A stretch of DNA of 64,000 bases from Amoebophrya sp. A120 (lineage: Eukaryota; Protista; Dinoflagellata). The notes below the pieces were generated by a model that saw only the letters and a list, made by a program, of their open reading frames with translations, had not been told where the DNA came from and ran no database searches. Numbering within the stretch: the stretch's first letter is position 1; every line of letters starts with the position of its first letter. This document shows, one piece after another, positions 1 to 64,000 of the stretch. The stretch is taken from assembly GCA_905178155.1 (NCBI GenBank), contig CAJINV010000010.1:3616587-3680586 (forward strand), read 5' to 3'. Made by a program: the position numbers and the translations under genes.

Positions 1-3000
1 AGATGGGTGGCCACCGCTACAGGGCCAAAAAATTCTTGGGCCACCGCTGGCTACCCATCTGGCCCGGGCCAGACGGGTCATTTTTTCGAGAAAGCGGACT
101 TTTTCACCCATCTGGCCCGGGCCAGATGGGTGGCCACCGCTACAGGGCCAAAAAATTCTTGGGCCACCGCTGGCTACCCATCTGGCCCGGGCCAGACGGG
201 TCATTTTTTCGAGAAAGCGGACTTTTTCACCCATCTGGCCCGGGCCAGATGGGTGGCCACCGCTACAGGGCCAAAAAATTCTTGGGCCACCGCTGGCTAC
301 CCATCTGGCCCGGGCCAGACGGGTCATTTTTTCGAGAAAGCGGACTTTTTCACCCATCTGGCCCGGGCCAGATGGGTGGCCACCGCTACAGGGCCAAAAA
401 ATTCTTGGGCCACCGCTGGCTACCCATCTGGCCCGGGCCAGACGGGTCATTTTTTCGAGAAAGCGGACTTTTTCACCCATCTGGCCCGGGCCAGATGGGT
501 GGCCACCGCTACAGGGCCAAAAAATTCTTGGGCCACCGCTGGCTACCCATCTGGCCCGGGCCAGACGGGTCATTTTTTCGAGAAAGCGGACTTTTTCACC
601 CATCTGGCCCGGGCCAGATGGGTGGCCACCGCTACAGGGCCAAAAAATTCTTGGGCCACCGCTGGCTACCCATCTGGCCCGGGCCAGACGGGTCATTTTT
701 TCGAGAAAGCGGACTTTTTCACCCATCTGGCCCGGGCCAGATGGGTGGCCACCGCTACAGGGCCAAAAAATTCTTGGGCCACCGCTGGCTACCCATCTGG
801 CCCGGGCCAGACGGGTCATTTTTTCGAGAAAGCGGACTTTTTCACCCATCTGGCCCGGGCCAGATGGGTGGCCACCGCTACAGGGCCAAAAAATTCTTGG
901 GCCACCGCTGGCTACCCATCTGGCCCGGGCCAGACGGGTCATTTTTTCGAGAAAGCGGACTTTTTCACCCATCTGGCCCGGGCCAGATGGGTGGCCACCG
1001 CTACAGGGCCAAAAAATTCTTGGGCCACCGCTGGCTACCCATCTGGCCCGGGCCAGACGGGTCATTTTTTCGAGAAAGCGGACTTTTTCACCCATCTGGC
1101 CCGGGCCAGATGGGTGGCCACCGCTACAGGGCCAAAAAATTCTTGGGCCACCGCTGGCTACCCATCTGGCCCGGGCCAGACGGGTCATTTTTTCGAGAAA
1201 GCGGACTTTTTCACCCATCTGGCCCGGGCCAGATGGGTGGCCACCGCTACAGGGCCAAAAAATTCTTGGGCCACCGCTGGCTACCCATCTGGCCCGGGCC
1301 AGACGGGTCATTTTTTCGAGAAAGCGGACTTTTTCACCCATCTGGCCCGGGCCAGATGGGTGGCCACCGCTACAGGGCCAAAAAATTCTTGGGCCACCGC
1401 TGGCTACCCATCTGGCCCGGGCCAGACGGGTCATTTTTTCGAGAAAGCGGACTTTTTCACCCATCTGGCCCGGGCCAGATGGGTGGCCACCGCTACAGGG
1501 CCAAAAAATTCTTGGGCCACCGCTGGCTACCCATCTGGCCCGGGCCAGACGGGTCATTTTTTCGAGAAAGCGGACTTTTTCACCCATCTGGCCCGGGCCA
1601 GATGGGTGGCCACCGCTACAGGGCCAAAAAATTCTTGGGCCACCGCTGGCTACCCATCTGGCCCGGGCCAGACGGGTCATTTTTTCGAGAAAGCGGACTT
1701 TTTCACCCATCTGGCCCGGGCCAGATGGGTGGCCACCGCTACAGGGCCAAAAAATTCTTGGGCCACCGCTGGCTACCCATCTGGCCCGGGCCAGACGGGT
1801 CATTTTTTCGAGAAAGCGGACTTTTTCACCCATCTGGCCCGGGCCAGATGGGTGGCCACCGCTACAGGGCCAAAAAATTCTTGGGCCACCGCTGGCTACC
1901 CATCTGGCCCGGGCCAGACGGGTCATTTTTTCGAGAAAGCGGACTTTTTCACCCATCTGGCCCGGGCCAGATGGGTGGCCACCGCTACAGGGCCAAAAAA
2001 TTCTTGGGCCACCGCTGGCTACCCATCTGGCCCGGGCCAGACGGGTCATTTTTTCGAGAAAGCGGACTTTTTCACCCATCTGGCCCGGGCCAGATGGGTG
2101 GCCACCGCTACAGGGCCAAAAAATTCTTGGGCCACCGCTGGCTACCCATCTGGCCCGGGCCAGACGGGTCATTTTTTCGAGAAAGCGGACTTTTTCACCC
2201 ATCTGGCCCGGGCCAGATGGGTGGCCACCGCTACAGGGCCAAAAAATTCTTGGGCCACCGCTGGCTACCCATCTGGCCCGGGCCAGACGGGTCATTTTTT
2301 CGAGAAAGCGGACTTTTTCACCCATCTGGCCCGGGCCAGATGGGTGGCCACCGCTACAGGGCCAAAAAATTCTTGGGCCACCGCTGGCTACCCATCTGGC
2401 CCGGGCCAGACGGGTCATTTTTTCGAGAAAGCGGACTTTTTCACCCATCTGGCCCGGGCCAGATGGGTGGCCACCGCTACAGGGCCAAAAAATTCTTGGG
2501 CCACCGCTGGCTACCCATCTGGCCCGGGCCAGACGGGTCATTTTTTCGAGAAAGCGGACTTTTTCACCCATCTGGCCCGGGCCAGATGGGTGGCCACCGC
2601 TACAGGGCCAAAAAATTCTTGGGCCACCGCTGGCTACCCATCTGGCCCGGGCCAGACGGGTCATTTTTTCGAGAAAGCGGACTTTTTCACCCATCTGGCC
2701 CGGGCCAGATGGGTGGCCACCGCTACAGGGCCAAAAAATTCTTGGGCCACCGCTGGCTACCCATCTGGCCCGGGCCAGACGGGTCATTTTTTCGAGAAAG
2801 CGGACTTTTTCACCCATCTGGCCCGGGCCAGATGGGTGGCCACCGCTACAGGGCCAAAAAATTCTTGGGCCACCGCTGGCTACCCATCTGGCCCGGGCCA
2901 GACGGGTCATTTTTTCGAGAAAGCGGACTTTTTCACCCATCTGGCCCGGGCCAGATGGGTGGCCACCGCTACAGGGCCAAAAAATTCTTGGGCCACCGCT

Positions 3001-4836
3001 GGCTACCCATCTGGCCCGGGCCAGACGGGTCATTTTTTCGAGAAAGCGGACTTTTTCACCCATCTGGCCCGGGCCAGATGGGTGGCCACCGCTACAGGGC
3101 CAAAAAATTCTTGGGCCACCGCTGGCTACCCATCTGGCCCGGGCCAGACGGGTCATTTTTTCGAGAAAGCGGACTTTTTCACCCATCTGGCCCGGGCCAG
3201 ATGGGTGGCCACCGCTACAGGGCCAAAAAATTCTTGGGCCACCGCTGGCTACCCATCTGGCCCGGGCCAGACGGGTCATTTTTTCGAGAAAGCGGACTTT
3301 TTCACCCATCTGGCCCGGGCCAGATGGGTGGCCACCGCTACAGGGCCAAAAAATTCTTGGGCCACCGCTGGCTACCCATCTGGCCCGGGCCAGACGGGTC
3401 ATTTTTTCGAGAAAGCGGACTTTTTCACCCATCTGGCCCGGGCCAGATGGGTGGCCACCGCTACAGGGCCAAAAAATTCTTGGGCCACCGCTGGCTACCC
3501 ATCTGGCCCGGGCCAGACGGGTCATTTTTTCGAGAAAGCGGACTTTTTCACCCATCTGGCCCGGGCCAGATGGGTGGCCACCGCTACAGGGCCAAAAAAT
3601 TCTTGGGCCACCGCTGGCTACCCATCTGGCCCGGGCCAGACGGGTCATTTTTTCGAGAAAGCGGACTTTTTCACCCATCTGGCCCGGGCCAGATGGGTGG
3701 CCACCGCTACAGGGCCAAAAAATTCTTGGGCCACCGCTGGCTACCCATCTGGCCCGGGCCAGACGGGTCATTTTTTCGAGAAAGCGGACTTTTTCACCCA
3801 TCTGGCCCGGGCCAGATGGGTGGCCACCGCTACAGGGCCAAAAAATTCTTGGGCCACCGCTGGCTACCCATCTGGCCCGGGCCAGACGGGTCATTTTTTC
3901 GAGAAAGCGGACTTTTTCACCCATCTGGCCCGGGCCAGATGGGTGGCCACCGCTACAGGGCCAAAAAATTCTTGGGCCACCGCTGGCTACCCATCTGGCC
4001 CGGGCCAGACGGGTCATTTTTTCGAGAAAGCGGACTTTTTCACCCATCTGGCCCGGGCCAGATGGGTGGCCACCGCTACAGGGCCAAAAAATTCTTGGGC
4101 CACCGCTGGCTACCCATCTGGCCCGGGCCAGACGGGTCATTTTTTCGAGAAAGCGGACTTTTTCACCCATCTGGCCCGGGCCAGATGGGTGGCCACCGCT
4201 ACAGGGCCAAAAAATTCTTGGGCCACCGCTGGCTACCCATCTGGCCCGGGCCAGACGGGTCATTTTTTCGAGAAAGCGGACTTTTTCACCCATCTGGCCC
4301 GGGCCAGATGGGTGGCCACCGCTACAGGGCCAAAAAATTCTTGGGCCACCGCTGGCTACCCATCTGGCCCGGGCCAGACGGGTCATTTTTTCGAGAAAGC
4401 GGACTTTTTCACCCATCTGGCCCGGGCCAGATGGGTGGCCACCGCTACAGGGCCAAAAAATTCTTGGGCCACCGCTGGCTACCCATCTGGCCCGGGCCAG
4501 ACGGGTCATTTTTTCGAGAAAGCGGACTTTTTCACCCATCTGGCCCGGGCCAGATGGGTGGCCACCGCTACAGGGCCAAAAAATTCTTGGGCCACCGCTG
4601 GCTACCCATCTGGCCCGGGCCAGACGGGTCATTTTTTCGAGAAAGCGGACTTTTTCACCCATCTGGCCCGGGCCAGATGGGTGGCCACCGCTACAGGGCC
4701 AAAAAATTCTTGGGCCACCGCTGGCTACCCATCTGGCCCGGGCCAGACGGCCAGTTGGGTGGCCACCGCTACAGGGCCAAAAAATTCTTGGGCCACCGCT
4801 GGCTACGCATCTGGCCCGGGTCATTTTTCCCGGGCC
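1..4836. repeat. 123-bp tandem satellite, about 38.6 essentially identical units plus a degenerate terminal part-unit
   Basis: The unit starting AGATGGGTGG recurs at 1, 124, ... 2461, ... 4675. Each period holds a perfect 28-bp palindrome CACCCATCTGGCCCGGGCCAGATGGGTG and a one-mismatch copy of it. The array decays at about 4750-4836. Confidence 0.98.
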
Positions 4837-4869
4837 AAAGAACAACTGCCGTTTTTCATTTGGTTTTAG

Positions 4870-4969
4870 CGGATGCATGATTTGTATTTGTAAAAATTGT
4901 AATGCGAAGATCTACACCACCATCAGAATCAAAATGCTCATGCACGTTAATACTTTTTTGCACTGCATA
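4870..4969. mobile_element. Introner family C-like, right half only (left end lost at the satellite junction)
   Basis: Right end ...TACTTTTTTGCACTGCATA with internal GCATGA/TTGTAATGC motifs; no left TIR. Confidence 0.6.
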
Positions 4970-7023
4970 GCTGGTTTCTGGACCGTGCGACATTTGGAAT
5001 GCAGCGCTGACGAAATCGGAGCGCGCCTTCATGCCTATCAATGGAAAATATCTCTGAGGGTCTGGAAGACCGCACGGTTTGTCATGCTCCGCTAGCGTGA
5101 CAATTAAGTCTGTCATGCACTTCAACCAAGCTCGCCTTTGCTTTGTCATGCAGAGATGCCGTTTGTCATGTTGGAGGAGTAACTCAGATGAAACATGTCA
5201 TGCGTGGCCGCCAAGAACTCAAGAGTGTTTATGATAGTCGAACCAGCATGACAAGTTCCCAGACCCCGAGATCATATTTGCGTATGCATACGGCCGGGAT
5301 TGATGCGAAATGCGGAGAAGAAGAACATCCTCTCGTGCTCGTGCTGTTGCCTGGGCGGTGGCGGATCCTTCGGCCGCTGGGCCCTGCGGAAGATGGGTGC
5401 CATGCAGATGCGCGCGGTGCCGGCGGAGGAAGGAAAACGAAAGACCTGGGACTACGCTATGTAAAAACTTATCCTCACCCCAGAGTCACGCTGGCGATGC
5501 TGCTTCTACGCAAATCAACAAGTTTTGGCTGCTCGACGCATGACAAATTTGGGCTCGTAGAAGAGTAGTCCTGGTTTAGGTAGCGAAACTCCATCACAGA
5601 TCGACTCTCTTATGCAGCTTTGCATGACAACTCTGGGGATGTGGGGACTTTTTCGCACAGGATACGGACGACGGCCTGGAGGCGCTGTTTACCAGTTACT
5701 GTCGGGGTCACGAAGGCGGTGACGAACGGGCGTTATGCTGTGCAAAAACGTCCCCACCCCCGAGTTGTCATGCAAGTCTGCATGCTGGAAATGTTTTTCA
5801 TGCGGAGCCTCATGGGAAGCATTTTCTAGACGTGTTTTGGAATTTGTAATGCTCCAATCAGCATGATATACAAGATCTGTGATGGTGCTGATATAGCCCA
5901 AACAGCACTACAATACGAGTCGACATTTGTCATGCAAAACAGCCAAAGCTTCAGCTTGTGGATTTGTCTAGCCGAGTGCCCATCTTGACTATGGGTGGGG
6001 ACGTTTTTATTCAGGATAGGTGTGGGACGTGGTTTATCAAGACCCCTTTCTGGTCACGCTAATGCTGGACGCGCACATCCCCGGTACCCATTCGCCGCAA
6101 ACCTGGACGATAGACATGCGTATCGAAAAGAAAAATCCCCCCTCCCCATATCAAAACGAAAGTGCGAGTAGAAGGGTTTTGGCTTAAGCACTGCCAAGTG
6201 CGAGTAGAAGGGTTTTGGCTTAAGCACTTAGCATGAAAAACGTCCGCGCTGTAGGCCCAACAGCATGACAAACCGTCTGCGCAATGCGGCGGAGCCTCCG
6301 CGGTTGCCTTCCTGCAAGACAGACACGATTTGTGACCGCAAACCAGCATCACAAATTTCCAAAGATATACGTTTTCGGTATGGGGAGGGGAGATTTTTCC
6401 TTTCAATAATGCGCAGGGGAAACTCCAAGCGGTGGAGCTACGATCCCGCGGAAATTACCGCGCCCTGTTTCCTATCCTTTGCAAAAGAAAAGTAAAATGC
6501 CGTACTGCTCTTGCAAGGAGGCATGACAAATCCGATTTCTAAAGCAGGATTAGCATGACAAATATTTCCTTCGTTATGGCTGAGGCTGAGCGAAGTTTTG
6601 ATGCAATTCAGACTTGTGTGCGATCATTCAGAATCAGATTCACTTCTTTATCTTTTGCAATGCACAGTGCATCTACATGGGAGAAAAGGAGGAGACGCCG
6701 ATCCAGCGCGTTCTCGCGATAGTCTGTGACCGGGCCGCCACTCTGGGAGCAGGGGGCGGATGCGGTGGTGGCAGCGCAGGTCGTATGCAAGAAAAAAACT
6801 GTGTAAGTGTAACTTTGTCTTGCAGATGTTGCAATACAGTTACACTTGTCATGCCGGATATGCATCAGAGGCTATTTTAATACGTGTTTTCGCGTAGTAG
6901 CTACGCATGACAGGTTTTTTGTCATGTAAAACAAATCTGTGATGCTGTTCCTACAAAAAAGTTACACTTACACAGTTTGTTTCTTGGATAGGTCGTTGCG
7001 GGAGAGGCGTGAAAGGGAGATGA
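4970..7023 (+). CDS. 5'-truncated gene (or gene relic) of unknown function, interrupted by 6 introners
   Basis: Excising elements 5036-5290, 5453-5664, 5734-6018, 6121-6408, 6473-6666 and 6784-6990 (each plus 5 bp) gives one open frame LVSGPCDIWNAALTKSERAFMPGLMRNAEKKNILSCSCCC...WDVVYQDPFLVTLMLDAHIPG...CGRGVKGR* ending at TGA 7021-7023. No start codon; the upstream sequence is satellite. Confidence 0.6.
5036..5290. mobile_element. Introner family B (diverged)
   Basis: TAT...GGGTCTGG / CCAGACCC...ATA; TSD atgcc/cggcc. Confidence 0.8.
5453..5664. mobile_element. Introner family D (diverged, starts TAC)
   Basis: TIR ...AAAAACTTATCCTCACCCCAGAGT; TSD gggac/cggac. Confidence 0.75.
5734..6018. mobile_element. 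Introner family D
   Basis: TIR TAT-N7-AAAAACGTCCCCAC; TSD ggcgt/ggtgt. Confidence 0.85.
6121..6408. mobile_element. Introner family A with an internal 33-bp duplication
   Basis: TIR TAT-N6-GAAAAATCCCCCCTCCCCATA; TSD atgcg. Confidence 0.9.
6473..6666. mobile_element. Introner family C-like (old, TSD decayed)
   Basis: TATCCTTTGCAAAAGA...TCTTTTGCAATGCACA; flanks tttcc/gtgca; removal plus 5 bp keeps the frame. Confidence 0.65.
6784..6990. mobile_element. Introner family E (single copy here)
   Basis: TIR of about 33 bp TATGCAAGAAAAAAACTGTGTAAGTGTAACTTT; TSD ggtcg. Confidence 0.9.
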
Positions 7024-7806
7024 GATAAACTTTCTGAAAACCTAAAACTAACAATTTTCTAGTTCTATGTTTTATACCGAAAACTGAAAAACTTCGCAAC
7101 ATTTTTCTGTTTCATGGAGTCCTGCTATCAACGAACTGCGAGAAGCGAACTACATACTTACTCTGTCAGTTAGGCTTTTGCTACTTTTTTTTTCGAGGCA
7201 ACGGCAAGCTCGAGAGTAGAATTTTATAGGACTGAGCCAAAGGTGCTTCACCTTCAGCCGAGGAGTGTTTTTCTTCAACTACCGCTAAAAACATCGTGAG
7301 AAGTAGGAAATAAAACCTTCTAACGAAGACCAAGAACCCATTGAAAACAACAACAACAGTCACTCTTGGCGTCTGTTCTTGGGAGGTGGTTTGATGACGG
7401 AATGGTATAAAGTTAATTTTTTCCACCAACAGCAGGGGGTGCAAAAGTGTCGCTCTGTGAAGAGCCAGGCTGTGTTCATGAAGATCGATGCAACTACCCT
7501 GGAGACGCTGGTGCGCGACTCGTACACTGCGGCGTCAACGGCCAGCAAATCGTCTGTTTGTTTCTTCCAGTCCCTCGAAGTCGTGGGAAACAAGAAGTAC
7601 AAGGTTGTTTTTGTTGGTGTCTGTGCACGGCGAAAAAAAAAGAACGACTTACACCGACCTTTTTCAGAGGCCTGTGACACCTTTAAATATACAAAACAAG
7701 CAGTAGGACTCCTGTAACTTGTGGAGTATTGAAGAGATTTAACAACCATATCTGCTCGATAAAAAATTCAGTTCTCACGTCAACAAGACCCTTTTCTCTC
7801 TCAACC

Positions 7807-9474
7807 ATGTCTCGTCGTTCTCGTTCGTTCTCGAAGAAGATTATAGCGGGAGCTGCCGCTCTGGCCATATTAACAGGCGCCTCGAACAGTCACGCGAAAC
7901 CGGCAGTCAAAAGAGATGAAGTAGAATCTCCGGGACCACAACATGCCGGGGAGATCACGACGAGCAAGTTTCTGCCGATCGTAACGGATCCCACCGGGGC
8001 AACGAAGTTGATTGTCGAACAGGACTTCACCTACCCGCTGAAGCAGATGCATGAGCTGATGAAGAAAACTTCGGACGCTCTTTTTTCCTTTGACTTCATT
8101 CCCCTGTCCTTCCGTCCCTTGTACCGCTCGGAACTGAACAACTTGTCGTTGTCCACGACGACCGCGGACGGCCCGCAGTGCACCGCGGACGACTTGGCGA
8201 TTTGGTCGAAGGGCACGGGCAAGACGAACTTCAAGAGCTACATGACCACGTGCGGGAAGCAGTGCTGGGGAGCGGAGGCTTGCGTGGCCACCTGCGTGGA
8301 CAAGGAGGAGCACTACTCGCATATCAAAATGAAAAATCCCCCCTCCCCACATCAAAACGAAATTTCTTATGCTGGATTTGCGTACACAAATCAGATTTGT
8401 CTTGCAGTAGAGGACTGCAGGCCCATATCGTGCCAATGTAGAGAGGTTCTGGCCTAGGCACTTAGCATGAGGAACGTCTATGCTATAGGCGCAACAGCAT
8501 TACAAACCGCCTGCAGTATGGGGCAAAGCCTAGGCCGTTGCTTCTTGCAAGACAGACAAGATCTCTGGTCACAAATCAGCATCACAAATTCCCTGATTGG
8601 TGTCTTTTCGATATGGGGAGGGGGGTTTTTCCTTACGATATCGCAACCCTGCGCGACCTGCTTCGGGCAGCTGGGACAGTGCTCGCGCGACCACTGCATG
8701 CTCCAGTGCATGAACGGATATGCACTGCAAGTATGTCTATGTCTGGAAAGTTGGAACTTGTAATGCTAGCTTTCCATAATTCCTGGGAGATCTGTGTTGC
8801 ATGACCAACAAATAAGTCGCAACCATTTTTGCGATGCGAAAACGCAGTTTCTCATGCAAACTGCCCGTGAGAAAGCGCTATGGAAACTTGTCATGCTGGG
8901 ATGCTGCATTCGGATGTCTTTCCAGCATCCACATTTTAGCATCACAAGTTTCCAGAGGACCCAGACGTATTTGCGATGCATAACGGAAATACCCCGGCGT
9001 GCGCCGCCTGTGAGCGGAAGTACTGCGTGCAACCGTTCTCGGAATGCACGGGAATATCCTGTGCAAAAGTATCGTACTCGTATTAATTGCAATCATGCAT
9101 TACAAATTTTTTACTTAAGGTACCTCAGCATTACAAATTTTACTTCTCATGCTGAGGAAATTTGTAATGCATTTATACGAGTGCGGTACTTTTGCAATTC
9201 ATAGGGAATCGCGGTCGATGACATCCCGAAGGAAATGTATTTGTTCAGATGTATTTCAAGTTCAGCAAACTTGGATTTCTGTGTGTGTTGATGCACAGAT
9301 AGTTCGTCATGCCGAATAAAGATGAAACAAAAACCCTATCGCAGGTTTCTCCATGACCATCTTTCGTCCAAGACGGGTGGCGAACAGGCAGCCGGTCTTG
9401 GCGCGGAGATGGAGAAGAAAACGGGCCCGAAGGCGACGGACAAGAAAGAACCGGCGACGGAGCAGTGGATCTAG
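7807..9474 (+). CDS. Secreted Cys-rich protein (about 270 aa)
   Basis: Signal-like N-terminus (KKIIAGAAALAILTGASNSHA). Removing 3 introners and a GT-AG intron (9237-9344) gives CGKQCWGAEACVATCVDKEEHYSQPCATCFGQLGQCSRDHCMLQCMNGNTPACAACERKYCVQPFSECTG. Spliced length is 813 nt, in frame. Confidence 0.85.
8322..8640. mobile_element. Introner family A
   Basis: Family A TIR; TSD tcgca; excision restores HYSQPC. Confidence 0.93.
8719..8982. mobile_element. Introner family B
   Basis: TIR of the TAT-N4-TGCAAAWATGTCTGGGTCTGGAA type; TSD acgga. Confidence 0.92.
9055..9203. mobile_element. Introner family C
   Basis: TIR TAT-N4-TGCAAAAGTATCGTACTCGTAT; TSD gggaa. Confidence 0.92.
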
Positions 9475-11031
9475 GAAACGTCGGTCTGCAACGGATTTTG
9501 GGAGGAAACAAAAGTCGAACTGATAGTACTGTCAGTTTTAATTCTCGTGTCCAACTTTGATTGCCTGTAGGGGGGACACATCGAGTTCCCAGCTGATATT
9601 TTTGGTATATCAACGTGTATAGAAAAATCAAGCCGAAGTTTTGCTTTTCACGAGTACGATACGAAGATGCCGTTGGATAGATTCTGACTCCTGCCATTTT
9701 TCACGAGTACTTAATACGGTAATGCACTGAATGGAAGGAGAAGGAACTCCGAAAATGAACCCAGCAAGCACCATACCGCCGTAAAGAGGTTGATTCTTTC
9801 TGAAACTAAGACCCCCTGCTCGACCTTGTGTGAAATGAAACCGTGTACGAAAAGAGACTTGGGTCGCGGAGGTCGAAAAGAAGTGCCGCCTTCTTTGTCT
9901 CACGAGTATTACAGCAAGGGACCTGAAACTGATTCATGTCTTGTATATTTCGCGTTCTACATAGGGAATGCACAAAGTCCTCTCGTCGTCCGCGCTGCTA
10001 CATGCAGTCGGGCGACTGTGTTGTAAGCCGGTTCTTATTTTTCCCTGAGGTTCCATCTTGACAATGGATGGATGAAATACTTAGTGAAGGCTCTATGTTG
10101 TAAAAGCTGAAGTTCTCATTTGTGAACCGGGTGACATTTTCCATTGAGGAGCGAAGCCCTAGGCAATTTGACTCCACCATTTTCGGGAGGTGCAAGTGAT
10201 TAAGTGAATGTTTAGAAAACAGTCGTGATTCAAATGTGAAGTATTATTTTCGGTTGATCTGAATTTGTTTTGGTACGACGGTATCAATTGACTTTAAAGC
10301 GAGCGATTTTTTTTCTACTGCGAGAGCAAGCGATAAGACCACATCAAAAGAAGGTCTAGAGCTGGAAATGCGAGTAGATAAACAGATGAAACCACTACAA
10401 TCATTGTATCGAGTGAAGAAGGCGGAGAAGTCCAGACAGAGTGAGATCAGAGGGATAATATGGGAATATTGAGTTGCATAAGTTTTTCCGATTTTTTTGT
10501 ACATCTACAACGTGCCTTCTAACAGCTCCCCTTTTTTGATCACCACCGCGAGCCCGCATTCCCTCGCGGAGCTGCGGCTCGTTTCTACGAATTTCAATTT
10601 TCGCGCGCGATAAGTTCTTGCGCTTCATTTTTGTGTGATTCAATGTGAATACTTTTGAATAAATTTTCCATCTGTGTAGTTGTTTTCCCCGATATTGTAT
10701 TACTTTTTTGCCTTCCCCGAGCAGGAGGGGAACTACAAACATTCAGCCTGCGACACCGGAGTTCATGATGTGACGAGGTTCGTTCCTGCCGGTTGTGCGT
10801 CCGTACGTAGCGCAGTTGAGACGACCGCAGCGAGCTAGCTGCTTTCGGTGGCGGGAAGCAGTGTTTCAGTATCCGATCGGGCAGTTCCTACCAGCACACG
10901 CCGCATGACAAACCTTCTCTAATGAAGCACTTTACTCCTGCACAAAGTTATAACCCGGACGAGAGGACCAGGACTGAGCAGACGGGAAGGCGAACAGATC
11001 TATTTTCGCGACCACCAGTATCCCGTGGTGC

Positions 11032-12613
11032 ATGAGCCTGCTTCGGTTGTGCGCCGTGTGTTGCGGCGGGGAGAAAGACCAGGCAACTTCGTCAGGCGGA
11101 CCCGTCGTGTTTGGGACGGGCAATAATACTTCTAGCAATGGGACGAACGGTATGAGAGTGCACAACTCCCCCTCCTTCTTATTTCTCATGCAAGATTCCA
11201 AATCCACCCTTTGCCTGTTAGCACTGTTTGCATGACAGATTCCAGAATCCAAAATAGCACTGCAATCCTCTAGAAATTTGTCATGCAGAAGCTGCATCTT
11301 TGCCAGCGCTTGTGTTGCTGTTCATGCAAAACAAGTGAGTGTGAGGGGGAGGGGGAGTGGTGCACTCTCATAAACGGCACATCGACAAGGAATCTCCGGG
11401 CGAGTTTCTCCCCGCAAGCAGAGGGAGAAGCTCTGTCGCCGGCGGAGCAGGTACTTCTAAGGGTTTTGTTTAGTTTGTATTCGTGCAAGAGAAAAAAGAA
11501 TTGCAATGTAAAGTTGTCCATGACAAAGTTGGAAAACTACATCTTCTACCAGATATCCCGTGGTACTGACGACGACCTCGACTTTGGGAGCGACCACGAT
11601 ACAGACAACCCCTTTCACTATGACAACATCAATTCCAGTGGGGGAAAAAGGAGTTCCAGAATATCCTTCGGCCTCGGGAACGTGGTCGAATACGAAATCG
11701 AATCCGAAAATGAAAATGCGGGAAGTCCAGACACCAGTCCGGACAGTGGCGGCCAAAATAGATCGTCGTTTAACAATGGATATCAACTGTAAAAATGTCT
11801 GGGTCTGGAAGATTCTGACACTTGTCACGCACGTTTTGCATGAGCCATGATGTCTGTGATCCATACCCTAGCAATACAGATTTTTTGAGGGCTTCTCGAT
11901 GCCTATTTCGCATGACAAATACCTTCTCAGCGTAGCAAAAATTGCATTCCCTTTGGTACTCATGCAATACAGATTTTTTTGGAATCCAAACGCAGCATCA
12001 CAAGTTGCATTCTTCCACACCCACACACTTTTACATTTGATAATGGAAGTAGCAATTCTTTTGCTCTCGACCCCGCAGAAGACTCCCCGGTTTTGTTGTC
12101 CAGCAACAGCGAGCCTGAGTCAGATGACGGCGCGGATAGGTTGGTGGCGAAGGACTGGGTATTTGTGTATGATCAGGATGATGTTTGTCGTACAAGAACT
12201 GTTTATGTTTTGTTATGTACAACTATGGACACAGTCAACACGGATGGAAGTGCAATGGTTGCGATGCATGCGGTACGGGTTCGGAATACTCGAATTCGCA
12301 AAAGAACGTCGATACGGACTCTTTGGTGCAAAAAATAATTGCACCAAATAAAAATCCTCAGGTCGAAATGCAGAAGCGCGCGATGGCAGAGCGGATGGGC
12401 CGAAATAAGCCGGAGGGGGAACAAGGTCCAGATGGTGAAAAACCAAAAAAGCAAAAACTCCGATTTTTCAAGCGAAGACAGGATTCCATAGTGCTCCCCC
12501 CGGCGCCGGAGAAAGGCTGCTTGAGGAAAAGTAGTGCCTACTCTGCGGATATGGAGTCTCCGGACGGGCTGGCGCAGATGTACGGAATAACCCCCAATTT
12601 AGATTACGTCTGA
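11032..12613 (+). CDS. Hypothetical low-complexity protein (about 260 aa) with an N-terminal Cys cluster and an RVxF-like RISF motif
   Basis: Starts MSLLRLCAVCCGG. Removing 2 introners and GT-AG introns 11451-11552 and 12159-12361 gives a 783-nt open frame ending ...ITPNLDYV*. Confidence 0.7.
11151..11372. mobile_element. Introner family F
   Basis: TIR TATGAGAGTGCACAACTCCCCCTCC; TSD aacgg. Confidence 0.92.
11781..12042. mobile_element. Introner family B
   Basis: Family B TIR; TSD atgga. Confidence 0.92.
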
Positions 12614-14592
12614 ATATTTAGAGAGTGACATGATGATCCTGCGCCACAGGAATCCTTTTCAGTACGAGAGAAAAGAGTTTTTCAAAAGAAATAAATCGCC
12701 GCTGGACAGTCCTCGTTCGCCTGTTTTAGCGCTTCGTTCACTTCTATACTCCATAACTCCTTCCCCATCCCCCTCCCCGCGCGATTTAGGATCCCTGCCA
12801 GTTACGGACGGTGCCTGCTCGGCTTGCTGTTTGTTTGCCCCACTCAATTACTTATTTTAGTAAGTTTACTACCTGCGAAGCGACCCCATACCCCTACTAG
12901 CTCGTTCCTTAGTAGTTCTGTGAGACTCGTATTTGGTCGTAGTCATAGAAAGCTCACGTAGTCCTGCGCAGAGCACACGCGACCCTACTGTGTTTTGCCT
13001 CGTGTATCAAAAAATAAAAGAACGACCTTTTCGATAATTTATTGATTCCTTTGTGGTGAACAGCCAAACAAGCCAGAGCCATGCGCAAGACCGGCAAGCA
13101 TTAACATGTTAACAACCGAAATCACAGCGAGACGTGGTTCTTGTGAGGCATATGACCCACGGAGGATTGTTGAGATTTATGAGCTTATCGTGATCTTCCT
13201 GAAAGAAGTTTAAGTAACTTAGTCCTTCCTAGCAGCCGTGCTTGCGACACTAGCGACAGCAGGAGTTTTTTGAACGCCAGAGCAGCGACACGAAAGAACC
13301 GCTCTGAGTATAAGGAGAGCTTTTAGAATACCTAATAACTAGTACGCGAAATTTTTCACCGGTCTAGCTGTTGACTATCCACTACAACACAGGCAAGTAT
13401 AGGACGGCTTCAGGTGAACTTGTTTCTTTTTAGTTAGGTGATGATAGGTCGAAGATCGAGTAGGAAAAGCAAGAAGATTATGATATACAACAATACTCGT
13501 GTGTCCGTCGATGCAAGTCGTGCAACTCACGTTGTAATATTTCATTTTTTGATACGAGTATGTGTGGACCGTGGTCGCCCCTGAGATACTTGCTCATCTT
13601 CGTGGACAGCAAAAAATACATACAGGCTTCTTTACTTGTTTGTTTCTTCTGCCTAACTTGCAGTAGTTTAATACGCATCTTCACTGCAGCTCCTCCGCGC
13701 ATTTTGAAATAGGTACTAAATCTAACGATCAAAGAACCTCAGAAAGTAGAGGTTCTGACTGTCAGTACGACGACGTCCACCCAATACGCAAATAACAAGT
13801 CAAAAAAGTAAAATATACGAAGTACGACAAATAAGCTTTTTCAACGTCATCTCTGGGCTGTGGCGACGAGGAGTCCACCTTGGCTTGGCGGAATGCCAAA
13901 GGGGTTCTTGTACTTTTGGGAACTACAACAACTCGTCCTTCAGGTGGGGTTCTTGGTGTTCCGCTACAAACGAATCGTCGTCGTCTGGCGAAGTGCATTT
14001 TCGTCTTGATACCTCCCTTCGCAGAAGTACTAGATCATCGAAAGACATCAAATTCTCACAAGGAGCGTGTGCTGACTTTGCCTGTTGCGAGCCAGGCTTT
14101 GAAGGTGAGAGAGGACTTTATTTTCCGCTGCGCTAAGTTATAGTTGAAGTTCCGGTCGTCGTTTGGCGCCAACTCGATCGATGTCGAATCGCTTTCTGAA
14201 GAACTACAGTAGTATGGCAGATAGTTCTACTTCCCAATCTCTCTGTCTGCTTTTACTTTCATAACATTTTCTTGAAGTAGTTTTGAGTTTTCAGGTTTTT
14301 TTGTACATGAACGAAGTCAATGAGTGCCTGTTGAACTTTTTCATGGGGAGGAGGTTCTTGAGCATCTAGATGGGCAGTGATGAAAAATAGAACTACAGAA
14401 TTTGAATTCATTTCTGCTCACTCTTCTTCTACGCGGCCAGATCAGAGAGTGTGAAGAAGGTAATACAGGTAGTAGAGCCCTTATAATGTGGCTTGATTTC
14501 AAGAACATCAATCACTTTCACTTCTGTAGCATAAGGATAAGCCAGAAAGGAGGCCGCGGCAAGTAAAAAGTTTATTTGTAGTAGAAGAAAAG

Positions 14593-17500
14593 ATGGCAAA
14601 CTCTTCCCCCGGGCGGTCCGGGGAAAATAATCACAATTCGAAAAACAACTCCGCCTTCCAGCTTGCCATATCAACTGCAAAAATGTCTGGGTCTGGAAGA
14701 TTGCCAGGTTTGTCATGCATATTTTGCATGGCTTATGATGCCTGTAGTGCATGACATAGCAGCACAGATTTTTGGAAGGCTTCCTGATGCCTATTCCGCA
14801 TGACAGATGCCGTCTCCGCGTAGCACAATCTGGGCTCCCCTTGCTGGTCATGCAATGCAGATTTTTTTAGAATCCAAAAACAGCATGACAAGTTGGGATC
14901 CTTCCAGACCCAGACATATCTGCAATGCATATGCCCGGTCGCTCTTCAATAGTACCAGGAACAACACTTCGGGTGGCGGCATGTCCGGATCGAGATCTGG
15001 CTCCCCCCCTCGCGGTATGACAGTGCACAACTCACCCTCCCCGTCATTTGCATAGCATGAACGGCAATACAAGCATAAGCAAGAGTGCCGGTTTTGCATG
15101 ACAAATTTGTACTGGATTGTAGTGCTACTTAGGCTACTAGAACGTGTAATGCAAACAGTGCCAAGAGGCAAAGGGTGAATTGGGTATTTTGCATGACAAA
15201 TGAGGGGGAGGGGGAGTTGTGCACTCTCATACGCGGCCACGGGAACAGCTCGGGAGGGAGTTCTGTTTTCACGCCAGGGAAAAATGACGTGTTCCGCAAC
15301 CAAATCAACTTCGAGAATCAGGAGAACATCATGCAGGCGGGTGCTTCTGGTACCAACCAGCAATTGAACACGATGAACTCTATGGGTGGAATTGCGAACC
15401 AGCAGCAGGGCGGATCATCCTCGAGCAGCAGTTCTTCCGGCGCGGTTTTACCGTCTCACGCGGCAGGTCGAGGAGGTCAAGATAGTGCCAACAACAGCAA
15501 TTCTTCCGCTTTCTACAAGCCGGAGAAGCACCGCGCGGAGAACAAGGAGAGCTTAGTGAAGAAGGAAGTGTCTTTCGCGTTTGCGCTGGTGAAAACCTTC
15601 AACCCGGCGGACGGACACACGATTATGCAATGCAAAAGTATCGCACTCGTAGTAATCACAATCATGCGTTACAAATCTCTATCGCAAGGTAAAACAGCAT
15701 GACAAATCCGACGCGTCATGCAGCTGAGCGAATTTGTAATGCAAGAATTACTACTACTAGTACGATGGTACTTTTGCAATGCATAACGATTGATGAAGAG
15801 CAGTTTGACATCGATCCGTTGCCGTATGACAGTGCGCAATTCCCTCTCCCCCTCATTTGTCATGCAAAATATGCCAACTCCAAATGCTGCCTCGTGGCAC
15901 CGTTTGCGTGACAGATTCTGGAAGTAGCGTAAACAGCACTGTACTACGCGCATGAAGAACTTGTCATGCGCAGGCTCCATGTGCGCTGGTGTCTCTATTG
16001 CTGCTTATGCAATACAAATGAGGGGGAGGGGGAGTTGTACACTGTCATATGCCGCCAGACTCCGCGGAACGGAAGGAGAAGTATTAAATGCAAAAATGTC
16101 TGGGTCTGGAAGATTGGAACTTGTGATGCTACTTTTAGATTCCATAAAAATCTGTATTGCATGACCAGCAAGAGGAGTCTAGTTTGTGCTACGCGGGGAG
16201 GGCGTTTGTCATGCGGAGGAGGCATCAGGAAGCCCCCTCAAAATCTGTGATGCGCGGTCGTGCATTACAGACATCCTGGGTCATGCAAAACATGCATGAC
16301 AAATCTCAGAATCTTCCAGACCCAGATATTTTTACATTTCATAAGAAGGAACGGAAAACAAGAAGAGGCACGGGCGGGTCCGCATTGTATGGGAAAAACA
16401 GGGACATCAACTCTGTCTTCAACCACGAAGACGATGATTCAGATGAGTTCCCCGCGATCTCCGATGCCTTCATGACAAAGGCAAAATCGCCCGTGAAACG
16501 CCTCCCTAGTCGGATCCGGAGGGACAGCATCGGCAACCTCGCGGCCTTTTTCGACCCGATGAGCGAGGAGAGCGAGGACCTTATCAACTGTAAAAATGTC
16601 TGGGTCTGGAAACTTGTGATGCTGGGTGGCGTCTCATGATGAGGCTACAGATGCTGGCTCAGCATGACAAGTTTCTGAGCTCTTAGGTGTTGCCTATTCT
16701 GCATGACAAACTGCGCTTCTGCATCACAGAAAAGCGGAGCTCTTGGGTAATGTGCATGACAGATTTAAGAGTCATGCCAGACAAGCATGACAAACCTTGC
16801 ATTCTTCCAGACCCAGACATTTTTACAGTTGATAGACCTGACGGGGGCCTTGAACCAGGCGAATTTGGAGCTGCAGAACCAACACTTATGGATTGCAAAA
16901 ATGTCTGGGTCTGGAAAGTTGGAACTTGTAATGCTGGCCTTGCATTCCTGTGAAATCTGTATTGCATGACCAAGAACAGTGGTAGCCTCTCATGTCGTAC
17001 AAAAACGTAGTTTCTCATGCGGAGTTCGTATGAGAAGGCGTGCTGCAACCTTGTCATGCTTTCCGGCATAAGGAAGTGACTTCCTTGTGCACATTTTAGC
17101 ATCACAAATTTCCAGACCCAGACATATTTGCATTTGATAACACTTTTCGGGCACTGATGTGTCGAATAACGTGGAAAAAAGGCGCGTTTCGGTCATCAGC
17201 GACAACAGTGACGACGTTTTCGCGGTGGGCGAGGAAGAGGCGAGGAGAAGCAGCGCGGCATCGGGGATGCAGGGTATAGGGAACGAATAGAACTTCTTGT
17301 TTCAACTACCCTTGCGATGTGGTCTCATTTGCATGATGACGTTTTGCAGCTAGCAACTTCCTACTGTGTTTGATGTTCGTGTCTTCTTCACTGAAGACAA
17401 ATAATTTTGAATGAGATAGAGATTCCGATATTGACACAAAACTATCAGGGACTAACGCGAACATTAACCAGCAAGAGCGGAATTCGGACTCTTTGTTCGG

Positions 17501-20500
17501 GGAAAACGAGCCGGACAAAATCGACCACATTCCGGAAGAGCCGGAGAAGGACGAAGACTCGTTTTTCAGCGGGTTAAACACCGAATTGTCCTCTATTCGG
17601 CAGGTCACCGGTACGAACGACTTCAACCAGCCTAACATCACCTTCCAACAGTCGAACTCCTCGCAGCATTCCATGCACAACCGCGCGCGGATCCTGACCC
17701 CGAACTCCCAACTGGGGACCCCGCGGAGCATCGACGGCAGCTCCAAACGACGACGGGTGAACAACCAGGGTAGCATATCGTATGTGAAAACTTGCCCACA
17801 CCATAATCACGATGGGAAATCTGCTAGACAAATCAACCAGCTTTGGTTGCTGCGCATGACAAGTTTGGCTGTGCAGTGTAATCCCGTTGAGCTAGCTCCA
17901 GCAGCATGACAGATCTAGCGAATCGTGCTGATTCGAGCGTCACAAATTCCGAAGCACAGCTAGAGAATGCGTCTCATGTATGACGCTCCGCATGAGAAAC
18001 ATTTTGACCATGCAGATTTGCATGACAGCTATCGGGTGGGGACGTTTCTACATAGGATACAGCAGGGACATCACGGGGCAGGTGAAGTCTATGGCGGATT
18101 TGATCGAGGACATGGATCCGGGACAGAAAAATCTGAGCGACCACTTCGACGCTGTGGCGGTATCTGAGTGTTTTATGTGCCGCTCGACGAGCACCTGATG
18201 TGAGTTATCATTCATCTAAATGCAGCACAAACAAGCTGCTCGTGTTCGTCCGCAGGCATAGGTCGCATGTTGTCATGTATGTTTTTTTGATTTTGTGTTT
18301 TTACTTTATCAAATCTAAGGAAAGTCGTTTTTTATCAGGTTCAGCAATCCGAGGAGGAGATCCGGCGTAAGTCTGTGATCAAGACCGAGGGCCGGGACCT
18401 GCTCGACGACGTTTCTTCCGTCGGTGACGACGAGGAGTGCGACACGCCTTCTTTCGGGAATTTTAAGTCTCCGAACAATAACCAGGAAAATAATAACCAG
18501 AAAACAAATCGGCACTCCTCCCGGTCCCGCGGGCGGACGTTCTCCTCAATTCCGGACGATTTGAAAAACCGAAACAGCAACATGCTCGCGGGAAATGGCT
18601 TGAAATTGGATTCAGAGAAAGCCCGGGATTCGCAATTTTCCAGTTCGGGTTGGGACAGCTCGGATATGAATGTTAACCGGCGGTCCTCTGTCTACTCGCC
18701 GAATCAGGCGGATCCTTTCAACTTCCAACCCGCGCCGGCACACTCGGTATGCATTGCAAATATGTCTGGGTCTGGAAGGTTGAAACTTGTGATGCGCATT
18801 TCAGAACACAGAAAAATCTCTCATGTATAGGCAGCCAAAGTTGCTCACTTTCTGTCACCAAAGTCAGGGATTTGTCATGCGGATTCGGCATTGCGAACGC
18901 TTCTCGAAACCTGTGATGCTAGAGCTTCCATGCCAGACCTTCTGTGTCATGCAAAAGCAGCATGATTCTTCCAGACCCAGACATTTTTGCATTTGATACT
19001 CGGTGTACGGAAACAATAACTCACCCGCGGCCCGATCGGACCGCGGCGAGTTGTCGCAATCGGACCGGAATTATGAATTGCAAATATAATTTCTGGGCCT
19101 GGAAGGATGCAAGGTTTGTCATGCTTGTCTGGCATGACTGAAAAGTTTGTGATGCGTGTCCAAGAAGAAACCCTTTTGCTTGTCATGCAAGATCGCAGTT
19201 TCTCATGCGGAAAGTGCACCACTAAGCAACGCAGATATAATTTCTCCTGCTGTGCTGTGCATTACAGAGCATTCGCTATTCGAAAACCAGCATGAGAAGT
19301 TTCCAGACCCAGGTTTTTTGTATTGCATAGGAATAACCGGCATAATACTTCGCGTCACAGCAACAGTCTGAACAACAGCAAACTGGACATCGACCTCCCG
19401 CCCGAGAAAAACAGTATCAAAGTCAGCAGAGAAGTGAAAAACGCGCTGGCAAACCGGCCGATCACCATCATTCCGCCAGACCAGTTGGCTGCGGCGCGGA
19501 ACAGTATGGACTCGAATTTGTCTGGTAGGAATAATAATGCTGTGCAGCCGTTGATGAATGTAGAGAACAACAACCGCAGGGCGTCGCGCGCAAGCAACGA
19601 GGAGTGGGACCCGCGGAGACGGTCCTATCAAAAGGAAAAATCCCCCCTCCCCATATCGAAAACGAAATTTGTGATGCTGTATTTGAGTACACAAATCAGG
19701 TTTGTATTGCAGAGAGGCATTGCGGCCAGATCCCCAGGCTAGGTAGGGGCGCATGGTTCTAGTTGTGCAGCATGGCAAACGGCTCCCCTTTAGGCCTCAC
19801 AGCATGACAAATCGCTTCCATAATGGGGCGGAAGTTTCTGCCCTTGTCTTCTTGCAAGACAAATGCGATCTGTGACCTCAAATCAGCAACACAAATTTCC
19901 GGAAACGTACCTGTTCGATATGGGGAGGGGGGATTTTTCTCTTTGATAGGTCCGCTTCTTTCATGATTGGCGACGTTTCCGCTTTGAATCAGACAGGAAC
20001 GAATAGTAACAATCGAGAAAACTCCGGCTCTCGGATGAACAACAGCCAGCTGAATCGGTCCAACCTTCTCTCTCCTCGGGCGAACGAGCAGATTGGTGGC
20101 GCCACTTCCAGTCGAAGCCGGGTGGGAATGTGGAAGTCGCCGATCCAGCAGAACCCGAATCGGTCGCTGTGGGGGATTAGTTTTGAAGAATTTAAGGAGA
20201 GGATCGGGGTGTCCGATGCGGACTTAGAGAAACACATTATTGACGCGATCGAGCGGTATAAAATGCCATTAGACGAATATGGGAGTGTCAGGATCGAAAT
20301 CAACAAAATCGAAAAACTTGTGATGCATAAAATCGATACCAGTTGGAGCCTCAGTTTCCAAGCGGCGCATGACAAATTTTAGGAGCACCAAAATCCAGTC
20401 TGTCATGCTGTTTGGGCAAAGGAGACTGCTCTTGTGATGCTACTCTGGCAGCAGATCGCCTTCCCCTAAACAGGCTTGCAATCGGGTTCATTTGCTTGCT

Positions 20501-23500
20501 CCCCAACACAGGCCATGCGTGCTCTACATTTTATGCATTACAAATTTTTATTCGATTTTGTCGATTTCGATCCTGACACTCCCATAACGAAATCGCGAAA
20601 GGAGCAGCGGTTGGGGGTGCTGGTGGATCTGCAGGAGGGGGAGGAGCAGCAGCTTCAAGTGCAACAGCAGGAGCAAGTAACTCATCATCATCTTCTTCTT
20701 CATCCGCAGCAGCAGCAGCGGCGTCCGAGCTAACGTCTCTCCACCTGGACGCAAAGAAACGCGCGGTGGGATTGTTGCCGGCTTACCCGCCCCTGTCGGT
20801 GCTGCAACAGCTGAACGATTGGCAGATCAAATCGGAGGATTTGCCCGTGGTGCGGAAGTTGCTAGCGGCGAATAATTCTGCTACCGCGAGTGGTGTGGAG
20901 AAGGAGCAACATGAGCAGTTTGTGGAGCAACTACGGCAAATCGCTTTTCTCGCGATAGAAAAAGTATCCACTGCAAATATGTCTGGGTCTAGAAGAGTGC
21001 GAGATTTGTCATGCTAGTCTGGCATGAATCTGAGCTCTGTATTGCGTGGCCAGGAACATCTCCTCTTGCCTGTCATGCGAAAGCGCAGTTTCTCATGCGG
21101 ACTGCACAACACAGAGCAACCAGAAAACCTGTTATGCTTGGCGGCGCATCACAGTGCGCTTGTTATTCACCGACAGGCATCACAAGTTCCAAGACCCAGA
21201 CACATTTGCAATGCATAAAAAGGGGTGATGGACAATGCGAAGCAGCACTACGACGAGAAGTTGCGGGTTTTTTACGAAAAGGAATTTTCGAGTTTGGAAA
21301 AAGAGATCGGGGAAAAGAAGGAGAAGGTGGAGAAACTAGCTGTGCATAAGGAAAAACTCGCGAAATTATTGCAGCAGAAGAACAACATTGAACAGACTTC
21401 GAAAGCGGAAAAGGCGCGGAACGATAGACGGAGGGAAGAAGTGAAAAATCAGAAAGAGTACGGGAAACAGGTATAGAATTTTCGAAGGATTTTTGATGTC
21501 GCATGGAAAATAGATGATCTGCATGATAAAAGCTTTTTCTCAGCTCTTATACGTGTTTTACTCTCGTTCTTCGTGTCGTGGATCGGATGAAATTGCTTCA
21601 TTTTTACTCTTGTGAAAATCAGCTCGAAATCCGGATCGCGGCGGCCCGTGCGCAAGTGAACCAGAGGCGACAAAACGTGAATCACCAGCTCGAACAGCAC
21701 TCGCTCATGACCGGAGCTGCTAGTGGGAACAACAACACAACTAATCTGAACCTCACGTCCCAAACCACGCTCACCAACGTCCTCCACCCGAATGCGCCGC
21801 AGCCAACCGAACAGGACCTGAAAGCGGCAAAAAAGGCGATTCAGATCCTACAAAAGGAGAATGAATCGCTGAAAAAACAGAACGAGCGGAAAAAACTCTC
21901 CCGCGACCTTTCGAAGTGGAAGAAGGGGTTAGGCAAGGATGTCGGGAACAAAAATCCGGACAAACTCTTTCTGTACCGAGACAGCGGCTTGGGGCACGAG
22001 CTGACGTTTACCGAAGGGTCGCTGCGCTGGAGTTTCACGCCGAGGGTGTCCGAGTTCTGCCCGTTGCGGTTGAACAACGACCATCCAAACGCGAAAAATC
22101 TGGCGAAAGACATGTACAATGCCTGTTGGGTGAAGTCGCGCGGGACTATTTTAGCGGCGGCGGTTTCGCCCAGAAAAAACGCCCCGAGTTCGCCTACTTC
22201 CGGCACAACTACCGATGGGCAATCCTGGCTGGTGATCTTCGGGCACATATCAAAATGAAAAATCGACCCTCCCCATAGCAAAAAAGGGATTTGTGTAGCA
22301 TGATTTGTGATCACAAAAGACGTTGTCATGCTAGAAGGGAAGAGATGGACCGACTGTAGTACTGGCTGGCGTTGGAAAACCTTGCATCTTCAACATGACA
22401 GGACGCAACTGGAAGCGGAGAACAGCATGACAGATTACCTGCAAGCGAGGGGGGCGCAGCTGCGTCTCTTGGCCTTCTAGCAAAACAACTCGACTTGTGT
22501 ATGCAAATACAGCATCACAAATTTACGTGTCGATATGGGGAAGGGGCATTTTTCCTCTCAATAGCACAGACTCGCCCAGATCGACCGGTTTTTGAAAGAC
22601 CTGGGTGGGATATTACAATGAAAAATGCCCCCACCCCAGCACTTGGCAGCATTTGTATTGCAAACCTTTCCAATGGAAACATTTCCCGTCTTGCATATAT
22701 CAGCATCACAAATGTGCCACTCTGAATAGCTCAAATCTGTGTTGTAAAGGAGCCCAAGAGCAGGCAGATGTGTTGTGCAGCAGATGCCTTGCGTGCCTAG
22801 ATTCTGCATCAGAGAGGCTCATAGTCCTTTCATGCAAGACAAAAAGCTTTCATTTGGAAACTTTGCATGAGAAACTTTTGCACGGGTTTGGGGGCAGTTT
22901 TCACTGTAATTCGGGATTACGGGCGTCACGTTTGAGGACCACGAGTCGTTTCTGATTTTCCACGTCATGGTGACCCCCAGCATCGAAGTCAACCCCTACG
23001 GCTTTTCTGAGGTTTACCCTACCCCCGGGAGCACGAAGCGCGCGTACTGGATGTTTGATTTGCGGTTGCCGCGGTCGTATCAACTGCAAAAATAAATGCC
23101 TGGGTCTGGAAGAGTGTAAACTTGTCATGCAGGTTTTACATAACCCATGAGGTCCGGCATGCGGGATCTAGCATGACAGACTCTACTGCGAGGTCTCTGT
23201 CATGCCTCGACTGCATGAGAAACTCGAAACTCCCTCCCAACTTGGTCGAAAGTGGACAGCTTTCGGCACTCATGCAACACAAATTTTTGCATGATTCCGA
23301 TTTAGCATGACAAGTTGCAATCTTCCAGACCCAGACCTATTTGCAGTCCATAAGTCGGAACTCATAAGGTTCGCCGCACACATCCACGACGTGGACTGGA
23401 TCTCGAAGTTGCAGTGCACCGCAAAACCGACGCCGGGGGTGGATCAGAAGATGGTGCAGACGGCGATTGACGATTGTCTGGTATAGAACAAGTTAGAGCT

Positions 23501-24234
23501 GATAGTACAACTAGTAGTGTGTTTGTTCTGCGTTTTTTCATCTTCATGAATATGCAGGACTGGAGTTTGTCATGCGGATACTATCATTCTGTTTCTGCGA
23601 AGATAAACTTTTTAAATTCTATCAGGACGAGATCAAGTCGGACACGTCTGCCGCCGCCCGCGCCAGCCGGTCCGCCCCGGGGGCGATTCGCAGCTTTTTG
23701 CAGAGCATCTACAAGCAGGTAAAGGAGAAAATGCTGCGGGACTTGAAACACTCGCACCCACAAGAACACCAGGCGTACCTGCGTCACAAAAATTCCTTCT
23801 TCGGCCAGCCCGTCGCTGGGATGCAGCTGCAGGAGCACCCGCAGGCGGGTGCTACTTCGCTGACCAGCATGGCCACGAACGTTGGGTATAACGGCGGCGG
23901 AAGTAGTGGCGTGGGGTCGATGAACTACAGTAGGGGTGGCATGACCGGGACGTCGAGCCATGCTGGGAATTTCGGTACGGGCGATTTTTACGCACAAAGC
24001 TCTCGGTCGCACATGGGAGGTTCCATGCAGGGTAGAGGAGTAAGCGGCACAAGTTCATCTTTTTCCCGAGCCGGACATCATCATCCAAATGCATCCTCCT
24101 CCCGTGCCCACCCGTATTCCCGCCCAGATCGATCGCAGATCTCGTCGCCGGAGAGGTCGGTGTTGCAGATGCTGATGCCAACCAGTGCGGAGAAGCAAGA
24201 GAGGGAACGACATCAGCAGCCATTGGTGCATTAG
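14593..24234 (+). CDS. Probable divergent KNL1/Spc105-like kinetochore scaffold (about 1568 aa)
   Basis: Removing 16 introners and 4 GT-AG introns (17274-17448, 18160-18338, 21471-21622, 23481-23625) gives a 4707-nt open frame. It has SLVK-KEVSFA...VKTF (SILK/RVSF-like), a disordered middle with EDLTG/RDITG motifs, ISFEEFKERIGV (Spc7-domain-like), a coiled coil and a globular C-terminal region. The gene model is solid; the family call is inference. Confidence 0.6.
14669..14931. mobile_element. Introner family B
   Basis: Family B TIR; TSD tgcca/tgccc. Confidence 0.9.
15016..15231. mobile_element. Introner family F
   Basis: Family F TIR; TSD cgcgg. Confidence 0.92.
15624..15785. mobile_element. 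Introner family C
   Basis: Family C TIR; TSD acgat. Confidence 0.92.
15825..16049. mobile_element. Introner family F
   Basis: Family F TIR; TSD tgccg. Confidence 0.92.
16082..16343. mobile_element. Introner family B
   Basis: Family B TIR; TSD agaag. Confidence 0.92.
16582..16834. mobile_element. Introner family B
   Basis: Perfect 26-bp TIR TATCAACTGTAAAAATGTCTGGGTCT; TSD gacct. Confidence 0.93.
16887..17139. mobile_element. Introner family B
   Basis: Family B TIR; TSD acact (no G, so no GT or AG boundary is possible). Confidence 0.93.
17776..18059. mobile_element. Introner family D
   Basis: Family D TIR; TSD tagca/cagca. Confidence 0.88.
18748..18998. mobile_element. Introner family B
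   Basis: Family B TIR; TSD ctcgg. Confidence 0.92.
19072..19329. mobile_element. Introner family B (variant TIR)
   Basis: B-like TIR; TSD ggaat. Confidence 0.9.
19626..19948. mobile_element. Introner family A
   Basis: Family A TIR; TSD ggtcc. Confidence 0.93.
20278..20586. mobile_element. Introner family G
   Basis: Long TIR TATGGGAGTGTCAGGATCGAAATC-ACAAAATCGAA; TSD acgaa. Confidence 0.93.
20965..21217. mobile_element. Introner family B
   Basis: Family B TIR; TSD aaaag. Confidence 0.92.
22248..22563. mobile_element. Introner family A
   Basis: Family A TIR; TSD gcaca. Confidence 0.92.
22611..22911. mobile_element. Introner family H
   Basis: TIR TATTACAATGAAAAATGCCCCCA; right end is ATT; TSD tggga/cggga. 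Confidence 0.87.
23078..23352. mobile_element. Introner family B
   Basis: Family B TIR; TSD ggtcg/agtcg. Confidence 0.9.
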
Positions 24235-25338
24235 GGAGGAAGGTTTGGTTGTTTGGAGAAGCTACTTACTTCTTCTCGAGTTCTTCTTGTATTGCAAAAT
24301 TTTAAAATTGATATGATCCTCGGGATTGCGACGACATCTTTGTACTGCTAGCGCTAGCGGTAGCAGCGGGGAACAGAATCGTTTCTGACGTAGTCAAAAC
24401 CTATTACACGACGTAGCGAAGTAGAAAGTTACCTTTTATACCAATTTCAGTGAACAAAAAGTGTGTGAAGTTTTCCTCTGGGTGCAGCAGCAGCAGCGGC
24501 AGCAGCAGCATCTTCCAGAGAGAAGACGCTTTATGGTGGGACTCAAGAAAAATTTTCGTAAGTTTATCAGACGTCTAGCACAAAAATCGAAAAAAAGATG
24601 AGAACAAAGCACGATTAAGTGGTTCAGCTCGTCGATCGCTCACGAAGCGAATTAGCTTATTCCTCTAGAATAATATATCCTCAGAACAAGACAGGGCGAC
24701 AAGCTTGCGCTTGTCATTGCGATACTCGCGCTTGTCACCGCGATATTACTTGTAACCTCGCCTGCAGTTGTATAATCCCGGGCGCCACCACGGGTATAAT
24801 TCAGGTCGCGAGAGGGAGCAAGAACGCGTAGGTATTTGGAGATTGTTGTGAAAAACCTGTACTCATTCGACAAACATCAACGACACATCGATAAAGAGGA
24901 AACAAAAAGACGGTGAAGCCTATTTTTGACATCTACCGCACTTGAGCGCCATCTTTTGTTCTCACTAGTACTGTTCTTGTAGGTGCCCGGCGCGTGCGGC
25001 TTCCAGCTGGGCTGGTAGCGTGCACTTACGACATATTGGTTCATCGCACGGCGACCTTTTTGGTTCCTTTGGTTGGTCAAAGATGAAGGTCACTTTTTAC
25101 CAGGATCCCCGATTTCGAAGAGCATTGTTCGTTATACAAAAGTGAACACGCTTCTTTTTGTCTCGATCTGCGTTCAACCTCAACCTGTCTTCCCACTTTT
25201 CTTGAGTAAAAAGTTTCCGGATTGTTGTTCTCATCGTGCATTATATTGAAATCATCCCCCCCACTCCCTTCTAGAGCAAGTAGAAGTACAAAACCATGGC
25301 AGTGCTGTGACATTCTTTCCTCGCCTCTCCCCCACACC

Positions 25339-28300
25339 ATGACAAACTCCGTTTCCCCTACTTCGGAAGTAGACCCGTCCAAGATGGCAACGGCCCCAGA
25401 GACGGATGCCGATAATGCAGAGCCGAAGTCTATCCCCGCCTCCGCTATTCTTGGATCTGTCGCCAACAGCCCCGAATGGCTTTTGGCGGAGGAAATCCCA
25501 AAAATGCTGGACGAATACGAGAAGCTGTGGCAGGAGGAAGACCCGGAGGACGATTGCTTCAAATCCAAGTACAAAGCACGGGAGAAACTGGAGCCGATAC
25601 TGCTGAAAGCGGAGCAATTCTTGTACAATAAAGAGGTGATCGAACAGGAGATTAAGGACGAAAACGACAAATCCGGCTTATCGAAACTGGACAAAGAAGT
25701 TCAAGCCGTCCAGAAAAAGCTGGAAGAGAACAAATTCGATGGAAGTGACGGCGAAAACATCACTATCGCGACGAACACGGGTTTGAAACCCGAGGAGACG
25801 CTGCGGTTGCGGTTGCGGGAGCAAGTGGCGGATTTGTATTTGATTCTGGGGAAAAACTACTACTTTTGCGAGGAAGTCCCGGCGGGGGAAGCGCGGCTGT
25901 CAAGGGCTCTGTACGAGTACTTGGCATTGGACGACAGAGCGGGGGTGTTGGTCAGGATACAAGACTGTCTGAACCAATTGGGAATGGTCTGGGTACACAG
26001 AGGGAACCACGCAAAGGCGCTGCAGTTTCTGAGGAGGGCACAGGTAGTTTATCAATAGTGTTTTTGTCGTGCATAAGTATGCAGCTGGTTATTTTGATGT
26101 GGATGTTGTTGACCCGAGTATTGGAACTCCGGACTCAAGTTGGTTGAATTTCACATAAATGTGCCACTGGTTTTTGATTCTTCTACAACTAATCAAATTT
26201 ATCAGGTCCTCTATCACCGGCGTCCGAAAGAGCTCCTTTTAAAGAAAAAGTTAGACAAGCAAGCCGAAAACTACTACACGTTGACGCAGTTTTACTTAGC
26301 CCAAGCTTACGGCGCGGTGCAGAACGCAAATCTGTCGGCGAAATACTGCGCGGAGACGCTGTGCAGGCAATTGGAGTACAACACAACGACTAGTACCTCC
26401 ACCTCTTCCACGGACGGCAAAGTGAATGAAAGTGCCGAGGACACAACTACGGCCGAAAACACTTCTAACAGTATCAAGCAGAAAGACCCCTTCGACATCC
26501 GCGACTGGGCGAGGAATTGCGTCGGGCTGTCCGACTATTTTAGTAATAAGTGCATGTTCTGGACGGCGGAGTACGTTCTCTACGCGGCGTTAATCCTCTT
26601 AACCGACGGCATTGCCGGAAAAATACCGGAAATTTCCACGGAATCCTTATCCACGGAATCCCTATCCGAACCCGAGGAGCTACTGGCGGAGTTGAAGAAA
26701 AACCTCGGGCAGATTTACAGCTCGCGATTGACGTTTTCGAAAACCTGCGCGGAGTTGGACACAGAGGAGCAGGTGGTGCAAGCTTTGCACGATTTCGAGA
26801 AACAGGAGGAGGAGGAAAGAAAGGAGATGCTGGAGAAGTTGTTCAAATCTGACAATGTGGAATCGGAGAAGTTGGATTTCAAACAAATCTTCTGGAACGA
26901 GAAGATACCAAGACGGATGGATGACGCGACCATCTGCTACGATGAGAAATTTCCGGCGGTCGTCGCGATCAAAGACGCGGAGACGGAAGACGGGATGATG
27001 GCAGTGGAAAAGCTCCTGGCGGAAAAAGAGGTATAGGCTTTGTTGCGTTCTTTGTGTGCATGAGAAAGGGCTTTTGTCATGCGTGAAAAATTTTCCTCCA
27101 TCTATGATCAAAACTCGTCTTTTATCAGGCCTTCTGGACCGGCAACGGGGTTCTCGATCTGGCAAACGGGAAGTACAAAGTCCAGCTGGCGGTCTACTTC
27201 GGTCCGGCCTTGCACAAAAGGATAGAGCAGAAAATCAAGAGTATGAACAAAGAATTTTTCCAGGCGCGAATCGACGGCGTAGCTTCTACTGCTGGAGCTG
27301 CTGCGGGGGAATCCTCTTCTAGCACCACGACATCCTGGAACACAAAGCCATTCAAAATTCCCACTTCCCTCGCCCTCGCCACCGGACCGCAATACATCCA
27401 GTCGAAGGAGCTGTTTAAAATCGGGAACCATTTTTTCGCCCAATCCTTGAAGTTCTTCGAACTCGACGGGTACTGCACGGACCACGTGAAACTGTTGCAG
27501 GAAATTTCCACTTTGTACAGGCATTTAGCCTACTTCGAAAACGACTACGCACGGAAATCCGCGATGTACGTCCGACGGCAGAAGATGCTGCAACCCTTAC
27601 TCGACCAGTTGTCAAAGCAGCATTTCCGGTCCTACTGGCGGCAACTCTGCTTCGAGTGCGGGGAGATTTCGCATGATGTCGCGGAAGTCCATTTGTTCGA
27701 GTTCACGAACAAGTCGAAGCCGAATTTGGAGCAGCAACACGAGCCGATCTCGGACGAGAAAAAGTTAAAACTGGCCCAGAAAGCGAACAAGTCTATCCTC
27801 CAGTCCCGGCAGCTGTTTCAACAATTCAGCGACACGTACGAGAAAGACGAGCGGTGCGACATCAAGGAATTGTCAGACGATGACGCGAAGGCTTTCGCGC
27901 ACAGCAAAATCAACGCGGCGAGGATGGCAAGTAAGTTCGTCGGTCTGGACAAAAAGTCGCACATTGAGATGCTAAAAACGGCGATCGACGAGTACGAGTT
28001 CATAAAAAGGTGGTTGGACGGTTGTAAGAACAAGGACCACCTGGTGACGAACGTCTTGCCGAACGAGAGCCATTTATCCTGAGTAAAAACATCCCCACAC
28101 CAGAGTCAAGATGGGGATTTTGCAACACAAACCTAGAACTTTTGGGGGTCACGCATCACAAGTTGCAGTCCGTAGTGTAGTGGAGGTTCGCAAGGCCAGC
28201 TGCGTCAGAAATCCATCTGCTCATCCTATTTACAGCATTACAAGTTCCAAAACACGAATAAAAATGCCTCTCCTGGCGATGCGCATTACAAATGTTCCTG

Positions 28301-28423
28301 TCATTGCAAATCTGCATGACAGCGCTGGCGTGGGGACGTTTTTACTCAGGATACCATTTGGTGCGGGAAATGTGCTTGCTACTTCCCGCGCGTTTGGAAA
28401 AGGTGCTGCATGCGCCGGGGTGA
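25339..28423 (+). CDS. KIFBP: KIF-binding protein (kinesin-binding protein, TPR-like; about 846 aa)
   Basis: Family motifs SKYKARE, LGKNYYFCEEVPAGE, NQLGMVW, YTLTQFYLAQAY, YCAETLCRQL, DWARNCVGLSDYF and LDGYCTDHVKLLQEIS. The C-terminal LVREMCLLLPARL appears only after removing introner 28075-28353. GT-AG introns 26044-26205 and 27031-27128. An alternative start is 25384. Confidence 0.9.
28075..28353. mobile_element. Introner family D (in KIFBP)
   Basis: TIR TATCCTGAGTAAAAAC-TCCCCAC; TSD ccatt; excision restores the conserved KIFBP C-terminus. Confidence 0.95.
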
Positions 28424-29406
28424 GTAGACGAGAAGTGGTGGTTGAGGTGTGCTCTTTGTCGTCGCGGTTTGATGTTGTGTGAGTTGTAGTTTCTGTTTAT
28501 TTTCCAAGAACTACGCTCCGCATCTTCATCACAAAGAAATGACACACTGCCGCGGTGTTTATTTTTTATCGAATAGCTGTAGTTTTTAGTTTTACCAATC
28601 TTTCAAAAATGAAAATCACACGGAATCATACGAAGCAACAGTAAGATACAGGATACAAACGGATTTGGACTTTCTTCATCGTGTTTACGTAAAATGGAGG
28701 TACAGGAGGCTTATACATCAAGAAGAGTGGTTGTGGTTTTGGTCTTGCTGCCGCACGTGAATAGCCTAGATAAAAGTTCAGACACGCTGTGAAGAAAATC
28801 ATGGTCGCGGCACGACGCGTTTTGATAGTCAACCCTCATCGAACAAAGTGTTCGTCAAACTCATGCTTTTTTTCAGTAGTACCAGACAAAGTTTCTTTAG
28901 AAGCCCGCTTTATTTCTCTTTCTCCATCTAAGTACTGGAAGATCCAGAGATCCGATCTATCGTGTGTTTAGTCGCAAAGCGCAACTATCAGGATGCAGTT
29001 CATCTGGGTGAAGGAACGATCTCAAAAAAAGAAAAACGCAAATGTCGTACACAAGAATCCAGTCACTCCAAAATCAATAGCAAAAAGCTTTTCACTATCT
29101 CCCAAGGGCTTAATTTCCACCACCTAGACCCTCAGAAGCAAGATTTTTTCCGTAAACCTGTTTTGTGAATCTTTTCCTTTTCAAAGAAGTTTTTCATTTT
29201 CTGTGCTTCCAATAATTCGAACTTCGATTTCCAATTTCAGCCCACGAAATGAAACCCGCATAGTATTTTGCGGCAGTAGAAGAAATAGAGTTCTTGTTGT
29301 GTAGCTGCCAAAGCAGTAGCTAGTAGTTTTTTTAGTTTCACCCGATAAGACGTAAATTTCATCTAGATACAACTTTTTCAAAATTTGAATTCGATAGTAA
29401 AACAAA

Positions 29407-32122
29407 ATGAAGATCACAGTCAAGACATTGAACAAGGGCGCCGGGGGAGCGGGAAAGCGTATAATTGACATGTTTTTCATCTTTTTGCTGTAGTAGAGTT
29501 GCGATTCATGCATGACAATGTTCTGTCCTCTTACCCTCTCAGCATGACAAACAAAAAAAACAGCGGACGGCAACTTCGAAATCGACATTGAGCCGACGGA
29601 TACGATTCTGCAAGTCAAGCAAAAGATCGAAACGGTGAAAAGCGACTACGAGGCCGCGGGACAGAAACTGATCTGCGCAGGTATGAGTATGACAGTTTGG
29701 TTTCTTGTTAAAAATCAAAATACTCAGTTTGTATGCATGACAAAAATCCTTTCCCTTCCGTATCTGTACAAGACAAACTTTAGTACGTACGTGTAGATGA
29801 AGATCGTGAATTATGGAAAACGGTTAAAATCCTCTTCTATCAGGCCGAATATTGCAGAATGACAAGACCGTGGCGGATTCCTCGCTCAAAGAAGGCGACT
29901 TTCTCGTGTATAAAATGCAAAAGTGTCTGGGTCTGGAAGCTTGTGATGCAAATCTACGAATTGTGGGCGCACTACAATATGCACCCGAGCATGACCACAA
30001 GTTTTTGCGCTGCTGTGTCTTTCGTTTTTCGCATGACAAACGGCGTTTTTGCATGACAGGCAAGAGGCCCTTTTTCTGCTCATGCATCACAGATTCAAGA
30101 CTCATGCCAGACAAGCATGACAAACCTGCATGCTTCCAGACCCAGACATATTTGCATGTGATATCGTGGTTATCCCCGCAAAAAAGCCGGCGGCCGAAGC
30201 GCCAGCCGCCCCAGCGGCCGCGGCACCAGCAGCACCGGCAGCTGGAGAGACACCAGCGGCTGGTGGTGCGCCAGCGGCACCAAGCGCACCAGTAGCTCCG
30301 GGAATCGCGGCGGCACCGGTATAGTAATGTGGAATGAGTTTATTTTTGCTGAACTTTTACTGCACCAAAATTTGTGAAGATGCTGATCAAGCGAAAGAGT
30401 CTGTATTTGAATTTGTATTGCTATAATTCGCTTCACTATCACTATCACAGGTTTCCTCCAACCGGGAGGCCGAAGCCGCCATTACCCAGCTGCAAGAAAT
30501 GGGTTTTCCCCGGGACCAGTGCGAAGCGGCGCTCCGAGCGGCGTTTGGCAATCCGGATCGAGCGGTGGAATACTTGATGACAGTATTGTGCGGAAAAATG
30601 TCCCCTCCCCATATCAAAAAGAAAATTTGTCATGGTGATTTGTGACCACAAATCAGACTTGTCTTGCGTACGAGGCAAAGGGCGCTGATGTGTCGCATTG
30701 TGCAGCCAGTCTGTCATGCGATTTCGCCTATGTCAAGCTTGTTTCTCATGCGCAGCTGCTAGCCGGATGCGTACAACATTGGCAGCTGAGAATATGTCTA
30801 TAAGCTGTTGCTGCAATACAAAGGTCACTTGTGTACACAAATCCGGCAACACAAATTGTCTTTTGAGTATGGGGTGGAAGCTTTTTTCGCTTTGATAGAC
30901 GGGCATCCCGGCCAACCTACAAGAGCAGGCCTCCGGCGCGCCACCCGCGGCGGTGCAACCGGCGGGCGCGGGGCCCCCGGGCACGCAGCCGGCGGGTGCG
31001 GCGCCGGCCGCTCCAGCACCCGCAGCGTCGGGCGGTGAGGGCTTCCAGGGCATGGCTTTTCCGGCGATGGGCGGGGCTGCGGCGCCACCAGCGGGCGGCG
31101 CGGCTGGGGGAGCAGCGGCACCTGCAGCCGGGGGAGCAGGTAGTATATTTTTTTGATAGCTTATTTACTTAGGGTAGTTCTATCAACAATAGACCTTTTG
31201 CAGTCTTGCATACAAGCAAATCTACTAGAGCCGGTTTGATGTGGTCATGCAGAATCACTATCACCAAAAATTCACCCACTAAAAATCCAGCCGCCATCCC
31301 CGGCGCGGAGGGTGGTCAGATGGCGGAGTTGCAAGCCGCTATTGCGCAGAACCCCGCGATGTTGCAGCAAGTCCTGGCCCAGATCGGGCAAACCAACCCG
31401 GAATTGCTCGCTATGCTGCAGTATGCAATGCAAATATGTCTGGGTCTCCTGGAGGGTTGCAACTTGTGATACTGTCTCTGCGTTCTAGTAAAATCTGTCT
31501 TGCATGACCAGCAAAAGGAGTCCAGTTTGTGCTACATGGAGACGGCATTTCTGATGCGGAATAGGCATCAGGAAGCTAGCACATGAAAAATCTGTGATGC
31601 TACTAGGTTATGCATTACAGGCGTGATGGGTCATGTAAATTTTGCATGACAGACAAGTCTTGCATTCCTCCAGACCCAGACACTTTTGCATTCCATATGC
31701 AGCAGAACCCACAGGCGTTGATGCAAATCCTGGCCGGCGGAATGGGCGGCGAGGGAATGGAGGGAGAGGATGATCCGATGGGTGGCTTGCCGGGCGGCGG
31801 CGCAGCGGCACCGGGAGCGGGAGGAGGAGCACCGGGAGGACAGAGTACAGATTTGATGTTCTGTGTTTTGGATTTTAGTAAAAAAAAATCCTGTGCAAAG
31901 ATTTATAAATCTGTGTTGCTGGCTCTGCAATCTGAACTTGATTTGTGATGCAAAAACCACTATACAGTCCAAATCGAGCTTTCCGAGCAGGACCGGGCGG
32001 CCGTCGAGAGGTTAGAACAGTTGGGCTTCCCCCGAGCGGCGGTTGTGCAAGCTTACATGGCGGCAGAGAAAAACGAGGAACTCGCTGCGAATTTGTTGTT
32101 TGATATGGGCGACGATTTTTAA
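29407..32122 (+). CDS. RAD23: UV excision repair protein / proteasome shuttle RAD23 (UBL-UBA-XPCB/STI1-UBA; about 393 aa)
   Basis: MKITVKTL...QKLICAGRILQNDKTV (UBL), [32 protein letters not shown] (UBA1), QNPAMLQQVLAQIGQTNPELL (XPC-binding) and AVERLEQLGFPRAAVVQAYMAAEKNEELAANLL (UBA2). Five GT-AG introns (29459-29563, 29681-29843, 30319-30450, 31140-31290, 31845-31967) and 3 introners. Spliced length is 1182 nt. Confidence 0.95.
29909..30163. mobile_element. Introner family B (in RAD23 UBL)
   Basis: Family B TIR; TSD tcgtg; excision restores GDFLVVI. Confidence 0.94.
30584..30897. mobile_element. Introner family A-like (in RAD23 UBA1)
   Basis: Diverged family A TIR; TSD gacag/gacgg; excision restores EYLMTGIP. 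Confidence 0.92.
31422..31697. mobile_element. Introner family B (in RAD23 XPC-binding domain)
   Basis: Family B TIR; TSD tgcag; excision restores AMLQQNPQ. Confidence 0.94.
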
Positions 32123-32439
32123 GGATAGGGAGATGCATCATTCGTGATAGCACATCGTCAACATGCAGGATCCTTTTCCCCTTTGCTACTAGATGCGAAA
32201 CAGTACAATTGAGAAATCTCCGAAAAGAACAAGCTAAAGTTTGCTAGTACAACAACGTCAACCCGATTGAAGAAGTGCAACAGTTTGCTTCAGATCATTT
32301 GATCAAACATGTGGTTCTTGTTGGGAAGTTGAAAAACAATGTATAGCGTTTTTTGGAAGATGAAGCAGGAGTATTATGCTCCGGGGGGATGAGTAAAAGT
32401 CCTTCACGACCTCACGACGGAAGCTTTTCTTCACACGTG

Positions 32440-35400
32440 AAAACCATGATGTTGCATCCAATCATTCTCATTCTTGATCATGCAGTACACGGTGCACAAG
32501 CAGAAAAGCAGTTCTCCGGGAGCGAGCGCATTTCCGTGACTGCTCAAGTTCGCGAAGATGACGAGTGTAGCGAAGTAGACATCACACATTAATGAGCGTG
32601 AGCGAATTCAGAAGATGAAGTGCCGCAGGAAGATCCATGGAGAGACAGATGAGCGAAGGACCGCGAATCTTCACTTCTCCAGCAAGAGTTAGCTGTCGAG
32701 ATCATCATCTGTTCAACTTATCTATCATGATTAGGGGCACTATTACTAGATAAGCATGGTCGGCGGGGTTCTGCGCTTCCTTTGCATTGTGTTGGCGTAG
32801 TTGCTCTGCCCTCTGAATTCAGGACCAGCGACGTCGAGTCGGGGGCCGCGCATCTGAATGAACGCAGAGCAGCGCCGGCAACGAGTTTAAGGGATTCCGG
32901 GCGGGCCCGCAATTGGTGAAGAATTTTCTGGCAGTGTGTAAAGTCGTGAAGAAGGGCGCCCGGCACTAGTTGCGCGCGCGTGTGAGTTCCTGACTAAGAT
33001 ACGTTCTACAGCCGCCAGCCAACAGGCCCTGCACTTCCTTGCCGCCTTGTTCTGCTCCCGTTACTCCTACCCCCAGGACCGGCCCCGCGGCGCTTCTCTC
33101 ACCGGCCCCGCAAGGTTGGGCCGCCTCCTTTGGCCCCGCCCGCCTGCGACCCGCCCCGCCTGCTGCGCCCGTCTGGCGCCCCGCATTCGGCGGCTGCGGC
33201 TCCTACCGCGCGCGGACTATCTTCCGCGCCAGCCAGGCAGCCTTTTCTCGGGAGGCGCGGCCCTCGGCCCCGGGCGGTCTAGCGCTTGGGCCCGGGCGGG
33301 CGTTGCGTGTCGGGAGGCTTCGCTGCATCCACTGGCCTCCCGGGGGCCCTGCTGCGTGCCTGTTCGGCGGCGCGCCGCCTCGGATTACCTACGGCGCCGC
33401 CCCTGCAGCGGGGCCAGCCGGTTTCGCTGCCTTGTGCCCTTGTCAGCTACTGACCATCAGTCGCGGTCATGGCCGTGCGCGGCTGGTGGGGGGCTATCAA
33501 GGTCCTTCACGATGAAAGTCATGTTGTATCCGCTCTGATTCTTGATCATGCGGCACACGGTGCAGAAAAGCAGGCTCTCGGGACCGAGCGCATTTCCGTG
33601 ACTGCTCAGGTTCGCGATGACGACGAGCGTAGCGAAGTGGACATCACACACTGATGGGCGTGAGCGAATTTAGAAGATGAAGTCCCGCAGGAAAAGATCC
33701 ATGGAGAGATAGATGAGCGAAGGACCGCGAGTCTTCACTTCTCCAGCAAGATTTAGCTACCAATAGTATCTACTGGATTTATCATATCTAAGGGCACTAG
33801 TACTACATAAGTATGGTTGGCGGGGTCGTCGTGTTGTGCTGAAAAATCAAAATGACGACGTGGACGGCGCGGACTCGGACAAGAGCGGGGCACGGGTGTC
33901 CGCGTCCCCCGCAGGCCCGGACCTCCGCCGCCCGCCCCCCGTCGCGTTGGTTCAATAGTACTGGCCGATTGGGCGGGGGCATCGCCCCGGCTCTCCGACC
34001 GCCAGGCGCAGCGAGCTGGTTCGTGGATTGCTTTCTGTGGAAAGCCGGCGGAGTGCGCGGAATATGAAGCGACCAAGGCGCGGCGTCGGCGCTTCGCGGT
34101 TTGCTAGGATGAAGAAGCGACCCCCCTGCTGTGGTACTACAGGGCATTCGCCGCGTTTTCGCGATGTGCTGTCGGTACTCGCCACGTCTTCGCAGTTGTC
34201 GCCGCCTTTTTTGGCGGCCCGCCCCGCCTGGCGCATCCGCCTACCGCCTCGCGCTGGGCGGCTGTCGCTTTGGTGGCCGGGGCGCCCGGTCCTACACTAC
34301 TTATTGCGCGCTAGCGCTTCGGGATGTTTTCCGCGCGCGTCGGCTTCTTCTTTCGAGGCCAGGCATCCGGCCCCGGGCGGCCGGGTGCTTGGACGCGGGC
34401 GGGCGTTGCTTTTCGGGAGGCTTGGTTGCGTCCGTTGGTCTGCGTAGGCCTGGTTGCCTGCTGGTGCGGGCGCGCGCCGTCGCGGATTACCTGTACTGCG
34501 CGGTCCTTGTTGCTGCGCCAACGGGTTTCGTCGGGTGGCGCCTTGGCGGCTATTGATTACTGACCGCGGCCGATGGCCATGCGCGGCCGGCAGATGGACA
34601 GCTTGTTGTAAACCCTGCGCAGCGGAGCTTTTGGTCATAGAAGAGTGTTTGGCCCGAGAAAGGTTCGTGTCTTTGGCGTGTGCCGTCGTTCATGTTCACG
34701 AACTTGTTGGAGAGTGGAGCTACCGACAACTGCTCTTCATGTCGGCCTACCGTAGAGTGATGATTGACGGCGAGTACTCTGGACGTGGGTATAGGTGAAG
34801 CGCAGCAAAGTTTGTAATTATGGTGAGCGAGTTCCGAAGATTAAGTCCCGCAGGAGGATCCAGAGAGGTAGATGAGAGAAGGACAGAATCTTCATACCTC
34901 CAGTAACAAGATTTAGCTGCTTCATCTTTTTATCATATCTAATGGCGCTGGTGCTTTCAGAGTTCGCGTTTCGTTATATCAGGTTGGGTGGCCTGCGCCT
35001 GGTTGCCCTCCTGTTTGATAAAAAAAACGCCAAAAAATTTGACGCATGTGACCAGGACAGCCGCGGAGCCCGGGCGATGATACGTCGGCAATACGAGGAG
35101 TTGACGGAAAACGACCCGCCACTCCCGAGCTCTGCAGAAAGAAGCGAGCGCCAGCCCCACGGACGCGCCCGGGCCACCTATATCCTGCGCGGCTTCGCGC
35201 CAATCGCGTGGCGCTGTTTCGGAGCGGCGGGAAGCATGGCGCGCGCTATTTCCCGCAGAATCTCGCAGGCGCGCCGGACTGGCGCCGCATTTCCCTGCGG
35301 CGGCCGGGGCGCCCCCTTCAGCCTGCCGCCGGCGCGCAGACTAATTAATTTTCCACGCCGGCCGGCCACGGCTTTTGCTCCCGACTTCCTGCCCTCTGCC

Positions 35401-35670
35401 CCGGATGGCAGGCTGGCCGAACGCTTGGGCGCGGGCGGGCGGGAGTCGCGGGCCGGGAGGGTTGTTTGAATCAATCGTCGGGCCTGCCCCGGGCCTGGCT
35501 GCTTACCTGCGTGGGCGCGCGCCGCCTCGGATAGCGGGTGTACAGCGCTGCCTCTGCTGCTGGGCCGGCCGGGTTTGTTTCACCGGCTTGCGCCTTCCGT
35601 GGCTGTTGAATGACTATTAACCGCGGCCCCTGTTCCCGCGCGGCTATTGGGCAGCTTGTTGTAAAGCGTG
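32440..35670. repeat. Degenerate tandem repeat of three units of about 1.1 kb, each with a GC-rich block
   Basis: GAGCGAATT-AGAAGATGAAGT-CCGCAGGA...GAAGGAC...CTTCA...CTCCAG recurs near 32600, 33660 and 34825. ATCAT...GGCAC/GGCGC starts recur near 32722, 33781 and 34932. CGCGCCGCCTCGGAT...CGCGGC blocks recur near 33370, 34470 and 35515. Confidence 0.75.
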
Positions 35671-35835
35671 CACAGTGGTTATGGTTTGATCATGGAGTAG
35701 AAGGAGAAGGACTTCAAGGTCGTAATATGTCTTTTTTCCTCTACCTTTTACCAACGTTTTTTTTCATTTTTAAGTACAGGTAATGGCTCATTATACCTCA
35801 CTTTCTTCTTTTCTCTGTCCACTAGTCCGTCCAGC

Positions 35836-35836
<1 letters not shown>

Positions 35837-35874
<38 letters not shown>
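35837..35874. repeat. (CTAT)n microsatellite, about 9 copies
   Basis: Read directly from the sequence. Confidence 0.95.
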
Positions 35875-36638
35875 CTCACTGGGTGTCTCTTGAGTTTCTC
35901 TCCAAAAAACTGTTGTACCGCCGCACCAACGTGTGCGAGCATACCAAACGGTAATATTCTGATCTGATTGTCCTCGGTATGTCTGTGTGGTTGTCCTTGT
36001 TCATGAATTCGTTGGACGATAGCGGAGCTACAACCGACAACTGATCTTTATGTTGATCCACCGTAGACGTAGAGTGATGAACGACGGCGCGCACTCTTGC
36101 GATGGGCAAAAGCGCATCAAAGTCAGTAGTAATCTTTTCAGCCTGGTGGGCGTCCGAACTCCTTGGGCTCTTCGTTCTGAAAATTAATGCGTCACTGGTC
36201 TTCGCAATCAAGGAGCCTCAAGCACATGAAGTTTCTGAAACGCGAGCGCTGCAGTTTCTTGTGCATTCGATTTGTTTTTCGTGCTAAATTACGTTCAAGT
36301 GTCGTGCGCATACGCCAGTCGTTTTCAATTTTCGTCCTGTCGTTCCCACTCGTCCTTCTTTCTTCAAGCTTGCTGCTAGATGACTATCGTTGTCCCGTTG
36401 ACATTACCTTTAATTTTAGTTTTACTTGTTGGTCGGCAGAAACATAGCAATCGGAAAATATCGCAGGAATTGTGGTGAAAGTGAAACAGTTACACTTACA
36501 ACTCACTATCGGAGTAGCGGCCTCCTAGTACTACACCCAGATTGTAATTTTTATTGTTCTTTATTCTTTGTTCCTCTTCCTTTGCAGGTCCAGATCCAGA
36601 GTATTGTTTTTAGTTAGTAGCACACCGCCGCAAGCATC

Positions 36639-39600
36639 ATGAGAGATCAGACGAACCGGCATAGTTGTACCTCTCGCGGATGGCTAGCCCTAGGTGCAGC
36701 TACAAGAACCTGCTTCATCTTGAGCAGTGGCAGTACGCAGGAAAACAACCCGAGTCTCCTGTTCGTCGCGGGTATTCAGGCCAAAATCTCCTCGGCCCGA
36801 CAAGCTGGAAGCCCACTGTCCCTGGGGTCAAATGATCGCGGAAATAGGGCGAAGACAGCAAAGAAGGCAAGACAAGCAGGCGTCAAGCTCCCGGTCGTCG
36901 CCATCAAGGAGGAAGACGGAGATTCATCGTTTGCAGACGAAAGAACCAAACTAAACGATCAGCTCCCGCTGCTAAAGAAAACTGCTGCAAAACCGGTTAC
37001 GAGCACGAATCTGCTGTCGACCTCCCGGGCGAAGCAAGTTAGTACCGGTAACCATCAAGCGGACGGACTTGCAGCTGCGTCTTTCCTTGACGCAGGAGAA
37101 GAGCATGGCGCCGCGAAGAAAAAATCGGTCTCCGCTTCGCTTCTGAAAAAACTACCCTCTGCCACTACAACTTCCGGGGGTCGTGATTATGCTGCGCAGG
37201 CAAAGCATCCAGAAGGAGCGGAAGATTTCATTGACGCAATCGCGAACAACCCTCCTGTTGTGAATGACGATTCTGAAGATCCTGCCGAGGACGAGCAGCC
37301 AGCGCTGACCCCGTCCTCTTCTCACCTCGAACTTGTTACTACGAAAAAAACCAATTTTCAAAACGCGAACGTCTTCTCGCAATTCCAGCAAAAGGAAGGA
37401 AACTGGGAAGACAAGGCGATCAAGGGTCCGGAGCAGGATTTAACCGCCGCGGATACGACCGAGTGCAGCGACCCGCAAGTCGGGGTTATCTACACCGGAC
37501 AGATCCTGGTTCAAACGGGCATCACCGGGGGGACGCAGAACGGGAAAGTCGAAGCAGATGACAAATTCCCGCAGCCGAACAATCCCAACGACTGGAAAAC
37601 CTGGGCGGACCCCAACGGACCAATCGCAAAGCACGCCGCGAAGAAGTGCTCGATGTTGTGTAAGTCGCTACCGCAGGAATTCGCCCCTTCCTCTGGAACC
37701 TGCGTCGCTTACACCGTCTGGTTCAACGGGGCTTTTGACCGAAACACCCCCTGGATGTGCCGCTTGTGGTCCTCGATCAGTAAGAAGCAGACGATCCAGC
37801 CCGGACCCGAAACGACGAAGAAAATTGAAGATGGGGACAAGTTTGGGAACGGCTGGGCGCGGAAAGAGGCGGGGGATTTGGCCTGGATCAGCGGCCCGGG
37901 CTGTCCGCAAACCATGACGGGTGCGGCGAACAGCTGGTTGGATTTCTCCAATTGCGAAGATTCCAAACAGGGCGCACAAACTATCAGAATGAAAAATGCC
38001 CCCACCCCCGAACTTGAAAGCATTTGCATTGCAAACCTTTCCAAATGAAACATTCGCCCTCTTGCACCTATCAGCATCACAGGCTTCCAATCGTGAATAG
38101 CGAAAATTTGTATTGCAAAAGACCCCAGCAAGAGCGGCGCTTGTCATGCAAGCGATGCGGTACACGCCTAGACTCTGCATCAGAAAGATTCATACTCCTT
38201 TCATGCATGACAAAAAGGTTTCATTTGGAAACTTCGCATCACAAATTTTTGCAATTTGAGGGGTGGGGGGCACTTTTCACTGTAATACAAACGAAGGGAC
38301 TCGGGAAGGACTGGGTGGTTGGGGACAGCCCGCTCTGGTTTATAACCCGCTCAGGTGTTGCAATCTCAAATCGGCTACCATAGAATCTGGAATCTGTGTT
38401 GCAAAATGCGCAACATCTGGCCTACTCCGACAGGAGCGCGCATGACAAGTTTCGGAGTTGTTCCAAACCGCATCAGAAGCTGGCGAACTTTGTATTGCGA
38501 AAGGCCCAAGTCTCTGTATGGTACTCATGCTGTTCATGCAAGACAAATTTCAGAATCTATTGTAAGGCTAACAATGTTTAAGATTGTAACACCTGAGCAA
38601 GCCATATGGTTCGAGGAAATCGTCTACACCCCGGAAATCGTGAACCCCGTGGACCAAGCAACCGGCGACGTTGGCTGGGGCTACACGGTTTGCTGGGGGT
38701 TGTGCCGGTTGTACGATTTCTGTGAGTCGTTCTCCGTCGGGTGGCAGAACGGGCTACCGGGGCCGGCCTGCTGGCTGCGGAAGGCCGACCCCAATGGAAT
38801 TGAGCAGGACTGGAAGGACAGCACCAACATTCACAGCGGGAAATTGGAATGTATCCCGCAACCGTGGACGGAGCCTCCGCCTGTCCCCGCTCCGTTGCCT
38901 GCTCCAACGCCGGTCCCAGCACCGATGCCGAGTCAACCAATCACGACGCCGTTGCCGATCATCCTCCCGCCGGAAGAGCCAGCGCCGTGTCGCATCTGGT
39001 TGCTGTTGATCGGTGCGGGGCTGTTCATGCTGTGCTGCGCTTCGGCGACCGCGGCCACGGTGGTGAAGGAGAATGAGTTGCTGAAGTACAACAGCCATGC
39101 AATGCAAATATCCCTGGATGTCTGGAAGGTTGCAACGTGTGATGCTGTCTCTGGATGCTAAAAAAATCTGTATTGCGTGACCAGCAAGAGGAGCCCAGTT
39201 TGTGTACTAACGCGGGGAGGGCATTTGTCATGCGGAATAGGCATCAAGAAGCTTTCGAAAAGTCTGTGATGCTAGGTCATCCATTACAGACATCATGGGC
39301 TATGGACAACATGCATGACAAACCTAGCAATCTAGTTCCAGACCCAGACATATTTGCAATGCATAACAGCTTCAGCGAGACGAATGTGAAAGTGGATGTG
39401 GAAACCGAGGAATGGGAGCAGAATTGGGAAGAAAATTCTAATGCGTACGGAGTGAAGACGAAAGCAGGGAAAGCCGCTTTGGAAAAACGCAGGGCGAATA
39501 AAACCTCCAAAGACCGAGATTTATCGGCGAGCAGCAACGCCACTTCCGAAACGTCGAAGGCAGCGAAGAATTCGCTCGCGAAAAGGAAAATGAAAAAGAA

Positions 39601-42600
39601 GGAAAAAGAAGATGACACTGGTATCACGACCGAAACGTCTCTTGAAGCTGTTACGGGGGATGATGACACGACAGAGCAGGAGTTAACTGACTCTGAAACC
39701 GCGAGTTCCGCGATACTGAAAACAGCCACTGCGAAGAAAAAAGCGAAGCCGAAGGGGAATGCGGTACTCGACGCGGAAACGGAAAAAGCCGCAACGGATT
39801 TGGCTGCAAATCTGAAGTTGACGAATGGATACGCCGTGAGACTCGCGAAGGCCATGGTAGATCCGGATCTCGCTGGGAAGCCGTTGCCAAAGCCGAAGAA
39901 GAAGGTGGATCGAGAGGCGATGCTCGCGGCGAATATCGACGTGGACAAAGGGGACATGGCACAGATGATGAATTTGATCTCTGCGGTATCCCAAGGAAAA
40001 ACGTCCCCATCCCAGAGTTGTCATGCAGATCTGCATGCTGAAGATGTTCTGTTTCTCATGCGGAGCCCCATGAGAAGCGCTTTCGAGTCGTGCTGCGGAA
40101 TTTGTCATGCTTCAATCAGCATAATGTGTTAACAGATCTGTGATGCTGGTGAACCACCTAAATCGAGGATTACACTACGAGCCCAGGAGATGAGGACTTG
40201 TCATGCGCAGCAACCAAAGCGTGTTGATTTGTCTAGCAGATTTCCCATCTTGACTATGAAATGGGGACGTTTTTCCTCAGGATATGCGACGGCTGGTAAA
40301 AGGGATTTGTCCGCGGTTCCGGGTGTTGGTGCGGTGTCAGGTCGAGATCCGGGGGAGAGGGCGGAAGCTTTGTCTCTACAGTCCGGACAAGCGAAGAAAC
40401 TTCTGGATGCCGATGTCTCCGACTTGGATTCCACCCCGTCTGAACCTACGACTGGGGAGAGAGCGAAGTCGGCTAAGTTGCGGAAAAAGAAATCGAAGAA
40501 AGACAGTGTGAAAAGAGAATCGAATTTGAACAAGGAGACAAAAACCGACAGTGAAAAAGCCGACTCCGACTTCCAGGGCGGCCCGGCGACTGCGGGGAAA
40601 AAGAAGAGAAAAACGGAACAGAATTTGGACAAAGAGGCCGGTGTCACTACGGAAAGCAATGCGTCAAGCGGGGAAAAAGCCACGAAGGCGAGTCTGAAAA
40701 AGAAGAAATCCTCGGTGAAAAAGAAATTGGATTCCCAGAAATCCTTGAAAGGGGCGCGGGAATCGGATGCACCGGGCGAAACCGCTGGGACAACTGCTGC
40801 TTTACAAACTGCTGTTGCGCCGGGGGGGAAAGTTTTGCAAGTCAGCGCGGATCTCGATACGGAAAGCGAGCTCGAGCCCGGGGAGAAAGCGAAGCAAGCT
40901 AGCCTGCGGGGTAGTAAGAAGGAAAAAAAGAAGAAACTCGAAACGGAAAAGGAGTTGACTACCGACCAAGACACTGAACAAGGTGAGACTGCGAACAAAG
41001 CGAGTCTTAGGTCCAGTAAGAAAGAGAAGAAAAAGAAGCTCGAAACGGAGAGGGATTTAACTACAGATCAAGACACTGAACAAGGTGAGACTGCGAAGAA
41101 AGCGAGCCTGCGCTCCTCGAAGAAAGAGAAGAAGAAAGCGCTCGACGCAGAGAAAAATCTCACTGCGGAGTCTGAGCCCGAAGCAGGGGAGTCCGCGACG
41201 AAACTTTCCTTGAAGCAGGGGAAAAAATCGAAGAAGGACGCATCTCTTCGGACGAGCAAGGATTTGGCCGCTGGTGTTTTACCGGATGGGGATTTAGAAA
41301 TTGCGGGAACAGGAGCTTCCTTGCAGAAGAAAAAGTCATCTTCCCGAAAGGAAAAATCCTTAAAAGCAGAAACCGTATGCATTGCAAATCTGTCTTGGTC
41401 TGGAAACTTGTGATGCAAGTCAGTGAACAATAAGTGAAGTGTAATGCGCAGCCAAGCATGACAAGTGTTTTCGTGCTTCTGTGCTGCGCATTCCGCATGA
41501 GAGCCTGCGTTTTTGCATGACAGGCGAGAGAGGCTGTTCCGATGGCCTCACGCAATACAGAGTGCAGAGTCATGCCAGACTAGCATGACAAATGTTGCAA
41601 TCTTCCAGACCCAGACATGTTTGCAGTTGATAAACGGAACTTGACACGGATTTTGAGATCACCGAGGCCTTTCGAATCCTGAAGAAAGCGGGGTTGGAAA
41701 AGGCTTACGCAAGAAAACTCGCGGCGACCATTGCGGACAAGGATCTAAACGCGGAGCAAGTTCTATGGGAGTGCACAACCCCCCCTCCCCCTCATTTGTG
41801 ATGCAGAATGCCTAATTTACACCCTGCCTCTGGGCTCATCTGTTAGCATGACAAGTTCTGGCAGCCCAAATGGCACTACACTTCTGTCCAAATTTGTCAT
41901 GCAAAACCTGTATTCTTGCTGACGCCTGTATTGCTGTTCATGCAATACAAATGAGGGGGAGTGGGAGTTGTGCACATTCATAAGCTCCTACCCCGCCGAA
42001 TGATCTGGACGCGCAGAAACTGGAAGAGCTCGGCTTTGGTCTCGGTGAGTCGGTCGGAAAACTCCGATTGGCGGTGGCCAAGACGAAACAGAAGCAACAA
42101 GCCCTGAAAGCGGAAAAATCATTGCAAAAAGAGCAGAGGCCGTCCGCCGCGGAATCGGCGCAATCCATGTCTTTACGGACTTCCCGGACTGTATGGAAGT
42201 GTCAGGATCGAAATCGTCAGAGTTGAAATAATTTGTGATGCATAAAATGCAGCCCACAAAGTGCCTGTCTTGCAGAGTAGGCAAGAGAGGCAGCTTGTAA
42301 GCCTGTTGAGGGGTAGAAACTAAGCAGCTAAAGGAGCATGACAAAAGGCGTCTTCCTTACCCAAACAGCATGACAAACTGGATTTCGGTTCTGCCTAGAT
42401 TTGTCATGCGCCACTTGGAAACTGGGTTACAACTTTCATCCATTTTATGCATGGCAAACTATTTCAACTTTGACGATTTCAAACCTGACACATCCATAGA
42501 CTGTGAAGAAACAAAAATTGGCCACCGATCAGATCATCACTGCTGCACCGGAACGGAACGAAGTTATGGATTGCAAAAATGTCTGGGTCCGGAAGAATGC

Positions 42601-45600
42601 AATCTTGTGATGCTGCATTTGGATTCCTAAAAAATCTGTATTGCATAAGCAGCAAAGGAAATGCAATTTTGGCCGCGCGGAGAGGGCATTTATCATGCGG
42701 AATAGGCATCGCAGACAGAGCCCTCAAAAAGTCTGTGATACTAGGGCATGCATCACAGACATCATGGCCCATGCAAAACGTGCATGACAAGTCTCAGAAA
42801 TTTCCAGACCCAGACATTTTTGCAATTGATAGAAGTGGAGAATGTGCTAGTCGAAGCGGGGATCGGGAAGAAATACGCGAAAAAATTGGCCAGGAAGTTA
42901 AACGATCCAGATTTGGATGCCGTGCCAGTACCCGCAGACGAGAAGGATTTGTCTGTCCTTCAATCACTCGGTTTGTTCGGAGAGAAGGAATCTTCCATGG
43001 AAAAGATGCGTCTTTGGGCAGCAGCAGCGGCGAAAGCGAAAAAGAAAAAGAAGCCAATGGAGTTTGGAACGGATACTATTTCTGTCGATTTTGCGGTGGC
43101 GGAAAAAGCTCTTTTAAAACTCGGATTGGAAAAAATGCAAGCGAAGAAACTCGCGGAAAAAATCGCCAGTCCGGATTTAAACGCCGAAGAAACCTTAAGT
43201 GACACACTGGATGAAAAGTCACTGAAACTGTTGCAAACGTTAGGTTTCGGCGGGAGTGAGAAAATCACCCAGACAGCCCAGTGGATTCAAAAAGAAGCGA
43301 TAAACAACAAGAGGGAAGAGACTTGTTTGACCACCATGACATTAGACGCAGGGATTTCCGAGAAAGCTCTTCTCTCTGCCGGGATGACTGCGAAATTTGC
43401 GAAGAAGCTCGCGAAGCAACTCGGCGATCCGAATTTAACGGCGGAGGAAACGCTTGCAGAGCCGGACAATGAGAAGGATTTGCAGATTTTGAAGCACATG
43501 GGGATTTTTGGCGACACAGAAAAAGTTGGGACCATGCGGGGGTACTTGCACCAGAAACTGGAGCAGAAATACGGGGTGGATGAGAATGGAAACTTGAACA
43601 TCACGGCAGATATCACGATCGATTTTGGAACTTCTGAGGAGGCGTTTGTGCAGCAAGGCTTTTCGAAAAAGACCGCGAAGAAACTGGCGAAGAGAGTGGT
43701 GGAAAAAGATGTCGATGAAACCGAAGCCTCGCTAAGAGAAGACATGGACGAAAAGGATTTGGAGCTGATGGAGCAACTGTACGGGCCCGGATTTTTCGAT
43801 AACAACCCGACGGAACTGAACGAGCAAATGGAAGGTTTTGTGAAGCGGCAGGTGTTGATGAAGCAGAAACGAATCTCCATTGATTTATCGACCATGAAGT
43901 ACGCCGATGTGGACTTCGGCAATGCAGAGGAAATTTTCGTGTTGAAAGGGTTTGAGCCCCTGATGGCGAAGAAGGTCGCGAAGGCGGTGGTGAAAAACGA
44001 TAAGGAGGGACTTGCGGAGTTGATTGAAAATGGTGATTCGGGCGAATTAGCTATCAAAATGAAAAATCCCCCCACCCCATACTCAAACTTGAAAGTTGTG
44101 ATGCAGATTTGTGGCCACAAATCAGCTTTGTCATGCTAGAAGGGAAAAGATGCGGACTGTAGTGCTGGTTGGCGTGGGAAAGCCTTGCATCTTCAGCATG
44201 ACATGGGGCAGCTGGAAGTGAGAAACTGCATGACAAATTGCCTGCAAATGAGGCCACAGCTGCGTCTCTTGGCCTTCTAGCATTACAAGTCGATTTGTGT
44301 ACTCAAATACAGCATCACAAATTTCGTTTTCGATATGGGGAGGGGGGATTTTTCATTCTGATATTAGCGGCCGCGGATGTACCGGGTCAGAAGGAATTGT
44401 TGGCGGCTCTAGCCGGGACAGGAGATTTGAAATCCGATGTTGCGATGGACAATCTGATATGGATTGCAAATATGTCTGGGTCTGCAAACTTGTAATGCTG
44501 AGTTGTGAATAGTGAATGGTCTGTAATGCATAGCCAAGCATGAGAAATATTTCCGGGGCTTAGTGTTGCGTTTTCCGCATGACAAACTGCGTCCTTGCAT
44601 GACAAGCAAATGGGTCTCTTCTTGGACACGCATCACAGACTTTTCAGTCATGCCAGGCAAGCGTGACAAACCTTGCACCCTTCCAGACCCAGACATTTTT
44701 GCATTTGATATCTGAAAGATATGTTGGAGGAGGAAATCGACAACAACAAAGAGAAATACGCAATGCCGGAGAAGCCGATTCTTCGCAGCAGGGCGTCCTC
44801 GAAGAAGAAGAGATCTCCTTCGGAGATTCTGGTTGATCCTGCTAGTACTGGAGCTCTACTACTACCTCCTGACGCAGAACTTGCTGGCGTGAATATGAAA
44901 GCAGGTGGATTTTTACCACAGAGAAAGCCGAAGAAAGAGCCGCCCAGTGCCTTTATGCAGTCCTGTTGCTGCTGCTTTCTCGGAAGTAGCGGTCAAGACG
45001 ACGAGGGTGCAGACGATTTGTATAATGCGCCGGCAGTTCAAGTTCAAGGAGGAGGAGGTGAATCTGTTCAGCCGATTGGCATCGCGAAGCCGATCCACCT
45101 CAAGATTGAGGAAGCGGCGACAGATTCGGAGCAAGGAAGAATCGCCACCGATGAAATCCGATGATATTGACTACTCGGAGCAGTTGCAGTATGATGGTCA
45201 ACAAGCATTACAAGCCGAAAGAAGCGTCCTTACCCCCGAAATCATGCAGCAGGAAGCGGAACAAGCCATGGTAGCGGCCGGGTTTGAGAAAGCGGTCGCG
45301 GTCAAAGTGGCCCAGAAGATGGCTGCGAAGGGAGAGAATCCGGAAGGGGAACTGGATGAAGAAACCCGAATGTGTGCGATCAACGCGGGAATACTGACGA
45401 CGGAGCAAGTGGGCGATAGTCCCATATCAAATGCAAATATGTCGGGGTCTGGGAAACTGCGAGATTTGTCATTCTAGTCTGGCATAACTCTGAACTTTGT
45501 ATTGCGTGGCCGCAAAGACAAAGAGCCCCACTTGCCTGTCATGCAAAAACGCAGTTTCTCATGCGGAGTACGCAACTCAGAACCACGGAAAAACTTGTCA

Positions 45601-46615
45601 TGCTTTGCAGCGCATTACAGTTTGCTCACTGTTCCCTTCCTCGCATCACAAATTTCCAGACCCAGACATATTTGCAATCCATATCCCATGACGATGCGAG
45701 ATTTAACCTCGAAGTTGATGGAGGTACAGAGTCAGTGTTTTATCCAATCCCTATCCCCAACCAGCTTTGTGAACTACGCGAATGAGCGGGATAATCTCTA
45801 TTACAGTAAAAAATACCCCCACCCCCGAACTTAGGAGCATTTGTATTGCAAACCTTTCCAAATGAAACATTCGCCCTCTTGCATCTATCAGCATCACAGG
45901 TTTCCAATTGTGAATAGCAAAAATTTGTATTGCAAAAGACCCCAGCAAGAGCGCCGCTTGTCATGCAAGCGATGCGATACACGCGTAGACTCTGCATCAG
46001 AAAGATTCATACTCCTTTCATGCATGACAAAAAGTTTTCATTTGGAAACTTCGCATCACAAACTCTTGCAATTTCAGGGGTGGGGGCACTTTTCACTGTG
46101 ATAATCTCGGTGGGTTGTCCATGCTTCAATCCGCGGCCATGACGTCTTTGAAGTCGGGCATCATGTCCGGCGCGGTGCCTATGGGAGTGTCAGGATCGAA
46201 ATCGTCAGAGTTGAAATAATTTGTGATGCATAACACGGATACCAGTTGGCGCCTATTTTTCAAGTGGCGCATGACAAATTTCGGTAGAACTGAAATCCAG
46301 TTTGTAATGCTGTTTGGGTAAGGAGGACGCCTTTTGTCATGCTACTTGAGCAGCTCAATTTCTACCCCGCAACAGGCTTACAATCTGCATCCCTTGCGTC
46401 CTCTGCAAAAGAGGCAACTTTTGCGTTGCATTTTATGCATCACAAACTATTTCAACTGTGACGATTTCGATCCTGACGCTTCCATAGTGCCGATATCAGA
46501 TCTGACGTCGACGGGGTTTACGAATTTTGACCCTGCGATGATGGAGGAACTGGGCCTGGACAAAAAGGAGGCCGCGAAGAAAAGGATAAAAGACGCGGCG
46601 ATGAAACAGGTGTGA
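36639..46615 (+). CDS. Very large type-I membrane protein: two PAN/Apple-like domains, Pro-rich stalk, TM helix and long Lys/Glu-rich repetitive tail
   Basis: CSMLCKS...CVAYTVW...CRLWS and CWGLCRLYDFCESFSV...CWLRK (PAN/Apple Cys pattern), PPPVPAPLPAPTP stalk, TM segment IWLLLIGAGLFMLCCASATAATVV. Thirteen introners excise in frame. One unexplained +1 frameshift near 45160. The 3' end may extend to about 46993 through a GT-AG intron. Confidence 0.7.
37982..38287. mobile_element. Introner family H
   Basis: Family H TIR; TSD caaac; close sibling of 45799-46103. Confidence 0.92.
38341..38606. mobile_element. Introner family I (single copy here)
   Basis: TIR TATAACCCGCTCAGGTGTTGCAATCT / AGATTGTAACACCTGAGCAAGCCATA; TSD tggtt. 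Confidence 0.88.
39096..39365. mobile_element. Introner family B (starts CAT)
   Basis: Family B TIR; TSD acagc. Confidence 0.9.
39987..40284. mobile_element. Introner family D
   Basis: Family D TIR; TSD tgcgg/tgcga. Confidence 0.9.
41376..41632. mobile_element. Introner family B
   Basis: Family B TIR; TSD aaccg/aacgg. Confidence 0.9.
41764..41982. mobile_element. Introner family F
   Basis: Family F TIR; TSD agttc/agctc. Confidence 0.9.
42192..42498. mobile_element. Introner family G
   Basis: Family G TIR; TSD gactg. Confidence 0.92.
42565..42831. mobile_element. Introner family B
   Basis: Family B TIR; TSD gaagt; reverse-orientation sibling of 11781-12042. Confidence 0.92.
44052..44363. 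mobile_element. Introner family A
   Basis: Family A TIR; TSD ttagc. Confidence 0.92.
44458..44710. mobile_element. Introner family B
   Basis: Family B TIR; TSD tctga. Confidence 0.92.
45425..45683. mobile_element. Introner family B
   Basis: Family B TIR; TSD tccca. Confidence 0.92.
45799..46103. mobile_element. Introner family H
   Basis: Family H TIR; TSD atctc. Confidence 0.92.
46180..46486. mobile_element. Introner family G
   Basis: Family G TIR; TSD gtgcc; opposite orientation to 42192-42498. Confidence 0.92.
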
Positions 46616-47481
46616 GTTCTTTTTCTAGGTATTCACAAAGTTACAAGAATTATGATCCAAATTTTTGCCTCAATACACGTGCACTGCTCAAACCAGAATC
46701 TAAATCTCCCCTCACATTTTTGCATAAGTATTGCATAAAGCATTTTATCTTCCTGTAAACTCGCATCACGATATCCTCGTGCAATCATATTTGAGACCCC
46801 TAGTTTCATCTACTACCCAGATAAAGCAACGTAGCACACGAATTTTTCTCAATTTTCCTTTCACAACGACCTTAGAAAGAATACATTTCAACACAACTAC
46901 GTGCAGAATTTGCCCCCCCCATTTTGGTAACGTTATCATGCCAACGAAAAAGAAGCAGTTTCAGTCGACAAGGCTGCGGAAGAAAAGGCGTGACTGTGAC
47001 GGCATGGCGCTGTTCTAGTTCTACGGTCTTTATTCTCACTCTCGCTTTCGTGATCGTCGTGCCTCATCGTTGTACAAATCACAGTAGAACTGTTTTTAGT
47101 TGTCCAGAAGATTTCTCGGTCATTGGAGCCGATTTGTTGGTCCCCATCGTTCGCGTTTCTGGTATAAAAAAGGTTTTTCCAGCATGATCGTTCACATGAT
47201 CTTCGTCGTTTTTTTTTTCGTCCGTTGTGTTTGTGGTCGTTGGTTTATCATCAGTTTTCTTCCGTAAGTTAGTACCCTGTTGCTTCACCTGATATTCTAC
47301 TTCAATAGAGAAGCCAGGACCTTTCCAAAGAGTGAAAGTGCATAAAAGCGAATACAGTAGAGCAAGAACCCAGCTCAGCACATAGGTCAAAAATCGAGCA
47401 GCTGATGAAGTAGGTTTTTATCTTCAGCTGGAGCTTCGCCGCCATAAAATCTCACTCGATTTCAACTCTTCGTAAAACACA

Positions 47482-48228
47482 ATGGGAAATAGCTTTCGAC
47501 CGACAGGCGGGCTGTTTCTTGCAGCCGGTGGAGCAGCAGGGTTTTTTAGCAGTCCAGCATCGGCGTACCTATTCAACAGCGAGCTACAACTATTTTCGCA
47601 ACCTGGCCGTCAGAAGAACAAGAAGACTATGCCCTTTGTTCCAAGAAATCCGTATGCAGACGTGAAGCCAACGCAGCCCGACTCTACTTCCTACCTGCAG
47701 CTATTACAGGCGCCAGAACTTCTACCGCCGATAAACACAACAAGTATTCTTCTTGCCGAAGAAGCCGTGTTTGAGCCAGGGAAAATAGATTTCGAAATCG
47801 GTTCGACGCAAAAGTGCAGAAACAATAATTCCACCTTCTGCGGCAGCCCGCTGGACCCAGCCAATCAGCCGTTGGTGGGAAAATTTGGATTAATGCGCCA
47901 TGCATCCGCAGACCAGAAGAACGGGCGGAAAGGACAGGAAATATTTGTACCAGTTGATGTACAACTAGACGTGCAAACCAACGAGGGAATTACAACGACG
48001 CCGACCACATTGGGAGGAACAAATGTGGGCGGAGGTGGACCCGGATTCGGTGTGCCGGTGCCCCCGGAAAAGACGACTCCTTTGGACGACACGAGTAAAA
48101 CGGAACAAGAAGCTCCTGCGACGAGGGCAGCTACCGGGCCGGGTGCAGAGGTGTTAGTACTGGGAGGGAGGCACACAATGGATTCGGCACCGGTGCAGTA
48201 TTCGATCCTGGAAGGGCCGTGCTGCTGA
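47482..48228 (+). CDS. Hypothetical secreted protein (248 aa, no introns seen; may be a fragment)
   Basis: ORF with a signal-like N-terminus (GGLFLAAGGAAGFFSSPASA) and coding-like composition. Confidence 0.5.
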   Translation: MGNSFRPTGGLFLAAGGAAGFFSSPASAYLFNSELQLFSQPGRQKNKKTMPFVPRNPYADVKPTQPDSTSYLQLLQAPELLPPINTTSILLAEEAVFEPGKIDFEIGSTQKCRNNNSTFCGSPLDPANQPLVGKFGLMRHASADQKNGRKGQEIFVPVDVQLDVQTNEGITTTPTTLGGTNVGGGGPGFGVPVPPEKTTPLDDTSKTEQEAPATRAATGPGAEVLVLGGRHTMDSAPVQYSILEGPCC

Positions 48229-50232
48229 GATGTTGAAAATTGCTCGATAGACTGAAGATTTGTTGATGTGGTTGGTTCTTACTGGTTTTGCCGAACACGA
48301 CGACTACAGGTCGCACAAAAGTACTGACGCATGATATCCTCGTGCGAGTTCAATATAATCGTACAGCCGCCGAAGGAGCCGACGTCCGTCGGTAAAAGAT
48401 TAGTTACGATTTTACCAAATGAGCAAGCGCATTTTCGCTGCAATTGTATGTAGTGAGGTCACCGAACGGTTCTAACCAGGGAGTTTTCTTGACATATACC
48501 CTGAAAAACGACCGGCAGTTTTCAAGCGGTCGGAAGCGTTTTTTGACAAAAAAAAATTTCAATTATCAAGCGGCCCTGGCTGTGTCGGCACCGAATCGCC
48601 AGCGGATTCTATCGATCGCCGCTTGGTAAAACGACGCAGAGAAGCCAGCAAAAGGGGCGCCCTTCTGAGGCGCCCACCGCCTTAGTTTCTGGCGGTCTGG
48701 GGCGCCCAAAAAGGAGCGCGAAAAAAACGCGCCCAAAATCAGAACAGCGAAACAGCATGGCACGGCCACGGTTCCGGAGCATTTTGGGCGGCCGCGAAAG
48801 CGGCCGCGTTGTCGCCGGTTTCAGAGCCTGGGAAGGTTTGCAAAAAGCGCCGGCTAGAAAAATAAAAACGCAAAAAAGCAAAAGCGCGCCAGACGCGCCA
48901 AGCCAATCCGCATGCTATGGGCCCGATTTTTCTTCGCTTTTTGGGCGCCCCCCGTGGCACCCGGATCGGCCCTATAGCATGGGGGCTGGCTTTCGGAAAG
49001 GACTATCGGGAATTTGCCAAAATTTGCGACGTTTACCAAGCGGCCGCCATACCGTGCGGCCTAACGTTACTCGCGGCGGTATGGCGAGGCCAGAAAAAGC
49101 AAAGCCGCGGCCAAGGCGACGGCCGGCAAGAAAACGCCCACGACCTCACTACCCCCGCCCCGGCGGCTATATTTGGTAGTACTCCTGTTTGTACTATCGA
49201 CAACAAGACATGTAGTTTTTGACGCCGTACAACTGGAGTATCCCTTCGGCTTACGGTTTCAGTTTTACTCCAGTAGATATTGCATCTTCAGCATCAGGAG
49301 CTACAACTGAAATTGAACGTTTATTGCCCTGCTGTTTACTTTACTTTATACTGTAAAATCACAAGAGCAAGACGAGTCAGCAGTTTTACTAAGCTTTGCA
49401 CTCGTCGATCGGTGCTGTGTTTGGCTTGTTGAGCCGTCCTTCGATGTACTATCGAAGATATTTCATCCGGTGAACCAAGAACAGCCCAGGTTGAGGCTTC
49501 TTCGTTCGTGCGCCCCCTGGAGCTGTCTATAATATTGAAGCGCTTTCATTGTAAGGGAAAGTGTGTCCTCGGTTGTCGTGCAAATCGGATAATTTGCGCT
49601 ACGTTTAAGTACTGATTTTTCATTTCTTGGCTGCAATCGTCTGCGTCAACGAGGTACTATGATCGGTATCTGTCGTCCACTGCAATCGCATTTAGGCGCA
49701 AGAAGTGCAAAGCTATCGTGCGAAAACTTTCGGTTGCTGCCGCGCTTCGTGTTTTCGTGCGCTTCGTGTTTTCGTGCAATTTTCGAAAAATTAATTTCGG
49801 TTGCTTCCACGCCTCGTGTCTTCGTGTGATTTCCGGTTCGTCCACACTGCATCGTGTAAATTAGGTCAGATCAGGTGTTTGACACCCTAAAAGCGAACCG
49901 ATTGAATTATCCCAACCACGACCACAGGTTTGCTCTTTCGCATGTCAACTCCCGAATTCGCAGACACACAGAAATCACCCCTAAAAATTTGCGCATAGAA
50001 ATTAGGTAACTATAGTACAACCCCACCACCTAAGTAGAGAAATACAAGAGCAGGCGTCTGCCAAGAGCCCTACAATCCGTGATCATGCTGCTATGAAGTT
50101 GCGACTCAAAATCCAGTGAACATTCCCCGATGCGCTACTCCTGAGGGCGGGGCAGCTCTGCGCGAAAGCCGCGGGTTTCGGTGATACGTTCGCTATGGAT
50201 CATTTCTTGACGGCAAGAGTTGGACCACGAAG

Positions 50233-53200
50233 ATGTCGCCTGCAGTAGGAACAAGTACAGCAAGAACACCCATGCTGTCTGGAAAAATGAAGCGGGAGAA
50301 TAAACCTCTCGCCCCTGCTTTGGGGAATATTCCGGGGCGACCGCTATGGGGGGCAAGACCTCCTCCGAGGTGGAGTACAACTGCAGCGGCGGTTTCGTCG
50401 ATAATAGCAACAGAGATTCATCTTTTAACGAGCCAGAGCGTCTTTTTCCAGCCTGTTGCCGCTCTGCTTCAGCTGAAAGGGAACAGCAAGCGTGCAAGTG
50501 CAGCTTCTTCACGAATAAAACCGTTGCTGGCGAATCGGAAAGAAAGAGTGGAACAGTTGGAACTGCGGCTGGAACAGGAAGAGAAGGAGAACAAGAGCAG
50601 ACCCAGTCCAGATAGTAAAAGCCCGCGGAAGGAGAAAGGACAAGGAGTTGTACCAACTGGCAGTTCATCTTCATCCGAACAGGAACCAGGGACAACAAAG
50701 GCCGACGTAGTGGACAAAAAGTCATCAATATTAGAAAGCACAAGAACAACTACACAGCAGGATGCCCCAGAAGGATTGCCGCCAATAGCGAAACGTTCCG
50801 TAAGTCTGCTTCAGAGCAGGCGAAAGCCTCCGAGTGATTTTTCGAGAAATAAGCACGAAGAAGACCACTACCCTGTGCAGGAGCAGAAAGTAGACACCAA
50901 TAATAATGCCATGGAAAATATTAACACAAAATGCGACGAGGTGGAACCACAAGACGACGACAACGATGACGATATTTCTTTTGGTAAAGAGGACGTTTCT
51001 CTTCTTGAAAAGCGACGGGCTGCGAGACGAGCAAACGACGGTGCGTTAGCAATGGAGGAATTGTCTTTCCCGCCAACCACTTCTTTCTTCCAAATCGGTG
51101 AGGTGAAGCGGGGATCGAAGAGCCGGCTGAAGGTTCCTGCAAAGGACAAGCGTGCTGTTGCTGACCAAAATGAAGATGCGTTGAACAATGCCGATTCATC
51201 TTCCCGTACTACAGTGACTTCCGGTTCGATTTTAGAAATTTTGAACAAGAAGAAGAGAAGAATAACAGTAACCACTACACGTCTTGCGGAGAGCAGTACG
51301 CGCGAAGGTCGCATTTTAGCAGCAGCAAAAGAAGGAACCTCCAAAAAAGCAGCGCTAGCGTCGACCAACGCGCCCGTTCCCGCTCGAAACCAGCCCAACC
51401 AGAGCAACGACGTAGTCTTTTCTTTCGAAGGAGGAGGAGGACCACCGTCCGGAAATGATGTGAAAACGCCGTCGATTTTATCCGCGAGCAGTAAAAGAAC
51501 TTCGGTTGAAGATAAAAATTCCGCGACGTGGTCGTCCGGGGAGCGAAGTACTTCTATATCCGCGAATAAAGCTACTGGTCGTACTCGTAGACGTAGTACT
51601 CCGAGCACGACCTCAGAAGATGAGAATGCGCACCAGCCGGGGTCAGGAGCCAGCTCTCCTGGACGATATCAAGATGATGTTGTATCAGAAGACGGAGTAT
51701 GAAATGCAAAAATGTCTGGGTCTGGAAGATTGCGAGATTTGTCATGCCAGTCTGGCATGCCTCTACACTCTGTATTGCGTGGCCACCAAGAGGTCCTCTT
51801 GCCTGTCATGCAAAAGCGCAGTTTCTCATGCGAAATGCGCATCACAGAATCACGAAAAAACTTGTCATGCTTGGCGGCGCATTACAGAGCACTTATTGTT
51901 CACGGACTTGCATCACAAGTTTCCAGACCCAGACATTTTTACAATCCATACGGAGCCTATGCCTATCCAGAACCACCTCCCCCGAAAATTTCCTCTATCA
52001 TGTTCGCCGCCCCGCCAGTTACGGAAGAGGAGCAGCACCAACCTGCATCATCTTCATCTTCACCAGGGTATGGTATTCATGAAAGCGACAGCCCAAAAAT
52101 CAAGATAAACATCAACATCCCAACGTCAGATGGGAAGAACACCGAGGACACAAGTAATACAAATACTCTTCCGTCGGCCTCCGTGCCCCTCGAAGTAGAG
52201 GCTCCTGGAACATCAAGCAACGGCACGGACGCTTCGCTGGCGCCAGACGGGGCGTCCGATGGCAGCAGCAGCAGCGGCAGTTCCGAACTCATGGATGATG
52301 ATATCAAGTACACAACTCTCCCTCCCCCTCATTTGTCATGCAAAACCCCAAATCCAGTCGCTGCCCTGTGGCTCTGTTTGCATGACAAATTCCGGAAGCC
52401 CAAACAGTACTACATCAGGTACATAAATTTGTCATGCGTAGGCTCCACGTGTGCTGGTGTTTGTATTGCTGTTCATGCCATACAAATGAGGGGGAGGGGG
52501 ACTTGTGCACTGTTATAGATGAAGAAGATTCCTCCATCCTCGGGATCATCAAGCGCCTCACCACCGGGTATCAGAAGGAAAAATCCCCCCTCCCCATATC
52601 GAAAAGGTATGTTTCCAAAAATTTGCGTTGCGGATTTGAGGTCACAAATCACCTCTGTCTTGCACGAAGGCAAACCCAAAGAATACGCCGCCTTATGGAG
52701 GCGATTTGTAATGCTGTTTCACCTACATGGCAGGCCTCTCTTATGCCAAGCGCCTACAACAAAACACCCCTACGCAGGCTCCTGAGGCTTTGCCTGTAGT
52801 GCCTCGCTGCAAGACAGGGCTGATTTGTGTACTCAAATACAGCATCACAAATTTCGTTTTCGATATGGGGAGGGGGAATTTTTCTTCTTGATACCGGGCA
52901 AATCATCGCCATCATTGCCGCCGCGAGTTTCCTGTTACTAGTTCTCGCGCTCTGCTGCTACCTGAAGTGCTGCCGGATATGAAATGCAAATATGTCTGGG
53001 TCTGGATGAGTGCAATGTTTGTCATGCATATTTTCCATGAGTCATGATGTCTGTGATGCATGCCTAGCATCACAGATTCTGCGGGGGCCTTCTGATGCTC
53101 CTACGACCGCATGAGAAATGCCCTCTTTGCGTAGCAACAACTGGGCCTCTTTTCCTATTCATGCAATACAGATTTTATGTAGAAAATCCTGAGGCAGCAT

Positions 53201-56200
53201 CACAAGTTGCACCCTTCCAGACTCAGACATTTTTGCATTTGATACCGGAAGAAGAGCGACAACAAATCGGTCAAGCTGGTAAAAACGCCGAGCGGGAATT
53301 TTATCGTGGATGAGTCGGGGCTGGATCAGGGAGATACAGAAGGACACCGCGCATCGGGAGTTAATACAGGCAATAAACCTGCTACACGAAAATCCGGGGA
53401 TCCAGACGAGGGCACAGCACTCCCCCACGACGGGAAACACCATAAACATCCGAAAGGTAGTACCCCGCAACAGCAGCACCTAGTCGGCGGGCAACATCAA
53501 GCGGGTAGTACTCCTATGAAGGGCGCGGGAAAGCATATCCAGGGCTCTTTGCCGCCTCTAGCCCATGGAGGTTCTTCGCAGCTCTCCAACCCACAAAGCC
53601 TACTGCAGGGGATGCTTCATGGTGCCCAGGGAGCGGAAGTTGTTGCGGTCGCTGCCCCAGCAGGGTTGGCGCAACCGTCGAATGAAATTTACCATGGGCA
53701 ATCGCCCTCGCAAAACGCGTTTCTGATGGGCACGGGTGCGGCGCCGGGGCCGGTGAGCAAATTCGGCAGAGCCATGTCGAGGGAACTCAAGTACGGCTTG
53801 GACCACGCGAAGGACATACCGAAGATATCAAGAGGAAAAATCCCCCCTCCCCATATCGAACAGGAAATTTGTGATGCTGGATTTGCTTCCCCAAATCGGC
53901 CTGTGTTCCTAGAAGGCCAAGGGACGCACTTGCGGCCTTAATTGCAGGCAATTTGTCATGCTGTTTCCCACTTCCAGTTGCCTCCTGTCATGCTGAAGAT
54001 GCAAGGCCTTCTTACGCCAGCAAGCACTACAGTCTGCGTCTTTTCCCTTCTAGCATGACAACATCTTTTGTGGTCACAAATCAGCATCACAAATTTCCTG
54101 TTTGAATATGGGGAGGGGGGATTTTTCCTTTCGATAGAAGAGCCAAGAAATAAACGAGGACGATTATGCGAAAAAGATCGCGTTGAACCGCCAGTATCAA
54201 ATGTAAAAATGTCTGGGTCTGGAAGAATCCAACTTGTCATGCTGATTTTGGATTCTAAAAAAATCTGTATTGCATGAGCAGCAAAGAGAGTCCGAATTTT
54301 GCAGCACGGAAAGAGCATTTGCCATGCGGAATAGGCATCAGGAAGCCCCCTAAAAATCTGTGATGCTAGGGGATGCATCACAGACTTGAGGAGTCATGCA
54401 AAATATGCATGACAAACCCGGCAATCTTCCAGACCCAGACATTTTTACATTTGATAGCCAGAAGTACTTCGCAAATCTCACGCACGACTCACGGTTTAAT
54501 TTAGAAGAGAACCAAACAGCAGAAGAAAAAATCGCGATTTTAAACGCGTACTACGCCGAAACGGACCTCGGTTCCGGCGTCTCCGACACGAGCGCAGAAC
54601 AGTCAGAGGACGCTCTAACTGCACCAGCGAACAAGCAGGGGCATAAGAAGAAAAAAGCGATGAAAAATATCGCAGCTACAGGACCGGGAAGCAAGAGAAA
54701 GAAGATTTTCAAGGACGTGGGGGAAATTGTAACCGCTTTGGAGGTGAAGTGGCGGGATCTGGTGGATTTGGAAAAGCGGAAATTGCTCGCGTACATGATC
54801 AACGACCCGACACTTCCCGGGACTCTGGAAATCCCCGCGGAATTATATCGTAAGGAAAGATCCCCCCTCCTCATATTGAAATGGTACGTTCTCCAAAATT
54901 TGCGTTGCTGATTTGAGGTCACAAATCACATCTGTCTTGCAAGAAGAGAAGGGCAGAAACTTCCGCCCCATTATGAAGCCGGTTTGTCATGCTGTTGGGC
55001 CTACAGGGCAGCCGTTTGCCATGCTGAACAACTAGACCCATACGCCCCGACCTACCCTGGGGATCAGGCCGCAATGCCTCCCTGCAATACAAAGCTGATT
55101 TGTGTACACAAATCCAGCATCAGAAATTCTGTTTTGATATGGGGAGGGGGGATTTTTCCTCACAATAAATTATTCGACCGGCTGGTCGAAGTACCGTTCG
55201 CCTTGCCGACGCTCGGAGAGGTGCGGCATGTGGTCAAGGAGTGGAAAAGGGTATTAAGTTTATATTCCAAAATCCGCATCACAAGTTTGCTACGCATGAC
55301 ACTGAAAATCTATCTGTCATGCGGCGTTCCTAAGGGAAAACACAGCTAGAAATCCATTGTCGTGCATCTGTAGCATGACACACACTTCTGCGATCCATTT
55401 TCTGCATCACAAGTTCACAATCACAGCGAAATCATAAATCAATCTGAAACTACCCCACTACAGATCGGTGTGAAGAAGGCCGAGAAGCGGGAATCGACCG
55501 GGAGTCCGGAGACGTATTTTCATTTGAAGCAGAAAAAAACCCACTCCGACAATTCCGGTGACGGATCAGACTCCTCCGATTCCGATGTGTCCGACTCAGA
55601 TTATTCCGAAGAGGACCCGGAAAACGCAACCCCAAAATCCCACTACAAGAACCGCATAAAATCGAAGTCTTTGCAGTTTAAGTACAAAAGAGCGGTGATC
55701 GACTCCGGATTCACGCCGGTCTTCGAGTCGGATTTGCGGATTGCTTTGTCCTTCGGAATATGAACTGCAAATATGTCAGGGTCTGGAAAAGTGGAATCTG
55801 TATTGTGTGTCTTGCACTCCTGTAAAATCTGTATTGCATGACCGACAAAGGCGCGAACTTGTTGTCATGCAAAAACGCAGTTTCTCATGCGCACTGCACA
55901 TGAGGAAGCGTCCTGAAAATTTGTCATGCTTGGCTGCACTCAGGAGTATGCTCAGTCATCGCCACTTAGCATCACAAGCTTCCAGACCCAGACATATTTG
56001 CAATTCATACGGAAAAATCACGGACTTCATCGTGAAGCCGGAAAATGTGATCGACGTGTCTTTACTAAAATGCTACGGCATTGATCTAAACTCCGATCGC
56101 CTCGGCGCGGTGATTGTGTGGGCGCGGCGAAGGCGGAAGGAGCTGCGGGACGTGGAAAGAGGATTGTTAGACGCGGAGTTGGTGGATGGGTTCGATTTGG

Positions 56201-56855
56201 TGAACCAAGTGGAACAACTCTACCCAACGGAACCGGATCAGCAGGAGATGGTGTGGAAAAAGTGCGTTTTGGAAAAAACGCTCGGGCAGCAGGAAACCGC
56301 GGACATTTTGATCCACATGTCGCCGTTTTCGGAGGAGTATAGCAAGGAACTCGCGCATAAACTCTGTGTGGAGGAAAACCCGGCGAATTATGAGTTGGAA
56401 AAGCGAGTGAAAGCGCAGGTGATCCACAAATCGCAACAAGCATTATCGGCGAACAAGACGACGTTTGAATTAGATAACAAGCACGAGCACCACCACACGT
56501 TCGTCGACCCGTTAGCGCAGGACACACTAGCGCCGCCAAACGAGGAAGAGGCCGAGAAATTGCACGCTTTAGGGTTCGCACCCCGGGAAAATCTGAAGCG
56601 CATGAAGGGGTGGACTCACGCGCTGTACTTGCTATGCATTGCAAAAGTATCGTACTAGTAGAAACTGCATGACAAATTTGCTCAAGAACAAAAATGCAAT
56701 TTGTAATGCTGTTTTCCCTTAGAAAGTAGATCTGTCATGCATGACTGCAATTAGTACGAGTACGATGCTTTTGCACTTGATACTTGCAAGCGAAAATCGA
56801 CTGGATCACGCAGCAAAGGAGCAAAAAACTCGGAACGCAGCTGTCGCAGGGATAG
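50233..56855 (+). CDS. Large single-pass membrane protein of unknown function (about 1335 aa)
   Basis: Removing 9 introners and GT-AG intron 55251-55463 gives a 4008-nt open frame. The TM helix QIIAIIAAASFLLLVLALCCYLKCC lies on a small exon (52894-52977) between two introners. Stop TAG at 56853-56855. Confidence 0.75.
51698..51950. mobile_element. Introner family B
   Basis: Family B TIR; TSD cggag. Confidence 0.92.
52302..52517. mobile_element. Introner family F
   Basis: Family F TIR; TSD gatga. Confidence 0.9.
52569..52893. mobile_element. Introner family A
   Basis: Family A TIR; TSD ccggg. Confidence 0.92.
52978..53244. mobile_element. Introner family B
   Basis: Family B TIR; TSD ccgga. 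Confidence 0.92.
53826..54136. mobile_element. Introner family A
   Basis: Family A TIR; TSD gaaga; reverse-orientation sibling of 44052-44363. Confidence 0.92.
54195..54456. mobile_element. Introner family B
   Basis: Perfect TIR TATCAAATGTAAAAATGTCTGGGTCTGGAAGA; TSD gccag. Confidence 0.93.
54846..55167. mobile_element. Introner family A
   Basis: Family A TIR; TSD aatta; reverse-orientation sibling of 19626-19948. Confidence 0.92.
55759..56009. mobile_element. Introner family B
   Basis: Family B TIR; TSD cggaa. Confidence 0.92.
56633..56782. mobile_element. Introner family C
   Basis: Family C TIR; TSD cttgc. Confidence 0.92.
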
Positions 56856-58131
56856 TTTTATTTCTGAGCTGTCGTGTCAGGTTCAGTCGAAATTATTTTG
56901 ATTTCTTTTTAGTAGAGTAGATAGAGTTTATTCAGTTTTACTGAAGTTTTAGCTTCCATTTTTCAACAACCCATGTAGTAAGTACTTACACACTGTAGTT
57001 TTTGAAGAATTCTTATTCTACTGGAGAGGCAGAGGACGTCATTGGAAGCAGCTTCGCATTCATTCAATCCACGATCCGTGATTGGTTTATTGTCAAGTAC
57101 TGCTTGTTCTGAAACTCCGTCCAGGAAAAGTGTTCTTACGACTGCTACTTTGTAAAATTTCTACAGGACTTTAGGTCCTTTTTCACCTTTTTTTAGAAAG
57201 TGCTTGCTGCAGTAGATTTTTAGCAATGTGAGGATGCAAATAAAATTTTCTGTGCTAGAGGCAAGTCGATGAGGAGCATAGCTTTACCACAGTACTCAAA
57301 TAACTACAAAGGTGGGCATTTCAGCTTCAAGACGAAACTCACTCTGCATCATGGCAAGTGAGGTTTGAGAATTTAGACTCTATTTCCCCTTTCCCTTTCC
57401 GTTTCCCCTCCTCATTTTGAAAAGAAAACGCAAACCACCTGCCCAGAACGGCACGCATTTTTGCGCGAGCAGGTGGTTACACCCGCGAGCGTGGAGTTGT
57501 TTTTCACGACCTGTGTTCATCAACAAGCGCCTCCGACAAGACAAGAACGAAGCAAGGGTCCTTGTCAGTAAGAAAATTTTCCGTCATTAAGAAAATTTCA
57601 ACAATCGTTCACGGTGAGAATCTACCTACCGATGGCCACATCGCGACTATCTCGGAAATAAGAACATCAGCGGCAAGTAGGCACGCTCTCATTTGGGTCA
57701 CCTCCGTGAAAAGTAAGTACGTCACAGGACATGTTTACAGAAAGATCCAATTTTTTCATCCGTCCGATGCAACTACAAGGTCTTGTCTCTCTAGTTGTTC
57801 CGACTTAAGCAGATTTCATCTCCAAGCTACATTCAGACCGCGCATTTTCGTGGAACTTCGTTTTATTACATTTTCAGCTCAATCCTCTTTCGATGAATGT
57901 AGACCGATCGCTAGTGCCAAACACGATCCTTCAAATACTCACGATATCGCACTACAATCCATAGATTTTTTGAAACGCAACGTAAAGTTGTTGTACGTTT
58001 TTTTGAATGTTGTTGTCTACACAACTTGATTGTTGTCAGCCTACATGATTTTTTAGGAAAAATCTAACATGTCTACTGCCTGGAGGTTTTATTCCTGTTG
58101 ACACGCTACTACTGAAAGCGACTTTGCCAAC

Positions 58132-61100
58132 ATGCAGTCGGCGTCGACACGAATGCACTTCGACTCGGTTGTCGCATCACCTTGCGTGACCGAGCTGGAG
58201 CTGCTTTCCCCCTGCTCCCCAAGCTTCTCCTCCTCATCAACAGCCCCGCATAGTAAACGGAGAAAAGACCACCACTATCCATCAGCCAGACGGCCTACCT
58301 GTGGATTTGCCACCAGAATGACCTGCCTCGGCCTATTCCTGACGACCTCCACAACCACAGATCAACTGCTCTTTGTCTCCGGAAATAACTCCGCTACTTC
58401 TTCCAGCAGCAACAAAGCGACCCCCTCACCGCCAAAAGTCGGCGTCAGGCGGCAAGCCCGGTCTATCAAAGGGAAAAATGCTTCCTCCCCATATCAAAAC
58501 GAAACTTCTGATGCTGGATTTGTGTACACAAATCCGAGCTGTCTTGCTGGAGAGCACTGCAGGCCAATACTAAGGGCGGGGAGAAGGGTGTTGGCTTAGG
58601 CACTTAGCATGAAAAACGTCCGCGCTGTAGGCACAACAGCATGACAAATCGTCTGCACAATGTGGCGGTTGTCTGTGGAGTTGCCTTCTTGCACGACAGA
58701 CGCGATTTGTGACCACAAATCAGCATCACAAATTTCCGAAAGTGTACCTTTTTGGTATGGAGAGGGGGGATTTTTCCTTTCAATACGGTCTCCCCAGTCG
58801 TTTGTTGTGGAAGTCACGGCGCAAAAATTGGACGATGATGACAAATATCAAATGCAAATATGTCTAGGTCTGGAAGGATGCAAGACTTGTCATGCATGTT
58901 TTCTATGCCCCATGAGGCTTGGAATGCAGGACCTAGCATGGCAGGTTCTGCGACGTCTGTGCCACGGCTATCCTGCATGACAAACTGCTTCTATCTAAAC
59001 TTGTTCAAAAGTGTACAGCTCTTGGTAGTCATGCAACAAAAATTTTTGTACGATCGAGACGTAGCATGGCAAGTTCGCGTCCTCCCAGAACCAGACATAT
59101 TTGCAATGCATAACAAGTCGTCCTCTAGTGAGGAAACTAGTGCAGAGGCAGCTGCTCTGGCTGCGAGAAATACTAAACGGGCAGCTTGGCGGGCGAAAAG
59201 TAGGGGGAAAAAGCAAGACAGTGCAGAGACGGACGAGGATAATGACAGAGTGGTGCAACACGACGTCATCCCGGAGATGGACAAAGATTACGCGGAGAAT
59301 ATCCTGAGCAAAAACGTTCCCACCCCATAGTCAAGACGGGGACTTAGCAACACAAACCTGGAAGTTTTGGGAGTCACGCATGACAAGTTGCACCCCGTAG
59401 TGTAGTGCAGCTTAGCAAGGACAGTCGCATTACAAATCCATCTCCTCGTGCTGTTTACAGCATTACGAATTGATTCCAAAGCACGATAGAAAATGGCCCT
59501 CATGTTTGGGATGCGCATTACAAATGTTTCTGCAATTGCAAATCTGCATGACAGCTCTGGTGTGGGGACGTTTTTACTCAGGATAGAAAAGCACGGCACC
59601 GACCCAGAGTCCGCGATACGAGCGGCGACGGACAATTTAGTCGAATCTTCCGAGCTCGCATACCAGAAGCAGCAAAACAAGAAGAAGCAAGTATTACAAT
59701 GAAAAACGCCCCCACCCCTCAATTGCCAGCATTTGTACTGCAAACCTTTGCAATAGAAACATTTCCCGTCTTGCATATCTCAGCAGCACAAATTTTCCAT
59801 GCTGAATAGCTCGAATTTCAATTTGTGTTGCGAAGGGGCCCAACAGCAGCCGGATCTGTTATGCAAAAGGCACCTTGCGCACCTAGATTCTGCATCAGAA
59901 AGGCTCGCAATCCTTTCATGCAAGACAAAAAGCTTTGATTTGGAAACTTTGCATGACAAACTTTTATTCGGGGTTGGGAGCATTTTTCACTGCAATAGCA
60001 AGAGAAAAAAATGCAGTCGGAGAACGAGAGAACGAGGCTACCGGTGTTGCTAGGAACGGGGAAAAAATTATTCGAGTGCAAGATCTATGCATTGCAAAAG
60101 TATCGTACTATCTAGTAGTAAATGCAATACAAATTTCCTCAGCTGCATGAGAAACAAAATTTGTAATGCGGATCTACGTATCACAAAAAGATTTCGATTT
60201 GTAATGCATGACTGCAATTACTACGAGTGCGATACAACTTTTGCGCAGGATAAAATCCCGCCGCCAATCGGCGACGATATGGAGCGGATTTACTCCCTAG
60301 CGAAGGCGAAACTCGCGGTGTTGGAGCATGTCTGTGTGAAGCTACCGGATACAAAGGAAGACGCGGACAAAATCCACTCTGTTGACTCCGAGTACGATCT
60401 GTGTTTCGAAAGGGGGGAAGCTTTGCTTCGGCCAAGAGCAGCGCTTCTGAATCCAAACGTCGGACACACACCGCAGCACACGAAGCAGCAGCAGGAGTTA
60501 ATACCCTCGGATCAGATAGTTTTGGCCAGGGATAACAAGAAGGAGGATCATGAGAACAGTAGTAGTGCAACATCTTCTTCCAACACCCCACATGATACTA
60601 CTATTCTGTCCCTGAGAAAGCGGATGTGGCTGATAAGATCCCTAATCGAGGGGAAAGATTACGAGCAGGAGGATGTGGACAAGAAGTTGCAGAAGGTGAG
60701 AACGGAAATGGACGAAATGAGCAGGGAACAGGGGATTATTACAACTCCGGATGACGAGCAACTGGCGAATAGGAATACCGATGCCGTCACAGCACAAAAC
60801 AGTAGAAACGCGACTGATAGAAATTCTGCACCGGATTCTCCTTCGTCCGCCTCCTCCGAGAACTCCAATGTGATGGTCACGGCTAAGGAGTTCTCAAATG
60901 TTACATCATTCTCAACTGTTACACGAATTTGTGACGCAAAAACAGAAAGAGGGAAAGTGGCAAGCTTGCAAGTTCTGACCCTATGCCGTTCCAGCACCTG
61001 CGGAGGCTTGCCTCCAAAGCTACGCTGGACAATGGCAATGTCGGTGCGGTTGTTTTAGCATCACAAATTTGGCACATCAGATTCTGATGCTGTTTAGCAG

Positions 61101-62996
61101 TTCGAAAATTTGTCATGCGAAGCAGCGTGATCGTTTGGCAGCTCATGGTCATTCTGCATGGCAAATCATGTAAGAACAGTTGAGAACGTAAAAACATTTG
61201 AGAACGCCATAGCGGCAGCGTACCAGCCGAAGCAAGCGAGCTCTTTGATTTATCAGGAAGAAACGGGGTACTACGTCCCGAAGCCGGAGAAGCCGCCCAA
61301 ATACCCAGCTGAATACGGGAAAAAGCGGAAAACGGATTTTGTACCCGACATTGCGGTAGCGATTCACTTTCTCAACGGGAAAAAGAAAATCACCTGCGAA
61401 TGCGCACGGCCGACGGAGGAGACAATAAGGTTTTTATCCTGAGTAAAAACGTCCCCACACCAGAGTCAAGATGGGAGATCGGCTAGACAAATCAACCAGC
61501 TGTGTTTGTTTCGCATGACAAGTTTCGTCCCCTCGTAGCGTTGTCCTGTTTAGGTAGTTCAGCAGCATCACAGATCTAGACTATCATCTTGATTCTAGCA
61601 TCACAAATTCCACGACGCGACTAGAAAACGCTTTTCATGGGGCTCCGCATGAGTAACATTTTGAGCTTGCGGATTGGCATGACAACTCTGGGGTGGGGAC
61701 GTTTCTGCTCAGGATAGTTTTTGGTGGATGTCGACACAGTCACCGGCCTGGGGGAAAAAAAATTGTTGCTCGCGAAGGCCGTCTCGCCGGACAGGATCGT
61801 CTCTCCCGCGTGCTGCAGCTTCAAGGGAAAACCCGCGCCAGAGGTCTGTGGACAATTTTGTAATGCTGTTCTTGGACGACGAACATCAAGTCGATCATTA
61901 GTACGATTTGTATTCGCTATTCAATGAGATCATGATAAACAACAAAATCAAAAACGTCAATCAGGACCTCCTCTGGCCATTGCTGCACTCCCAGGATTTC
62001 TGCTCTCGCTACCAGCCGCAGCAATACAAGCAACTTTCCGGCATCACAGATTCCGAACTCTACACAAGATCCTGGTGGACGACAGAGTTTTGCCTCGGTA
62101 TGTATTGCAAATATGTGTCTGGAAGGTTGCAACTTGTAATGCTGTCTTTGGATTCTAAAAACATCTGTGATGCTGATGTTGCATGAACAGCAAGAGAAGT
62201 TGATTTTGTGCTACGCGGAGACGGCATTTGTCATGCAGTATAGGCATCGGGATTCAGGAAGCCGAAGCCCTGAAAAAGTCTGTGATGCTAGAGCATGCAT
62301 CCACAGACATCATGGGTCATGCAAAATGTGCATGACAAGTCTGGCACTCATTTTCCAGACCCTTACATATTTGCAATGCATACTCGGGGCAATCACCCAG
62401 TTCCACGTGACAAAGTCCGGGCAGGCGCACGGGTCCAGGATAGGCTTGGGTTACTTGAAGCCGGCGGATTTGATATGCAATGCAAAAGTATCGTACTGCA
62501 GTTATGCATCACAAATCCAGATGTTACGCATTACAATTTCCATTTCTGGTGCTGAGGAAATTTGTATTGCAATCACTACTAGCACGATGCTTTGGCAGTT
62601 CACATTTGACGATGACAAACAACGCGCTGTTGCATATCAGAAGGAAAAATCCCCCCTCCCCATATCGAAACGGAGATCTGTGATGCAGATTTGTGGTCAC
62701 AAATCAGCTTTGCCGTGCTAGAAGGGAAAAGATGCGGACTGTAGTGCCGATTGGCGTGGGAAAGCCTTGCATCTTCAGCATGACAGGAGGCAGCTGGAAG
62801 GGGGAAACAGCATGACAAATCGCCTGCAAAGAAGGCCACAACTGCGGCTCTTGGCCTTCTAGCATGACAAGTCGATTTGTGTACTGAAATACAGCATCAC
62901 AAATTGCGTTTTCGATATGGGGAGGGGGGATTTTTCCTGTAGATATTGCAAACTGTGGAGGGCGGGACGTGCTCGAGTCAATTTCAAGTTTTCACG
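58132..62996 (+). CDS. OS-9/ERLEC1(XTP3-B)-like ER lectin with MRH (PRKCSH) domain(s); 3' end unresolved
   Basis: After removing 10 introners and GT-AG intron 61844-61964 the frame reads FC...RSWWTTEFCLGAITQFH...IGLG...LQTVEGGTC, matching the MRH signature WWxYEFC..QFH..LG..GTxC. A weaker first repeat may be present (C...EYDLCFERG). A GTAT donor lies at 62997; the next exon was not identified. Confidence 0.65.
58464..58785. mobile_element. Introner family A
   Basis: Family A TIR; TSD cggtc. Confidence 0.92.
58846..59112. mobile_element. Introner family B
   Basis: Family B TIR; TSD acaaa/acaag. Confidence 0.9.
59300..59585. mobile_element. Introner family D
   Basis: Family D TIR; TSD gagaa/gaaaa; sibling of 28075-28353. 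Confidence 0.9.
59692..59997. mobile_element. Introner family H
   Basis: Family H TIR; TSD gcaag. Confidence 0.92.
60086..60252. mobile_element. Introner family C
   Basis: Family C TIR; TSD agatc/aaatc. Confidence 0.88.
60884..61211. mobile_element. Introner family J (single copy here, starts TAA)
   Basis: TIR TAAGGAGTTCTCAAATGTT...TTCTCAACTGTT / AACAGTTGAGAA...AACATTTGAGAACGCCATA; TSD acggc/gcggc. Confidence 0.85.
61435..61716. mobile_element. Introner family D
   Basis: Family D TIR; TSD gtttt; opposite orientation to 5734-6018 and 39987-40284. Confidence 0.92.
62099..62382. mobile_element. Introner family B
   Basis: B-type TIR; TSD ctcgg; excision restores WWTTEFCLGAITQFH. Confidence 0.92.
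62474..62604. mobile_element. Introner family C (right end ACA)
   Basis: Family C TIR; TSD tttga. Confidence 0.87.
62635..62945. mobile_element. Introner family A
   Basis: Family A TIR; TSD ttgca. Confidence 0.92.
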
Positions 62997-63112
62997 GTAT
63001 AGAACACCAGATTGTTCGGAACGGTTTTTGTATCGCGTAAAAATGATCCCGCTTCCTGAAGTGCATGTTGTGAATGCGCGTGCTGGATGACAAAATTGAT
63101 TGGAAATGAAAA

Positions 63113-63959
63113 CAGCTTTCCGCCAAGTGGCTGGAGCAGCAAGTCCCAGTGGGTGGACACGCCTCGCGTGTCACTTCATCTTTTCCACAGGAAACATGAT
63201 GGCTGAGCTTTGGAAATGCCGCAACACCAGGACCAGAAGCAGGCCACAGCGCCTTCGTTCTGTGCGTTGTCGTTCAGATGGCCGGACGCTGTGTCGTGGG
63301 CCCGCTCTTCGAACAGTGGCCGGGCCGCCTCCTTGACCGGGGCTCGACGAGGCCCTTCGCCCGGAAGAGGAGGCCCGGCAAGGGGGGTGGTCGGGGGGGT
63401 GCATTTTTGCCCCCTTCGGAAACCCCTTTCGGGTACCCCTTCCGGGTACTCCTTCGGTAGCCTATGCCGACCCCCTAATCTCCATTGGAAACTGCCGATT
63501 TTGCGTGCCCCAAAATGGTAGCCCAGAGGCAGCCCAAGCGGACCCCCCTACCCCCCCCCTTCGGCACCCCCCCCGGAAACACTTGACTGCTGGTGCGTCC
63601 GCCTCCTCAATATCCGGCGGGCCGGAGAGGGGAGATGAGAAGATATCTGGGCGCGTCCGGAATTGAATGTGGGAGAGGGGGCGCGGCTTCCCGCAGCAGA
63701 GGGCCGCAGGCCGGTGCAAGTCCAACAAAGTGCTGTGGTTTTATTGGAAAAAAGGGATGGCCGGATGGCGGACCGTAGCACCGAAGTGTGGCGCCAACAT
63801 CTACATGGCCAACGGGAAAAAAAGCCGTAGCGACACCCCCAAAAGCCAGAATATTTTTGCCCCCCCAAAATGCGCGCTTGCAAAAATGATGATATTTGCC
63901 GACTTTTCCGCCCTAACAACAAATCAGCTTTCCGCTAAGTGGCTGGAGCAGCAAGTCCC
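63113..63959. repeat. 35-bp direct repeat pair (63113-63147, 63925-63959) bracketing a GC-rich non-coding block
   Basis: CAGCTTTCCGC(C/T)AAGTGGCTGGAGCAGCAAGTCCC occurs twice with 1 mismatch. Confidence 0.8.
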
Positions 63960-64000
63960 GGTCAATGATGACGACTCCGCAGACGAGCATCTTCGCGGTT

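Follow-up and report, generated by a model that had tools for sequence, protein, structure and literature searches.

Amoebophrya is a marine parasite, and some 30,000 non-canonical introns of the introner kind are known from Amoebophrya sp. A120. According to Farhat et al. 2021 (PMC7789003), these A120 introners have ends of the form TAT, seven nucleotides and AAA, carry 5-bp repeats and are validated by RNA-seq. Direct repeats of 3–5 nt over the exon/intron borders are also described for them, and Gozashti et al. 2025 (PMC12130899) give 58 A120 introner families. Comparable introns exist elsewhere. Class 12 of Polarella glacialis (bioRxiv 10.1101/2020.10.14.339549) has the same geometry with a 5-nt duplication and is spliceosomal; its donor combines the last repeat base with the first base of the element, and its acceptor comes from repeat positions 3–4. 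AG and G have to come from this repeat (NNAGG), whereas the A120 repeat is arbitrary and ends in AGG in 3 of 115 cases. The introns of Fritillaria borealis (PMC13326754, PMC11282704) are, as in A120, MITE-derived and mostly non-GT-AG, with inverted ends and a duplication. They are handled by an adapted U2 spliceosome, which shows that such adaptation is possible, but Fritillaria keeps preferred AG-AC/AG-AT ends and U1, whereas the A120 elements have no fixed terminal dinucleotide and no U1 was detected in A120. Finally, the non-conventional introns of euglenids and diplonemids (PMC11282704, PMC12621601) share paired ends and repeat-like junctions with those of A120, but they pair CAG with CTG (positions +4..6 and -8..-6) and leave circular products, whereas the A120 pairing is TAT/ATA.

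We analysed a stretch of 64,000 nucleotides of A120 DNA, hereafter the window. To judge from their sequence, its elements are the A120 introners already published by Farhat et al. 2021 (PMC7789003): they share ends, inverted repeats, 5-bp repeats, families and RNA-validated non-canonical removal, and do not differ in kind from what the available sections describe. The initial annotation of this DNA had thus overstated the novelty of the intron system. The sections of Farhat et al. and Gozashti et al. at hand do not give the position of the border, nor do they state a fixed N-TAT register, a GTAT match or a shared internal motif; the contribution beyond published work is the register of the cut.

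Results

Scoring and BLAST identified 61 intact TAT...ATA elements in the window (57, plus 4 with a mutated end or a decayed repeat), of 131–325 bp and 16,125 bp in sum. They form 10 families (24, 7, 7, 5, 5, 4, 4, 3, 1 and 1 members), and 7 of the 8 multi-copy families are present in both orientations within + strand genes. The 5-bp direct repeat is perfect at 47 of the 61. The initial annotation had counted 63 complete elements of up to 328 bp; its 47 perfect repeats and about ten families stand, and the two decayed copies found in addition to the 61 (55262-55419 and 60982-61211) may or may not be the ones it had included. When at least 12 of 16 terminal inverted matches and a perfect 5-bp direct repeat are demanded, 43 TAT...ATA pairs pass in the window, against a mean of 0 in five local shuffles. 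A candidate at 55311-55658 was dropped, as its inverted ends are weak and its removal was judged out of frame. Positions in the window are as follows.

5036-5290, 5458-5664, 5734-6018, 6121-6408, 6784-6990, + strand: five elements, first gene region
8322-8640, 8719-8982, 9055-9203, + strand: three elements, cysteine-rich protein gene, 285-codon frame
11151-11372, 11781-12042, + strand: two elements, with GT-AG intron 12159-12361
14669-14931, 15016-15231, 15624-15785, 15825-16049, 16082-16343, 16582-16834, 16887-17139, 17776-18059, + strand: first eight of 16 elements of a long gene, fit to transcript-like contigs (X2, below) rough only
18748-18998, 19072-19329, 19626-19948, 20278-20586, 20965-21217, 22248-22563, 22611-22911, 23078-23352, + strand: last eight elements of the same gene, X2 lengths fit exact removal of element plus 5 bp
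17274-17448, 18160-18338, 21471-21622, 23481-23625, + strand: GT-AG introns of the 16-element gene (14669..23625)
28075-28353, + strand: one element, KIFBP gene (25339-28423), with GT-AG introns 26044-26205 and 27031-27128
29909-30163, 30584-30897, 31422-31697, + strand: three elements, RAD23
29459-29563, 29681-29843, 30319-30450, 31140-31290, 31845-31967, + strand: GT-AG introns of RAD23
37982-38287, 38341-38606, 39096-39365, 39987-40284, 41376-41632, 41764-41982, 42192-42498, 42565-42831, 44052-44363, 44458-44710, + strand: ten elements, gene of 1906 aa (36639-45161)
45425-45683, 45799-46103, 46180-46486, + strand: three elements, 276-codon frame
51698-51950, 52302-52517, 52569-52893, 52978-53244, 53826-54136, 54195-54456, 54846-55167, 55759-56009, 56633-56782, + strand: nine elements, frames of 1057 and 356 codons
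55251-55463, + strand: probable GT-AG intron, ends inferred from the frame
58464-58785, 58846-59112, 59300-59585, 59692-59997, 60086-60252, + strand: five elements, 527-codon frame
60982-61211, strand not assigned: decayed element, repeat 2/5
61435-61716, 62099-62382, 62474-62604, 62635-62945, + strand: four elements, frames short and less certain

The left end is TAT at 60 of the 61 elements (logos) and is followed by seven variable nucleotides and at least three A, positions 11–13 being A in 51–55 elements each. Deviant ends occur at 39096-39365, which starts with CAT, 22611-22911, which ends with ATT, and 62474-62604, which ends with ACA. In all 31 elements folded, at least 10 of the first 20 nucleotides pair with the opposite end (median z -6.6); element 28075-28353 has a terminal stem with a z of -3.4. 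The repeat letters show no sequence preference. Among 296 elements chosen without a repeat criterion in loci L001–L161, 215 have a perfect 5-bp repeat, while other lengths account for 0–4 elements each (6 bp for 1), except 2 bp (25). Canonical U2 introns have GT/GC-AG ends; as claimed initially, sliding the boundaries yields such ends for few elements, here 3 of 61 (5734, 6784 and 19626), with AT-AC for 2, and 8 of 115 in a larger set. In that set neither G at +1 (42 versus 38.8 expected) nor AG at -2/-1 (11 versus 8.5) is enriched.

The spliced transcript-like contigs of X2 lack the element plus 5 bp at all nine checkable sites (28075 and eight elements from 18748 to 23078); record 4, for example, joins 28069 to 28354, a gap of 284, or 279 + 5. 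These contigs are cDNA, because GT-AG introns are missing from them as well as the elements, and one X2 piece matches the 3' end of intron 12159-12361. The annotated protein P0001, which is 100% identical to a window exon over a 363-aa query and whose A120 label confirms the suspected link with Amoebophrya, equals the 1906-aa gene model and agrees with it at 10 of 10 element junctions. Exact removal of the element with one repeat copy, proposed initially from the letters, is thereby borne out at 19 checked sites (9 in X2, 10 in P0001), in either orientation, without GT-AG ends and beside coexisting GT-AG introns; it extends to copies with altered ends (39096 and 22611). An in-frame cryptic GT-AG pair lies within 15–20 nt of 25 of the 61 elements, yet 19 of 19 checked junctions correspond to the element plus 5 bp, and cryptic site use was rejected. 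From the raw RNA runs X8 and X9 came 174 and 5 reads, almost all of which matched only in part and carried no information on the junctions.

A retained element introduces an in-frame stop in 61 of 61 cases (best-guess frame), in agreement with the initial annotation. Removal of the element plus 5 bp leaves at least 50 open codons on both sides in 52 of 61, versus 30–32 of 61 for removal with 3, 4, 6 or 7 bp; the claim that the frame is restored every time holds to this extent, but frame alone cannot prove the short genes at the ends. In the first gene region, removal at the first four elements creates a single 162-codon open frame; at 5458-5664, where the ends are intact and the repeat letters match at 1 of 5 positions only, it still restores the frame. 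A protein search for a homologue of this gene found none. The RAD23 and KIFBP frames were identified correctly: RAD23 has the domain order ubiquitin, UBA, XPC-binding, UBA, and KIFBP has a Pfam KBP_C match and an orthologue labelled A25 (P0003, 52% identity) that is continuous across the 28075 element site. The MRH motif, also claimed, was not confirmed in Pfam or PDB searches.

The region 37700-46800 contains three mismatched repeats. Two P0001 junctions with mismatched repeats inform on the position of the cut: residue 831 is coded by position 5 of the right copy and residue 1234 by position 3 of the left copy, which places the cut after the third or fourth repeat base (register 3 or 4). The cut thus appears to lie within the repeat, 1–2 nt outside TAT and 3–4 nt outside ATA, a bracket given by two junctions of one annotated protein and which an aligner preference for GT would mimic at 39987. 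An X2 contig branch at 22611 fits a register of at least 1 (312 predicted, 312 observed), and a PDB homologue of one gene in L075 weakly favours registers 1–4. The donor profile of 13 window GT-AG introns, 10 of which begin with GTAT, fits register 4 alone (+3.0 bits, versus -1.65 or less), and if the register is 4, the elements have U at +2 and match the host donor consensus at +2..+4, as expected of canonical U2 introns. The 3' signal is weak (-1.70 bits versus -2.41 for the next register). We consider register 4 most likely, that is, an intron N-TAT...ATA-NNNN with TAT at +2..+4, as in host GTAT donors. Table S4 of Farhat et al. has T at +2 in all nine commonest A120 non-canonical types, and likewise for A25. 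GTAT was the commonest donor (13 of 55) in the loci with a motif-blind, noisy intron finder; in masked loci the hexamer GTATAG was not enriched (23 versus 20.3) while GTAAGT was (57 versus 32.3), and ORF-end donor counts, also noisy, did not confirm GTAT as a donor. No register was singled out by a codon-likelihood and a stop-codon test, applied to 37 and 50 mismatched repeats, and protein searches with the first gene and the L045 exon, meant to tell register 3 from 4, found no match.

Discussion

The reading that we favour, with somewhat more than even confidence, is that a U2-type spliceosome which needs neither G+1 nor the final AG removes the elements, with cuts placed at a constant distance from the terminal hairpin. 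The element would be inserted, and 5 bp of exon duplicated, by a DDE transposase encoded elsewhere; in the pre-mRNA, pairing of the inverted ends would draw the two splice sites close to each other, and after the cut four bases of the left repeat copy and one of the right would most likely remain. TAT would then stand at +2..+4, as in G-TAT donors of the host, where U6 could read it without U1. With TAT read at either end and 1 + 4 adding up to the 5-bp duplication, the exon would be restored exactly whatever the insertion and its orientation. A120 keeps U2, U4, U5, U6 and 83 of 89 spliceosomal proteins; an Rfam search of the window gave no matches. The reading is weakened by the absence of G+1 or AG enrichment, the weak 3' signal, the lack of a branch-point consensus, the mixed annotated ends and variable sites in Farhat et al. 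and the removal of the CAT-starting copy at 39096, and U6 would have difficulty pairing with a donor held in a long stem. An internal motif common to the elements was ruled out as the branch point, as it is present on either strand and its distance varies. The initial proposal of a machinery that reads structure and TAT/ATA termini agrees with removal without GT-AG, but the cut apparently lies inside the repeat and the CAT and ATT copies are removed. If the N-TAT...ATA-NNNN register is true, the reported jumble of splice sites becomes one rule, a spliceosome can lose G+1 and AG, nearly invariant elsewhere, while keeping U+2 A+3 U+4 and the hairpin, and it becomes clear why a transposon whose stagger is 5 bp can enter an exon at any point and in both orientations at low cost.

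A separate non-spliceosomal nuclease that reads the terminal stem and places its cut a set number of nucleotides from the stem base, with a ligase joining the exons, is rather unlikely; the same holds for its precise form, a second splicing machine that measures 1 nt + 4 nt from the TAT/ATA hairpin base independently of the repeat. The strong stems, the repeat without sequence preference and the use of both orientations agree with it, as does element 5458, which fits any ruler-type cut. Such a pathway has been proposed for the non-conventional introns of euglenids and diplonemids, and euglenid introns leave as circles. The U1 that was not found in A120 would also fit, but its loss would hit GT-AG introns too. 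Removal of the element plus 5 bp implies an odd net 3' overhang, of either 1 or 3 nt if the register is 3 or 4, whereas RNase III leaves 2 nt. The U2-type spliceosome is likely the better explanation because at register 4 TAT aligns with +2..+4 of ordinary GTAT donors. Were the nuclease to operate, a ruler matching the 5-bp stagger of the transposase would neutralise exon insertions by the tens of thousands.

Somewhat more doubtful still is a spliceosome whose cut slides among six equivalent repeat positions. In its favour, the Fig. 3 legend of Farhat et al. (PMC7789003) calls the splice sites variable and the annotated ends in Dataset S2 are mixed; where repeats are perfect, however, annotated ends are arbitrary. 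In trusted window frames 8 of 11 repeat mismatches are synonymous (three first-gene elements of uncertain frame omitted) versus 0.33 expected without constraint, which suggested coding selection on both repeat copies, but the loci did not repeat this excess (6 of 13 single mismatches), as a fixed cut predicts (0.43–0.50), and both informative P0001 junctions fit one internal register.

Loss of the elements at the DNA level, in a copy of the genome that is expressed, as for ciliate internal eliminated sequences, would agree with the transposon anatomy and with precise removal along with one repeat copy; it is very improbable, as the X5 contigs, which retain GT-AG introns, run from exon into the element at 28075 with a unique-sequence depth of about 26–27 (contigs drop rare variants, so a small share of excised DNA could go unseen), and as X2 lacks GT-AG introns together with the elements. 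Least probable of all are reverse-transcriptase template switches, of which direct repeats beside strong structure are a known signature and which entirely cDNA-based evidence would invite: retained elements bring stops in every case, including in RAD23 and KIFBP, whose frames reach conserved sequence, and the form assembled in X2 is the spliced one.

As for their origin, the elements class by their traits as short non-autonomous TIR DNA transposons (MITEs): they are short, with inverted ends, a duplication of fixed length, no coding capacity and many copies, summed X5 depth reaching 180,886 in element bins versus 26–36 in unique bins. No transposase came to light in the four longer copies (457–834 bp), which have no stop-free stretch above 137 codons. 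IS3EU/GingerRoot transposons (PMC10045372) share TA..TA termini with the A120 elements, but their duplication is usually 6 bp, in contrast with the 5 bp found here (215 versus 1 of 296). One decayed family member (55262-55419), at most 90% identical to the loci copies, makes up the interior of the probable GT-AG intron 55251-55463.

Anatomy of the elements

By scoring and BLAST we identified 61 intact elements of 131–325 bp, about a quarter of the window, and two decayed copies. The initial annotation had described 63 complete elements of 131–328 bp; the system itself and the lower size limit hold, the count becomes 61 intact elements plus two decayed copies, and the upper limit drops to 325 bp. 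Its other figures, about 10 families and 47 perfect 5-bp repeats, were reproduced (10 families; perfect repeats flank 47/61). In a scan of the window, 43 TAT...ATA pairs matched at 12 or more of 16 inverted terminal positions and were flanked by a perfect 5-bp repeat; five local shuffles gave a mean of 0. Both ends consist of TAT, seven variable bases and a run of As. Seven of the eight multi-copy families are found in both orientations, within host genes that all lie on the + strand. When every second element was folded, the ends paired in all 31 (median z -6.6). Pattern scanning of metagenome contigs returned 161 loci, all of one assembly prefix, in which the elements, picked without use of the repeat, have a perfect 5-bp repeat in 215 of 296 cases and again occur in both orientations.

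Removal of the elements as introns

As first annotated, retained elements disrupt the reading frame: in the best-guess frame, each of the 61 introduces a stop codon. With the element and one repeat copy (element+5) taken out, both flanks stay open for 50 codons or more at 52/61 sites, so that restoration of the frame, claimed for every site, is supported by frame alone at most of them; removing 3, 4, 6 or 7 bases with the element has this effect at only 30–32 sites. Element+5 removal yields frames of 1912, 1057, 588 and 527 codons. The sequencing run X2, whose RNA nature is only a guess, is without GT-AG introns and is therefore cDNA. Its record 4 splices 28069 onto 28354, exactly 279+5, and the A25 KIFBP orthologue is continuous over element site 28075, which bears out the restored KIFBP frame of the initial annotation. 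X2 record lengths agree with exact removal at eight further elements (1307 = 2878 - 1419 - 152; 48 = 48; 312 = 312). In addition, P0001, an annotated protein labelled Amoebophrya sp. A120, is identical to the 1906-aa model across 10/10 junctions. As first annotated, sliding the boundaries gives GT/GC-AG for only 3/61 window elements (8/115 in the pooled confident-frame set). The elements are introns, and we regard their anatomy, symmetry and exact removal as established.

X2 contigs break at 22611–22911, the only element in its gene whose right end is ATT. Coexistence of spliced and unspliced forms at this site would produce such a break, a hint that efficient removal is helped by ATA at the end. 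Removal also takes place in copies with CAT at the start or ATT at the end, and the ends are thus not strictly required. The raw RNA runs X8 and X9 give cover too poor for use. About 160 X8 reads match at 23268–23336, part of an element, and continue as unrelated sequence: some other locus gives an abundant transcript in which a related element is retained.

This intron system is real, as first annotated, but not new. Farhat et al. (2021; PMC7789003) describe A120 as carrying 29,850 repeated introns. Their ends start with TAT, followed after seven variable bases by three As; they have 3–5 nt repeats and RNA-seq support, the border position being left undefined in the sections available. In Dataset S2 of Gozashti et al. 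(2025; PMC12130899), most of the A120 rows available (21 of 58) are classed as TIR DNA transposons without a known family, and the same work describes a family that carries Copia-like ORFs. Other Amoebophrya strains, AT5 and the Karlodinium strain among them, use GT-AG (PMC12005148, PMC11453091, from the portions available). The observation is thus confirmed but already known. As to the mechanism, the accessible text of a 2024 review (PMC11282704) goes no further than suggesting an altered spliceosome, and our search, largely outside the subscription journals, found no paper settling the removal mechanism or the cut position.

Position of the cut

The cut cannot be placed where the repeat copies are identical; mismatched copies can place it. 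We denote by c the number of repeat bases retained from the left copy. In P0001 the fifth repeat base at element 39987 comes from the right copy and the third at element 41764 from the left copy, so that c = 3 or 4, provided that c is constant. At 41764 a GT on offer at c = 1 is left unused; the 39987 half of the bracket is weaker, because a GT-preferring aligner would yield the same result. The X2 branch at 22611 is compatible with c of at least 1. In the loci, elements interrupt the following genes, among others:

L075:3511-4047, UDP-GlcNAc dehydratase-like gene (solved homologue PDB 2gn4)
L018:3029-5344, SNF2 helicase gene

The solved homologue of the former weakly favours c = 1–4. Two protein searches bearing on c = 3 versus c = 4 returned no match. 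Elements 30584 and 41376, informative at position 4 of the repeat, would tell these two registers apart.

At c = 4 the intron reads N-TAT...ATA-NNNN. GTAT starts 10/13 GT-AG introns of the window (9/12 without the decayed-element intron), and c = 4 is the one register at which their donor profile agrees with the element ends (+3.0 bits; the others score -1.65 or below). The acceptor profile, too, agrees best at c = 4, though weakly. With an intron finder imposing only GT and AG, GTAT is the top donor in the loci (13/55; GTAN 31/55) and occurs in 7/11 window controls. Other results count against this reading: GTATAG is not enriched in masked loci, in which GTAAGT is, and the repeat has no bias toward G at +1 or AG at its end. 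ORF-end donor counts were noisy, and neither the codon nor the stop tests were discriminating. In Table S4 of Farhat et al. (PMC7789003), which aligner habits could shape, the nine top A120 types all have T at +2 and the nine A25 types are all TT. Polarella class 12, as described in the part of the preprint available (bioRxiv 10.1101/2020.10.14.339549), has the geometry of c = 4, with an NNAGG repeat. The register is a modest addition to the published system, part of which Fig. 3 and S19–S25 of Farhat et al. may already display.

Mechanism of removal

We lean, by a small margin of confidence, towards a U2-type spliceosome whose cuts lie 1 nt upstream of TAT and 4 nt downstream of ATA. Insertion, with a 5-bp stagger, would be the work of a DDE transposase; the inverted ends would pair in the pre-mRNA, and the spliceosome would cut at these two positions. 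Farhat et al. did not find U1 in A120, which keeps U2, U4, U5, U6 and 83/89 spliceosomal proteins (PMC7789003). Work on tunicates shows, as far as available, that a spliceosome can come to accept ends other than GT-AG and that reduced U6 methylation favours U+4 (PMC13326754). Removal by a nuclease/ligase route like that of euglenids (PMC12621601) is improbable, if the strongest of the rivals. Element 5458 has intact ends and only 1/5 matching repeat letters, yet a 162-codon frame is restored, which hints, from sequence, that the repeat itself may not be read by the removal machinery. A spliceosomal cut that slides within the repeat is slightly more doubtful still. Junctions made by template switching and excision at the DNA level are both unlikely; run X5 retains introns, and its sequence runs into elements.

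Relation to transposons and to ordinary introns

The elements share TA..TA ends with IS3EU/GingerRoot, whose duplication, in the portion of the source available, is usually 6 bp (PMC10045372); because that of the elements is 5 bp, we do not assign them to that group. Four longer copies have family ends, a perfect 5-bp repeat and unrelated filler:

L028:632-1465, longer element
L058:3862-4492, longer element
L057:571-1051, longer element
L030:3314-3770, longer element

No long open frame was found in these copies (457–834 bp). An internal GCATNACA motif, common to all families, is directed inward and lies some 32 or 41 bases inside the ends, often in copies 31–33 bases apart, an arrangement that putative transposase binding sites would show. 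Counting both strands, its density is 12.9 per kb in elements and 5.5 per kb within GT-AG introns (6 matches in 12 introns, the decayed-element intron excluded); 11.2 kb of coding DNA has no copy and 13.8 kb of intergenic DNA a single one. Some ordinary introns may therefore have begun as elements, or the motif may be a general mark of introns; 27031–27128, 29459–29563, 29681–29843 and 23481–23625 are among those that carry it. A probable GT-AG intron at 55251–55463 has a decayed element as its interior, which either turned into a canonical intron or landed in an intron.

Other features of the window

Positions 1–4750 hold 38.6 copies of a 123-bp unit in a perfect tandem array (100% matches), of which at least four frames are free of stop codons. 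At 44899–45161 the last part of the 1906-aa gene and the next open frame overlap; the latter bears three more elements, and the two are possibly a single gene with an unrecognised junction. Every modelled gene from 7810 to 63000 is on the + strand, in agreement with the unidirectional clusters reported for Amoebophrya (PMC7789003).

Follow-up and report, generated by a model that had tools for sequence, protein, structure and literature searches.

The window analysed here, a stretch of 64,000 nucleotides from the marine parasite Amoebophrya sp. A120, contains 63 introners (16,652 nt) and 16 GT-AG introns (2,332 nt), which are listed in Table 1 and were compared with 23,361 nt of coding sequence and 16,055 nt of UTR and intergenic DNA. 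Among the interrupted genes are one specifying a protein of 1,570 amino acids, a KIF-binding-protein (KBP) gene and a gene whose product possesses two UBA domains, which we take to be RAD23-like. Splice joints were checked against contigs X1, X3 and X4; within positions 4800-12500 all 11 element joints were exact in these RNA-like contigs, which derive from one study and were taken as RNA by guess. For the 1,570-aa gene the modelled exon totals, 1311 and 332 nt, agree exactly with record 2 of contig X1. For the introners at 37982..46486, 51698..56782 and 58464..62945 removal is predicted from the restored reading frame.

Table 1. Introners and GT-AG introns of the window, with the motifs found in the latter
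Feature	Coordinates	Strand	Remarks
Six introners, gene 1 (5036..6990)	5036-5290, 5453-5664, 5734-6018, 6121-6408, 6473-6666, 6784-6990		every joint seen in X3/X4 (RNA-like contigs)
Three introners (8322..9203)	8322-8640, 8719-8982, 9055-9203		joints in RNA-like contigs
GT-AG intron	9237..9344	+	one weak antisense motif, 8.7 bits
Motif in 5' UTR (exception)	10902..10914	+	strong single motif, retained in RNA-like contigs
Two introners (11151..12042)	11151-11372, 11781-12042		joints in RNA-like contigs
GT-AG intron	11451..11552	+	sense motif pair, 33 nt spacing
GT-AG intron	12159..12361	+	known only via RNA-like contigs; one antisense motif, 9.9 bits
Sixteen introners, 1,570-aa gene (14669..23352), first eight	14669-14931, 15016-15231, 15624-15785, 15825-16049, 16082-16343, 16582-16834, 16887-17139, 17776-18059		
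Same gene, other eight	18748-18998, 19072-19329, 19626-19948, 20278-20586, 20965-21217, 22248-22563, 22611-22911, 23078-23352		
GT-AG intron	17274..17448	+	no motif of at least 6 bits, sole negative among 16; RNA-supported
GT-AG intron	18160..18338	+	one sense motif, 11.4 bits
GT-AG intron	21471..21622	+	one sense motif, 9.9 bits
GT-AG intron	23481..23625	+	one antisense motif, 17.0 bits
GT-AG intron, KBP gene	26044..26205	+	one antisense motif, 10.4 bits
GT-AG intron, KBP gene	27031..27128	+	three motifs (+, -, +); same-strand pair at 23 nt
Introner, KBP gene	28075..28353		element and one 5-bp duplication removed
GT-AG intron, RAD23-like gene	29459..29563	+	sense pair, 32 nt spacing
GT-AG intron, RAD23-like gene	29681..29843	+	sense pair, 33 nt spacing
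Three introners, RAD23-like gene (29909..31697)	29909-30163, 30584-30897, 31422-31697		open frame restored
GT-AG intron, RAD23-like gene	30319..30450	+	one antisense motif, 16.1 bits
GT-AG intron, RAD23-like gene	31140..31290	+	one weak antisense motif, 8.8 bits
GT-AG intron, RAD23-like gene	31845..31967	+	antisense pair, 32 nt spacing
Thirteen introners (37982..46486), first seven	37982-38287, 38341-38606, 39096-39365, 39987-40284, 41376-41632, 41764-41982, 42192-42498		open frame restored
Same group, other six	42565-42831, 44052-44363, 44458-44710, 45425-45683, 45799-46103, 46180-46486		open frame restored
Nine introners (51698..56782)	51698-51950, 52302-52517, 52569-52893, 52978-53244, 53826-54136, 54195-54456, 54846-55167, 55759-56009, 56633-56782		1,351-aa frame restored
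GT-AG intron with ~160 nt introner interior, terminal repeats absent	55251..55463	+	four motifs, one pair at 31 nt
Ten introners (58464..62945)	58464-58785, 58846-59112, 59300-59585, 59692-59997, 60086-60252, 60884-61211, 61435-61716, 62099-62382, 62474-62604, 62635-62945		681-aa frame restored
GT-AG intron	61844..61964	+	one antisense motif, 15.2 bits

The introners have TAT...ATA ends and a 5-bp target duplication, and the excised unit is the element plus one duplication, exactly so where it was checked against the RNA-like contigs. For logos and clusters the 63 elements were pooled with 105 from the JACKZZ01 contigs, an independent metagenome which served as the replication sample. The logo of both ends of these 168 elements (T 0.98, A 0.95, T 0.96; A 0.68-0.89 at positions 11-15) displays the TAT inverted repeat and A run of A120-type introners, the bordering direct repeat of 5 bp is perfect in 135 of them (detection mostly tolerated one mismatch), and 151 were grouped in 12 clusters of 2-60 copies; like A120-type introners, these are repeated families removed from RNA without GT-AG ends. 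One family, with motifs almost all on one strand, was inserted both ways and is removed both ways (at 5734 all are antisense, at 28075 all sense). While the sequence-only reading considered the terminal repeats to be unrelated among families, the family-weighted logo revealed TAT(C/G)-N6-AAAAA in all. Since this end signature and the duplication length are common to them, one transposase type could serve every family, and the argument that a transposase site would not be expected across unrelated families is not supported. The terminal hairpins could also define introners without the motif described below.

Such elements have been published for A120 as non-canonical introns of ~240 nt with TAT-starting inverted repeats, ~seven variable bases, an A run, short direct repeats and exact removal from RNA (Farhat et al. 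2021, PMC7789003). The introners of the window share that end structure, the direct repeats and the exact removal; their duplication is consistently 5 bp, where the published description is of short direct repeats. The A120 families of Gozashti et al. 2025 (PMC12130899) are, in the 21 of 58 A120 rows available, mostly "TIR DNA, superfamily unknown" of ~106-340 bp, lengths like those found here, and are presented as being of diverse origin, whereas the families of the window have a single end signature and internal module in common.

That module is a motif, W-GCA-W-B-ACA-RRY, a near-palindrome with GCA..ACA, and not CATG as had been proposed, as its conserved core. Its strict form, GCAT[GCT]ACAA, occurs 163 times in the window (89 on the + and 74 on the - strand, in both orientations as claimed) against 1-4 times in dinucleotide shuffles (n=10) of 4830-64000. 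Introners account for 151 matches (9.1 per kb; 61 of 63 elements, bearing out "virtually every element") and GT-AG introns for 9 (3.9 per kb; shuffle mean 0.15), while coding sequence and UTR/intergenic DNA hold one each (0.04 and 0.06 per kb), so that within the window the reported enrichment in introns and rarity elsewhere was confirmed. The one remaining match, at 4897, lies in an apparent cut-off element end adjoining a satellite. The statement that most GT-AG introns carry the motif does not hold for the strict form (7 of 16) but does with variants: using a matrix trained on introners alone, with a threshold of at least 8 bits, 15 of 16 were matched (2.6 in shuffles), with 24 matches in total (shuffle mean 2.85, maximum 9 in 1000). 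All 14 intron positions checked from the earlier list are inside GT-AG introns, and the four positions it gave as exceptions are in exon or UTR sequence, that at 10903 being retained in the RNA-like contigs; in RNA-covered UTRs (3,994 nt, 44% GC) the matrix gave 4 matches at the same threshold. Of 12 GT-AG introns predicted in JACKZZ01 and passing a filter it matched 9 (shuffle 2.2), and all 65 unfiltered non-element intron predictions together yielded 18 matches of at least 12 bits versus 1.26. In the GT-AG introns of + strand genes 13 motifs are on the + and 11 on the - strand, without the sense-strand specificity of a classical splicing signal such as a branch point or intronic enhancer, and in this small sample no preferred distance to the splice sites was found (range 11-152 nt to the 5' end and 10-176 nt to the 3' end of the window introns).

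A new observation, beyond the sequence-only reading, is that the motif is paired at fixed spacing. Same-strand pairs at 31-33 nt are present in 59 of 63 introners and 5 of 16 GT-AG introns (absent from the other 11), and in none of 99 exon or non-coding segments of the window; the pair recurs in JACKZZ01. Among 28 cluster representatives 29 of 107 same-strand pairs have this spacing (null 3.3; 0/5000), as do 7 of 10 in GT-AG introns (null 0.45; 0/200,000). Introner 6473-6666 retains a 32-nt pair (6521/6553) although its duplication has decayed and matches at only 1 of 5 bases. The spacer is free sequence with no strong consensus, and phasing outside the peak is weak, the best period shifting from 10.6 to 11.2 on removal of the peak. 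A distance of 31-33 bp would correspond to three turns of B-DNA, so that the two sites would face the same side of the helix.

Within families the motif core is approximately five-fold better kept than the interior (139/2600 versus 2208/9713 mismatches, clusters 1-7); set distances together with a conserved motif are features of hAT-like subterminal sites. In the 13 closest copy pairs core divergence was 1.9% versus 10.3% for the interior. Since the former is not clearly below the neutral-after-insertion expectation of 2.3% per site given by target-duplication mismatches, conservation may come wholly from selection on transposition. By its score of 110 bits against the family HMM, where shuffles that preserved the motifs reached no more than 32, GT-AG intron 55251 is plainly element-derived, a trimmed introner; at least one GT-AG intron thus took its motifs from an element, opposite to the proposal that elements acquired a host code. 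The other 15 score at most 10.5 bits and have no end-to-end complementarity (P=0.92), and 14 of them have a motif match (for the 15, 4.2 strong matches per kb and 4 exact pairs), so the motif is not confined to elements and their remnants. In a neutral-decay simulation, 84-95% of fragments carrying an equal load of motifs (10-15% mutated) were still recognisable at >11 bits; introns keeping motifs without homology fall outside this, which disfavours a simple relic. Extinct or unsampled families would evade the family HMMs.

Enrichment in GT-AG introns is real, strand-blind, replicated and hard to obtain if the sampled families simply decayed neutrally, so the motif is probably maintained there by something in the host. 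To this extent the proposal of a host factor marking the segment survives. Our tentative reading is that the motif may be the binding site of a protein which reads double-stranded DNA, by now plausibly a host intron mark. The site would have originated as the subterminal binding site of a single TIR transposon type from which every family stems, reached GT-AG introns when elements were converted or trimmed, as at 55251, and been retained by selection after other element sequence was lost. In the most speculative steps, the DNA-bound factor would help the spliceosome choose the segment during transcription, with the exact ends of ordinary introns set by G|TAT and AG, and those of introners by N|TAT and the terminal hairpin. 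Counter to an intron mark are the intron at 17274, spliced without a motif, and the strong motif at 10903, which stays in RNA.

It is also possible, if rather unlikely, that the motif is solely the subterminal transposase site of one TIR superfamily with no host role, introners being removed via the terminal hairpin and GT-AG introns being converted elements or holding trapped pieces of older families. Common ends and duplications, the core divergence of close copies and intron 55251 fit such an origin, as do, across families, a distance of 28-30 or 38-40 nt between element end and first inward motif, terminal repeats that include a motif variant (13% of family-weighted ends), a GTAT start, i.e. 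G plus element end, in 11 of 16 GT-AG introns, and one predicted JACKZZ01 intron which begins like a family terminal repeat. As in the introners, the hAT element Herves carries a short motif near both ends, apart from the terminal repeat, where it is bound cooperatively, and Ac, Tol2 and Tag1 are mentioned as further hAT elements with subterminal repeats (PMC3143072). The motif of the window differs in running through the whole element, beyond its ends, as fixed-spacing pairs, in spanning unalignable interiors and in entering host GT-AG introns. The hAT duplication is usually 8 bp, not 5 bp. A transposase site alone also fits poorly with the near-consensus motifs and exact pairs of the 15 GT-AG introns lacking homology and terminal pairing. 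Approximately half of A120 canonical introns would be at A25-shared positions (arithmetic from the figures of Farhat et al.) and introner families are strain-specific (PMC7789003), yet all seven GT-AG introns in two conserved genes have matches. No transposase was found for A120 in the same source (PMC7789003), nor any among 79 ORFs scanned here; a search with the terminal-repeat pattern gave no viral match and one chance prokaryotic match.

Less probable still is a host protein which binds the pair for chromatin work in gene bodies (placing nucleosomes or nucleoprotein, or damping element activity) and not for removal, the sites lying in introns because they entered and are tolerated there; strand symmetry, spacing and retention fit it equally, as do the lack of a fixed splice-site distance and the intron spliced without a motif, but transcribed UTRs and intergenic DNA could host such sites equally and have almost none. 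An RNA intronic splicing enhancer, read both ways by a protein seeing the near-palindrome or by two proteins, accords with confinement to spliced-out sequence and with the 40% of introner motifs predicted to pair with another motif, but is very improbable, since sense and antisense forms have little in common as single strands and occur equally often, many introns contain a single orientation, none of the 24 GT-AG intron motifs is predicted to pair with another motif (against the paired-RNA version of the earlier proposal), and rigid spacing over free sequence would be unexpected of flexible single-stranded RNA.

Returning to the motif as an intron mark, U1 snRNA was not detected in A25 and A120 (Farhat et al. 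2021, PMC7789003). A bolder proposal, of doubtful standing, is that A120 partly defines introns on DNA, protein-bound paired sites on either strand and three turns apart directing a U1-less spliceosome. The protein would perhaps be a domesticated transposase DNA-binding domain, introners could land in either orientation and in any sequence, and old GT-AG introns would have been drawn into the same code.

The apicomplexan motif TGCATGCA, bound by ApiAP2 proteins, is a promoter-linked perfect palindrome. It resembles the motif of the window in its letters, related lineage and, for the latter as proposed, role as a DNA-binding-protein site; the latter is rare upstream and in intergenic DNA and has the core GCA..ACA. 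The MITE-derived introns of Fritillaria borealis and the non-conventional introns of euglenids are, like A120 introners, transposon-derived, with terminal repeats, non-GT-AG ends and exact removal, but the signals described are at intron ends whereas the A120 motif is internal, and the portion of the review searched describes no internal strand-blind motif common with canonical introns (PMC11282704). In the literature searched on A120 introners the motif is not described: the text searched of Farhat et al. has no internal motif, 31-33-nt pair or feature common to introners and canonical introns (PMC7789003), and the supplementary files searched of Gozashti et al. contain no motif strings (PMC12130899).

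In A25 and A120 more than 60% of introns are removed without GT-AG ends, and how this occurs was a question left by Farhat et al. 2021 (PMC7789003). The motif is a concrete cis-element with a defined geometry that both intron classes contain and other sequence almost entirely lacks, which makes the question testable by simple binding assays and by means of public genomes. If it serves the host, the choice of introns would depend on a strand-blind mark in the DNA, of which no described case was found in the literature searched. If it is no more than a transposase site, the many A120 families would be one transposon system, from which many "ordinary" introns would descend.

The motif GCAT[GCT]ACAA occurs 163 times in the window, as against 1–4 times in shuffled sequence. 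Its density is 9.07 per kb in the introners (mobile-element introns with TAT...ATA ends), 3.86 in GT-AG introns, 0.04 in coding sequence and 0.06 in UTR plus intergenic DNA, which bears out the rarity in exons and intergenic DNA noticed in a sequence-only reading that had proposed an intron-marking code. When only the 63 introners were used for EM training, the resulting matrix was W-GCA-(T/A)-(G/C/T)-ACA-RRY, with ~450 sites; because of this training its counts in introners are circular, while those in the other classes are not. At 8 bits or more, 15 of the 16 GT-AG introns contained 24 matches (shuffle mean 2.85), and at 12 bits or more eight contained 12 (shuffle mean 0.43). The GT-AG intron at 17274–17448 had no match in the matrix scan, and matches in coding and non-coding DNA were within or under shuffle levels. 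CATG, suggested earlier as the motif core and as a modification target, was rejected, position 4 being A in 22% of sites. The reverse complement of the motif resembles the animal Sox-Oct composite site, presumably by coincidence. A 16-bit site at 10903 is retained in RNA-like contigs. Motif counts cover the window and the JACKZZ01 contigs, which are independent metagenome sequences.

Introners were sought by their ends and flanking duplication; of 59 candidates one weak one was removed, and five were added by hand. Excision of each introner with one copy of its duplication (5 bp in the window annotation), together with 15 GT-AG introns, regained long frames in nine genes. The contigs from runs X1–X4 (one study), taken as RNA by guess, are spliced, and show 14 joints in 4800–12500: 11/11 elements, two predicted GT-AG introns and one further GT-AG intron. 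All three joints of the KIF-binding-protein (KBP) gene are present in them, and contig exon totals for the gene at 14.6–24.2 kb (1311 and 332 nt) equal those modelled. Past 29 kb, introns are predictions from frame restoration. A KBP exon had a single protein match, in Amoebophrya sp. A25 (52% identity). Together with the element ends, which fit those described in A120, this makes A120 or a near relative the presumed source of the window. Run X8 (2026, raw RNA) gave 173 matching reads, almost all of them at a single element end and none on exons, and so does not bear on these genes. Removal at the DNA level was rejected, since X5 contigs are continuous across three GT-AG introns and into elements; a minority of molecules may differ. 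Coding sequence (4971–63003) contains every one of the 63 intact introners; the 16 kb that make up UTRs and intergenic DNA have none, and no GT-AG intron has one nested inside it. Internal exons shorter than 25 nt are absent from the window (7.2 expected, P=0.0003), and those of 25–100 nt number 27 of 70 (17.7 expected, P=0.005). Individual features are collected in the table.

Coordinates of individual features (window positions unless a locus is named)
Feature	Position	Basis or observation
GT-AG intron no. 16	12159–12361	RNA-like contigs; missed by prediction
Introner start	5453	RNA-like contigs; class counts used 5453, the 168-element set and matrix 5458
Satellite	1–4750	123-bp unit, 38.6 copies, 100% identical
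Apparent cut-off right end of introner	about 4860–4969	Adjoins satellite; one motif
Element end	23268–23336	~160 X8 reads at 90–95% identity; hint of an organism whose genes diverge but which has this family
Intergenic region	32466–36123	No Pfam match in three ORFs; no motif
Diverged GC-rich repeats (three)	about 33208, 34355, 35332	Within 32466–36123
300-bp repeat	32466 and 33534	Within 32466–36123
Frame switch in long gene from 36640	44899–45164 (near 45150)	No intron visible; one-base assembly error possible
Two strong motifs	62020–62052	20 nt apart; within predicted exon (frame-based)
1,104-nt element	L134 (JACKZZ01 locus):505–1608	Same ends, 5-bp duplication, modules near one end; ORFs without Pfam match
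Predicted GT-AG intron	L125 (JACKZZ01 locus), reverse strand, 2539–2657	G plus apparent family terminal repeat at start, no motif match; possibly an element turned ordinary intron

Same-strand copies of the motif peak at a distance of 31–33 nt (221 pairs, 8–11 clusters per distance). When each cluster was reduced to a single representative, this distance accounted for 29 of 107 pairs (null 3.3, 0/5000), the clusters being not fully independent. Family consensus sequences contain one to three such modules each, and a module at 30–34 nt was found in 147 of 168 elements. Among the GT-AG introns 7 of 10 same-strand pairs were at 31–33 nt (null 0.45, 0/200,000). The pair is present in 59/63 introners, 5/16 GT-AG introns, 0/89 exon pieces and 0/10 non-coding stretches; its spacer has no strong consensus. 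The spacing would correspond to three turns of B-DNA. A wider 10.5-bp rhythm among motifs is suggestive only (P=0.003 when the null lacks modules), since the best period moves once the main peak is removed, and element length showed no periodicity at 10.5.

Scanning 3/64 parts of the metagenome collection with a three-motif pattern gave 27 JACKZZ01 loci, which carry the window's introner families at about 80–95% identity. After removal of 8 doubtful or duplicate calls, the 113 element calls made up the set of 168 together with those of the window. A gene finder without a motif term predicted 82 GT-AG introns in these contigs, 17 of them matching elements; it regained 11/11 known GT-AG introns in the region used to train it, but it over-calls. 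The remaining 65 held 18 motif matches of at least 12 bits versus 1.26 by shuffle. A filter (GTA start, GC ≤0.43, flanks, gene length) left 12 introns, nine with the motif versus 2.2 by shuffle; it was written with motif matches already in view, so the unfiltered figure is safer. Neither 83 viral loci nor the metagenome loci outside JACKZZ (3/64 collection parts) showed element-like motif arrays, and 14 dense or matching viral or metagenome loci were rejected as elements on inspection, being tandem repeats or chance. Protein searches gave no taxonomic placement for the JACKZZ01 contigs. Rfam gave no matches.

The ends of all families share TAT(C/G)-N6-AAAAA and the 5-bp duplication, and agree with the signature TAT-N7-AAA that Farhat et al. 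give for A120 introners (PMC7789003). The families had been taken as unrelated; as their ends relate them, the argument built on unrelated families falls. The first inward motif lies 28–30 or 38–40 nt from the element end, and 13% of family-weighted ends have a motif variant within the terminal repeat. Such placement resembles the subterminal transposase sites described in Herves, a hAT element (PMC3143072), and these shared features fit one transposase type that would use subterminal sites. No transposase was recognised among 79 ORFs scanned, and Farhat et al. report none in A120 (PMC7789003).

Conservation of the motif within families, suggested earlier as a check, was confirmed: in clusters 1–7 the core differs from the family consensus by 5.3% and the interior by 22.7%, and in the mixed cluster 0 by 15% and 35%. 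In the 13 closest copy pairs the divergence is 1.9% in the core and 10.3% in the interior. Duplication mismatches in these pairs (2.3% per site) predict ~2–5% neutral change after insertion, against which a core value of 1.9% leaves host selection and selection on transposition inseparable in these data. With the state of the target duplication taken as a clock, cores were equally conserved whether that duplication was perfect (0.110) or mismatched (0.099).

Four elements with mismatched duplications limit the cut to a point following base 1, 2 or 3 or beyond; in one case it is narrowed to base 3 or 4. A cut after base 4, giving N|TAT, is suggested by one informative case, the + strand of its gene being predicted from the frame. 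It would agree with the N-T starts dominating Farhat Table S4 (PMC7789003). The N|TAT register is that of the G|TAT start in 11/16 GT-AG introns. Six of the 16 end in TATCAG, and seven have TA at -6/-5, the place for the element's terminal TA if four duplication bases remain in the intron.

If the motif were a transposase site only, the GT-AG introns bearing it would be relics. The earlier claim that introns without terminal inverted repeats carry the motif stands at 8 bits. One of them, 55251–55463, is, judged by alignment, an element relic: its score against an element family is 110 bits (≤32 for shuffles that keep the motifs), with 60/77 interior and 19/54 terminal-repeat positions identical to the consensus. 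None of the remaining 15 exceeds 10.5 bits against family HMMs (two, at 10.3 and 5.7 bits, beat all 50 of their own shuffles); the 15 have no end-to-end complementarity, and contain 4.2 strong matches per kb and four pairs. Terminal-repeat remnants in GT-AG introns were rejected, look-alike repeats at junctions being expected from the usual AG|G consensus. Simulated element fragments reach the observed hit density at 10–15% substitution and the observed pair rate below 10%, levels at which 91–95% score above 11 bits; at 35–40% substitution 83–95% fall below 11 bits, with 0.1–0.6 strong matches per kb and no pairs. HMMs from JACKZZ01 copies only had a recall of 84–90%. Since the 15 introns, unlike the simulated fragments, keep motifs without homology, neutral decay of current families, to which the simulation applies rather than to extinct ones, does not fit them, and the transposase-only explanation is rather unlikely. 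According to Farhat et al. (PMC7789003), shared positions account for 19.4% of A120 introns, and 98.6% of the introns at such positions are canonical; these figures imply that about half of A120 canonical introns are older than the strain-specific families. A120 and A25 have public assemblies (GCA_905178155.1 and GCA_905178165.1; PMC12130899), and the introns of AT5 and the K. veneficum strain are canonical. In the KBP and RAD23-like genes 7/7 GT-AG introns have a motif match.

The 24 matches in GT-AG introns show no strand bias (13 +, 11 -) and do not keep to a fixed distance from the 5' or 3' splice site, and 0/24 are predicted to pair with another motif as RNA, against the paired-RNA option raised earlier; 40% of 355 introner motifs are so predicted, introners being long foldbacks anyway. 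One family with motifs almost all on one strand is found in both orientations within + strand genes and removed in both. Most simply, these data would be accounted for by a double-stranded-DNA site. That it is a host chromatin site with no part in splicing seems improbable to us, and an RNA enhancer, given the strand, distance and pairing data, very improbable. Tentatively, we favour a candidate DNA-level site that the host retains to mark introns.

The introners themselves are already known. In the text portions of the literature searched there was no mention of an internal motif common to the families, of its fixed pairing or of its occurrence in ordinary introns; motif strings with Amoebophrya or Syndiniales were absent among the matches listed, and CATGACA with Amoebophrya returned only a primer. 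The new pattern, whose function is so far a proposal, makes an open splicing question testable.

Follow-up and report, generated by a model that had tools for sequence, protein, structure and literature searches.

TAT...ATA introner-type elements of Amoebophrya sp. A120 are skipped in either orientation in transcript-like contigs, with a putative asymmetric cut beside their inverted repeats

Introners and inverted-repeat introns in other systems

The genome of the parasitic marine dinoflagellate Amoebophrya sp. A120 contains 29,850 repeated introns (PMC7789003). According to the accessible text of that study, these introners start with TAT, followed by seven looser bases and AAA, carry inverted repeats as well as direct repeats of up to 5 bp (3-5 nt), measure about 240 nt, have RNA-supported non-canonical junctions and fall into repeated families (PMC7789003). 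The elements of the window analysed here (the whole 64-kb stretch of DNA) have the same features, and comparison at the sequence level makes them very likely identical with the published introners. The elements themselves are thus already published, with their border left undefined: the accessible text calls the border position unknown, and is silent on orientation, on an internal motif and on a fixed register (PMC7789003). An earlier statement on the orientation or register of Amoebophrya elements was not found in the literature, where subscription papers, figures and supplements could carry one; the cut register and the one-directional internal motif described below are additions not found in print.

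Several better-characterized systems are alike in part, as far as the consulted portions of their descriptions go. Introners of Polarella glacialis and Aureococcus are likewise transposon-derived, bear target duplications and are functional either way round, but have GT/GC/GA-AG sites that are element-borne or recruited from the duplication (bioRxiv 10.1101/2020.10.14.339549); the two-way classes first described there are orientation-biased, whereas the window elements show neither bias nor a terminal dinucleotide rule. SOS splicing also takes inverted-repeat elements out of mRNA without GU-AG, but it is an imprecise, sequence-independent process, demonstrated in animals, that leaves indels (PMC12779559), whereas removal here is exact and TAT/ATA are nearly invariant. 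The Amoebophrya elements thus share with SOS substrates the pairing of inverted repeats (157 of 159 predicted folds), but not the variable cuts and indels (13 of 13 joints exact). Nonconventional introns of euglenids have paired ends, direct repeats at the junction, a probable MITE origin and a 3' unpaired end longer than the 5' one, but differ in lineage and in code, which is CDG/CHG with N3 and N5-6 rather than TAT/ATA with N1 and N4 (PMC12501133, PMC11282704). The non-canonical introns of Fritillaria borealis are also MITE-derived, with inverted repeats and duplications, and are handled by a modified U2 spliceosome; their preferred ends are AG-AC and AG-AT, whereas the first and last two letters of the window elements are free (PMC11282704, PMC13326754).

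Elements in the window

The window holds 62 elements with TAT...ATA termini, inverted ends and 5-bp target duplications, which span 5036..62945 and total 16,458 bp. They form nine families of 3-12 copies plus six singletons, and no orientation conflicts occur among copies. A scan of the window for TAT..ATA ends with inverted repeats gave 55 non-overlapping candidates, 54 of which were kept, whereas three dinucleotide-shuffled versions scanned in the same way gave 0, 0 and 1; a lenient search contributed the other eight. Two candidates were discarded: 6473-6665, which has no duplication, and 48610-49051, judged a chance pairing.

The elements are non-coding, 131-328 bp long, and combine terminal inverted repeats of 25-30 bp with a duplication of fixed length, as do MITEs and other non-autonomous DNA transposons. 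Because of these repeats, both orientations present the same end sequence over about 30 nt. TAT starts 59 of the 62 elements, A occupies positions 11, 12 and 13 in 52, 55 and 57 of them (the A run is missing from families C and G), and the 5-bp duplication is perfect in 47. At other loci, where the duplication was not a selection criterion, 225 of 298 elements carry one of 5 bp and none carries one of 6 or 7 bp. As to an autonomous, transposase-bearing partner, the longest related elements found there are 457-834 bp, in loci of up to 4.6 kb, and a search of viral contigs gave 0 element matches. The elements are best explained as non-coding DNA-transposon copies, A120-type introners, sitting in genes at random orientation.

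Orientation of sibling copies and of copies relative to genes

The earlier note had claimed that siblings within families lie as reverse complements of each other in genes of the + strand, and this holds for all five pairs compared. In family B (11781..12042, +; 42565..42831, -), 227/267 columns are identical in the reverse-complement alignment versus 169/278 on the same strand. The corresponding counts are 279/323 versus 213/345 in family A (19626..19948, +; 54846..55167, -), 267/313 versus 222/329 in family A2 (44052..44363, +; 53826..54136, -), 229/289 versus 168/295 in family D (5734..6018, +; 61435..61716, -) and 261/307 versus 213/337 in family G (46180..46486, +; 42192..42498, -). All ten stretches begin with TAT and finish with ATA exactly at these coordinates. 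When 35 nt were trimmed off each end, so that the inverted repeats could not drive the match, interior identity reversed and on the same strand was 0.86 and 0.55 for B, 0.87 and 0.56 for A, 0.84 and 0.62 for A2, 0.75 and 0.48 for D, and 0.84 and 0.55 for G, or 75-87% against 48-62%. The copies at 11781 (perfect 5-bp duplication), 19626 and 5734 (duplication mismatch at position 3) lie outside both stretches compared with transcripts, the first two being placed by scan and alignment.

Genome-wide counting of orientation relative to the host gene had been proposed as a check, a strong bias being what would speak against removal in either orientation. At other loci, 165 copies divide 83:82, without bias, in genes that are themselves 81 + and 84 -. 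This count comes from 163 loci of one metagenome assembly (12 of 64 parts scanned), picked by the end pattern of families B and B2, rather than from the whole genome; 298 unique elements were reduced by dropping 36 whose duplication matched at fewer than 4 of 5 positions and by keeping only those to which a strand (called for 193) as well as a family (called for 227) could be assigned. None of the 163 loci matched a window gene, hence they provide no empty-site alleles.

Removal from transcript-like contigs

Contig sets X1-X5 were compared with the window; the transcript-like ones are assembled cDNA-based contigs whose RNA run type is guessed and in which rare forms are hidden. One raw-read run, X8, contributed 2 reads. 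The + strand gene at 36621..46615 (main frame 36621-45164, second frame 44899-46615) contains 13 elements, and all 13 are skipped by exactly the element plus 5 nt in X1-X3, two of them also in X4. The joints are exact in each case with no indels listed, as far as contigs that hide rare forms can reveal them. Four members of the sibling pairs are directly seen to be removed: 42192 (joint 42186/42499, skipping 312 = 307+5; fold z -10.1), 46180 (46174/46487, skipping 312; fold z -11.2), 42565 (42559/42832, skipping 272 = 267+5 in X1-X3) and 44052 (44045/44363, skipping 317 = 312+5). The two G copies, in opposite orientations, are skipped on one and the same contig. The copy at 39096, with a GC-donor-like C at +2, is still removed.

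A further 14 elements are skipped, one directly and 13 by exact length arithmetic that also requires removal of one 213-nt GT-AG intron. Transcript and frame data place nine elements and one GT-AG intron in the + strand gene 50185..56855, and seven elements in the + strand frame 58102..61927. Length arithmetic on X1 record 3 covers 53826 and 54846, and that for five elements (1796-423 = 1373) covers a family D copy at 59300..59585 (-). The D copy at 61435 is supported by alignment, family and frame data, its junction not being among those listed. Overall, six families are removed in both orientations, B2 and G directly and B, D, A2 and A with at least one orientation by arithmetic, so that the central proposal of the earlier note, removal of the same element whichever way it lies, is borne out in transcript-like contigs. 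X5 contigs extend 22-31 nt into elements from both sides, showing that elements are unskipped in that data set. Contigs with skipped elements also need the GT-AG intron removed and stop near gene ends, consistent with removal at the RNA level in the cell.

The reading frames point in the same direction. Once each element plus 5 nt is taken out, + strand pieces no longer than 1.5 kb join into stop-free runs of 5739, 3174, 1833, 1767 and 1092 nt, although from the sequence alone the removed length is fixed only up to a multiple of 3 (+2, +5 and +8 each open the frames). Retention introduces an in-frame stop for 51/51 elements in 13 long frames, so living cells have to get past the elements, in one frame as many as ten times. 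Restoration of the + strand frame by both siblings of each pair, also claimed earlier, stands for the long stop-free runs and meets limits at two copies: removal of 46180 restores the downstream frame 44899-46615, which lies +1 to the main frame of the gene, and two + frames are open across 11781. Rad23-like and KBP-like genes are among the hosts. The sole homologue found for a window protein in a protein search is from Amoebophrya A25 (52%), and one window protein is present in NCBI and EukProt. Gene blocks in the window are co-oriented, as in the published A120 text.

Position of the cut

A perfect duplication leaves the cut position ambiguous within it, and imperfect ones are informative. 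In the family D element 39987..40284 (+), the copies differ at position 5 and the cut falls before it (joint 39981/40285, slide of 4 letters). The family B2 element 41376..41632 (-) has its mismatch at position 4 and is cut after it (41374/41637, slide of 1 letter), and the family C element 41764..41982, mismatched at position 3, is also cut after that position (41761/41986, slide of 2 letters). The left copy is likewise kept in the family E element 60086..60252 (mismatch at position 2; X1 and X4 pieces begin at 60255) and in the TAA-start element 60884..61211 (mismatch at position 1; X1 and X4 pieces end at 60879, near side only). The left copy is thus kept at 4/4 informative positions (1-4). 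These imperfect duplications suggest that the 5' cut lies 1 base upstream of TAT and the 3' cut 4 bases downstream of ATA, a register decided by two junctions, 41376 and 39987, in one sample. It would probably be common to all families and asymmetric in the transcript, about 1 nt outside the stem on the 5' side and 4 nt on the 3' side. Mismatches in 27 imperfect duplications are spread evenly over positions 1-5 (p 0.59), and their distribution does not itself fix the register.

In this putative register, the first two letters of 193 elements are GT in 64, AT in 60, CT in 40 and TT in 29, and GT..AG ends occur in 9. Allowing any register, GT/GC-AG ends are found in 14/193, unlike U2 introns, and among the window elements GT-AG is possible in any equivalent register for just 2/62. 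Positions +1, -2 and -1 are thus unconstrained.

Canonical introns offer a comparison. TAT occupies +2 to +4 in 8 of 11 GT-AG introns picked by eye, as it would in the elements, and TA stands at -6/-5, element-like, in 5 of these 11 (background 0.055). The ends of two of the 11 were confirmed against A25 protein; an automated GT-AG intron finder recovered 4/11 exactly, too inexact for a larger test. The putative cut appears to coincide with the position of G-TAT donors, but the match could instead stem from canonical introns being captured elements. The 213-nt GT-AG intron at 55251..55463 (+) required by the length arithmetic is, when aligned with five intact copies, an eroded member of a TAT..ATA family, its interior being 69-90% like copies at other loci.

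Signals in the elements

The earlier note had held that all the information needed for removal is symmetric, including the stem, the termini and a bidirectional motif. This is sustained for the ends, some 30 nt of which read alike both ways, but not for the motif or for the cut of 1 versus 4 nt. In family D the internal motif is one-directional, with 0.1 forward and 4.3 reverse sites per + copy (n=12), and is therefore not a symmetric RNA signal. The copies at 39987 (0 forward, 5 reverse) and 59300 (5 forward, 0 reverse) are both removed. Same-direction motif pairs are spaced 31-33 bp in 75/160. The periodicity score gave no sign of helical phasing: it was level between 10 and 11.5 bp and reflected the peak at 31-33 bp. 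The GCAWNACA-type motif is probably a double-stranded DNA binding site for a mobilising protein, not a splicing signal.

A base-paired stem is a plausible, putative signal for removal, and its closure would bury +2 to +6. Selection on an RNA stem left no sign in two comparisons: G-U and A-C mismatches on the transcribed strand number 171:166 (p 0.83), and the sense strand folds better in 89/159 (p 0.15). Branch-like YTRAY near the 3' end shows no excess (67 sense versus 82 antisense of 159), in a test weakened by the symmetric ends.

Candidate mechanisms

A relaxed spliceosome is the best guess for the catalyst, which is the least sure part of the account; we hold it tentatively, at somewhat below even likelihood, and ahead of a nuclease-ligase route. 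Such a spliceosome would read the TAT/ATA ends and the paired inverted repeats common to both strands. Pairing of the element ends would trigger removal, and excision would take the element with one copy of the 5-bp duplication, cutting in the 1/4 register suggested above. Consistent with this, TAT would lie at +2 to +4 as in canonical introns, an eroded element serves as a GT-AG intron, and C at +2 is tolerated. Spliceosomal catalysis depends on intron positions +1, -2 and -1; their freedom in the elements argues against a spliceosome, as do the lack of YTRAY excess, the burial of +2 to +6 by the stem and the missing sign of RNA-stem selection. According to the accessible text, A120 retains 83/89 spliceosomal proteins, with U1 not detected (PMC7789003). 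The earlier premise that spliceosomal signals are strand-specific was too strong, because inverted repeats of 25-30 bp duplicate the ends on both strands, leaving a spliceosome compatible with symmetric ends; the introners of Polarella and Aureococcus have ends of spliceosomal type and yet function either way round (bioRxiv 10.1101/2020.10.14.339549).

A spliceosome-independent nuclease and ligase, which would read the paired repeats with TAT/ATA, cut beyond the stem at distances of 1 and 4 nt and join the exons, is a serious competitor of somewhat lower probability. Unconstrained terminal letters and strong predicted stems would follow naturally from it, whether as a precise form of SOS splicing, which is set off when inverted repeats pair, depends on AKAP17A, CAAP1 and RTCB and seldom involves GU-AG (PMC12779559), or as the euglenid route, for which a short 5' and longer 3' unpaired end (N3, N5-6) is likewise described and separate machinery is favoured by its authors (PMC12501133, PMC11282704). 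However, SOS splicing leaves indels where the 13 joints are exact, the placement of TAT at +2 to +4, as in canonical introns, would call for a separate explanation, and the mismatch and fold tests gave no stem-selection signal. In its strongest form, a dedicated base-exact system would ignore terminal letters and place its cuts at 1 and 4 nt from an RNA stem capped by TAT/ATA, neutralising insertions at any site and orientation as a precise SOS counterpart for tens of thousands of introns; this form is doubtful.

It is improbable that the joints are falsitrons made by template switching in cDNA synthesis. Falsitrons are described as consisting of a hairpin between direct repeats, such products can reach 70% of cDNA reads (>90% in some samples), and all the RNA-like data here are assembled contigs; but all 51 elements, including those of the Rad23-like and KBP-like genes, stop translation if kept, the 13 elements are all skipped on long contigs, and the 41376 joint takes a 1-nt match, not the 3-nt block favoured by template switching (one case). 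Slightly less probable still is programmed, ciliate-IES-like DNA removal or RNA polymerase skipping, which is inherently orientation-blind and fits the TA-type termini, inverted repeats, motif spacing like that of a DNA-binding site and guessed identity of the runs, but not the accompanying loss of a GT-AG intron from contigs that finish near gene ends, the X5 contigs that run on into elements, the retention of the left copy as a transcript-polarised cut predicts, or the definition of the introns from RNA-seq versus genome by Farhat et al. (PMC7789003); low-level element-free DNA could still exist, because the joint table is swamped by X5 cross-matches.

Implications for Amoebophrya

The apparently fixed cut beside paired ends likely points to the workings of an unexplained kind of splicing. 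With the internal motif excluded, the splicing signal is narrowed to about 30 nt per end. If the 1/4 register holds genome-wide, it would show where to seek lariat or circle junctions and give annotators a rule for placing borders. A precise non-spliceosomal route, if true, would amount to a splicing chemistry new to nuclear mRNA and to a cassette that can be removed without a scar; a spliceosome without need for G at +1 or for AG would be likewise notable. The lack of orientation bias, the freedom of target sequence and the exactness of removal together explain how coding sequence can fill up with a transposon so cheaply.

Element Catalogue and Orientation

The window carries 62 elements of 131–328 bp that begin with TAT, end with ATA, have inverted repeats and are flanked by a 5-bp duplication, perfect in 47 of them; three shuffled controls of the scan gave 0, 0 and 1 candidates. 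Terminal variants occur at 5453, 22611, 39096, 60884 and 62474 (starts TAC, CAT and TAA; ends ATT and ACA), and 6473–6665 is element-like, with motifs and a TAT start and without a clear duplication or an ATA end. Other repeats in the window include a long tandem array (1–4800; unit of ~115 bp with internal inverted motifs), internally duplicated GC-rich blocks (32400–35700) and a region whose very high depth in contig set X5 suggests a different high-copy repeat (48000–49340).

Nine families take in 56 of the 62 elements without conflicts of orientation, and pairs within these window families number 97 in the same and 96 in opposite orientation. The five sibling pairs described as mutually reversed in the earlier note are borne out: all ten stretches are present, and each pair aligns far better reversed than on the same strand (identity with terminal repeats trimmed, 0.75–0.87 vs. 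0.48–0.62).

A strong orientation bias relative to host genes, which was to speak against two-way removal, was not found in the window or in loci of one metagenome assembly. In the window the minority orientation accounts for 18/56, with 19.5 expected at 50:50, and an 80:20 bias has a P of 0.008. From a single metagenome assembly, 163 loci enriched for families B and B2 were scanned without use of the duplications; they hold 298 unique elements, 225 of which have a perfect 5-bp duplication. Host strand was called by a codon model (47/62 window elements called, all correctly; 41/45 multi-element loci concordant), and orientation was 83:82 among the 165 elements with both a strand and a family call in this B/B2-enriched sample; no family among them departs from 50:50 (largest departure 30:40, p 0.28). 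Longer elements, of 457–834 bp, that share these ends and have perfect duplications (L030 632–1465, L034 2314–2770, L062 571–1051, L064 2315–2945) are possibly nested, or nearer to a parent element.

Host Frames and Transcript-Like Contigs

Scripted removal of each element with one duplication copy yields + strand frames as long as 5739 nt, and all 51 elements inside 13 long frames bring an in-frame stop if retained; the frames by themselves define the excised length modulo 3 and no further. Domain matches in the exons are to ubiquitin, UBA and XPC-binding domains, in a Rad23-like order, and to KBP_C. The conserved Rad23-like gene (29407–32122) holds three elements and five GT-AG introns. Among 3475 candidates a single homologue of the KBP exon was found, an Amoebophrya sp. 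A25 protein with 52% identity; when the spliced product is aligned with it across a D element, removal of element+5 scores best by a small margin (2005 vs. 1997–2000). A 5.7-kb spliced frame ends at 45164, and a protein-like frame, shifted +1, continues to 46615; X1–X3 contigs are identical to the window over 44710–45419, so the break at 44899–45164 is not an assembly error and may be a natural frameshift, re-initiation or a truncated allele.

Contig sets X1–X3 come from one sample and X4 from another in the same study; that they are RNA is a guess, and possibly they are not independent of the source of the window. At 36400–47400, X1–X3 lack 13/13 elements, each joint omitting precisely element+5; two of these elements are skipped in X4 as well, and the listed joints have no extra letters or indels. 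The variant element 39096 is among those exactly skipped, and both G copies are skipped on one 3353-nt contig. At 42001–62000, a direct joint across element 56633 omits 155 nt (150+5); X1 record 3 has 1858 letters against 4318 in the window, the difference being eight elements (2247) and the GT-AG intron 55251–55463 (213), and X1 record 4 has 423 against 1796, or five elements (1373), a length repeated in X4. Removal is thus supported for 27/62 elements across these two stretches, by contigs that are blind to retention, and removal in both orientations, as had been claimed, is seen directly for B2 and G and, with at least one orientation by arithmetic, for B, D, A2 and A. That the GT-AG intron must also be removed, and that contig ends lie near gene ends, argue that the contigs are transcripts. 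X5 contigs extend 22–31 nt into elements.

Position of the Cut

The border of A120 introners is given as unknown in the text of Farhat et al. (PMC7789003), with repeats 1–5 nt from the splice sites. Imperfect duplications reveal which copy enters mRNA: the left copy is kept where the mismatch falls at duplication position 1 (60884), 2 (60086), 3 (41764) or 4 (41376), and the right copy where it falls at position 5 (39987). If one rule fits all families, the intron would be N-TAT...ATA-NNNN; we infer this register with reserve because only 41376 tells a fixed register from a longest-match rule. Introns so defined would begin with GT (64), AT (60), CT (40) or TT (29; n = 193), and 20/193 would end in AG. 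In any register, GT/GC..AG is possible for 14/193, and GT..AG for 2/62 window elements. Phase 0 is in excess at this register (98:47:48 in the loci, both strands; 23:13:15 in the window), which places the duplication centre on codon position 2. Of 27 mismatches between duplication copies in the loci, 13 are synonymous in the called frame.

Symmetric Ends and Internal Motif

The proposal that all information for removal is symmetric holds for the ends, whose first ~30 bases are identical in both orientations, and is not supported for the internal motif. The polarity of the motif depends on the family, and within family D it is unidirectional, yet D copies of both polarities are removed. The motif is therefore not a required strand-specific RNA signal, and its self-pairing is not needed. 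Elements contain it 18.8 times per kb, 11 canonical introns 8.6 times and other sequence 0.6 times. Predicted stems are strong, with z −10.1 and −11.2 for the two G copies (42192, 46180), and are closed in 157/159 folds; no strand preference was seen in them. Cut-and-paste transposons carry subterminal repeats; the same-direction motif spacing of 31–33 bp (75/160 window pairs; 283/671 overall, summed) would suit repeated putative DNA-binding sites of a transposase.

Mechanism of Removal

Removal by a relaxed spliceosome is tentatively favoured. The register puts TAT on +2 to +4, as in 8/11 canonical introns, TA stands at −6/−5 in 5/11 of these introns too, and C at +2 is tolerated (39096). One GT-AG intron is a decayed element: in its interior, 55251–55463 shares 69–90% identity with copies at nine further loci, the five copies that were aligned are intact TAT..ATA elements, and 55251–55463, which has lost both inverted repeats, appears from these alignments to be an introner turned canonical. 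A120 also keeps most spliceosomal proteins, yet U1 was not detected (PMC7789003, text). Counted against a relaxed spliceosome are the free terminal intron letters, the lack of any branch signal seen in the elements, a donor buried in the predicted stem, and the hand-picking of the 11 canonical introns, of which an automated finder recovered 4 exactly. A precise nuclease-ligase route, with precedents in SOS splicing (PMC12779559) and Euglena (PMC12501133, PMC11282704), is a serious if less probable alternative. Skipping during reverse transcription, which would make removal only apparent, fits the element anatomy but leaves translation unexplained and is improbable; removal at the DNA level is the least likely of all.

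The window elements are alike to A120 introners in every feature tested, and A120 is the probable strain. Polarella and Aureococcus introners are two-way as well, but have spliceosomal-type ends (bioRxiv 10.1101/2020.10.14.339549). Literature searches, and the text and supplementary text consulted on Amoebophrya, yielded nothing on the orientation of these elements, their register or their internal motif. The element system is already known and the observation made in the earlier note is real; with the added details of orientation, register and motif, the question of how these elements are removed becomes testable.
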